A stretch of 45,731 bases of DNA, the filler included, from Catajapyx aquilonaris (taxonomy: Eukaryota): assembly GCA_000934665.2 (NCBI GenBank). It is 2 parts of 2 records of this genome, joined end to end, with 100 filler letters (N's around TTAATTAATTAA, not from the genome) between each part and the next. Parts side by side here need not be neighbours in the genome. Positions count along the whole stretch, not along the records: positions 22,898 to 45,731 come from JYFJ02005808.1; 1 more part is not named here. One strand, written 5' to 3'. Both the position numbers and the translations under genes were made by a program. Shown here piece by piece: positions 1 through 45,731 of the stretch. A model generated the notes under the pieces. It ran no database searches and was not told where the DNA came from. It worked only from the letters and a program-made list of their open reading frames with translations. Position 1 is the first letter of the stretch, and each line of letters opens with the position of its first letter.

Positions 1-1352
1 TTGTCCTTTTTTATTTGCAGCCACCTGGCGGCATTTGCCGAAGCTCTTGGATTCGGCATCGGCTCGCCAACCTATGTGGATAATGAAATTATGCCTTCTA
101 GGCGTCCGGTAGCTCTGGGCTTCCGTACAAATCTCACGGAGATTATTATAACAATGGAAAGTTCAATAATGACGTGCATGTGAAGTATTTTTAACTGTTC
201 ATACTGTTCTCCCACCACCAACATGTTATATTTATATATCAAATGGAAGGTAATGCAGAGAAGAATAACATATGGTTACAAAATATTCGACCTAACTCGA
301 AAAACGACTGAAAGAAATTCGTAAATATATCGTGTAAATCACTCTATATTGCCGATAGCCGTAACTCATAACATTATGATTTTTAACAAAGTGATATTTA
401 GGATATATTATGGCAATCACCGTTGCCTAACTGCACATGCAAAATGTCATTGTGATTGGTCGCGCAGGGTTGGAAATATAAAAAAAAATCCCGAAAATAG
501 GAATCACCGCATTTTTCCGATTTTCGAGCTCAAAAAATGTCTCAAGGTGGGACTGGACCAATTATGAGTTTTGGTATGTCAATAGATTCCTTGGGTCATC
601 CCAGGGTACAGCCCGGTACAAGGTCACACAGCGAACGGGAGTGGAGTGGTGGAGACACCGTATTATATCCATCTTGTCGTGCATGCATGTTTTCCGATTC
701 TGATCAACATCATCCTGAGCAGTAAAAAGTGCAAAACCTGGGTTGGACTTGCAAAAGTGAAAGCGAGTGCAACCTGCTGCCTTTCATATCTCTAAAAATG
801 AAGGGTCTCAAATCAAAGGCGGCTAAGTCCATTTTTGGGGGGTGAAACCCAAATATGTCCACCAATAATGTATTTTAATGTCATTGGGTATTAATTGCAC
901 ATTTCCGTACGTAGCCGAGCCGTGGCAACATATGGACCACAAAAAGTTTCAAGATTGTACCAGTGAAAGTTAAGTAATCAGCAGTTTTTGCTCATTTTAC
1001 GACCCGTTTTTTTTACTTAGCCCTCAAATAGGCTCCAGTTTCATAAATTTTTGCTCATATTTTTACACTACCGTAATTAACCCGCATTATATCAATTCAA
1101 TTTCTGTTAATACACTTATCCGGAGGTTGGCCACCCTGAACAAGATGGCGGGTTAATTTGCTTTGGTACCAGAGGTGCCAGACGGTGCCAGTCGTGCCAG
1201 ATCCAATTAAACTAATTGAGAAACGCATCAAAATTTGTTGTAAATAGTCGGCCACTAAATTTACTAACTTTTCAGGGATGACTGGCTATTGGCCCTAGTA
1301 GGGGCAATAAATTGGGCAAAGTAATGTCTCCTGAATGTTTCGAAATACCCGA

Positions 1353-1513
1353 GCGCATGCGCAATTCGTCAGCGCCTCTCTTGTGTTATTTTTTCCACGT
1401 ATTTTTTTCTATCCGGTTTTCCTCGGGTTTTCCTCCTCCTAAAACCAGTTTGGTCGTCCAATTTCGGGGAAGGCGGCTGCCACTCTCTGCCAGTGGTGAG
1501 GTGACAGGTGAGT
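1353..1513 (+). promoter_or_regulatory. Putative promoter and non-coding first exon: NRF1/Ewg-type palindrome GCGCATGCGC followed by a consensus splice donor, probably of the F-box gene
   Basis: GCGCATGCGCA at 1353-1363; CAG|GTGAGT donor at 1508; the F-box ATG is preceded by an acceptor (ttttctttatag, exon starts 8395), implying an upstream UTR exon. Confidence 0.4.
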
Positions 1514-2161
1514 GATGGTAAAGATGAGTGGATGTATGGGGACCGTAAGGGTAGGTGGGGTTTCATTGCCACGCGTAGACCTTGCCACCTTGGCTACCAC
1601 ATGAATTCCAGAAGCCGTACATGGTGTTCCAAAATGTTTGCCCGATTGCTGTTGTGAAATTTTTGCACAGCTGCTTATTACAATTTACAAGGCAGTTACT
1701 CTGGAATTGTTGCTTTTAGTGGTTATCAATAACATTAACTATATAATATTATTAGGTAATGTGTATCCATCCTTTTCAAACCTGCAAGGGGATCTGGCAT
1801 GTGCAAAGTGTGTTCTGTCAGTGACATGCCATGGGCCATGCCAAACTGGAAATACTTTGCGGTGCAGTGCTTTGGATATATGTTATTACTCTTATTAGCA
1901 GCTAATAGTATTGATCATGAAAAGATCAGGAAAAGTAGCCACTTTAAAATAAGCATGCCAGATGGTCATAGTAGTGGGAAAAGTATTTTGGATCACCCTG
2001 ACATATGCAGAAGCAAGCGAAAATGTACCTAACTACCAGAAGTGGGACCACATAATTATGTGATGTTAAGTCGTTATTGTTGCATTAGTGATGGCATCAG
2101 TAACACAGGGATTCCGGGCTAACCTAGCCAAAGTGGCCCTGCAGTGATGGCATGTACTGTA

Positions 2162-2304
2162 CTATGGGGCTCAAATTGTTTTGGCCACTTTATCCTGGTC
2201 TTGAAGCAACCCTTCACACACACAAACCTGCTCACCATGGAGCTTGTTCGAAGGGTTGCCTCAAGACCAGGATAAAGTGGCCAAAACAATTTGAGTCCCA
2301 TTAG
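2162..2304. mobile_element. Tc1/mariner-type MITE with long terminal inverted repeats
   Basis: Arms ~2162-2215 and ~2250-2304 are near-perfect reverse complements; TA on both flanks. Confidence 0.8.
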
Positions 2305-2796
2305 TACAAGTTATACTCATGGTTTCATGCCTCCCAGTGCAGCAATCTTTCCCAATCAATTTAAAGTCATGCAAGTAACCACCTGTCGTGCAAAATACTC
2401 ATACTTGTATGTGTGGGAAAAAGAGCATACGTAAGTCAGAAAATTTGCAAATTCTGTTATGTGTCCTAGCTGTTATGCCAGTTATGGTCACAAGGAGTCC
2501 CTCTTGGTTCTGCCAGAAGGCTGCATGTCAAGCCCTAAAACCAGGCTAGGAAAAAAATGTGCAAGCAAGGGTAATTGTCATCTTTACAAGAAGTCCAGTA
2601 TTTAAGATAATCTGTTCTCCTGACAAATTAACTTTTTTGACTTATGCTCTTTTTCCCGCGCATCCGAGTATTGCCATGGCCACCAGAATTACTCTGAACA
2701 AATTGGCACAGAGGGTCTCTACAGGAGGCAACAAAACAGAAAGTGTGAGACTATAACAGAAGGTTTTTGCAAGTCAGTGTAGGTGATGGAGCATTA

Positions 2797-3000
2797 AGTT
2801 GCGTTTACATGTGAGTAATTTGATTGCGCGATGTCATCGCCGAGCGGTGCATCGATGAGTAACCCGAGTCACCAATATTGTTTGAGGTGAAAGTAACAAT
2901 AGATTTTCGCCTCAAGCAATACTGGTTACTCAGGTTACTCAGCGATGCACTGCTCGGCGATGACATGGCGTGATCAAATCGCTCACATGTAAAAGCACTT
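2797..3000. mobile_element. Palindromic MITE, PIF/Harbinger-like
   Basis: ~95-bp imperfect inverted arms (GCGTTTACATGTGAG...CTCACATGTAAAAGC) flanked by TTA on both sides. Confidence 0.7.
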
Positions 3001-3128
3001 TTATTGCTAGGTCACAAGATATTGCCGGTGTACAAGTGAAACACAATCAAGTCCAGTTTTGGCAGTTTGAGTAATATACCATTAACCCATTTATTCCTGA
3101 GGTTGATCTACTTTTGATATTTTAATTT

Positions 3129-3264
3129 TAATAATAATAATAGATAATAATTGATGATAATAATAAACATAATAATAATTGATGATAATAATAAACATAA
3201 TAATAATTGATGATAATAATAAACATAATAATAATTGATGATAATAATAAACATAATAATAAAC

Positions 3265-3331
<67 letters not shown>

Positions 3332-3335
3332 TGAT
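3129..3335. repeat. Compound (TAA)n microsatellite with ~30-bp variant units
   Basis: Directly visible. Confidence 0.95.
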
Positions 3336-3336
3336 G

Positions 3337-3795
<459 letters not shown>

Positions 3796-3798
3796 TAT

Positions 3799-4140
3799 AG
3801 GATTAGGAATGAGGAGATTTTGCAGAGGTGTAATGTTAAGGAGACTGTTAAAGATAAGGTGTGTATAGGTCTACTCTAAGGTGGTTTGGCCATGTGGAGA
3901 GGATGAAGGAGGAGGAGATTGTGGAGAAGGTTTATTTGGGTGGAGTAGTTGGTAAGAGGGGCAAGGGGAGATCTAGGAAGACATGGTTGGATCAGGTGGG
4001 TCAGTGTCTTAAGGGTGTTGCTAGTGTTAAGCCGAGACATTCATGTGTCAATAGGACCATAATATATGGACATGGATGAGGCTAAGGTTGTTTGTTTGGA
4101 GCGAGATAGGCGTAAATGGCGTAGGTTAATTAATGGCTAG
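3799..4140 (+). mobile_element. 5'-truncated RTE-clade LINE, C-terminal end of the RT ORF
   Basis: Translates to RIRNEEILQRC...LRWFGHVERM..GKRGKGRSRKTWLDQV, typical of the RTE C-terminus; frameshift near 3860. Confidence 0.8.
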
Positions 4141-5809
4141 AATGTTTGCAGGTTGGTGGGAGGAGTCGGCGTCTGGAAGTTCATACTCGGGCTCTGGGTG
4201 CTGTGCAGAACTACAGTACAAGTTTGGCAAATATCTCTTGCACAGTAATGCATAGGTTGACACCGGTATAGTCATGCTTGCAAGGGTATCTGCCTCTCTC
4301 TGTCCTGCACAGCACTTGGAGTTCAGGTGTGGATTTCCGTATGCTGGTTCTTCTCGCTGGCCTGTGGGTGTTCTGGTCGTTTGGAGAAGAATATTGTAGT
4401 CACTTGGAGGAATTTAACAGTTGCTGATTCCTCTTCCAGGGGGGTGGGGGGGGGGGGGCTTGATTTCCCAAAGTACCACGTTGTATAGTGTAATATTTAA
4501 ATTTAATATTGAGTGTTTGTCGTCTGAGATGGCAGGGTTGGGGGGCGGTACGGGTTGTTTATAGGTTTATTTTTACAAGTGAATACATGAATTTCCAAAG
4601 GGCCCAAGTCGTCTGTTTGGGCAAAACTGAGGTAAGACCGGAGATCTGTTCACAGTACCGGGCTGCATATGTATGCTGCATAGGAAGGCCCAAGTCCCAT
4701 TCGAACAGGAGGAAAATGGCATTGGGAAATTTCGATGTTTGGAGAAAGGGCAAAACATATTGTAGAACGACGGGCAGACGGCGATAGTGGGAAGCATGAG
4801 CTGGGTAAGTTATTAGCTGCATGAAACTGATGAAAGGACATCACAAAAATAGCAGGTATGGCCTGCAGTAGTACCTGCAAAATATAATTTCATGATGTCC
4901 ATGTACTGCACAATGCAATGCATTAGAAGGTGGTATTGACTTCAATATTAGTCTAGGAATGCTGAGGCTACCTCTTGTGTTATCCAGGATTCCATATCCA
5001 CTTAATGTTTTTCCAAAGGGCCCAAGTCAGGCTCTTAATTTTATTTATAATTAGCACACTGTTCGTCGTATGGTGTTCATATTGCTTCAACGCAACCGTT
5101 TTTAGATATGGTTCATTGTGTTAAAATCCCAACTGCCAGGCAGTAATTGTCACTTCATAGCCAAAGTACCTTTAGGTTTACGCCTTATTGCAGAGATGAG
5201 TAAACCACTCAACTTTTGAACATTCAGCAGTAATCCAGAGAATAATATCTGCATTCGTTAGTATATGATATTTTAATAATATTTTAAGGCATGTGTCAGA
5301 AGGCGGAAACTAATATTTAAAAAAATAGTTCAGCGTTAAATTTTAATTACAACAGAAGTTACAAGACGTCCTATACTATATAGAACGCTATAGGACAATC
5401 AGTATAATTTTTTCTCCACTCATTGCTTCACTTTACATGCAATACAATGTGGCAGTTCTCACAATCGAATTCTCACACACAGTGCTGGTAGCAATGATGG
5501 AATTGTATTATACCCCAATCATTCAGGTATTTCAGTCCATTATATCGAGTCGCATCAATTTCTCGGAGGCCTCTCTCTTTTTTCATCTTGGAAAGTATGG
5601 GTCCCAAGTTTCACTATGTAACACTACAGCTATACACGGACAACAAGGTGATCTAAAATACTTCTCCGATTGCTGTGGCTGTTGTTGGCACTAATCTATA
5701 CATAATTTAAGCATTACTTTATTGGCTATCGAAAGTATTAGTGGATTGTAGGACACCATTGTTTCCCTTGCTACCATTCGCCACTCATAATGGCCAGTGA
5801 TGGGGAGTA

Positions 5810-5929
5810 ATAATAATAATCCAGGGTAGGGCTTGACCTCATCTGAGGTATGTAGCACGGACCTTTATTTATTATGGTAAGTAGGCTACATTAGAGCCTT
5901 TATACGAAACGCCCGGGCCCACGGGCAGA
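5810..5929 (-). mobile_element. 5'-truncated SINE (family 2 3' end) inserted into the left hAT TIR
   Basis: 14-bp TSD AGTGATGGGGAGTA at 5796-5809 and 5930-5943; GCCCGGGCCCACGGGCAG is shared with the 7830-8205 copy. Confidence 0.85.
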
Positions 5930-5986
5930 AGTGATGGGGAGTATCTAGATACTGTATCTAGATACCAAAATGAGTATCTTTTATCT

Positions 5987-6137
5987 TATCTAGATAATTT
6001 GAAGTTTGTGTATCTATACTTGTATCTAGATAATTTGAAGTTTGTGTATCTATACTTGTATCTAGATAATTTGAAGTTTGTGTATCTATACTTGTATCTA
6101 GATAATTTGAAGTTTGTGTATCTATACTTGTATCTAG
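5987..6137. repeat. 36-bp tandem repeat x4 inside the hAT element
   Basis: Unit TATCTAGATAATTTGAAGTTTGTGTATCTATACTTG, four perfect copies. Confidence 0.95.
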
Positions 6138-7306
6138 CTACTTTACACATAGCATCTGATGGCATCACCAGATACTTTTCCAGATATTTTTAGCCGATTT
6201 TCTGATGAAAACGTGATTCCCCTACACAGAAATAAATGCAGTAATGCACCGTTCCGCACTGGGGGTCAAATTTACACTCCAAGACGGAACAGATTGAGTG
6301 ATGAGCATTTTGAGGCCCTTCTCATAATGAAGTGTTGTATGCACATGATATTGCTTAGTGGTGCTGGTGGAATCATCCCTTAGCTATAGTTAGCTTCTGG
6401 CTTTTGTCTGTGAGCACTGCTCAGTGCTCACAGACAATATTACTGTACAAAGTTTAATTTTTCATTACCAGACTGCATAATAAAACATTGTAAAATTGAT
6501 AGCACTCATAGCAGTAGATTGTAGAGTAGCTTATTATACTACAGTGCCAAATGAATAAACTATTTAACTTTACATAATTATATGTTTCAATCCACAGTGA
6601 ACCAGAGTATAATATGTTATTGAGGATGACAAATAGTCAAAAGAAATATATTCGCACATGCCTGCGAGTCAGTATATCGTATATGGAGTTGTATGGAAGG
6701 TATCTGAAATGGTATCTTATCTATTATCTAGATACAATGTTGAACGAGTATCTAGTACAGTATCTAGATGGAAATATTTCCAAGTATCTATTATCTTATC
6801 TAGATACTTTTTGAAAGTATCTTCCCCATCACTGAAATGGCCAACAATGTAAATTTTGTATGGTGTGGCTTGCCACAACCTTTCTTGCAACAGTCACACA
6901 CTGTATTTATTTTTCAACACTATAGAAGTATTTATAATTCAAAGAAATAAAAATAGTTACTCGTGTGCGCCCTATTGTGCCAATTCTGAAATTGGCAAAT
7001 TTCCCAACATTCAACTTGTATTGGTGGCTGATGCAATCACAGAAATGTGATATATCTGCATTCTCCCATGAGAGTAGACTTTCATGAAGAAGTTCAACAC
7101 CCTTAATCTGTGATTTATATCCTCATTGGGGAGGATGTATTTTAGTCAGCATGTGTCATGTATTCAGCCATGGAACATGTACCGCTGTCCCAAGAGCTGA
7201 AAGTTGCATTATTAGCTCAGACAACTCTAGACGTGCAACTTGTAGAGAACTCATGCACTTATACCTGAATAGTGAACGATTATTTGTTCTTTTTCTTCCC
7301 TGTATC

Positions 7307-7308
<2 letters not shown>

Positions 7309-7359
<51 letters not shown>

Positions 7360-7631
7360 TCATACCCCGTTATCAGCCATCAGCTCTTTAGAGGGGAAGT
7401 TTGTTTTTGCCTGGAACTCTTTGCTTTTCATTTTACTGTGCTCTTTGGGATAGGATAGGGACGGAAAGAAGCGGCTGTGGCATATTAATTACGGAAGCAA
7501 CTCCGCAATTTTCCTGGAAGGACCGTGGAAACCACAGAAAACCATGGTCAGAGTTGCCGGCCCCGGGATTTGATCCCAGGACCTCCCGATTAGCAGTCGG
7601 ACACCATATCCCCTCCTCCAAACTGCTTTGG
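7309..7631 (-). mobile_element. tRNA-derived SINE, family 3
   Basis: Degenerate B box GGATCAAATCCC on the minus strand; (ATT)n tail; 16-bp TSD TTCTTC(C/T)CTGTATCAT at 7293-7308 and 7632-7647. Confidence 0.8.
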
Positions 7632-7829
7632 TTCTTCTCTGTATCATGTTGATGAATTGTTGCTATCCATATACTGTAGCCCCATGCTGTAGCCTATTAT
7701 GTGCCTGCCTCTCTCCCCTTAATGACATTTGTCCATGGGGTACCCCATGATATTTTAAAAATATATTGTAAGTTGTACTGCTGACATTGTTAAGAGTCCT
7801 TAGATAAGTCGCCCATTGTGACATCAGTA

Positions 7830-7841
7830 GTAGTAGTAGTA

Positions 7842-7900
<59 letters not shown>

Positions 7901-8205
7901 CTGGGTAGTGGTTGGACCCCTGCGGGGTATTGCATAAACCTTTATTATTACTTGTACACGACTTGGAACCTTTACGAAGTGCCCGGGCCCACGGGCAGGG
8001 ATGAGTGGGAGGGGATGTGCAGTGTGCAGTGCAATGTCTATAAAGTAGTACATTATGTGATCTCCCCCTCGTTAGTCTGAGGAGTCCCACCCAAGACGAC
8101 TCAACTCTGCATGAGATGAAGGGGGGAAAGCCTGACCTTGGGATCGAACCCGGGACCCTTACATCCGTGGGTGCAAAAGTTACCGCAGCTCCACTCCGCC
8201 TCCCC
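7830..8205 (-). mobile_element. tRNA-derived SINE, family 2
   Basis: B box GGTTCGATCCC on the minus strand; (ATT)n/(ACT)n tail; perfect 14-bp TSD TTGTGACATCAGTA at 7816-7829 and 8206-8219. Confidence 0.9.
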
Positions 8206-8409
8206 TTGTGACATCAGTACTATCATGAGGATGCGTCCATTAGAGTGTCTTTTTACTGATTTGTCTGGTCATGGCTCATGGGCTGAAGGGTGCAGAGTCA
8301 ACATTAGTATCTGTCAAACATTTACATTACCAAGCAGCTGCTGTTCTTCACTGACTCGCTAAGCAGTGATTCTGCATCTGACTTTTCTTTATAGGCTATT
8401 GGACAAAAC

Positions 8410-10386
8410 ATGCCTCGCCAGCCTACTTTCTCCAACCTTGCAGAGGAGTTAAAGATCCACATATTTTCCTTTCTGGATACTGGAGACAAGATCAGGCGGG
8501 CTTCCCTTGTGTGCAAGGAATGGAACCATCTCATGGACACGCCTTCTCTTTGGACATCTCTGGAGCTGTCAGGCAGAAGGGTCACAGCCATAGAAGCCGC
8601 TGACATTGTAGCAAATAAGCTTTGCTTGAAGACTTTGGTCCTGAAGGACTTTACAGAAGGTGCTGACCACGTGCTTCGGTCTGCTGCTGTATCCTGCAAT
8701 CGCCTGAAAGTGCTGGAATTGGTAAGGTTTGCACTTTAATAAAAAACTTTTTTCATTCATTCATTCATACGAGCAACTCCCTCTCTTTTCACGTGCACGA
8801 AACGAGTCCCCTATCCCTGGATGTGGAGCCCTGTACCAAATCGAATTCTGGCGTACGACTTCTGAACCATTCTGAACATACCTAAATTGTAAATTCCCAT
8901 TCAGCTCCAGTTTGCAGATCCACCGCACCAGCCACCCGAATGCGATTTTGACCATTCCAAATCACATTCGGGTGGCTGGTAGTTGGTTCTGTGGAGGAGG
9001 GCTGAATGGGAATTAACAAGTTAGGTAGGTTCAGAATCGTTCAGAAGTCTTCCGCCCAAATTTGATTTGGTGCGGGACTCCACATCCGGGGATAGGGGAC
9101 TTGCTAAGCCCACGGCTTTCCCCATATAGCTAGGTAGGAAGTTGCAGAGGGCTGATTCATACATTCATATACATCACGGCTTTTCCCAAATGTTGTGGTG
9201 CCAGAGGATAATGAGGAGGAGGTCCTTGTTACCCTCACATGACCAAAACGTTTTGATGGAGAATAATGGAGCATTAAGTCTAGGAGACATGTATGGGCCT
9301 TGTTACCTGCAAGTGATGGAATATTATTAACTCTTGTTTCCTCTGACTGTAATTAAAAGGGTTGCTTTTTCAAAGAGCAAGCATCAAACCCTCCAAAAAA
9401 CTTGATAAGTTACATGACTGGAAGTGAGAGAGTAATGACTGGATTATACTAGTTAGGTGAACAGTTTATAATTTGTACTGATGCGTCATGGCAATTAACT
9501 GAAGACCTGCTTCATTTTTTAAATTATATAATCTTGTTGATATGCAATGCAAGGATGATGTTACTCTTTCCAGGTCAGGATCATCAAACTTGATTCCAAG
9601 ACATTGAACATGGTGGCGGACAGATTTCCCCAAATTGAAGAGGTTGTTTTTTTTGGCCACCATGAGCCTGGAGGTTCTGCATTCTTTGCAGACATCTTTG
9701 CTGGCACCAAGCTGGTCACATACAGTGGAACTTGCAAGATTCGTTTGCCAATTGATCCACCGAAACATTGTCTCTCTCATGTTACATGCCCGCTTGACGA
9801 GGAAGAAGAATGGCCATTTCTGATGAGATATGGGGGAATAGTTGACTACCTTGAGATCCTGTCAGTAGATGGGATGTGTCGCCAGCAATCATACAGGCAT
9901 ATGTTGCCTCAGGATACCACAAGTGTGGCCATCATGTTAGGGCGAGAAAGTGAACCCTGCCCAAGCTTGCTCACTCAAGTCAAGACGCTCAGCAACCTGA
10001 GGGAATTACGGTTTAATATAACTTATATGGTTAGTGATAGAGGCTTTCCTGACAGGTGTGGCAGTGTGATTCTGCCATTCCTGAGCAGTGTCTTGTCGCG
10101 AAGGCAGTTCCCATACTTAACCAAGATCAACCTGTTCAACCTACCTACCATAGATGACACCTTTGCTCGTATGATTGCTTACAATTGTGCCAATCTCACT
10201 ACAGTGATTCTAAATTACACATCCATCACCATGTCTGGGCTTGTGGACATTGTTAAGCATTGCACGAAACTTCAAGTCCTTAGTGTCAAAGACCCTCAGC
10301 AAAATTTGACCCACTCAGACATACGCTTCCTGTGTAACATTCGGAAAGGTCTGATATTCAGGCGATGCTGGGGACTGGGTTCATGA
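8410..10386 (+). CDS. F-box/LRR-repeat (FBXL-like) protein, join(8410..8721,9574..10386), 374 aa
   Basis: N-terminal F-box (FSNLAEELKIHIFSFLD..RASLVCKEWNHLMDTPSLW); cysteine-containing LRRs (IAYNCANLTTVILNYTSITMSGLVDIVKHCTKLQVL); phase-0 GT-AG intron joins the frames; AATAAA at 10467. Confidence 0.85.
8805..9101. mobile_element. ~300-bp palindromic MITE in the F-box gene intron
   Basis: Left half AGTCCCCTATCCCTGGATGTGGAG... is the imperfect reverse complement of the right half ...CTCCACATCCGGGGATAGGGGACT. Confidence 0.8.
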
Positions 10387-10616
10387 AGTTATTGATTGTC
10401 TGGAGGAAGTTTTGGAATTCCTACGAGTTTACCCCTTCTAATAGCCCGAAAGAAGTGGCAGTAGTCAATAAAATGATAAAGAGACCAATATATTATCGTT
10501 ACTACTATTACAGAGTGTACGGGAAGTATCGGGGGAAGCTAAATTTGTAATTTTTAACATAAAAAGTATATGATGCTCACGAAATAGACGTAATGGGAGG
10601 GGAGAGAGTAAATGAA

Positions 10617-11125
10617 TTATTGTGAGAGTCCCATATCAGGTGAAAGATCAGTATAGTACGTATAACGAGGCAAAACTTGTATGTGCGCCCTGTCGAGCTC
10701 CGGCGATGTAATTATGTGATTTTTGACTAAAGCTTGTTTGTTTGTGAAACCTTCATTCAGCAACCATTCTTTCCAAGAAAAATCCGCTCTCCAAAACAAT
10801 TCCTTAACCAATCTCAACCACTGGAGCTCGACCTGTAAATTGAGAAGCCACCTCAGTGCCCTCGTACTCCATCTATCTTCCGGTAAAACTATAGTTTTTA
10901 TCAAAAAAGTTAGGAGATGTTTAAATATGTTCACTGATAATTTCAATCTCTCAGTCTCCAGCCAGGCAAAATACCCTGCTGTGTTCTTAGGGAGAGTCAA
11001 AAACTTTTTGATAAAGTAAGTCTGTATCCTCTCAACCTCGTCCAATCGGTCCAGCGCCCAAAAAGAAGCACCATAGAGTGAGACGGGAATAATTTTGGTA
11101 TCGAAAAGTTTGAATCCCGTTCTTA
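10617..11125 (-). mobile_element. Non-LTR retrotransposon fragment (RT C-terminal region, RTEX/CR1-like)
   Basis: FDTKIIPVSLYGASFWALDRLDEVERIQTYFIKKFLTLPKNTAGY..LETER resembles the LINE post-RT motif LYG...W...IE.IQ..F.K..L. Confidence 0.7.
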
Positions 11126-11715
11126 TGTCTCTTATTTTTAGATTTGTTAATGTAGGCCAAGAGCATTTATCGATGCAAATGCCTTTGTTAAAAAATGCTG
11201 TGTCACCTGGGTGGTTTGCGTGGAGGCTGCAAATGGAACTCCCAAATATTTATATTCTGGAACTGCACATGTCGTACATTATTAGAGTGCTTAGAGCCCT
11301 CAGCCAGAGTGTGAAGTGAGCCAGATTCTTGCCTGTTTCATCATTGAACATATTAGTCCCTTCGTTGTAATTTTAGTATTTTACACCTAATTTGGAACAT
11401 CAAACTGTTCAATTGCAGTCATATCAGCTGTGATGAAGCTGTTGGTGCTCATTTTCTCTCTCGTATTCATTGCAGGTGGTTTTGTTTGGAATATTTTTTG
11501 TGCGCTTGCATGTGGTGCTGTTGTTGACACTATTTACTATAGCTTCATTGGAATTGTGATAGGCCTACATTGTTTCAGTACTTGTACTTCAAAGTAGCAA
11601 AAAAGTTGTTGCATTTAAAAATCAAAATTGCCATTGATCTGAAGTGTGGTCTGTATCATGCTACTTTTCTTCACTAAAAATGGGCTACATTTGTAAAACC
11701 ATTTGACCACAATTG

Positions 11716-12070
11716 TTTTTTTTTTATTATTATGTACCCCGTTGTGGGCCTAAGCCCTATAGGGGGGTGGCACACCACCATCAGTTTTCTCAGTGTATTT
11801 ACACTTTTTTTCTTCATTCACCGGTGCAAGGAGTCAAGGATGTCGGGTAGGGGTAGGGATTTTTTTGGGGAGGGAACATAGGTGCAAGTGCAATGTCTAC
11901 AAATGGGTCATGTGCTGTCCCCCAGGAGGTTAGGTTGCCAGACACCTCCTTGGTGCAGGTCAGAGACCCTCCTGACGCAGGTGAAAGGAAAGTTCCCCAG
12001 GCGGGGATCGAACCTGGGGCCTTTCACTCAGCAAGCCGAGACGTTACCATCACGGCCACCACACCTCCCC
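11716..12070 (-). mobile_element. tRNA-derived SINE, family 1 (full length, recent)
   Basis: Perfect 15-bp TSD ATTTGACCACAATTG at 11701-11715 and 12071-12085; near-identical to the 3337 copy; A-rich tail. Confidence 0.92.
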
Positions 12071-13403
12071 ATTTGACCACAATTGCACCTGCCAATAACT
12101 GGCATGAAATTAACACAATATTAATTTTTCGCTGGTACGCACTGTAACATAACACTGGACATTTGGCCACCCAGCCCAAGACAAAGGATAATTTGCAGTG
12201 GTAAAATTTAGGTTAGAAATGTGCCAGAATGATTGAAACACAAATCTCCCATTTTCAATCTGAGCAAGTCCAGTTTTCAGCCTTTTGCATGAGGCTGTGG
12301 CATTTCTCAGTCTTTGGTGCCAAAGTTTCATAAAAATTATCATCGCCCTCACTAATTTAGGTACAAAAGGTTTAGGTATATAACTACTAACCTTTATTAG
12401 TAGCCTGAGCCCCGAGGGGTATACATTTTAGCCCGTAATATTATCAAACGCGGCCAAATAATGGTACAATTCATTACTTGGTTCATCGCTTTCTAACAAA
12501 ATGCAAACGTCACCATGGTAACGCACTTGTAATATTGTTGAATTATTGAATTATAAGGACACACCACAACATGAGACTCACCATTTACAACTCTTGGTAA
12601 ATCTCTACTTATTGCCCTGCATATGTGCTCCTGTTGGTGGTACAACTCCATTCATGCACTTTTAGTGCAAGGACACTATTGTCACACGGTAGGATCTGCA
12701 ATCTTGGTGAGCATTATTAGAACAATGTGATATTGACCCCATTTTTCATTGGTTTGCAGGATATAACCCTAGTCATAAGATAACGACAGGAGAAGTGGAG
12801 AATTTGTGCAACCGACTTGACTATCCTCAGACAAGCTTTTCCAGACATAGAAAGGTTTCTTGGACCTTTGAGACATCAAGCGTGATTTAATTCTAGTCCC
12901 TGGTGTCATAAATAAATCGTCACAGCCTGCTCGAAAGACACCATGTATTCCACTCCTATGCGTTCTAGCCCTGGACGGAGTACAGGCTTCTGGAAAGGTT
13001 CACCTAAACACCGGCACCATGTGGCACACGGAAATTTCTATGAGGAGCCTTTAGGTTGGTTAGTCTAACTGATAGTAATAAGTAGCCCTACTAATAATAA
13101 GTATAAAGAATGTTCCAAGCTGTAGAGCGGCATTGGCTGGTCAGCCCTTAACACCCCTTTAAAGTAGTTGAAAGCAAGTAGGATACTATTATTATGACGA
13201 GGACAGTCATTGATAGAATAACATAGATAATGATCACTTGGAAATAACAAAATGCTTCCAACTACTAACCTAGCTAATTCAGAAGCACACCCACGATGAC
13301 AATACGAAAGTCCATCTTTCATGCCCTTACATAATTATTGGGACTATGCAATATCATATTGTTAGTCCCAACACAAAAAGGGACTTTGACCCGGTTGAAC
13401 TCC

Positions 13404-13514
13404 GCCTCTAGGAAAATTTTCCGGCAAGAAAAGACTCAGAATAATTTTTGTTAAATTGTTGACAACAATGAATAAGACACGTTACGCGTACTGTCAAACT
13501 ATTTTCCTGGAGGC
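13404..13514. mobile_element. Possible small MITE
   Basis: 14-bp inverted termini GCCTCTAGGAAAAT / ATTTTCCTGGAGGC (1 mismatch). Confidence 0.35.
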
Positions 13515-13842
13515 AGCACCACCTAACAAATTGGAGATTTCATCCCTAATTTGTCTCCATACAACCTGTCTTTAGTTCTGCAGTTCGATGTTATCAACCG
13601 TTGGTCACATGTAGGCCTATGATAATAATCATATGATTAATAATATTATCCTCACAGGAATATTTCGAGTACCTTTCACCAAGTGATATGCCTATGCGAA
13701 TTCCACAAAATAATGCGATTTGGCACTCGCATCGAATTATTTTTTGAATGGAAGCTCATAACTATACTACTACAACCGTATACAAGCAATAATCATATTA
13801 TCACATCTTTTGACTTTTTGCATCTCCCATCGGAAAATAACA

Positions 13843-16800
13843 ATGCGAACGCCAGGTCATGCACAATCATGTTAATGACTACAGGATACACAAAATAAAT
13901 TAACCGAATCATTTTCATAATAATCTTCGGAATCACTAATAAGGCCTTGTTACCAACCCAGCTGTGCCTAAATTGAAATGTTCTACTCATGCTCATAGTT
14001 GACGGGACCGTGTCTTTTCGGGATGTGGCGTTTACCAGGACCAGGACCAGTATGGCAAGTTCCCTGCAACGGGGCTCAACTGCACAGTACAACCGGTACT
14101 CACTCTGGAACCAAAGCAAGAACACAGCACCTCATCCTCCTCGAAGTATGTGGACAAGGCATTGTGTATCATCCTACGCAATGCCATCAACTGGTCTAAT
14201 GACTCTTATTACGCTGAAGTGTCTTGGTTTTTCTTGTTTCTTTTCAGAAGTCTGTGAAAGTAGCCTTTCAACCCAAACTTTGTCAACATTCAGGTTAAAC
14301 ATCTTTGTCAGCGACGAGCAAATAGCTCGACGAGCAGCAGCCCGGGCGCTATATGCTACTGCTGATCGCAAGAGAGCTAGAATTACACGGGAGAGTCAGT
14401 ATTTCATTATGTTTTCCATGACACTAATTTGCTTAGATATCGACCAGCAGGTGTGCTCATGTGGAGTTAGAGAAAAATCTAGGGGTGAAAGGAATGTCTT
14501 TTAAACTAAGACTGGTTGTACCGACTTAAATTAATAGACCATTTACGAGTACACAGTGTAGCTATTGTACTATCAGTGCAACAAGAATTGTCGCAGCGCC
14601 AGCGCACGAACTACAATCTACGAGCACAGGTATACGAGAGACTGTAGTTCGTGCGCTGCCGCTTGCGACAATTCTTGTTGGACACCAGGTACACCTCTGC
14701 ATAATCGGAGAACTTCCCTTACTTTGCATTCAGCTTACAATTTATTGGAATAGCTCATATTAAAATATATCTGGAATTTAATAGTGTGGGAGCACATAAT
14801 AGGTCTCGCAGGAAGGGATGAAGCTCATTTCTTAACAAAGACCATTTGTATGTAGATGGAGGCTGATTTTATGAAAGGCATTTTGATTGTTCGCTTGGTA
14901 CCTGGCATTGTTGTTCAAAATCTAAGCATGCATGTTTGACAGGGGCCAACACTACTGATCATGGTGCTCCTGATGAAACGTTGGTTCAGCTGAAGCCTCC
15001 TGCACAGTTCTGGAACAAGTCGTCCGAATCAAATGACATCCTGCTGGATACAAGCAAAGGGCCAAGTAGACAAGAAGTAACTAAGGTTGACGAAAGGTCC
15101 AATAGCCCTACACAGAAGGATACAGGTGACATTGACCGTCCTGATTCTGTGGAAAGGCAAGTCGAGAAAGTTGCGTGAAATAGGCAAACTTTCTAGCTTC
15201 AAGTTGACTTATTTTCAGAGTTATGATATCACGACCTGTCTCAGCGCCGCTATCTGCCCGTGTCAGAAGTGAAGAGGGGTTGCAGGAAAGCCGAAAAGTA
15301 CAGTCGGCAATTATGGATGGATTCTTAGTAAGTTTTGTACATTAATTTCAAGTAGGCTATAATTATACCTGTAATAATTGTGAATGGCATGACAATCTAA
15401 AACGAAATGTGTTACTCCGCAGGAGCGTCACGGATTGAAACGTGGCACATCTCAAAATGCAAAAGAAATCATAATCGAGTGCTCTTCAAACAACATTCCC
15501 GATCTCGTAATGGGAATAGTCGATTTGTACGATTATTTGAACGCCGGAAACTTGTTCCCAACAAATCAGCTTAAGCAACTGACTAAAGTTTTGACGGCAG
15601 TTTTCTTAACAAAGTCGACAAAGGTTAGCAATTTTTTGGATAATTTCACGTGTAAATGCATACAGGTACTGCACTACCAATATGTAGTGATGTCTGGTAA
15701 AATTTATATATTGAATACATATGCTTGGTATCAAACCAGAGTATAGGCATGCAAACCCCCCCCCCCCCCCCCCNATCCTCTCTAAGGTCTTGCCTTTTGC
15801 ACACCCAGATAATTCAACTACTTGACAGTTAGCTAGGTTACCGGTACTGTATATAGGTTAATCATCATGCGTTTGTTTCAGCTCAAGACTTTTTTCCTTG
15901 AAGCAGTGCTGAAACTGCTGATGACGCATGCACCAAGACTTCATCATTGGCTGCAAGATTGTCTGGGTGGTACCTACGCTAATATGACTATGAATGTTGA
16001 GCCTGCAATAGAATCACAACTCCAGGGCATCATCACCATTGCCAGAGAAAGGTTTCCAGCTGACCTTCATCTGGTTTCCCTGTGCAGCTACGTCTACAAG
16101 CGACCTGCCGACTCCCGAGTCCGCCTGGCCATTTTATCCTCTATCCGTTCTCTGATCAAAAACCAGGTCACACCCGCAGATGTCCACCGTGTATCGACAA
16201 CTTCAGAATTTCGCTGTGCAATGATTCATATGATCACTTGGGCCGACTCTCTTTCATATGCGGCAAGTCTGACGGTCAGAAAGGCGACACCTTTGGATGT
16301 ACGCAAATTGTGTCGAGGTATCTTGTTCGCCCTAGAGGAATTGAACTACGATGCTGTGACCCGTGTCCTGTCAACTATGCCAAGTAATGTTAAAGAGGCG
16401 GCGTTCAGATTGATGTTCCCCCGCTGGCTAGACACTGCTCCCAAAGTCACCAGCTCAGTTATAATGCCAATATACTTCCCTCATGAAGCAGCAGCGTTGA
16501 AGGACGAGATTGGGTCTTCGAAAGCAGAAGGAACAAAGAGCCTCAGCTTTAATGAGTATATAGACATTTGTAAACAGAAGATAAAAACACCACCCTGTTC
16601 GAAGATACTAAGCCTGGTGGATGGCAGGATACATCTTAACACTGAATATGTCAAGGTAAGTCTGAATTTGCCGTTTCATTATTTTCTCATGACTAATTAC
16701 TGGAATTTAACCACCGGCCCTATTTCGTATATTTTTGTGCAATTGTTACTCCTTAACTTTTTCAATACCTGGAATATTTTGGTGATTGTTCGAGTTCCAA

Positions 16801-18570
16801 TCATCTGCATGGAGGTTAGAGGAGCAAAAATGCCTCAATGCACTTTTTTAGTTGGTTAGTTGGTTGGTTGGGAGAGCAAAAACAACTATGGCTATCTGGC
16901 ATAGGGGAGGATCAAATCTGAAGAGAGATTTTTGGACTGTGAAAGGAAATGGGGGAACCACGAGAAAACCCACTCGTACATGGAGAAAACCTCTCTTTAA
17001 CCACTAAACTATACTGTGCCATCCATGCGTTAAATGTATTACAACGCTCTCTTTCTAGAAGTGCTTTGCTAGTAATTATACACATATGACTACACCAACA
17101 GTTTGGTTAATCGTGAAGTAAAATTCGGATAAAAGGCTGTAGCCACCGATTCTTCCTATTTCGGTCACATCGACATAGGTACTGTACGTCAAAATATTTC
17201 AAGCATGGCCCCAGTTATAAACTTTTTAATGTGGTTGTATGCGAGATGATTTTAAAAACGGATTTTCATGAAGCTTATTTGATGCAAAATGGATCAATTA
17301 ATTTTAATGTGGACGTTTTAAAAAGTTTAATTCTGATTTGATACTAAAGAAAAAATTGTAGGAATTGCACGTCACAAACAGATATTTTAAGTGTGCCCAT
17401 TAATGGTTTAACCTTTCACCTGGAGCAGAGAAATATTCCTCATATTTCGTATTTTCTACTCGTTTCTTTTGTATTTTCATGAGTTTGTCATTTTCTGCAA
17501 CTACAGAATATTGAACAGTAGCAATGGAGAAAAGGATCCTAAAGAATATTGAATAAAATGCCAACATGTGTTGGGTTTTCCCAATCGTTTTAATCTAAAG
17601 AGAGTCAAGTGATAGTTTATCTGGAACTCGAACTTATTGCTTTGACCACCCTTTGTGTAGATTAGAAAACCTGTTCAGGTGAATACTGAATCTCAGTGGA
17701 CTATGCAATCCTTCGTCTTGCAGACATCAAGGAGGTCGAAGAAACTGACATCATCAGTACATTCCTCTCAAAAAGACACTTTTGGGCCCCCGGACGACGA
17801 CTCGGATGCTGCCATGCTTCATTGGGTTTTGAATAAGATCAGGTGCTATTTTGAATTCACAGCCCCAGATGATAGGACTAAATGCATAGAAAAGATACGC
17901 CATTTGATCACGTATGGCGACCCAAACCCCATACTGATAGACTTTAGGTAGGTTCTTGGCTTGATGCTTTTAGTTATAGGCTTCTAATCATGTCCCCACT
18001 TTTACAGAACTCTGTTTCGAGCATTGATGCAGTGTCTGGATGACGAGAGTGACAAGGTCCGGTGGCAGTCATTGATGGCAATATTGGACATGATTTGCCA
18101 TGTGAAATTCAAGCATTGTTTTGAATTGGTTTTGGTGCGCCTTCTTGCGAAAATCAGGCTGGCAATCTTGGATCCTTCTGACGATGTAACTACTCCTTGT
18201 TATACTTTAAAATCACTGTATAATCGTGCTAATGTGGCTATCAAAACTATATATCCTCATTTTCTCTGTGCAGGTGCAGAAGGCAGCAAAGGCCATTGGC
18301 CACGAAGTCATTTTGAACTTCTCCTTTCACGCAACGCTCCCTGTTCTACTTGCTATCATCGACAATTGTGCACACATTTCAGGGGTGGTGTATCTAATCA
18401 CCTTCGCAATTAAATCCTTCACTTTGGATTCCTCCGAGGGAAATATTCTGCATCTCCACTTTCTCGCCATCCAGAATGTGCTCAGCGAGGCTTTCGATAG
18501 ACGTGATATAGACACCAAAAGAGAAAGCATCTTATGCCTGGCAGCTTTATATGACAAGTTCGAGATTTAA
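13843..18570 (+). CDS. CLASP: Divergent CLASP (CLIP-associating protein/Orbit-MAST) paralog lacking TOG1/TOG2; model join(13843..13855,13999..14145,14248..14394,14943..15156,15219..15327,15423..15623,15882..16655,17661..17947,18008..18185,18274..18570), 788 aa; first exons tentative
   Basis: LQESRKVQSAIMDGF and QNAKEIIIECSS...DYLNAGNLFPTNQLKQLTKVLTAVFLTKSTK|LKTFFLE match the CLASP TOG3 region; C-terminal HEAT region (AFDRRDIDTKRESILCLAALY) matches the CLIP-interacting domain; all junctions keep frame, including one GC-AG intron at 15157. Confidence 0.75.
14570..14689. mobile_element. Short palindromic Tc1/mariner-type MITE in a CLASP-like intron
   Basis: CAACAAGAATTGTCGC..CAGCGCACGAACTACA / TGTAGTTCGTGCGCTG..GCGACAATTCTTGTTG; TA flanks. 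Confidence 0.7.
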
Positions 18571-19544
18571 GCGGTAGAGAAGTACAATGATCAAGAAGTC
18601 TCATGTATGGTTTAATACAATACCCTGCTCACCAACAAGAATAGTTCAGTGGAGGTCATAGCAATCCTCAGCTGTGTGGTAAATATGATGCACTGCTTTA
18701 ATCACAAAAAAGCAGCACAAATATAGCGTTTACCAGCAACTCACCTGTTGTGTTTTAATGTCTTGCTCCTACTATTTACTGCATGATCGATGGCAAATCC
18801 AGACAAAGTGATTAATCCCAAGTACATAACATTGATACCGAATTTGTTCTGGATAGGCCTATATCGATCGCCTATGCTAATCCTGTCTTAAGTTTTTTTT
18901 TGTCCTTCTCCAAAGTCACTGATAGCATCGTGCTTCTGATAAACAAGATTCTCTCGTAAGCTTTCTCATGGGTTAGGCCTACTATTAGACGGCAGGAGGC
19001 CGATTAACAGAATGACGACAAATCAACGAGTTTTTTCTTTACATTTTTATCCAGTAAGTTAAAATATAAAATATATATGACATATTCCTTCATGATTATA
19101 CAGGAAAATGGTTTATGCAAAATGTGTTAATGTAAGCATATTAACAGTTTCCCGGCACCAATCAAATACTGCCATTCATACACAGCGATACCTGTCTATA
19201 ACAGACTTTGGATGCAGCAGAAGTTTTGTATGGTCCTGATACTCCTGAATGATGATTTGCTATGATGTCTATCCAGAAAGTACAGTGCATTAAAATGCTT
19301 ATGAAATATCTCCCAGATTGCTAATACATAACAGCATGATGGTAGACACTGATGCGGCTAATGTTCTTGTATATTATATACCATGGTACCATGGCATACC
19401 ATTACCAGACTTTGTTAGGCACTCACTGTCAAGCCTATTTCGCTCTTTGGTCCGTATAGACTACATAATGATTGCTCAGATAGCTGTGTTGAGTCTAGAA
19501 CAAGACAGGTTCAAACCCAGGATCAAGCTGGACCAGTTGGTATA

Positions 19545-19713
19545 CAGGGTGTTTCAACTTTTTTGTCCGAACCGTTATCGGAAATATTGCACTAAGCTGC
19601 TACTTTGTAAGCAGTGACTTGCAACCGGTTTGTTGGAGGAATGGGGCTTACAAAGTAGCAGCTTAGTGCAATATTTCCGATAACGGTTCGGACAAAAAAG
19701 TTGAAACACCCTG
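19545..19713. mobile_element. Tc1/mariner MITE with perfect 68-bp TIRs
   Basis: 19545-19612 is the exact reverse complement of 19646-19713; begins CAGGGTG; TA TSD. Confidence 0.92.
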
Positions 19714-20397
19714 TATAAGTGGTATCATGGGGCAGAGGTGAGAAAAAGGTGCTGAAGTGAAGTGCCTGGAAGGAAGGACGTCCACTGGTGACCGCTGACG
19801 GAGGAGGACCCAAGATAGTAGAGTATCGTTTCATTTGTGTGTACTATTGGTGGTGATGACCGTCCTGTAGGCAAGTTATTGTAACATTAATTTTGGACAC
19901 TACCATTGTAAAACCAACCCGAACATTAAAACCAAATGATTGTTATTCAATGAAGTCGATTCACTTTATTTTGTACTAAAGAACCCAGATCATTCCGCAT
20001 GGAAAGGGAGGGTTAACCTTGTTGACTTTTAGTTGACCAGGGAATGATAACATTATGTGCAGAACCCAAAATCCGGATTTTTTTTCCTTAAAGATGGTAT
20101 ATAAATTGGTAGGTTTACCTTAGTTACTTAATCGCACCTAGTTCTGAAATTAATAATTCACCAATTTCCCTAAATTCAACTTGTAATAAATTGTGGCTGA
20201 TGAAATCACTGAAAGGTGACGTACCTACATTCTCCCACTAGATTAGACTGTCACGAAGTGGTTCGGCTTGCTTATTCTGTGATTTATATGCACAACTTCA
20301 AGGAATAATTTTTTCCCCAACCATCCTATATATAGGACATTGGGAACAAATAGTTTCATTAGATTAAATAAAATCACTTATTTACACTACCTTCTTT

Positions 20398-20768
20398 TTA
20401 TGCAATGTTTCCCATGGTCCCAATGGTCCCACGGCAGTTTGATGCAAGACAGAGGCACTTCTTCGGTTCCCCAGCACAGTGAAACTTGTCATCTGTGGTG
20501 ACCTCTGATCCTACTGGGATTTCCTTGATGGCAAAGAGTCCAATTCTGGTGTTCCCAGCCACCGACCACTTCTGAATCTCACAATTGGGATCACAACTGT
20601 GATTCGTGAAACGCGCCAAATTGCCACACTTTCCAGCATCTAGTATTGCATCTTTTTGTACCTCAAGGAAGTAGTCCCCCTCTGTGGAACCAGGAGCCAT
20701 GTTGGCAATTCTACGACGCATTTCATCTTCATTGATCATCTCACCCACGTATTCGATTAAAAATTGGC
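20398..20768 (-). pseudogene. NSD/SETD2-like SET + post-SET exon; partial gene or pseudogene with the catalytic Tyr substituted
   Basis: GQFLIEYVGEMI..YFL..DAGKCGNLARFTNHSCDPNCEIQKWSVAGNTRIGLFAIKEIPVGSEVTTDD..CLCLASNCRG; acceptor ttgcattccag just upstream of 20768; no upstream GWG-motif exon found. Confidence 0.7.
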
Positions 20769-20852
20769 CTGGAATGCAAGTAGATATTTGATGTGCAGTC
20801 ATATACACGACATAATTATTGCACATATTCAGAAATTCTTTACACTAGATTA

Positions 20853-20857
<5 letters not shown>

Positions 20858-20904
<47 letters not shown>

Positions 20905-21246
20905 GGGTTAGTGCATCGCCCATTGATGGGCATCTAGCACGGTACCTTTATTTGCTTTTTAGGTGTAGGCCTACAGCTACATTTTCGGTCCTTTTCTGTA
21001 ACGTCCGGGTACCACGAGTGATAGGGGATGACAGGAGGGGATGTGCAAAGTGCAGTGCAATGCGGTACGAGGTCATTTTGTGAACTCCCCCAGGTGGATT
21101 TGTCTATTGGATATTCCACCAAGAAACGAAGCCAGAGACGACCCACACTCTGCACGAGATGAAGGGGGTGTCCCCGGGCAGGATTTGATCCCGGGACCTT
21201 AACATCCGTGGGCGCACACGTTACCGCGGCGCCACTCCGTCTCCCC
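20858..21246 (-). mobile_element. tRNA-derived SINE, family 2 (diverged copy)
   Basis: Head GGGGAGACGGAGTGGCGCCGCGGTAAC..GGGATCAAATCC homologous to the 8205 copy; (ATT)n tail; degenerate TSD around GATTAAATAA. Confidence 0.85.
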
Positions 21247-22797
21247 TTACTGATTAAATAAGTTGGGCATATGTTGTCATAAGTTCTGCACTTTCCTGTT
21301 AATACTCGATTGATGAAAATCTTTGATTTTGCAATATCATTGCATTTGCTTACATTGTATGCCCAAAGTGAATTGATTCCATGCTGGGAGGACAATATCT
21401 AGAAGTGAAAGTTGCATGAATATACGAGATGAGATCCTGTCAATAAGGGCTCAAAATTGCTATAGAACGTGGTTAATTAATAAATAATTGATAAAAGGTA
21501 TGATGGGCATTTTTTATTTTTTATTGGCATAATTATCATGAGATCTAATAGTACACTTGGTTTCATAACTCCAAGCAACACCAACATACATTTTATTATG
21601 GGAAGTCATATCAGACGCGAAATATTTTTCAGAAACTATTCCAGCCTTACATTGCCTGGTATTAGCTACTGTACTGATGCATTATTAACTTAACAATAAT
21701 TGCGACATCCTTAGCGACTATTAAATGATGAACGTGCTCTCGAATGAACAAAAAATGTCACTTTAAAATTTTACGGCCTGTAAAACACCACTTAAAAGCC
21801 CGCCGCCTCTACTGTATACATATCGGGTTCCAATGTCCCTATTAAAAACGCTTTAGGCAATTCACGCCCTTTTGACGGACATTGTCCCCCATCGTCCCAG
21901 CCCCTGTGCCATTGTGCCCCACTGTCTCCAGATGCCCACCCAGGAGGAGAGATGAGTCAGAGGACCCTTTCCAGCTAAGCACCTGCAATTTGACCCACGG
22001 AGCCTTTAGTCATCCAAGCACAGTATACTGTGCTTGGATGACTAAAGGCTCCGTGATTTTCAAGGGGTCCTCAGAAAGGGAGAAAAAAAAAGGGACCATC
22101 TGGGGGGAACAAATGCGCCATTCTGCCTTCGCGTAACAACAACACCTGTCAATAACAGCCAAAATGTGACGGTGTTAGAGTCAGTCAATTTTGAATAATC
22201 TGAAGCTGAATACGAATATGAGAAGAAACCTAATTGGCTATAGTTTCAACTAAACATTACTATAATCACTCATAATTTGCAATTATTGCGTGACAATGTT
22301 TTGGACTCCCACTTGGCTAAAGTATGGTAATACAACATTCTGTACATATGTACAGTAGACTACTTGTGTACGAGTGTACCAGCCGTTTGGGTATTATCTG
22401 GTAAAATTGAAACCTGACCATCAAAGCCTACCCCTGACCCCTCTCACCCCGCGCTCCCCACACTCCAACCTTCNCCTACCCAAACAGTCCCAAAGCTGCA
22501 TTTGCAGATGTTGGTGCAATAAATTCCCAAGCAAATGACCAAGGAATTCGTCTTCTCGCCACGAGGGCTACTCCTGTGCAGTCATGCATGCCTAATTCGT
22601 CTCAAAATTTGCGAACTGCATAAGATTCAGAAAAATTCTGTAGGCCTATTTTTAAATGTTTTTGGCACCTTGCTCTATCGTGGCTCCTTTTTTTCCTGAA
22701 GTGTTATGGTCGTTTTAAAAAAATAACGGTAATTTTTTCGCTGATGTTTAGTTATGGAATGTGGCATAATTTAATAAAACTCGGGGGGGGGGGGGGG

Positions 22798-22897
22798 NNN
22801 NNNNNNNNNNNNNNNNNNNNNNNNNNNNNNNNNNNNNNNNNTTAATTAATTAANNNNNNNNNNNNNNNNNNNNNNNNNNNNNNNNNNNNNNNNNNNN
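22798..22897. other. Artificial assembly gap / contig linker
   Basis: 44 N + TTAATTAATTAA (stops in all six frames) + 44 N = exactly 100 bp. Confidence 0.95.
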
Positions 22898-24090
22898 TAT
22901 GATAAAAAATTTCATTGCAATTAAAGTAAAATGGCTTTAAATATTCCTTAATTCAAAAATGCACAGAAAATGGCATATCTGCAAGCCATGATAAAGATTT
23001 TTTTATTTTGTGCTAGATTTTTTGTAATTAATGTCATAACTGTTTTTGGGTTTGTGCGGCCCCTCAGGTTCATTATCAACATTTACATCCCGCTAAGTAA
23101 GAAATTAACATAGTGGCAGCAATTTTTACCAGACCCCACAGAAATTCACTGTCCAAGGTATAATCGTATTTATTTCAGTTGTTAACTGTCAAATGAACTT
23201 CAAATTTGGTATCCTCCTAGCTCAATTGTTACTATTCATAATTATCCATTCTAAAGTCCAGATAATCTTAATGGAAACTTTTTATCACATCCTGTGTATA
23301 ACCCCACCACTCCATTTTTTGGGGGTGTCCCAATATTTTCAGATCAGAGCAAGTACCTTGCCTTATTGGATTTCAAAATGGAATATTGCGTAACATTAAT
23401 CTATGTGGGTGCTACGAAAATTAATTTAAATATGGACGTGGTGCACAGTGCCACACTTGCCCCGCGATATGGGGTAAGTGCGCTTGTGGAAATCTCTCAG
23501 AGCAATAAACATTGCTCGGGTTGCATAGGAACAAAAAAGGGCACAAACTTCCTCTATCGGTTTGTTTTTCCCGGATAAAAAAATTCTAAGACGTTCTTAG
23601 ACGCCAAGGTGCCATTTTTAAGCATTTTTGCTCCTTAAGAGTCTGTTACCTGGAGGACCATATTTCCCAGAAGGTCAGGTTAAATATTAAACTTTATGTG
23701 TGCATTTGAAAGGTATTTTCACTGTCTATGTCTGTAACATGGTGACATAACCATGCTCAAAAAATCTAAGGTTCAAATTCCAAAATGGTGCCCATAATTT
23801 AGATTTTTATATTACGGAAAATTTCTACTCGCATTAATGTGTGAAATGAAAGGGAACATGTCAGAAAATGGGAGAATTTTTATTTTGCCATTATTTTGAT
23901 TTTTTGTTGCAATCATTTGAATTAGCTAGGCCAATTCAATTACAGGATGTGTTCTGTATGGGTTTCGCATGTGATTTTCGATAGCTCCTGCCACCTTGTG
24001 CTTCATAGTAGAAGCAATGACGCACTTACCCCAACTTACGTCATAGGCATACTATTTCATTATTCCTCCAGAATGTTGGTTTTATTTTGC

Positions 24091-25473
24091 TCAGCTTCGT
24101 ATGAAACAAATCACAGACATGTTTTTGTAGAGTAGAATAATTGCATCTCGGTAGCTCTGGATCCTGTATTAATGATAGGGGTACTTTTAAGTTATTGTAA
24201 CAACAGACTGAATCATAAAACATTGTTGGAGTAGCTTACCTGTAGACGTAAAGAAATACGTTGATGACGAAGTAGTAATTAGTGGAGAATGTGAAATATA
24301 TGTAAGGTCTGTCAAATGTGCTTCCTTTGAATGCCAGGTAGATGATGACTGGTGGTGCTGTCGTGCTGAAGTAAGCCAATCCCAGAAGAGTCAGAAGAAC
24401 AGTCATTTTCTTCTCTCTTTCCTTCAGGTCATGCAGTGTGGACTTGCCAATGTCTCTGGAAAGATTGGTACACCAGAGTGATCCTTCACATTACCATAGT
24501 TCCATGACTCACTTGAACTGCTTCAATTGAGACCAGTTCTGACGCAGCTTGATCCAGATCAGAAGGAGACAGACCAGGACAATGACCAGTGGGACAATCC
24601 TGTATAATCCATACATAACGTAGGCTTCTAAGTGATCCACTTCGACAATCATTGAGCATATTCCTTTGGTCCTGCTGTAGCCATAGCCATACTGAAACTG
24701 ATTGTGTCTTGTTAATACCGAGAGTGTATGGGCTATATCTAGTGTATGTCATTTTCTACGAGATTTTGGATGTGTGCTTCGTGGCATGCCGCTTTTAAAC
24801 TTCAATAGGTTTCAATTGTTTACTCACCGCCACATATATTGGCACCACACCTGATACCATCCACACAAACATCGCTGCAGGAACACCACTGTACGACTCA
24901 AAGAGAACGTCGTTGCCTGTAGGCCACCATAGTTGTAACGCCCTTTGCAGAAGGAAACGATAGTATTCAATTTGTTGCTTTTACATCGTAACAGTAATAA
25001 TACCTGCTCATTGTAGCTGCTGCCAAGGAATAAGAAGACGCCAAGGACATGTAGACGAGAAGAAAGCCGGAGAAGTAGCAACATCTGGTGCCCATAACCC
25101 ACTTTCGGCACAGAAACGTCACTCCCAAACCGGAGAGGTTGACGAAACAGTACAGTCCATCAGCCAGACTCAGGCTGAGAAGAAGGACAGTGGTTGGGCT
25201 CTTGAGAGGACTTCTAGGGTCCCTGGTCCTCCACCTGGCGTAGGGAATGGCCACCAGCACCAGCAAGTTGCCAAATCCTCCAACCACACTCAGGAGGAGC
25301 CAATATATGCCTACAATAATGGTGAAATAGTAAGGATGGTCCGGGAAGCAGCATGATGGCACCTCTTGTTGTGTCAGACACACTCGAGATGTCTCCTGGT
25401 CGTCTCTTGCACAGAAAGACGACACATTCAGGCCGATGCTGGAGGAGTTGTTGACCTGTACAGAGCCTCTCAT
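24091..25473 (-). CDS. Class A GPCR, Tre1/moody-like, copy G1; exons 25004-25473, 24828-24942, 24513-24697, 24240-24455, 24091-24163 (352 aa)
   Basis: 7 hydrophobic helices; GN in TM1, LSLAD in TM2, WVMG..C in ECL1/TM3, INVFLY in TM7; all introns GT-AG and in frame; a 2-bp insertion shortens the C-tail. Confidence 0.85.
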
Positions 25474-25865
25474 TGCTAGTGAGTGACTGGTTGTAATGGC
25501 GTAGAAAAGTTTATTGTTTTGAGATAAATATTGTGTTCTTTTTCTCTGATTGATGACTCCCTGTGACAATGGATTCGAGCATTATTTGCCCCAGTGTCGA
25601 TGAACTGTACTATTTGCATGCAGTGTCAAACAGAAAACAATGGGTCAGTCCCCCAACATGAAAACCTTTTCCCCTGTTTGATATGCATTGACAAAGACTG
25701 ACTTATCAAATAAAGCTTCTGAGACAATATTGCGACCTGTTGATTTTATTGATGAAGACGTTGACGACAAATTAGTAGAGGGTTGGATAAGCTTTCACAA
25801 TCATTATTGTTTATTGTTATTGTTACCATTGCTGGCCCACTCGTATTGAGCGAAAATATTAACTA

Positions 25866-26830
25866 CAGGGTGTCGAAAAATATTATTCTAAATCTCTCTT
25901 TTTTCACTTTTCTTATGCCTTGCCATCAGTAGGCTGGTTCCATTTCAATTCAGACAGAGGGTGCCCAGTCATGGTCTTCGATTTTTTTAAAAAATATATG
26001 CGTGAAACCCACATCCAATTGAACTTTTATGGAGCAATTTGTTTTACGAGATTAAATTTAGTTATCGAGATATTAATAGTTTTGTTAAGGGGTACCAAAA
26101 TGACATTCCCGGGAAGGTGCATTTTTTCCATTGCTTTCAATGAGTATATTTCCGGAACCGTTCTGAAAACCAATATGAAATTTTAAACTCATGCTTTTGG
26201 AAGAATGCACTGTTATGTAATGCATACAATTGCCTTATTTAATGGTACAGTCACCTGCAAGCAAATCTCCAACATTGCATATTTTGGTCAAAATGCGCAT
26301 ATTTCGCAATTTATTACGGCGTTATGGTAAACGTGACGGTTGTGCCGATTATATTTTGTGATATACTCGGTGACCCCCTAAATGTCATGCAATAAAACCT
26401 TTGCTAGCTCCGCGTGTAGTTGAGATATGCGAGGTGAAAATATGGCAACAAGCGAAAACACCCATATTTCAAAAATTATTTTCTCAAAAAGCCAAATTTT
26501 TATTTTTTATTTTTTATTTTTTATTTTACACGGACAGACAGGTTATAAAATAAGGTAGTGTCAAAACCCGGTGCATATTTTTTGTAAGTGAGATACACTT
26601 TTTTTCAGATGACAACTTTAGTCATTGTGCTACAATATAGCACACTTCATATAAATATTTTCTCGAAGAAGCCATTTTGAATATTTAATCGTTATTTTTT
26701 GTATAACAAAGTAGCATGAGTTCTATTATAAAATTATATCAAAATTCGGTATGCACAATGCCGTAATTTACTAGTACAGTCATCTTTAAAAAAAATGCCA
26801 AAAGTGCTTGTTTTGCAGGAAATTCACTTA
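25866..26830. mobile_element. Probable decayed non-autonomous DNA transposon sequence
   Basis: Starts TA|CAGGGTGTC like Tc1/mariner ends; AT-rich; absent from other array units; right TIR not found. Confidence 0.35.
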
Positions 26831-26942
26831 GTACGCAATTTATTATGTTGATTTTATTGATGAAAACGTTGATGACAAATTAGTATGCCGAGAAACATGC
26901 TTCACAAAACACCAGTTCACTTCTACGCTATTAGTTTACCAC

Positions 26943-28333
26943 CTACGTATTTCTGATAATCATTGAAGGATTTACACCACATTGTTCTATGTCATTATTC
27001 CGCCGGAGACTGAACTTCGTATGTAACAAGTCGCACGTGTCTCTGTAGAGTAGAATAAAGGCATTCCGGTAGTTCTGGATCCTGAAATAATGACAGGAGT
27101 ACTTTATGTAACGACAGACAGAATCACGCAACATTGTTGGAGAGGATTAATTTATGAATTACCTGTATATGTAAAGAAATACATTGATTACAAAATAGCA
27201 ATGAGTGTAGAAGGTATAATATATGTAAGGCTTGTTAAACGAGCTAGTTTTGTACACTATGTATATGATTGCTGGTACTGTCGTGGCGGAGTAAGCCACT
27301 CCTAGAAGAGTCAGAAGAACAGTCATTCTCTTCTCTCTCTCCTTCAGGTCCTGTATCATGGTCTTACAAACGTCTCTGGAAACATCGGTACATGAGAGCC
27401 ATCACAGGTCATCCTTCACCGTGTCATGACTTGCCTGAACTGCTTCAGTAGAGACCAGTTTTGCCGCAGCTTGATCCAGATCAGAAGGAGGCACACCAGG
27501 GAAGTGATCCATGGAAGGTATACGGATACTCCGAACAGAATGTAGATTAGTCCTACCGGATGATTCTCTCCAATAATCACCGTGCATATTCCTCTGGTCC
27601 TGCTGTAGCCATATCCATACTGAAACTGTTTGTGTCTGGGTAACAATACAAATGCATCCCTTTTAACCTCAATGCGTTTGAATTATTTACTCACCGCTCC
27701 ATGTGTTGGCACAACTGCTGCCAACATCCACACAAAGAGCACTGCAGGAACACCACTGTACGATTCGAAGAAGACCTCGTTAACTGCAGGCCACCATTGT
27801 TGTAACGCCCTTTGCAAATGGAAACTATTCAAATTGCGGCATCTACATTGTAACATCAATAAATACCTGTTGAGTGTAGCGGCTACCAGGGAATTTGAAG
27901 AGGCCAAGACTAAGTAGAGGAGGAGAAAGCCGGAAACGTGGCAATAACCGGTGCAAAAGACCCACTTCCGGTGTAGAAAAGCCACTCCTATGCCGGACAG
28001 GATGATGAAACAGTACAGTCCATCTGCCAAACTCAGGCTGAGAAGGAGCACTGTGGTTGAGCTCTTCAGAGGACTTCGATGGTCCGTTTCCTTCCACCTG
28101 GCGTAGGGCAAGGCCACTAGAGCCATGAGGTTGCCCAATCCTCCAACCACACTCAGGATGAGCCAAAACGTCCCTACTGTGACAGTGAAGTAGTAGGGAT
28201 GGTCCGGGAAGCAACATGATGGCACCTCCTGTTGGGTCAAACACACTAGAGATGTCTCCTGGTCGTCTCTCGTGCAAAAGGAAGTCACATTTAGGTTGAT
28301 GGCGGATGTGTTCACCAGCACTGATCCTACCAT
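26943..28333 (-). CDS. Tre1-like GPCR copy G2; exons 27867-28333, 27695-27809, 27435-27625, 27163-27375, 26943-27081 (374 aa)
   Basis: Paralog of G1 with identical intron positions; intron 3 uses a GC donor (AG|GCAAGT); open throughout. Confidence 0.85.
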
Positions 28334-28550
28334 GGCGAGGGATCAGATGGAATTGTAAGGGAAGGGCCGTTATGTAATGAACACTGTCACTGAGAAGTCT
28401 GGGATTAATCCTAACTGATGACTTGCTGTAACAATGGATGCTAGCATACTTTATCACAGTAACGATGGTATATTTGCATGTAATGTCAAAGAGAAAACAA
28501 TGGGACAACACACGACACGTTGTATTTGTGGTATTTTGCCGGAATGTTGA

Positions 28551-29894
28551 TTAGATTTTGCTTAACTTCCCACGGAGCAGGTCTAGTGTGTCTCTGTAGA
28601 GCAAAATAAATGCATTCCTGTAGCTCTGGATCCTGAAATAATGATAGCATCTTCTGTGACGACGGACAGAATCACAATGTATTGTTGGAGTAAGTTAATT
28701 CTACCTGTAGATGTAAAGAAAAACGTTGATGACGTAGCAATATCCCAAGATGAAGGTATAATACACATATGGTTTGTAAAATATGCTTCCTTTGAACACT
28801 CCGTTTAGGATTACTACTGGTGTTGTTGTGCTGACGAAAACAGCTCCCAGAAGAGTCAGAAGTACGGTCATTCTCTTCTCTCTCTTCTTCAGATCCTGTA
28901 GTGTGGCTTTTCCGATGTCTCTGTAAACATCGGTACAGCCATCACAAGGCACAGCCCAAGCCATCCTTCACCCCACATCACAGTTCCATGACTTACTTGA
29001 ACTCCTTCAGTTGAGACCAGTTCTGGCGCAGTTTGATCCAGACCAGAAGGAGGCAGACCAGGACAGTGATATAGGGAAGACCTGCAGCTATTCCGAACAC
29101 ACCGTACATAACATGCCCATTCCCTTCCATAATCATTGTACACATTCCTTTCCTTCTGCTGTAGCCAGAGCCATAGAAACACTGTATCAGGATTTAAAAG
29201 ATATATCAGATCGCCATCAGCCATATTGTCATGTTCCCACATGTTGACAATGAGTGCTTCTGGGAATCACCGCGAATTCTCACCTCTCCAAATGTTGGCA
29301 CCACTACTGCCAGAATCCACGCAAACAGCACTACAGGAAATGCACTGTACGACTTAAAGAGGACATCATTCCCTGCAGGCCACCATTGTTGTAACGCCCT
29401 TTGTAAGTGGAAACGAGACGTAATATTGTGGCTTATAATAAAAATACGTTGTATTACTAATAATACCTGCTGAGTGTAGCCGCTGCCAAGGAATTGGAAG
29501 AAGCCAAGTATACGCAGAGGGAGAGGAAGCCCGAAACGTAGCAATATCTGGCACCAAAGACCCACTTCCGGAGAAGAAATGTAACTCCCATACCGAATAG
29601 GTTGATGAAACAGCAGAGACTGTCCGCCAGACTCACGTTGAGCAAGAGTACTGTGGTTGGACTCTTCAGAGGACTTCGAGGGTCCGTGGTCCTCCATCTG
29701 GCGTAGGGAATGGCCACCAGGACCATCAGATTGCCTAATCCTCCAACCACACTCAAGAGGAGCCAGTATGTCCCTGCTATCATCGTGAAGTAGTGAGGAT
29801 GGTCCGGGAAGCAGCAGGAAGGAGCATCCTCTTGGGTCAAGCACACTAGAGATGTCTCCTGGTCGTCTCTTGTGCAGAAGGAAGACACGTTCAT
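28551..29894 (-). CDS. Tre1-like GPCR copy G3; exons 29467-29894, 29284-29398, 28997-29181, 28705-28920, 28551-28632 (341 aa from the second Met)
   Basis: Same exon structure; ancestral ATG is ATA at 29933 (alternative in-frame ATGs at 29894 and 30029); CAA>TAA shortens the C-tail. Confidence 0.75.
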
Positions 29895-30225
29895 GCTGAG
29901 TGTGGAGGTGTTGACCTGCACAGATCCTCTTATTGCTAGAGAGAGACTGGATGGAATGGCTGGGAGCAGCTTGTTATGGGATTTTTTTTCTCCAAGTAAT
30001 GAATAAATTGTTTTGACAATGCATGTCATCCTTATTTACCGATCGATGTGATATTTGTGTGTACTGTCAAACAGAAACAATGGGATGACCCCCAATATGT
30101 CCCATGATTGGTGCACTCAAATAAAACTTATGCCAAGGTTAGATAAGACATTCGTAAATAGGAAGAAGCCAGAGCTTGTTATTGCTGACCCACTCAAGTT
30201 GAGCAAATAGATAAAATATAAGCCT

Positions 30226-30378
30226 ACCCTCCCCACGATGTATCTCCACCTTGACGTGGTGGTTGGGCTTGCGTTTTCTCATGATCCCGAAGAGCTATGC
30301 CGCCGGTATATTCGTCTACTGCTGGTAGGGTCCAAGGCGCACAGGTCTTTGGGGTAGGAGACAGACGAGATACCAGTC
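30226..30378 (+). mobile_element. Isolated RTE-type LINE 5'-UTR fragment (structured RNA)
   Basis: CCACCTTGACGTGGTGG..GATCCCGAAGAGCTATG..CTGGTAGGGTCCAAGGC..CAGGTC..CAGAC resembles, from recall, Expander/BovB-like RTE 5' UTRs; several helices can be drawn. Confidence 0.55.
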
Positions 30379-30713
30379 TTTCCTCTCTTCTTTTCTTCGA
30401 GTCTTCTGGTAGCCAGATAGCCACAGTTGCTTGGCTCTTTTTACGCAAACAAACCATAATTTTACACACTTCCATTGTAAGGGAATGAGCTATTGCATTT
30501 ATTAATGCTTGGAATGATCTCTGCATATATCTGAACGCTTTTTCCCCGTGCGAAGAACGGGTATTGCAGCTATAGTAATTAAATAAAAATTAAATAAAAG
30601 ACAGCTAATTTTTGAGAAAGGTAGATTGTGACTTCAATAAACTCCTTCCAAATACACTTTTAAAATAGCTTACCAGCATATTGGGATCCTCATTGAAATA
30701 TTTAAAGACCATG

Positions 30714-31611
30714 TCACAGGTCTACCATATCATTATTCCGCCGGAATATTGGTCGGCTGAGCATCACATGGCACAGGTCACATGTGTCTCTGTAGAGTAG
30801 AATAAATGCATCTCGGTAGCTTGGGATCCTGCAATAATGATAAAATCATCTTATGTGACATTGTTGGAGTAGCTTAATTATTACCTGTATACGTAAAGAA
30901 GAACGTTGATGACGTAGTAATAAGGCAAGATGAAGGTATAATACACGTAAGATTTATTAAAAATATTTCCTTTGAACACTCCGCCTATGATGATTGCTGG
31001 TGCTGTCGTGCTGACGAAAGCAGCTCCCAGAAGAGTCAGAAGGACGGTCATTCTCCTCTCTCTTTCCTTCAGGTCATGCAGTGTGGCCTTGCCAATGTCT
31101 CTGGAAACAGTGGCACATACGATTCATCATTAACCCCATCGCTACCGGTGTGACGGAACCCGAAGGGGTTAACCACATCAAAGTTCCATGACTCACTTGA
31201 ACTGCTTCAGTTGAGACCAGTTCTGTCGCAGCTTGATCCAGATGAGAAGGAGGCAGACCAGGACAGTGATATAGGAAAGACCTGCAGCTATTCCGAACAG
31301 ACAGTACATAACTGGCTGGTTCCCTTCGATAATCATTGAGCACATTCCTCTCCTTCTGCTGTAGCCAGAGCCATAGTGACACTGAATCAGGACAAAATAA
31401 TTATATCAGCTAGTCATTAGCAATATCAGCTAATTCTCACCTCCCCAAATGTTGGTACCACTGCTGCCAACACCCACGCTACCACGACTGCAGGAACGCC
31501 ACTGTACGACTTAAAGGGGACGCGGTTACCTGCAGGCCACCAGTGCTGTAACGCCCTTTGTAACCGGAAACGAGACTATTCATATTGTGGCATCTATATA
31601 CGTACAGTGCA

Positions 31612-31684
<73 letters not shown>

Positions 31685-32151
31685 CTGCTGAGTGTAGCTG
31701 CTGCCAGGGAATTGGAAGAAGCCAAGTATAAGTAGATGGTGAAGAAGCCCAGAACGTGGCAATATCCGGTACCCATGAACCACTTCCGGAGGAGAAAGGT
31801 CACTCCCAAACCTGACAGGTTGATGAAACAATATAGTCCATCAGCCAGACTCAGGCTGAGAAGAAGGACAGTGGTTGAACTCTTCAGGGGACTTCGAGGA
31901 TCAGTGATCTTCCACCTGGCGTAGGGCAATGCCACCAGAGCCATCAGATTCCCAAATCCTCCGACCACACTCAGGAGGAGCCAGTATGTCCCTGCTATCA
32001 CTGTGAAGTATTCAGGGTAGTCCGGGAAGCAACAGGAAGGAGCATCCTCTTGGGTCAGACACACTCGCGATGTCTCGTGGTCGTCTCTTGTGCAGAAGGA
32101 AGACACATTCATGCTGAGTGTGGAGGTGTTGACCTGCACAGAGCCTCTCAT
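30714..32151 (-). CDS. Tre1-like GPCR copy G4; exons 31685-32151, 31441-31555, 31197-31381, 30885-31100, 30714-30828 (365 aa)
   Basis: Open through all five exons; (TAA)n expansion in intron 1 (31612-31682). Confidence 0.87.
31134..31168. mobile_element. Internally deleted TTAA-specific (piggyBac-like) MITE remnant in G4 intron 3
   Basis: TTAA|CCCCATCG...CGAAGGGG|TTAA at the same intron position as the 35715-36016 element. Confidence 0.6.
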
Positions 32152-32739
32152 TGCTATAGAGAGAGACTGGATGGAATGGCTGGGAGCAGCTTGTCCATGG
32201 GTTGCACATGGGGCGATTTTTCCTGAGTAATGAATAAATATTGCTGTGACAATGGATGCGATCGTTATTTCTTTTACCAAAGTATCGAAGTGACATTTGC
32301 GTGTACTGTCAAACAGAAAACAATGAGACAATCCCCAATGTGACACATAATTGGTGCACTCAAATAAGACTGGTACTAAGGTTATATCGCAATAAGATAA
32401 AGTACAAGGTTTATTTAAGGCCAGTGTACGGCCCCATGATGTGTCAGATTAATATTACTATATATAACTTACTATATAGACTCATCAGTAGTAAGCTGTT
32501 TGTCACGGCTTTGATTGTTTGTTATTAATATTCCTTCCAGTCAACAGCACGCAGCCACAATTCAGGGAGCCTGTATCGTACACTATCAACTCTTGTCACA
32601 CGCGACACCAGTGTTGTATTGAGAGCACGTCAGATCAACAAAACAACGACTCTTTGTAGCTCCATAAGGACCATATCACAATTCCTTCACAATAGGTACT
32701 TCACCATTAGCATTGGTTTAGTATGGCAATTAAGTTTCT

Positions 32740-34156
32740 TCAACTTCTCGGTTGTATTTTATTAGTCCGTCGGAATGTTGATTGGATTTTGCTTAACTTC
32801 CTATGTATCAGGTCTCGTGTGTCTCTGTAGAGCAAAATAAATGCATCCCGGTAGTTTGGTATCCTGAAATAATGATAGAAACATCTGTAACGACAGAGAA
32901 AATCACGCAGCATTGTTGCAGTAACGTATTAAATAATTACCTGTAGACATACAGAAATACGTTGATGACAAAGTGGTAATGCAAGAAGAAGGCATAATAC
33001 ACGTAAGGTTTGAGAAGAAAGCCTCTTTTGAATACGCCGTTTATGATGAATATTGGCGCTGCTGTGCTGGAAGAAACCAGTCCCAGAAGAGTCAGAAGGA
33101 CGGTCATTCTCTTCTCTCTTTCCTTCAGGTCCTGCAGTGTGACCTTGCCAATATCTCTGGAAAGAACGATATATAATATTATAGTGATCCTTCATCTCAC
33201 CACAGTACCATGATTCACTTGAACTGCTTTAGTTGAGACCAGTTCTGTCGCAGTTTGATCCAGACCAGAAGGAGGCAGATCAGGACAATGACCCAAGGTA
33301 GACCTGTAGCTATTCCGAACAGAACGTACGTAACTTCCTCATTCTCTTCGACAATCATTGTGCATATTCCTTTCCTTCTGCTGTAGCCAGAGCCATAGTG
33401 ATACTGTATCAGAATTATATAAAACATCAGATCGTCATGAGCACTACTGTCATCTTCACACATGTTGATAGTGAATGCTTCTATAGCAATCACCGCGAAT
33501 TCTCACCTCCCCAAATGATGGCACCACTACTGCCAACATCCACGCAAACACCGCTGCAGGAACTGCACTGTACGACTTAAAGAGGACATCATTCCCTGCA
33601 GGCCACCACTGTTGTAACGCCCTTTGTAAATGGAAACTAGACTTCACATTGTGGCTTATAATAAAAATACGTTGTATTACTAATAATACCTGCTGAGTGT
33701 AGCGGCTGCCAAGGAATTGGAAGAGGCCAAGGATAAACAGAGGGAGAGGAAGCTCGAAACGTGGCAACATCTGGCACCCAAGACCCACCTCCGGAGAAGA
33801 AATGTAACTCCCAAACCGGATAGGCTGATGAAACAGTACAGTCCATCGGCCAGACTCACGCTGAGCAAGAGTACTGTGGTTGGGCTCTTCAGAGGACTTC
33901 GAGGGTCAGTGGTCCTCCACCTGGCGTAAGGAATGGCCACCAGAGCCATCAGGTTGCCAAATCCTCCAACAACACTCAGGAGGATCCAGTATGTCGCTGC
34001 TATCACTCTGAAGTATTCAGGATAGTCCGGGAAGCAGCACGAGGGAGGATCCTCTTGGGTCAAGCACACTCGAGATGTCTCGTGGTCGTCTCTCGTGCAG
34101 AAGGAAGACACATTCATGCTGAGTGTGGAGGTATTGACCAGCACTGAACCTCTCAT
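32740..34156 (-). CDS. Tre1-like GPCR copy G5; exons 33690-34156, 33507-33621, 33219-33403, 32941-33156, 32740-32863 (368 aa)
   Basis: Open through all five exons, canonical splice sites. Confidence 0.87.
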
Positions 34157-34780
34157 TGCTAGAGAGAGACTAGATGGAAAGGCTGGGAGCTGCTTGTTAT
34201 GGGATGCACATGAGGGAGGGGGGGGAGGGTTCTAAGTAATGAATAAATTGTTTTGACAATGCATGCCATCCTTAGTTACCGAACGATGTAATATTTGCGT
34301 GTAGTGTCAGACAGAAACAAAGGGCCAATCCCCAATATGTCCCATGATTGTTGCACTAAAATAAAACTTCTGCGAAGGTTAGATAAGACATTCGTAAATA
34401 GGAAGAAGCCAGACCTTGCTATTGCTAACCCACTCAAATTGAGCAAAAAGTGAACCAGACATGGCCTTAGTACCTTATTATACTAATGAGGCATTCCGCG
34501 TCAACTAGGACCACTTTTCCGACAAATATTTCCCGATTTCGATCAAATTTCACAGATTTGTAGTAGTTGTCGTTGTAGGTAAGGGACCGAGATTTCGTCT
34601 CTCTGTGACACGTGGCTGCGAAACTACAGGGTGTGTAATTCAGATTTGTCACTCATTTGACGCTGTCAGGGCTTGTAATGGAGGCCCCTAACCTCTGAAC
34701 CCCTAAAGTGAATCCAAATCTGATATGTGATTTAGGAAGCTCTTTTAAAGGCCTTTAATAATATCGCATTGAAAGCATGA

Positions 34781-34882
34781 CCCCTCCTGTTGGGTCAGAC
34801 ACCCTAGAGATGTCTCATCCTCGTCTCTAGCACAGAAGGAGGACACGTTCAGGTTGACCTCCCTATCATGGCAAGAGACTGG
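34781..34882 (-). pseudogene. N-terminal remnant of a GPCR copy
   Basis: Encodes NLNVSSFCARDEDETSLGCLTQQEG only; the rest of the gene is absent. Confidence 0.75.
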
Positions 34883-35065
34883 AGAGAAAAATTGTTGTGC
34901 TATTTACACTCCGAGATTATTCGTAGGTGACGGCAATAGAGCAGTGAATTTATGTGCCCTCCTGAATGACATGTCAATGGGACACGTCCACCATGCGATG
35001 CTAGAACGTCACTAAAAATAGGACACAGACAGGGTTATAACGGACGTAATAGTCAGTCATTTTAT

Positions 35066-35625
35066 TGTAACATCTCATTGTCGCTCACTTATTACGACGA
35101 CAAAGGGCAACCCCTCATAACCTCCTCGTTAGGGTGTGTGTCGTGCCTCAACAATTGACTCATTTTATGTAATTGTTTTATTTTGCAAAATTTTGTATTC
35201 AACATCACTCCCAACCCTTCCGACCCCCCGTCATGCGACCCTACCCCAGGGGGAAACCCCGAAATACACCACCTCCTTTGCATCCACCCTCCCTCCACGT
35301 CACTCCCACACCCTTCTCAACGTTCCACCCTCCCTTCGTCATCTTTCCAGATCCTTCCAAACCGTCAATCCGCCAGTAAACCCAAATGTAGCCAATCACA
35401 GGCACCCAGGTTGGCCAGGTATTAGTATAAATACAAGGTCGCTGTTGGCCGTTCTGGACTTCTGGAGTCCAAGCTCTTGACTTGTTCAGTTCTTCCTTCT
35501 TCGGGTCGGCTCTCACCACAGTGGTCAGAGTGAAACCGAACTACTGCGTTGTTACTTACTTCCCACTCTCCTTAAAGGACTAATCGGCTGGCCACAGGCG
35601 TAGCCTCCTCAACCTTCACCACTAC
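35066..35625 (+). mobile_element. Possible partial LTR truncating GPCR G6
   Basis: Begins TGTAACA; CCAAT (GCCAATCA, 35391) followed by TATAAATA (~35426); C-rich; abuts G6 exon 4 exactly where homology ends. Confidence 0.4.
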
Positions 35626-36919
35626 CGGTCATTCTCTTCTCTCGTTCCTTCAGGTGCTGTAGCGTGGCCTTGCCAATATCTCTGGAAACATTGGTACATG
35701 GAAATAGTCATTAACCCCCTTCGCTGCCAGCGAAAAAGGACGGGACGAAAAAGCCTAGATTTTCGCGTGCACTAGCTTACTCTGAAGATAAGGACAGATA
35801 TTTTACAAACAATATCAGCTATACTTACACGTTCATTAAACCACTATGAGTTTGGACAATTTTGTATATGCAAAATTCTTCAAAACGCATTCGTAGTGAT
35901 TTCCATGAACAGGTGAATACGTATAACTGATATTATTTGTAAAATATTTTGTCCGTATACTCAGGATATGCGCCAGAGAAAATTAGACATTTTTGGCCCA
36001 GCTGGTAATGAGGGGGTTAACCACATCAAAGTTCCATGACTCACTTGAACTCCTTCAGTTGAGACCAGTTCTGGCGCAACTTGATCCAGATCAGAAGGAG
36101 GCAGACCAGGGCAGTGATGTAGGGAAGACTTGCAGCTATTCCGTATATAACGTACGTATTTTGGTCATTCATTGTGCACATTCCTCTCCTTCTGCTATAG
36201 CCAGATCCAAAGTGACACTGTATCAGGACAAAATAATTATATCAGCTCGTCAGCAGCAATATCAGAGTCTAATTCTCACCGCCCCAAATGTCGGTACCAC
36301 TGCTGCCAACACCCACGCTACCACGACTGCAGGAACGCCACTGTACGACTTAAAGAGGACGTTGTTGCATGCAGGCCACCAGTGCTGTAACGCCCTTTGT
36401 AAACGGAAACGAGACTATTCATATTGTGGCTTCTACAGTGCAATAATTGAAATAATACCTGCTGAGTGTAGCTGCTGCCAGGGAATTGGAAGAGGCCAAG
36501 TATAAGTAGATTATGAAGAAGCCGGAAATGGGACAATATCAGGTACCCAAGACCCACTTCCGGCGGATAAACGTCACTCCCAAACCTGACAGGTTGATGA
36601 AACAGTACAGTCCATCAGCCAGACTCAGGCTCAGAAGAAGGACCGTGGTTGGACTCTTGAGGGGACTTCGAGGGTCCTTTGTCTTCCACCTGGCATAGGG
36701 CAATGCCACCAGAACCATCAGGTTGCCAAATCCTCCGACCACACTTAGAAGAATCCAGTATGTCCCTGCTATCACTGTGAAGTATTGAGGATAGTCCGGG
36801 AAACAACAGGAAGGAGCATCCTCTTGGGTCAGACACACTCCAGATGTCTCCTGGTCGTCTCTTGTGCAGAAGGAGGACAAGTTCACTGTGGCGGTGTTGA
36901 CCTGCACAGAGCCTCTCAT
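35626..36919 (-). pseudogene. Tre1-like GPCR pseudogene G6
   Basis: In-frame TGA at 36539-36541 (WVLGT*); 12-nt deletion in exon 3; truncated within exon 4 before TM6; exon 5 missing. Confidence 0.9.
35715..36016. mobile_element. TTAA-specific (piggyBac-like) MITE in G6 intron 3
   Basis: TTAA|CCCCCTTCGCTGCCAGC ... GCTGGTAATGAGGGGG|TTAA; the site is empty in G7. Confidence 0.8.
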
Positions 36920-37269
36920 TGCTAGAGTAAGACTGGATGTCTGGATGGAAATGACTGGGAGCAGCTTGTTATGTGATGCATATGGGGGAATTTTTCCTCA
37001 GTAAGGAATAAAAATATTTCTGTGACAACGGATGCGATCATTATTTACCAAAGTATCGATGTGATATGTGTAGGCTACTGTCAAACAGAAAACAATGAAA
37101 CAATCCCCAATGTGTCACCTGATTAGTGCACTAAAATAATGTGAGTGTCAATTATTGTTGTGTCATAATTTAATTCCGAATAATACATTTTGGGTGGTTG
37201 CGAAATTTGTCTTGTTCAACATATCGGTATGATGATGCCATGTATCTCAGAGATTGCATCATCTTTTGG

Positions 37270-37448
37270 GGCGGGGAAAACCCCTGCCTTGTCGGAAGAC
37301 ACCCTCCCCAACAATCCCTTTCCCTACCCTATATCCCGAAAGTCCTTGCACGGAGATTGAAGAAAAATCGGTAAAAGTATCTCTAAATGATGGTAATCCA
37401 CTCCTCTTTAAACCCTAATCGGGTTATCACGGGGTAATAGAAAAAAAT
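37270..37448 (+). mobile_element. Decayed SINE 3' portion related to family 1
   Basis: CCCTACCC..GTCCTTGCAC..GATGGT..CACGGGGTA plus A-rich tail; interrupts the conserved upstream region of G6. Confidence 0.55.
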
Positions 37449-37784
37449 TAAGACATTCGTAATGAGTTAGAAGCAAGAGGTAGTCATTGCTGACCCATTC
37501 AAGTTCAGCAAAACGATAAAGTACATGGTTTATTTAAAATTATTATCACTCTCTCTTGTTTTCCTCTTTATTCCATGATTATTAAGCCCAATGTATTGTT
37601 CATCATCCAAACAGCACATTAATGCCGTCTAATGTCTCACAGTCAAGGAGCTGAAGTAGAACAAAATATTCAGGCTGAAGCCTAATACCCATTTTTATTG
37701 ACTAACAAACATTATTTGCAATTACAATTACAATGACGTACGTTAGTTCACAATACGTACAGGCACTTCACCACAACCAACTCT

Positions 37785-39114
37785 TCAGGATGGTAATTCA
37801 TTTCTTGAAGATCTTTGCGGTATTTTATCACTCCGCAAGAATGTTGATTGCAATTTGCTTAACCCCTCATGTAGCAGGACTAGTGTGTCTCTGTAGAGTA
37901 GAATAAATGCATCCCGGTAGCTCGGGATCCTGAAATAACGATAAAATCATCTTATGTGACGACAAAGCATTGTTGGAGTAGCTTAATTATTACCTGTATA
38001 CGTAAAGAAAAACGTTGATGACGTAGTAAAAAGGCAAGATGAAGGTATAATACACGTAAGATTTGCTAGAAATGCTTCCTTTGAACGCCGCGAATATGAT
38101 GATTACTGGTGTTGTTGTGCTGACGAAAGCAGCTCCCAGAAGAGTCAGGAGGACGGTCATTCTCTTCTCTCGTTCCTTCAGGTGCTGTAGCGTGGCCTTG
38201 CCAATGTCTCTGGAAACATCGGTACATGCGAATCCTCACTAACCACATCAAACTTCCATGACTCACTTGTACTGCTTCAGTTGAGACCAGTTCTGGCGCA
38301 GTTTGATCCAGACCAGAAGGAGGCAGACCAGGACAGTGATATAGGGAAGACCTGCAGCTATTCCGTATGCAACGTCCATAACTTGCTGATTCCCTTCGAT
38401 AATCATTGTGCACATTCCTCTCCTTCTGCTATAGCCAGATCCATAGTGACACTGTGTCAGGACAAAATAATTATATCGGCTAGTCATCAGCAATATCAGC
38501 TAATTCTCACCGCTCCAAATGTTGGCACCACTGCTGCCAACACCCACACAATCACCGCTGCAGGAACACCACTGTACGACTTAAAGAGGACGCGGTTACC
38601 TGCAGGCCACCAGTGCTGTAACGCCCTTTGTAAACGGAAACGAGACTATTCATATTGTGGCATCTACAGTGCAATAGCAATAATACCTGCTCATTGTAGC
38701 TGCTGCCAGGGAATTGGAAGAGGCCAAGTATGAGTAGAGGGAGATGAAGCTTGTAATGTGGCAATATCCAGTACCCAAGATATTCTTCCGGCTGAGAAAC
38801 GTCACTCCCAAACCGGTGAGGTTGATGAAACAGTACAGTCCATCAGCCAGACTCAGGCTGAGAAGAAGGACCGTGGTTGGACTCTTGAGGGGACTTCGAG
38901 GATCAGTGATCTTCCACCTGGCGTAGGGCAAGGCCACCAGCACCATCAGGTTGCCGAATCCTCCAACCACACTCAGGAGGATCCAGTATGTCCCTGCTAT
39001 CACTGTGAAGTATTCAGGATAGTCCGGGAAGCAGCAGGAAGGAGCACCCTCTTGGGTCAAGCACACTAGAGATGTCTCCTGGTCGTCTCTTGTGCAGAAG
39101 GAAGACACGTTCAT
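37785..39114 (-). CDS. Tre1-like GPCR copy G7; exons 38687-39114, 38511-38625, 38267-38451, 37994-38209, 37785-37929 (362 aa from the second Met)
   Basis: Open in all exons; ancestral ATG is ATA at 39153 (in-frame ATGs at 39114 and 39240); ECL1 Trp replaced (RKNILG). Confidence 0.8.
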
Positions 39115-39728
39115 GCTGAGTGTGGAGGTGTTGACCTGCACATATCCTCTTATTGCTACAGAGACACTGGGTGGAATGGCTGGGAGCAGCTTGTTATGGC
39201 ATCCACCTGTGGGGATTTTTCCTGAGTAATGAATAAACATTTCTGTGAAAATGGATGCGATTATTAATTACCAAAGTATCGATGCGATATTTTGTGCGTA
39301 GGCTACTGTCAAACAGAAAACAATGAGACAATCCCCATTGTGTTGCATGATTAGTGTACTAAAATTTGTCCCAAGGTTAATAATTAAGCCATTCGTAAAG
39401 AGTTAGAAGCCAGAGCTAGTCATTGCTGACCCATTCAAGTTCAGCAAAAAGATAAAGTAGGCTACATGGTTGATTCTCACTGTCTCTTCTTTTCCTCTTT
39501 ATTCCATGATAAGCCCAATTTATTGTCCATCGTCCAAACTCACATTCTCACTAATGTTGTCTATTGTCTCACATCAAGGAGCTGAAGTAGAACAAAATAT
39601 TCAGGCTGAAGCATAATACCCTTTATTATTTAATAACAAACATTATTTACAATTACAATTACAATGACGTACATTAGTTCACAATACGTACAGGCACTTC
39701 ACCACAACCAACACTTCAGGATGGCAAT

Positions 39729-41111
39729 TCAATTACTTGAAGATCTCGGTTGTATTTTATTACTCAGCCGGAATGTTGATTGGAATTTGCTTAACCTCCC
39801 ATGTATCAGGTCTCGTGTGTCTCTGTAGAATAAAATAAATGCATCCCGGTAGCTCGGGATCCTGTAATAATGATAGAAACATCTGTAACGACAGACTGAA
39901 TCACTAATCACTGTTGGAGTAACGTAATTAATAATTACCTGTAGACATAAAGAAATACGTTGATTAGAAAGTGGTAATGCAAGAAGAGCGTATAATACAC
40001 GTAAGGTTTGGTAAGAACGCTTCCTTTGAATGCCAGGTAGATGATGACTACTGGTGCTGCTGTGCTGGAATAAGCCAGTGCCAGAAGAGTCAGAAGGATG
40101 GTCATTTTCCTTTCTCTTTCCTTCAGGTCCTGCAGTGTGCCCTTGGCAATATATCTGGAAACATCGGTACATGAGATTCATCCTTCACCTTACCATAGTC
40201 ACACGATTTACTTGAACTCCTTCAGTTGAGACCAGTTCTGTCGCAGTTTGATCCAGATCAGAAGGAGGCAGAACAGGACAATGACCCAGGGTAAACTTGT
40301 AGCTATCCCGAACAAAAAGTACATAACTCGCTGCTCCCCTTCGATAGTCAGTGTGCAGGTTCCTTTCCTTCTGCTGTAGCCAGAGCCATAGCGAATCTGT
40401 ATCGAGAGAAAAATATCGGATCGGAATCATGACAATGAGTGCTTCTGGAAATCACCGCGAATTCTCACCTCCCCAAATGTTGGCACCACTGCTGCTAACA
40501 TCCACGCAAACACCGCTGCAGGGACACCACTGTACGACTTAAAGAGGACGTCGTTGCATGCAGGCCACCATAGTTGTAACGCCCTTTGCAAATGGAAACG
40601 AGACTATTCATATTGTGGCATCTACAGTGCAATAGCAATAATACCTGCTCATTGTAGCTGCTGCCAGGGAATTGGAAGAGGCCAAGTATAAGTGTAGGAA
40701 AAAGTAGCCGGTAACGTGGCAATATATGGTACCAAAGACCCATTTCTGTAGGAGGTAAGTCACTCCCAAACCGGACATGTTGATGAAGCAGAAGAGACAA
40801 TCAGCCAGACTCACGCTGATGAGAAGGACTGTAGTTGGGCTCTTCAGAGGACTTCGAGGGTCTGTGGTCTTCAATCTGCCATAGGGTATGGCCACAAGAG
40901 CCATCAGGTTGCCAAATCCTCCTACCACAGTCAGAAGGAAACAGTACGTTGCTGCGATGATGTTGAAGTAATGAGGAAATTCCGGGAAGCAGCACGATGG
41001 AGCATCCTCTTGGGTCAGACACACTCGAGATGTCTCCTGGTCGTCTCTTGTGCAGAAAGAAGACATGTTGAACTCGGCGATAGAAGTGTTGACCACCTCT
41101 GAACCAGCCAT
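39729..41111 (-). CDS. Tre1-like GPCR copy G8; exons 40645-41111, 40469-40583, 40212-40396, 39939-40154, 39729-39861 (371 aa)
   Basis: Open through all five exons, canonical splice sites. Confidence 0.87.
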
Positions 41112-42422
41112 TGTCGTCTGATTACGATGAAGTAAAGGCTAGATGTGACTTGATGCGGAGGAATGTGAATAGTAATAATATCAGACAGACACTGCCCGTT
41201 AAGTATATCAGAAAACAATGGGACAAGCCCCATCACACTCTGACATGAACCAAACAGACTTCCGACAAATGCGAAGGTTATCAAGTCATGCGATGAAACA
41301 ATAACTTTAAACATGAATATTTTCACTCTTCTACAAGTAAACAGGATAAACACTGCAAAAAAAATCTCCTTTCCCACCAATATCGCCGTCCTAGTCGACA
41401 GTGAGAAAAACGGGACAACAACGCATGGCTGATCCAAAAAATTAAAGGAATGTAATTAAAAAATTGAAGTTTTATTGGCACTTCCCTGTGTAGTGTAGCG
41501 CGACTGACAGTATTTCCCGTCAATTGTCACTCTAAATAATTATTAAGCTCACGCGATGACTTATTGTGTCATTGTATGCGAGTCCTGATGACACGTGATT
41601 ACATGTTTACAAGTTGGAAAAACAATGGAAAAGGTCACGATACGCATTTTAAAATATGCAATAAAAATAGCACAAATAGCAGCGACACCAATTGTAAAAA
41701 ATAAGTCTTCATTGGTTCTGCTGTAGCCACATTACTGGAACTAATGGTGTCTGGATAACAAAATCCCACCAAAAACATTTCTGTAAAAAAGGCCAAGTTC
41801 TCCTGACTGCTTGGCCGTCAAAAGTGGTGAGATCTGAAATACGGCCAACTCGGGTGGTATTTCCGATAAGACTAAACCACCCGGGGGAGTTCACAAACCG
41901 ACATTACCAACGACATTGCTCTGCCAACAGTTTGAAAAGTGTCATATGTCGTAATGTGACAGTAACATACTGTATGTCAGTGTACGATCACATGATGTAA
42001 TATCAGATTAATGCCAACTCTTGTACATTAGACCAGTCAGTAGTAAGCTGTTTGTTACAGCAATCATTTGGACACCTTTGACAATAATAATCAGACTCTT
42101 TCTGTCAACCGCAGGGAGTCGCAACGGGAACGGCTGATGGGCACTTTTGTCACACGCGACACCAGATGAGTCCATCTCTGTTCAACAAAGCACTTCCTGT
42201 ACGCTGTAGCTCCTTATCATGTAGGAAGGACTTCAATCATTCCGGTCTTCTTGACAATGTTTAAGTTATGAAATGAAGCCGCTGAGCCCTGTAGATGCAA
42301 AATGAAGACGTTGATGATAATGTAGTGTAGGGTAGATAATCAAGGAGCTGAAGTTGACCAACGTACATTACTTCACAATACCTGCCGGTCCTGCACCACA
42401 ACCACCTCTTCAGGATGCCAAT

Positions 42423-43845
42423 TCAATTACTTGAAGATCTCGGTTGTATTTTATTATTCCGCCGGAATGTTGATTGGACATTGCTTAACTTTTCATGTAG
42501 CAGGTCGAGTATGTCTCTGTAGAGTAGAATAAATGCATTCCGGTAGCTCGGGATCCTGAAATAATGACAGGAGTATTTTCAGCTACCACAGACAGAACGA
42601 CACAACATTGTTGGAGCAACGTAATGAATAATTACCTGTACACATAAAGAAATACGTTGATGACAAAGTTGTAATGCAAGAAGAAGGTATAATACACGTA
42701 AGGTTTGGCAAAAACGCTTCCTTTGAATACGCAGTTTATGATGACTACTGGTGCTGCTGTGCCGGAATAAGCCAGTCTCAGAAGAGTCAGAAGGACGGTC
42801 ATTCTCTTCTCTCTTTCCTTCAGGTCATACAGTGTGACCTTGCCGATGTCTCTGGAAAGAACGGTATATAAGAGTGGTCCTTCACCTCACCATAGTCCCA
42901 TGACTCACTTGAACTGCTTCAGTTGAGACCAGTTTTGGCGCAGTTTGATCCAGATCAGAAGGAGGCAGACCAGGACAGTGAACCATGGAAGACTCGCTGC
43001 TATTCCGAATAGAACATACTGGTAGTACGTAGCTAGTTGATTCCCTTCGATAATCATCGTACAGATTCCTTTCCTTCTGCTGTAGCCATCAGAGCCATAG
43101 CGAAACTGTGTCGAGAAAGATATTAGACTATCACCAGCATTATGTAGTCACTTCGACACTTGTTGGCAGTTAATGCTTCTAGGAAACACTGCGAATTCTC
43201 ACCTTCCCAAATGTTGGCACCACTGCTGCCAGCATCCACACAAACACTGCTGCCGGAACACCACTGCATGACTCAAAGAGGACGTTGTTGCATGCAGGCC
43301 ACCATTGTTGTAACGCCCTTTGCAGACGGAAACGAGCATATTCAATTTGTTACTTCTACACTGTAACAGCAATAATACCTGCTGAGTGTAGCTGCTGCCA
43401 GGGAATTGGAAGAAGCCAACAATAAATATATGAAAAGGAAGCCCGAAATGTGGCAATATCTGGTACCAAGGACCCACTTCCGGAAGAGGAAAGTCACTCC
43501 CAATCCGGACAAGTTGATGAAACAGAGCAGTCCATCCGCCAGACTCAGGCTGAGAAGAAGGACCGTGGTTGGACTCTTGAGGGGACTTCGAGGGTCCTTT
43601 GTCTTCCACCTGGCGTAGGGCAATGCGACCAGAGCCATCAGGTTCCCAAATCCTCCAACCACACTCAGAAGAAGCCAGTATGTCCCCACTATCACTGTGA
43701 AGTATTGAGGATGGTCCGGGAAGCAGCAGGAAGGAGCATCCTCTTGGGTCAGACACACCAGAGATGTCTCCTGGTCGTCTCTTGTGCAGAAGGAAGACAT
43801 ATTCAGGTCGATGAATGATGAGTTGACCCGCACTGATCCTACCAT
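42423..43845 (-). CDS. Tre1-like GPCR copy G9; exons 43379-43845, 43203-43317, 42909-43105, 42636-42851, 42423-42555 (375 aa)
   Basis: Open through all five exons; exon 3 is 12 nt longer (in-frame ECL2 insertions). Confidence 0.87.
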
Positions 43846-44109
43846 GGCAAGCGATTAGACGGAATGGCCATAGAAAGGCCTGTTACGCGATGAACATCCT
43901 GTGATTATTCCTAAGGACCTAAGTATCGATGGGGTAATTGCATGTACTGTCAAACAGAAAACAATAGAAAAACCCCCGACCGTGTCTCGCGATTGTCGCA
44001 CGAAGAAAATTACCAGGGTCGGATGAGAGTCGTAAATAGCAAGATATCATAGCATATACGATATTGCTGACCGACTCAAAAATAGCAAATATTAAAGTTG
44101 CGGGGGGCT

Positions 44110-44255
44110 GGGTTGATGAAACAGCAGAGACTGTCCGCCAGAATCACATTAAGCAAGAGTACTGTGGTTGGGCTCTTCAGGGGACTTCGAGGGTCCGAGG
44201 TCCTCCACCTGGAACAGGGAATGGCCACCAGCACGACCTGCGCTGAACCTCTCAT
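44110..44255 (-). pseudogene. Deleted GPCR exon-1 fragment, G3-like
   Basis: MRGSAQV fused directly to VLVAIPCSRWRTSDPRSPLKSPTTVLLLNVILADSLCCFIN, then homology stops; retains its own upstream module at ~44398. Confidence 0.8.
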
Positions 44256-44547
44256 TGCTGGAGAGAGACTGGATGAAATGGCTATAGGAGCAGCTTGTTA
44301 TGGGATGAACATGCTGGATAAATATCGAGTAATGAATTGCTGTAACAATTGATTCGAATATTATTTACCGAAGTAGTGATGGAATATTTGTATGCACTGT
44401 CACGTAGAAAACAATGGGACAACCCCCTATGACCTTCCCGTTATTATTTATTGAATCACATACTAACCCAGGAACTGGCACATTCCAAAGTACCATTTCG
44501 CTGCACATTATGTTGTAAGTGTATGGAGACTTTGAATCACTTGAAGT

Positions 44548-45465
44548 TCACGGTACTATTTCATCATTCCCCTGGAATGTTGCTTTGATTTTCTGCAGAT
44601 TCGCATGAAACAGGTCACACATGTCTCTGTAGAGTAGAATAATTGCATCCCGGTAGCTTGGGATCCTGCAAAATGACAGGGGTACTTTTTGTAACGACAG
44701 ACAGAATCACAAAATATTGTTGAATTAGCTTACCTGTAGACGTAAAGAAATACGTTGATGACATAGTAGTACTGGGTCCAGAAAGTGAAATATACGTATG
44801 GTTTGGCAAACGTGTTTACTTTGAATGCAAGGTTGAGGATGACTGGGGGTGCTGCTGAGCTGGAATAAGCCAGTCCCAGAAGAGTCAGAAGGACGGTCAT
44901 TCTCTTCTCTCTTTCCTTCAGGTCATGCAGTGTGGACTGGCCAATGTCCCTGGAAACATCGGTACATGAGATTCATCTTCGCATCACGATAGTTCCATCT
45001 TCCATGACTCACTTGAATTGCTTCAGTTGAGACCAGTTCTGGCGCAGCTTGATCCAGATCAGAAGGAGGCAGACCAGGACAGTTACCAATGGCACAATTC
45101 TGTATAATCCGTACAGAACGTATGGTTCTGCCTGCTTCCCTTCGACAATGATCGAGCACATCCCTTTGGTCCTGCTGTAGCCATAGCCATACTGAAACTG
45201 TTTGTGTATTGATAATACGTATCGGCTATATCCATGTGATTTTTTACGAGTTTTTCGTGGGATGTAGTGGGTCTGACAGTGAGTGAGGATTATTATTGGT
45301 CTGGCTATCCCCTCGGTTTTAACCTCAGTAGGTTTCGATTATTTACTCACCGTCGCATATATTGGCACCACACCTGATACCATCCACACGAACACAGTTG
45401 CAGGAACACCACTGCAAGACTTAAAGAGAACGTCGTTACCTGCGGGCCACCATTGTTGTAACGCC
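44548..45465 (-). CDS. Tre1-like GPCR copy G10, 5'-partial (exon 1 outside the window); exons 45351-45465, 45013-45197, 44734-44949, 44548-44665
   Basis: Exons 2-5 open with canonical sites; closest to G1 (WMVSGVVPIY, YGLYRIVPLV). Confidence 0.8.
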
Positions 45466-45509
45466 CTTTGTAGACGGAAACGATCATTTTTACACGACCC
45501 CCAACATAA

Positions 45510-45675
45510 AGACAACGCACTTTCACTCTTGCCCCCTCCTCACAAATCCCTATCCTGACATCTGAACCGGAGAGAAAAATGCGAAAGAAAAATTCGTAAG
45601 AAAAGATGGTGGATACCGCCCCTCTAAGAGAGCCAATGGCTCTAGCACGGGGTAGCAAATATATATATATATATA
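45510..45675 (+). mobile_element. SINE 3' fragment (family 1-type tail) in G10 intron 1
   Basis: AAATCCCTATCCTGACATC..GATGGTGG..CTAGCACGGGGTA followed by (AT)n. Confidence 0.6.
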
Positions 45676-45731
45676 CTCGCTTTGCGAGGCGGGGGGGCTC
45701 CGCCCCCCCACACCCCCCCTTGGGGCTGCGC

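Follow-up and report, generated by a model that had tools for sequence, protein, structure and literature searches.

The receptor gene array

On the minus strand of the window (the whole 45,731-nucleotide stretch of Catajapyx aquilonaris DNA that was analyzed, filler included), positions 45465-24091 carry ten units of the same five-exon class A GPCR gene, arranged head to tail. They comprise eight complete and open genes, one copy cut by the window edge (A, exons 2-5 only), and one pseudogene (E); at least two exon-1 relics lie between units. A tblastn search with the first coding exon of one copy returned nine full-length exon-1 matches and two fragments, all on the minus strand, and queries for all five exons retrieved the same ordered exon series in every unit. 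Gene models were transferred from a MAFFT alignment of nine units (1913 columns). The products of the eight complete genes have 352 to 375 aa, and each of these genes contains four introns of 56 to 130 nt with identical positions and phases. Every donor is GT and every acceptor AG, the single exception being a GC donor in gene I. Start-to-start spacing between units is 1600-2860 nt, and the spacers between them vary from 217 to 1493 nt. The only N runs of the window, at 22798-22897, are outside the array. No receptor exon was found from 24091 to a SET-domain exon at 20398-20844. The only matches of this flanking exon were 55% identical and corresponded to NSD/Mes-4-type fly proteins.

An earlier note on this DNA had described head-to-tail copies with fragments, identical intron positions, and birth-and-death evolution. 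The exon searches, with hits on the minus strand throughout, bear out the first of these claims and the eight complete genes the second, and the third fits the presence of a pseudogene and two or more relics in a set of ten units. The end points that it gave are exact, 24091 being the stop of gene J and 45465 the start of exon 2 of unit A, but its count of ten copies plus a pseudogene needs correction, because the ten units include both the pseudogene and the edge-cut copy.

The individual units, all on the minus strand, are as follows. Unit A (44548..45465) consists of exons 2-5, which are open and have intact AG/GT splice sites; its exon 1 is absent from the window, and the 270 nt preceding exon 2 show no relationship to the first intron or first exon of the other copies. 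The relic between A and B (44111..44313) is a rearranged exon 1 with an internal deletion, made of two adjoining pieces that correspond to the exon-1 start plus upstream sequence and to the exon-1 middle, respectively. Gene B (42423..43845) is complete, with five coding exons and a product of 375 aa; the exon search gave a weak exon-3-like match at 41622..41732, and gene C (39729..41111) is again complete (371 aa). Genes D (37785..39153) and H (28551..29933) are open throughout, and these two of the eight genes have ATA where the shared ATG is expected, with in-frame ATGs 13 codons downstream and 32 to 36 codons upstream (32 in D). Pseudogene E (35627..36919, the lower coordinate being approximate) has damaged exons 1, 3, and 4: exon 1 contains an in-frame TGA, exon 3 has lost 12 nt, and exon 4 survives, after an inserted foreign sequence, only as its 18 initial codons; both the TM6-TM7 part and exon 5 are missing. 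A relic of the 5' part of exon 1 (34769..34879; 39 aa, 49% identity to copy H) is located between E and gene F (32740..34156), which is complete and encodes 368 aa. Gene G (30714..32151; complete, 365 aa) has an intron 1 of 129 nt, lengthened by an internal (TAT)n microsatellite. Gene H has the shortest C-terminal tail among the copies, and its stop is only 217 nt from the start of gene I (26943..28333; complete, 374 aa), in which the GC donor belongs to intron 3. The last unit is gene J (24091..25473; complete, 352 aa).

Repeated spacings (1958/2234/2763 versus 2005/2218) suggested a clean duplication of a three-gene block. The identities speak against this, since D, E, and G are mutually about 90% identical and F and H 89%, whereas C and F share only 82%.

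Class A signatures and activation motifs

Exon 1 matched the Pfam family 7tm_1 (PF00001) with 32.2 bits in H and 32.3 bits in D (cutoff, 30.5; E of about 1e-7), which bears out the class A assignment of the earlier note; the exon-3 and exon-4 pieces, queried singly, gave no 7tm_1 match. Kyte-Doolittle profiles showed seven peaks in G and six in B and J, where TM7 remained under the same threshold, and all seven helices align with those of full-length relatives. Judged by their sequences, the array genes are class A GPCRs. Every copy shown keeps N1.50, D2.50, R3.50, W4.50, P6.50, N7.49, and Y7.53, and P5.50 is present in B and J and replaced by S in G.

Several positions of the activation core are altered. 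(i) In seven of the eight copies the TM3 motif is S-R-A; gene I, with N-R-A, is alone in having N in place of S before the conserved arginine. D/E-R-Y is absent. (ii) P7.50 is replaced by V in all eight complete copies and in A, so that TM7 reads N-V-(F/L)-L-Y in all copies and N-P-x-x-Y is absent. (iii) Position 6.48 is T or A and position 5.58 is L, by which the aromatic residue of C-W-x-P and Y5.58 are replaced. Activation of these receptors is probably atypical, and the loss of P7.50, Y5.58, and the residues at 3.49 and 3.51 could mean weak or no G-protein coupling. An exon-4 (TM6-TM7) profile retrieved no GPCR from the PDB sequences, even at an E value of 10. The AlphaFold2 model of the exon-1 alignment (N terminus plus TM1-TM3) had a mean pLDDT of 51, with residues 1-44 below 50, and is uninformative on the cysteine-rich cap.

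Relationship to Tre1, moody, and GPR84

In a search of 1.84 billion representatives, all named matches were "trapped in endoderm-1(-like)", except for one "unnamed protein product"; the best Tre1-like named matches came from a copepod, a mite, horseshoe crabs, and ticks. Identity is only 22-28%, and no close ortholog was found among these representatives, E values below 1e-30 being reached by one 123-aa fragment only. When a profile built from the closest relatives was used for searching, moody, moody-like, and GPR84-like proteins ranked above trissin, opsin, and tachykinin receptors. The exon-1 pattern matched 195 stretches in metagenome loci, none of which was confirmed, and the ESM Atlas returned generic 7tm_1 clusters only. 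Of 1029 candidates from a word-indexed search with exon 1 for longer proteins, none received a score.

The rows of the maximum-likelihood tree were drawn from matches to the array or to its relatives, and just three named outgroups were included. The array forms a monophyletic group (100/100) inside a 29-row clade (100/99) that adjoins the Tre1+moody clade (96/92). Both clades fall into a larger group of 44 rows (91/89), which also contains GPR84-like proteins and is set apart from the trissin, tachykinin, and opsin-like rows. With 2.21 changes per column, the array has a very long stem, and its exact place within the clade is therefore unsure. The AU test rejected a grouping of the array with seven canonical Tre1-type rows (log-likelihood difference 34.7, p 0.006), a group that was defined after the tree had been seen. 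Position 7.50 is F, V, or Y in 22 of the 24 sister-clade rows shown, the other two having gaps, and P in 16 of the 18 rows outside. The designation "Tre1-like" in the earlier note thus stands as far as the named matches are concerned, but not for the placement of the array, which falls outside the Tre1+moody clade, is separated from the canonical rows by the AU test, and does not keep NRY and NPIIY. On the evidence of the alignments and the tree, the array very probably represents a highly divergent branch of the orphan class A GPCRs related to Tre1, moody, and GPR84.

Divergence and selection among the copies

Protein identity between copies is 61-82% and dS is 0.23-0.61; the closest pair is no nearer than 82% at the protein and 91% at the DNA level. 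In view of these protein identities and dS values, the copies are not assembly or haplotype artifacts, and the array is a real lineage-specific receptor expansion. Pairwise estimates for the eight complete genes gave dN/dS values of 0.31-0.52 in all 28 pairs, and the value for the whole CDS never exceeded 1.

Change is distributed unevenly along the protein. The extracellular TM halves and ECLs (137 columns) are 27% invariant, with a dN of 0.236 and an omega of 0.49, as compared to 54%, 0.110, and 0.29, respectively, for the intracellular halves and ICLs (147 columns). The main differences among paralogs are found in the extracellular halves of TM3-TM7 and in ECL2/ECL3; the cytoplasmic face, namely, ICL1, ICL2, the TM5-ICL3-TM6 junction, and helix 8, is near fixed. 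Also fixed is a cysteine-rich N-terminal segment that carries a glycosylation sequon, and 56% of the 48 N-terminal columns are invariant. Omega reached 1.05 in the outer half of TM4 (dN>dS in 18 of 28 pairs) and 0.96 in that of TM6 (14 of 28 pairs); values clearly above 1 were not found in any region in these pairwise comparisons of eight genes. The 27 positions that we take to form the ligand pocket carry 2.63 distinct residues, versus 1.85 at 180 other TM positions (permutation p 0.0011), and within the extracellular halves they are not significantly more variable than their neighbors (p 0.08). Four to five different residues occur among the eight copies at each of 3.32, 3.36, 5.39, 6.51, 6.55, and 7.43. 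The family had been called pocket-diversified, and the concentration of change on the ligand side agrees with this description. In most sets of GPCR paralogs, the extracellular side evolves faster.

Interpretation of the array

We propose that the array is a selected, birth-and-death expansion of divergent Tre1/moody/GPR84-related receptors that have diversified in ligand recognition, and we assign this explanation as a whole a probability of roughly 0.6. Its structural and evolutionary core is very probably correct; that the copies are ligand-diversified sensors is suggested more tentatively, at somewhat less than even odds. A lineage-specific tandem expansion has very probably been kept by selection under continuing turnover, and each unit is a gene of its own, with a start, four short introns, and a stop, that encodes a seven-helix receptor of about 350-375 aa. 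The copies may form a small repertoire of different ligand specificities served by one common intracellular transducer. Their ligands would probably be small hydrophobic or lipid-like molecules, as suggested by the kinship with Tre1, for which a lipid cue is suspected, and with GPR84, which the available part of one study describes as the human Tre1 homolog and as a receptor for medium-chain fatty acids (PMC5584160). Since dN/dS is high for a GPCR, we lean slightly toward cues from the environment, food, or microbes over hormones.

Where such cues would be received can be conceived in different ways. If the receptors are placed in sensory neurons of antennae, mouthparts, or legs, they would constitute an external chemosensory repertoire, that is, GPCR-based smell or taste in an arthropod. 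We see this as possible, at odds well short of even. It would account for a tandem lineage-specific expansion with a pseudogene, for diversification on the ligand side, and for the conserved cytoplasmic face, the same criteria by which class A chemoreceptors have been nominated in molluscs and annelids (PMC11886862, in the part available). Among the orphan class A receptors of decapods, several show enrichment in the olfactory flagellum, Tre1R and MoodyR of one crayfish among them, but Tre1R and moody were not detected in spiny lobster olfactory neurons, both according to the accessible sections of PMC8177520, and the portion available of another article attributes crustacean chemoreception to IRs, TRP channels, and GR-like receptors (PMC7067487). 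Furthermore, ten units are a small number for a chemoreceptor repertoire.

Alternatively, the copies may be internal or barrier sensors on hemocytes, gut, or epidermis that respond to lipids or to metabolites of microbes, after the model of GPR84 and of Tre1 in migrating cells. Membership in the Tre1/moody/GPR84 group and a dN/dS relatively high, as fits microbe-facing genes, make this a possible assignment, likewise at odds well short of even; the similarity is low (33% over 88 aa to GPR84-like and 22-26% to Tre1-like proteins), and the motifs through which Tre1 signals are changed in the array. A wider proposal, which we regard as doubtful, is that the array and the P7.50-less clade together form an arthropod chemoreceptor system, based on GPCRs, that perceives hydrophobic cues of external or microbial origin. 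The invariant cap at the cysteine-rich N terminus would then act as a docking site common to the receptors, perhaps for a carrier protein or for a part that the ligands share, the variable TM3-TM7 pocket would read the cue, and the atypical activation core would signal via one shared partner.

Duplicated receptors for endogenous peptide or lipid hormones, subfunctionalized by tissue or stage, are unlikely to explain the array. All pairs are under purifying selection, the strongly conserved N-terminal segment could bind a common part of the ligand, and two peptide receptors, galanin R1 and orexin R2, are among the weak matches to PDB sequences. However, hormone receptors typically show dN/dS values lower than 0.31-0.52, the residues lining the pocket differ among the copies at the six positions given above, and no close ortholog turned up among the 1.84 billion representatives.

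It is very unlikely that the units are decaying genes or non-signaling seven-helix proteins (decoys or scaffolds) that have lost their activation switches. S-R-A in place of D/E/N-R-Y, L in place of Y5.58, T or A in place of the aromatic residue at 6.48, and V in place of P7.50 would be expected in this case, and a pseudogene, relics, and two copies that miss the shared ATG are indeed present. Nevertheless, eight of nine units (edge-cut A aside) have open frames and undamaged splice sites, none of the 28 pairs reaches a dN/dS of 1, and R3.50, D2.50, N7.49, and Y7.53 are retained. Conservation is highest on the cytoplasmic face, which speaks for a conserved partner inside the cell, and the loss of P7.50 is common to the whole sister clade, which is still kept in many organisms. 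The possibility that the copies are assembly or haplotype artifacts is negligible given a closest pair with only 82% protein and 91% DNA identity, dS values of at least 0.23, spacers of differing length, and N runs confined to sequence outside the array.

In arthropods, smell and taste are attributed to ionotropic receptors (ORs, GRs, IRs, and TRP channels), and Tre1 and moody are developmental and barrier receptors for which we know of no identified ligand. As a selected and ligand-diversified expansion, the array could supply natural variants for finding what the Tre1/moody receptor group binds, and it could reveal the workings of a class A receptor that lacks the customary DRY, Y5.58, and NPxxY proline. 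Should the copies be expressed in sensory or immune cells, chemical sensing in arthropods would gain a metabotropic arm. If the array and its sister clade did form a chemoreceptor system, this would be the first family of metabotropic chemoreceptors in arthropods, a phylum in which the chemical senses are ascribed to ion-channel receptors. Expression elsewhere would make the array one more of the many fast-evolving orphan GPCR clusters that animals have.

Comparison with known systems

Drosophila Tre1 and its arthropod orthologs are, like the array, class A receptors of the orphan type and belong to the same larger tree group (91/89). Tre1-like proteins share only 22-26% identity with the array, and the fly Tre1 gene is single-copy, as opposed to ten units. 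W6.48 is replaced in Tre1 and moody as well, there by F or Y and in the array by T or A, and the array has a longer ICL1 and a cysteine-rich N terminus. The Tre1 ortholog group is characterized by a function in cell migration and by coupling to G-alpha-o. Tre1 signals through the motifs NRY in TM3 and NPIIY in TM7, as stated in the part available of PMC5584160; the array has S-R-A (N-R-A in I) and N-V-x-x-Y instead.

Members of the sister clade include the Tigriopus californicus "protein trapped in endoderm-1-like" (XP_059083231.1), Penaeus "moody-like", and many metagenome or transcriptome proteins. They share with the array the replacement of P7.50 by F, V, or Y, an S/T-R-C/A motif in TM3, a conserved N-terminal cysteine pair, and a P-Y-A type motif that ends TM1 and is followed by a long ICL1. 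The best full-length member (P0004) is 28% identical to the array. The array is distinguished by having V instead of F at position 7.50, L at 5.58, and either T or A at 6.48, and it has four fixed N-terminal cysteines versus two in the sister clade.

Vertebrate GPR84 falls into the same wider tree group. For the exons 1, it was the third-best solved structure in sequence comparison (E 6.6e-4), a weak match that covers TM1-TM3 only, and it was outscored by galanin receptor 1 (E 1.9e-4). A shark GPR84-like protein is 33% identical to the array over 88 aa; GPR84-like proteins keep NPxxY, whereas the array does not.

The literature searches returned no report of such a receptor system, and the array is plausibly an undescribed lineage-specific receptor system. 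The closest parallel in organization is offered by the Lophotrochozoa, in which tandem lineage-specific class A GPCR expansions have been proposed as chemoreceptors (PMC11886862, in the part available). As described there, those families and the array have in common tandem clusters, a mixture of full-length, truncated, and pseudogene copies without one-to-one orthologs, and more variable extracellular TM segments. They differ in that the lophotrochozoan families belong to another phylum and another class A branch, number hundreds as opposed to ten units, and are said to keep DRY and NPxxY. On the evidence of the same part of that study, a tandem lineage-specific class A GPCR expansion is a familiar pattern in other phyla.

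Ten receptor units form the array

When the first coding exon of a single copy served as the tblastn query, nine full copies and two fragments of exon 1 were retrieved, all on the minus strand, and queries with the other exons recovered an identical ordered exon series in each unit. The ten units, A to J, run on the minus strand from position 45465 to 24091, exactly the extent given in the earlier note. That note had counted at least 10 copies plus a pseudogene; ten units are indeed present, but this total includes a pseudogene (E) and a copy cut by the window end (A). Nine units were aligned over 1913 columns, and splice sites were read from the junctions of copy H and then transferred to the rest. 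Eight units (B, C, D, F, G, H, I, and J) are complete open genes encoding 352 to 375 amino acids, each with four introns of 56 to 130 nt whose positions and phases are identical across copies. Splice sites are GT-AG throughout these genes, with a GC donor in I as the sole exception, and start-to-start distances between units are 1600 to 2860 nt. Unit E is interrupted by an in-frame TGA in exon 1 and has lost 12 nt of exon 3; of its exon 4, just the first 18 codons remain. In unit A, exons 2 to 5 are open and have good splice sites; the 270 nt 5' of exon 2 are unrelated sequence, so that exon 1 is either beyond the window or lost. Relics of exon 1 were found between A and B (rearranged) and between E and F. 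The shared start position reads ATA in D and H, both frames of which stay open; alternatives are an ATG 13 codons downstream and in-frame ATGs 32 to 36 codons upstream. Seven hydropathy peaks were observed in G, and the alignment spans all helices; every unit constitutes its own gene, which encodes a receptor with seven helices.

Several features were noted in and between the units. A pyrimidine-rich run ending in TAG, located 2 to 3 nt 5' of the start, precedes C-A-ATG (ATA in D and H) in six of nine units (D, E, F, G, H, and J; for example, 32154-32170) and is missing from B, C, and I. It looks like a splice acceptor, and an upstream exon, non-coding or coding, own or shared, is therefore possible. 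With only 217 nt (28334-28550) between the stop of H and the start of I, a terminator and a promoter would have little space, and it is conceivable that transcripts read through or are shared. Among the eight genes, conservation of intron 1 equals that of the exons (mean pairwise identity, 81%; for example, 29399-29466), compared with 63 to 76% for introns 2 to 4 and 59% for the preceding 150 nt upstream of the genes. In gene G, intron 1 is doubled in length by a (TAT)n/(ATA)n microsatellite (31611-31683); others were found at 3120-3800, 7304-7360, 7840-7900, and 20853-20904.

The window is animal DNA that contains microsatellites and has a G+C content of 36 to 47%. Its four N sites all lie outside the array: two runs of 44 N each (22798-22841 and 22854-22897), about 1.2 kb past the last gene, and single Ns at 15774 and 22474. 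A dispersed 365-nt repeat is present in two copies of opposite orientation with 93% identity (3337-3697, plus strand; 11712-12070, minus strand), and a weaker pair (8091-8207 and 21132-21248) is 78% identical. Past the 3' end of the array, the nearest gene is represented by an open exon with a SET domain (20398-20844, minus strand; Pfam E value, 1.6e-17), whose closest relatives are histone methyltransferases of the NSD/Mes-4 type (about 55% identity). An F-box exon (8395-8739, plus strand; Pfam F-box-like, 1.4e-10) is followed by an open stretch of 275 amino acids (9559-10386, plus strand) with a weak, sub-threshold LRR match; the two probably form one F-box/LRR gene.

The copies are old duplicates under purifying selection

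Pairwise identities among the eight genes are 61 to 82% for the proteins and 75 to 91% for the DNA of exons 1 to 3, introns included. The copies are thus real and not an artifact. By the Nei-Gojobori method, dS ranged from 0.23 to 0.61 and dN/dS from 0.31 to 0.52 in every one of the 28 pairs, indicating old duplicates under purifying selection. By GPCR standards, this dN/dS range corresponds to loose constraint.

The array falls beside the canonical Tre1 and moody receptors

Exon 1 matched Pfam 7tm_1 slightly over the cut-off. A search of other indexed DNA retrieved no sequence similar to exon 1 of the array. Among solved structures, it retrieved 74 sequences at an E value of ≤1, with weak matches to galanin receptor 1 (1.9e-4), GPR84 (6.6e-4), and orexin receptor 2 (1.3e-3); the TM6-TM7 exon retrieved no GPCR from the same structures. 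A profile of the eight exon 1 peptides had 175 matches at ≤0.001 in 1.84 billion representative proteins, five of them below 1e-10 and a single one below 1e-30, a 123-amino-acid fragment 51 to 67% identical to the copies. Names were found for 5 of the 20 match clusters examined: four are "trapped in endoderm-1(-like)" (Tigriopus, Dermatophagoides, Tachypleus/Limulus, and Rhipicephalus), and the fifth is an unnamed ostracod product. A second profile, built from nine full-length relatives without names, retrieved moody, moody-like, and one GPR84-like protein and, more distantly, trissin, opsin-like, and tachykinin receptors.

The maximum-likelihood tree was built from 50 rows taken from the match lists and 398 columns, with three named outgroups only and long branches. 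In this tree, (i) the eight genes are monophyletic (100/100), and their stem branch is very long (2.21); (ii) they are nested in a 29-row clade (100/99) together with a Tigriopus "Tre1-like" protein, a Penaeus "moody-like" protein, and unnamed sequences; (iii) the canonical Tre1+moody clade (96/92) stands beside this clade; and (iv) both belong to a 44-row group that also includes GPR84-like proteins (91/89). Constraining the array to group with seven canonical Tre1-type rows, a group chosen after the first tree was known, worsened the log-likelihood by 34.7 units (AU test, P = 0.006). Canonical Tre1/moody rows carry N-R-Y/F, C-F/Y-L-P, and N-P-x-x-Y; in the 29-row clade, the sequence is S/T-R-C/A, the first intracellular loop, which follows a P-Y-A type motif, is longer, and the N terminus carries a pair of cysteines. 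At the TM7 proline site, F, V, or Y occupies 22 of the 24 rows of this clade shown (gaps in the other 2), and proline is present in 16 of the 18 rows shown outside it. Changes specific to the array are V at 7.50, L at 5.58, and T or A at 6.48 (class A numbering). Taken together, the tree, the AU test, and the motif table show that the array genes are Tre1/moody relatives in the wide sense and not Tre1 orthologues. The label "Tre1-like" of the earlier note holds for the named matches and the shared 44-row group but not for the canonical clade.

Variation is concentrated in the outer halves of the helices

Helices were numbered via conserved anchor residues. In the extracellular helix halves and loops, 27% of the 137 columns are invariant (dN, 0.236; omega, 0.49); in the corresponding intracellular parts, 54% of the 147 columns are invariant (dN, 0.110; omega, 0.29). 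Omega reached 1.05 in the outer half of TM4 and 0.96 in that of TM6, and region-wise counts across the eight genes identified no region clearly above 1. The first 48 columns are 56% invariant and include four cysteines present in every copy, along with N-glycosylation sequons. Both the N-terminal cap and the cytoplasmic face are nearly fixed, and variation falls in the outer halves of TM3 to TM7 and in ECL2/3. At 27 class A pocket positions taken from the general literature, we found 2.63 distinct residues, versus 1.85 at 180 other helix positions (permutation P = 0.0011); within the extracellular halves alone, the excess was not significant (P = 0.08). The view that the family is pocket-diversified thus receives modest support, and the same pattern is common to many GPCR paralogue sets.

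Proposed function and comparison with known systems

We infer that the copies would differ in the ligands they recognize and signal through a single shared partner. Signaling is plausible since D2.50, R3.50, N7.49, and Y7.53 are retained. Y5.58, P7.50, the aromatic residue at 6.48, and the residues on either side of R3.50 have been lost, which suggests that activation takes an unusual route or that basal activity is unusual. Small hydrophobic ligands are favored. The cues may come from outside, as in smell or taste; they may be of microbial or dietary origin and act on gut or hemocytes; or they may be hormonal.

According to PMC5584160, fly Tre1 signals through canonical N-R-Y/F- and N-P-x-x-Y-type motifs. 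Canonical Tre1/moody receptors keep the TM7 proline, whereas the array and its 29-row clade have replaced it. According to PMC8177520, the olfactory organ of decapods is enriched for many orphan class A receptors, with Tre1R and MoodyR among them in one crayfish; for spiny lobster olfactory neurons, the same study gives Tre1R and moody as not detected. No report of a tandem Tre1/moody-like expansion in arthropods was found in the full-text literature searched, which was mostly outside subscription journals. The array is real and tidy but small. PMC11886862 describes class A families of molluscs, annelids, and flatworms that have expanded in tandem in a lineage-specific manner, vary at the extracellular ends of their helices, and are candidate chemoreceptors; tandem clustering and higher variability in the extracellular helix segments are also seen in the array.

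What the first reader, a model, noticed from the sequence alone, without database searches (positions are those of the whole stretch)
24240..45197. Hypervariable ligand-pocket helices on a near-invariant cytoplasmic face
TM3 differs in every copy: FLLVYMSL, FLLLYLVL, FLSLCVYL, FFTIYLYL, FLSLCLSL, FISLYSYL, YFFLHLYL, FLFIYLLL. So do ECL2/upper TM5 (with in-frame indels in G2, G6, G9) and upper TM7: STNYYF, YTHCYF, ILGYCY, ILPYYY, FLHYHF, FLHYNF, WTQYYY. In contrast, DPRSPLKS(P/S)TTVLL, WIKLRQNWS.LK.F and EREK.MTVLLTLL barely change. This is the pattern expected for diverse ligands signalling through a common G protein.
Basis: partly seen in the sequence, partly recalled or inferred. Interest (0 to 1): 0.7.

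Follow-up and report, generated by a model that had tools for sequence, protein, structure and literature searches.

The report
Tandem Tre1-like receptors diversifying ligand pockets
Ten neighbouring copies of an unnamed arthropod receptor gene, part of a family of at least 56, differ most at the positions predicted to bind a ligand and least where a G protein is predicted to dock, the usual signature of a receptor repertoire that likely detects many different molecules, though no ligand, tissue or partner is known.

Summary
Observation confirmed; interpretation partly supported. The window holds ten five-exon class A GPCR genes (8 complete, 1 pseudogene, 1 cut by the contig end) related to arthropod Tre1 and human GPR84. 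At least 56 distinct intact relatives exist in this arthropod genome. Positions equivalent to GPR84 ligand contacts evolve at dN/dS 0.8-1.4, about twice other upper-helix sites (permutation p 0.002-0.005), but as a class not above 1. Site models find weak positive selection (ω about 1.4-2.7 at 4-8% of sites: 3.32, 3.36, 2.61, 6.51, distal ECL2). Gene conversion is heavy and inflates the test, yet the real statistic beat 21 of 21 recombining null simulations. Allele-like pairs keep their pockets (pN/pS 0.23) while young duplicates change them (0.76), favouring divergence after duplication over permanent relaxation. Corrections: ICL2 and mid-ICL3 vary at average rates, an extracellular four-cysteine cap is as conserved as the inner motifs, and several fast sites lie outside the pocket. 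G-protein sharing and ligands are untested. The pattern is textbook; the scan noted this family before on other contigs.

The parts
24091..25473 (-). G1, complete five-exon GPCR gene (352 aa)
   Evidence: gene model, GT-AG introns of 57-130 nt
26943..28333 (-). G2, complete (374 aa); +2 codons in distal ECL2, -1 codon in TM6, GC donor at intron 3
28551..29933 (-). G3, open frame (354 codons); ATA at the usual start, in-frame ATG 13 codons downstream; mosaic (TM2-TM4 part closest to G5, flanks closest to G7)
30714..32151 (-). G4, complete (365 aa); TAT repeat expansion inside intron 1
32740..34156 (-). G5, complete (368 aa); mosaic (exon 4 closest to G9)
34772..34864 (-). isolated N-terminal fragment of a further copy
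35625..36919 (-). G6, pseudogene: TGA before C3.25, about 300-nt insertion in intron 3, exon 4 cut off after 18 codons
37785..39153 (-). G7, open frame (375 codons); ATA at the usual start, in-frame ATG downstream
39729..41111 (-). G8, complete (371 aa); shares an 85-nt identical tract over the end of exon 1 and intron 1 with G7
42423..43845 (-). G9, complete (375 aa), reference for numbering; +4 codons in exon 3
44110..44255 (-). internally deleted exon-1 fragment of a further copy
44548..45465 (-). G10, exons 2-5 open; exon 1 absent before the contig end
43705..43791 (-). (in G9) conserved extracellular four-cysteine cap, residues 19-47, dN/dS 0.19-0.30
43555..43596 (-). (in G9) constant ICL1/TM2 motif, dN/dS 0.05-0.20
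43417..43440 (-). (in G9) variable TM3 turn 3.30-3.37; fastest sites 3.32 and 3.36
43031..43048 (-). (in G9) distal ECL2, residues 214-219, fastest segment of the protein
42911..42952 (-). (in G9) constant cytoplasmic end of TM5 (5.62 onward), dN/dS 0.11-0.15
42779..42817 (-). (in G9) constant cytoplasmic start of TM6 (6.28-6.40), dN/dS 0.14-0.28
42665..42682 (-). (in G9) variable TM7 turn 7.41-7.46

Best explanation
This is a birth-and-death tandem family of Tre1/GPR84-related class A GPCRs in an arthropod whose young duplicates change their predicted ligand-pocket residues and then likely hold the new pocket under purifying selection, while the predicted G-protein cleft stays constrained, so the family likely acts as a repertoire of receptors for related small, probably lipid-like molecules feeding one signalling pathway. 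Shown: gene structure, family size, constraint on the TM5/TM6/ICL1 motifs, faster change at pocket-equivalent positions, weak positive selection, mosaic genes from conversion or unequal crossing-over. Inferred: pocket assignment (generic numbering from GPR84, no full-length model of a family member), allelic status of cross-contig pairs, a shared G protein, lipid-like ligands (from kinship only), and whether the role is sensory, immune or endocrine.
For: Pfam 7tm_1 above cut-off; best solved relative GPR84 by sequence (E 9e-4) and by fold of the nearest full-length homologue (rank 1); named homologues are arthropod Tre1-like proteins. 66 of 68 assembled genes are open, with constant exon lengths. 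Motif dN/dS 0.05-0.28 with relative dS 0.73-1.44. GPR84 ligand-contact positions (list from PMC10241960): dN/dS 1.40/1.26/0.81 in 8/19/56 genes against 0.52/0.50/0.46 for other upper-helix sites and 0.36/0.30/0.25 for lower helices; permutation p 0.0015 and 0.0046. M8 vs M8a survives four segment trees and a double-mutation term (LRT 14.4), and beats 21 of 21 recombining nulls in 19 genes (27.1 vs max 14.3) and 9 of 9 in 8 genes (8.4 vs max 1.3). Pocket share of amino-acid differences: 9 of 97 in 7 allele-like pairs, 49 of 244 in 6 young duplicate pairs (Fisher p 0.017; label permutation 24 of 1716). I/L/E/R/M/L at 5.61, 5.65, 6.30, 6.32, 6.33, 6.36, the Gi contacts of GPR84, are conserved.
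Against: Pocket classes are never significantly above 1. With 12 window trees the LRT falls to 8.2, and with one tree a null replicate reached 21.5 against the real 22.8. The broader 30-position pocket list is not enriched in the 19-gene clade (p 0.11). Helical phase of variability points to the pocket for TM3 (both sets) and for TM6/TM7 (family set) but away for TM4 and TM5. The allele/duplicate contrast weakens to p 0.06 if three unassigned pairs are counted as alleles, two allele-like pairs do have pocket changes, and random upper-half site sets match it in 4.8% of draws. D3.49, Y3.51, Y5.58, W6.48 and P7.50 are all replaced and 3.53/3.54 vary, so canonical coupling is not assured.
Confidence: 0.6

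Rival explanations
1. Relaxed constraint and drift: the copies are redundant, the pocket no longer matters much, and only folding and trafficking residues are conserved; apparent positive selection comes from gene conversion.
For: Pocket-class dN/dS is statistically indistinguishable from 1 in 8 and 19 genes. PHI p 0.001 and segment trees reject each other. 5 of 21 null simulations with recombination passed the nominal 3.84 threshold. Pseudogenes and fragments are common.
Against: Real LRT exceeds every null replicate. Allele-like pairs show pocket pN/pS 0.23, the same as the rest of the protein, which a permanently free pocket would not give. 66 of 68 full exon sets are open and overall dN/dS is 0.37-0.47.
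Confidence: 0.2
2. Immune or host-conflict receptor under an ongoing arms race (balancing or recurrent selection), like hemocyte-expressed pattern receptors.
For: GPR84 is an immune-cell receptor (PMC10241960 abstract listing) and Tre1 acts in Drosophila immune-cell migration (PMC8177520 passage). Mosaic genes reshuffle pocket halves.
Against: ω at selected sites is only about 1.4-2.7; 5 of 7 allele-like pairs have no pocket difference, unlike balanced polymorphism.
Confidence: 0.12
3. Atypical receptors that bind or scavenge ligands, or signal through arrestin or another partner; the constant inner motifs bind that partner, not a G protein.
For: S/N-R-A/T replaces DRY, NVxxY replaces NPxxY, L replaces Y5.58, T/A replaces W6.48, polar residues at 3.53/3.54 in the window clade. 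The best-conserved inner motif is ICL1, which does not touch Gi in GPR84 (PMC10241960 section 12).
Against: R3.50 (55 of 56), E6.30 (55 of 56), N7.49 (56 of 56), Y7.53 (55 of 56) and the hydrophobic 5.61/5.65/6.33/6.36 set are kept; GPR84 itself signals with GRY, Y6.48 and G5.50.
Confidence: 0.08
4. Gene conversion homogenises the cytoplasmic motifs, so their constancy is not selection.
For: Conversion tracts exist; one (G1-G7, 25114-25186) lies just after the ICL1 motif.
Against: Synonymous rate in the three motifs is 0.73-1.44 times the gene average, never significantly lower.
Confidence: 0.02

Closest known systems
Arthropod Tre1 / Moody / CG4313 receptors (e.g. Tachypleus and Limulus 'trapped in endoderm-1-like', P0031, P0077)
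   Same: Best named sequence relatives over the full length (87-113 bits against the family profile); alignable TM2, TM3, ECL2 G...C, P5.50, P6.50 and helix 8.
   Different: The genome has its own Tre1 at 63% identity to P0031 on another contig; this family is a separate offshoot at about 30-40%, with a longer ICL1, a four-cysteine cap, replaced microswitches and at least 56 members rather than a few.
Human GPR84 (PDB 8G05, 8J18; PMC10241960)
   Same: Top solved match by sequence and by fold of homologue P0003; conserved equivalents of its Gi-contact positions on TM5/TM6.
   Different: Weak similarity (E 9e-4; about 20% identity for the proxy); its ligand residues (R172, N3.36, Y6.48, W7.43) are not kept; single gene versus a repertoire.
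Unnamed full-length relatives P0003, P0006, P0022, P0030, P0033, P0053, P0028 (metagenome and assembly sources)
   Same: Share the extended ICL1, N-terminal cysteines and loss of P7.50; P0003 scores highest (132 bits).
   Different: Two conserved N-terminal cysteines rather than four; no annotation, taxon or function; their joint clade with this family is not resolved in the tree.
GPCR chemoreceptor repertoires (vertebrate ORs, TAARs, vomeronasal receptors; nematode serpentine receptors)
   Same: Tandem birth-and-death family with pseudogenes (PMC11526382 passages); variable pocket on a constant inner face is their usual pattern (recalled).
   Different: No sequence membership; ORs are absent from protostomes per PMC11526382; sensory expression not shown here; the genome also has large IR and GR families.

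Membership tests
Class A (rhodopsin-like) GPCR | Pfam 7tm_1 above gathering score | tested here: met
   exon 1 of G9 33.3 and G1 32.3 bits vs 30.5; exons 3 and 4 alone gave no hit
Class A (rhodopsin-like) GPCR | Seven-helix fold | tested here: inconclusive
   exon 1 model gives TM1-3 (pLDDT 81); homologue P0003 gives 7 helices (pLDDT 85); no full-length family member was folded
Class A (rhodopsin-like) GPCR | x.50 anchors N1.50, D2.50, R3.50, W4.50, P5.50, P6.50 and C3.25-ECL2 cysteine pair | tested here: met
   D2.50 56/56, R3.50 55/56, P5.50 46/56, P6.50 54/56, C3.25 and ECL2 Cys 56/56
Class A (rhodopsin-like) GPCR | Canonical DRY, CWxP, NPxxY, Y5.58 switches | tested here: not met
   S-R-A/T, T-T/A-x-P, N-V-x-x-Y, L5.58; common but not obligatory in class A
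Tre1/Moody/GPR84 group | Best reciprocal similarity to Tre1/GPR84 | tested here: met
   a Tre1 query returns family members among its top genome hits
Tre1/Moody/GPR84 group | Orthology to Tre1 itself | tested here: not met
   a separate 63%-identical Tre1 exists on C2794
Tre1/Moody/GPR84 group | Monophyly with Tre1/Moody against other class A outgroups | not tested
   tree had no outgroup
Chemoreceptor-type GPCR repertoire | Large tandem family with gains and losses | tested here: met
   152 exon-1 matches; 66 of 68 assembled genes open, plus pseudogenes and fragments
Chemoreceptor-type GPCR repertoire | Diversified ligand pocket with sites under positive selection | tested here: met
   weak but above recombining nulls; 55 distinct pocket signatures in 56 genes
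Chemoreceptor-type GPCR repertoire | Expression in sensory neurons | not testable with these tools
   no RNA holder listed
Chemoreceptor-type GPCR repertoire | External ligands and a shared G protein | not testable with these tools
   needs assays

The most novel reading that the evidence does not exclude
An arthropod lineage has built a GPCR chemoreceptor (or microbe-metabolite sensing) repertoire of 60-100 genes out of the Tre1/GPR84 lipid-receptor lineage, with a fixed cysteine lid, a rewired activation switch and pockets diversified by duplication, positive selection and shuffling of TM3 and TM6/7 halves between neighbours: a vertebrate-style metabotropic repertoire in a phylum thought to sense chemicals mainly through IR, GR and OR ion channels.
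Probability: 0.3. Interest if true: 0.75.

Novelty: new member of a known kind. Interest (0 to 1): 0.42.

Why it matters
The pattern itself is ordinary for receptor families. What could matter is the host: arthropod chemoreception is attributed mostly to ion channels, and orphan GPCRs are only candidates (PMC7510291 passages; PMC11526382). A large Tre1-derived family with demonstrable pocket divergence between sister duplicates gives a direct, testable candidate for metabotropic sensing, and ready-made sister pairs differing at 5-14 pocket positions for mapping specificity in a receptor that lacks several standard activation residues.

Tried and rejected
RNA evidence: no RNA holder listed, so splice sites rest on GT-AG and constant exon lengths across 68 genes. 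Word-index protein search with exon 1 found nothing; the profile of seven relatives found only 5 unnamed proteins; the neighbouring SET protein gave no useful taxon; the Atlas gave generic 7tm_1 clusters. No full-length family member was folded and the fold tool returns no coordinates, so pocket versus lipid facing rests on generic numbering. The 30-position class A pocket list is recalled (Surgand et al.); a search for it found no paper. Literature searches for a described expansion of this group found none: (open-licence library only; supplements not read). Homogenisation by conversion as the cause of motif constancy: rejected. 'Extracellular variable, intracellular constant' as a general rule: rejected. 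GPCRs replacing missing IR/GR families: rejected, both are abundant. Dropped before counts: 56 of 124 exon-1 hits with incomplete exon sets or divergent genes, 2 genes with stops, 2 doubtful models, 7 near-duplicates and 1 outlier. No null simulation was run for the 56-gene set or the 12-window fit. No complex prediction was attempted.
Full report
Anatomy. Bases 22898-45731 are one whole contig (C3475) of a 286-Mb genome. On its minus strand lie ten head-to-tail copies of a five-exon gene with introns of 56-153 nt at fixed phases. G1, G2, G4, G5, G8 and G9 are complete; G3 and G7 are open but carry ATA at the usual start with an in-frame ATG 13 codons later; G6 has a stop before C3.25 and is broken in exon 4; G10 lacks exon 1 at the contig end; two further fragments lie at about 34800 and 44200. 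The eight complete copies are 75-88% identical in DNA and 61-82% in protein. No RNA was available; the model is supported by constant exon lengths and GT/GC-AG ends in 68 genes.

Identity. Exon 1 passes Pfam 7tm_1. The best solved relative is GPR84 (E 9e-4). Among 60 hits in the representative library only one fragment is close (58%); the rest are 24-55% identical, and the named ones are ostracod and horseshoe-crab proteins, the latter called Tre1-like. The nearest full-length homologue, P0003, folds as seven helices and ranks GPR84 first, narrowly ahead of opioid receptors. The genome is an arthropod's (66 cuticle-protein matches), has its own Tre1 at 63% identity and large IR and GR families (153 and 107 matches, lower bounds). 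Exon 1 has 152 matches in the genome (not copy numbers, haplotype duplicates included). From 40 fetched stretches plus the window I assembled 68 genes from 124 exon-1 hits, 66 open, and kept 56 after removing doubtful, near-duplicate and outlying models.

Numbering. Anchors in G9 are N68 (1.50), D104 (2.50), C131 (3.25), R156 (3.50), W183 (4.50), P234 (5.50), P294 (6.50), V326 (7.50); they align with the canonical residues of Tre1-like proteins and the exon 1 model places TM1-3 at 47-81, 92-121, 128-154. Upper TM4 is two residues shorter than in Tre1, so its numbers are uncertain; TM7 was counted back from N7.49. Ligand and Gi contact lists come from PMC10241960 (passages; sections 11 and 12). 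A second, broader pocket list is recalled.

Observation. Confirmed.

Are the constant motifs selected? Yes. With free dN/dS and dS per class, the three motifs have dN/dS 0.05-0.28 and relative dS 0.73-1.44 in all three gene sets. They map to ICL1/TM2, TM5 from 5.62, and TM6 6.28-6.40; the last two hold most GPR84 Gi contacts, and 5.61, 5.65, 6.30, 6.32, 6.33, 6.36 are conserved.

Do the variable residues face the pocket? Mostly, by numbering. In TM3 the fast sites are 3.32 and 3.36 while 3.30, 3.34 and 3.37 are slower. GPR84 ligand-contact positions have dN/dS 1.40, 1.26 and 0.81 (8, 19, 56 genes) against about 0.5 for other upper-helix sites (permutation p 0.0015 and 0.0046). The broader list is enriched in 56 genes (p 0.0013) but not in 19 (p 0.11). 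The fastest segment is distal ECL2 (214-219). Fast sites outside the lists include 5.47, 5.48, 6.56, 7.32, 4.46, 1.53, 6.42 and N-terminal 29 and 47. The TM7 hexamer is variable in the window (0.85) but only 0.42-0.45 in larger sets.

Positive selection? My own M7/M8/M8a/M1a/M2a code (F3x4, branch lengths scaled from M0 or IQ-TREE; empirical, not Bayesian, site posteriors) gives M8 vs M8a LRT 8.7 for the window (ω 2.35, 7% of sites), 23.1 for a 19-gene clade, 19.6 with four segment trees, 14.4 with a double-mutation term and 16.9 for 56 genes (ω 1.41). Recombination is strong: PHI p 0.001, segment trees reject one another, nearest neighbours switch along genes, and 3 of 28 pairs have tracts significant after correction. 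I simulated no-selection data on 12 discordant window trees, a null more recombined than the data. It inflates the test (5 of 21 above 3.84) but never reached the real four-segment value (max 14.3 vs 27.1), nor for the eight window genes (0 of 9). Against this: on one tree a null replicate reached 21.5 vs 22.8, and fitting 12 trees to the real data leaves 8.2. Verdict: weak, probably real.

Relaxed or adaptive? Seven cross-contig pairs above 95% identity; for six the contigs also align over flanking DNA at 93-97%, so they are likely alleles. Their pocket pN/pS is 0.23, like the rest of the protein, whereas six youngest same-contig duplicates have 0.76 (0.98 at GPR84 contacts) with lower helices at 0.25-0.29 in both. 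At residue level 9 of 97 versus 49 of 244 differences fall in the pocket (p 0.017; pair permutation 24 of 1716; random site sets 4.8%; p 0.06 with three unassigned pairs counted as alleles). The pair classes were chosen after seeing the data and one gene of a pair recurs in both sets. This favours pockets that shift after duplication and are then kept, and argues against both permanent relaxation and balanced polymorphism.

Mechanism. Most likely each copy binds a different, related small ligand under a shared cysteine lid and signals through a shared G protein docking on TM5/TM6. Gene structure and evolutionary rates are shown; ligands, partner and tissue are inferred. Replacement of D3.49, Y3.51, Y5.58, W6.48 and P7.50 keeps an atypical-receptor reading open.

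Comparison and novelty. Birth-and-death chemoreceptor families are well known (PMC11526382 passages); protostomes mostly use ion channels, with GPCR examples in nematodes, gastropods and ticks and orphan candidates in lobster neurons (PMC7510291 passages; PMC8177520 passages). PMC8540695 (abstract) treats Tre1, Moody and CG4313 without mention of such an expansion. Six searches found no description of this family. Earlier notes of this scan describe the same family on four other contigs; they are not independent support. New here are the recombination-controlled test, the normal dS of the motifs and the allele-versus-duplicate contrast. Verdict: real, ordinary in kind, undescribed as a family; interest 0.42.

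Noticed in passing
window 43705-43791 (G9) and all copies: Four-cysteine N-terminal cap with a predicted helix (24-33); all four Cys and two Asp are at least 93% conserved in 56 genes, while ECL2 has only one constant Cys, so the four likely pair among themselves. G3, G4, G6, G7 gain an extra Cys at the start of ECL2.
   Followed up: partly
window 43317, 40583 and equivalents: Intron 1 ends in AAG in all window copies but in CAG or TAG in many relatives on other contigs, which supports the unusual acceptor.
   Followed up: yes
G000:C2357:15814-17236 vs window 37884-39314: A 94.5%-identical sister of G7 sits inside an array of a different subfamily on another contig: transposed duplicate or inter-array conversion.
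   Followed up: partly
G000:C2794:22832-31631: The genome's true Tre1 (63% to Tachypleus Tre1-like) with further Tre1-like paralogues beside it.
   Followed up: no
G000:C98:105000-130000, C548, C2994, C55, C3851, C384: More divergent tandem relatives (31-53% identity in exon 1), some with an extra intron in exon 1; not modelled.
   Followed up: no
G000 whole genome: Very large IR (948 first-look candidates) and GR (714) families; only 150 and 111 were scored.
   Followed up: no
window 35080-35625 and 35700-36000: Two unidentified insertions disrupt G6; no protein match was sought.
   Followed up: partly
window 8410-10386 (+), 20398-20826 (-), 15867-18570 (+): [quoted passage not shown]
   Followed up: partly
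window 3129-3795, 7307-7359, 7843-7900, 20853-20904, 31611-31683: Many (TAA)n microsatellites that create spurious poly-Tyr/Leu/Ile ORFs.
   Followed up: yes
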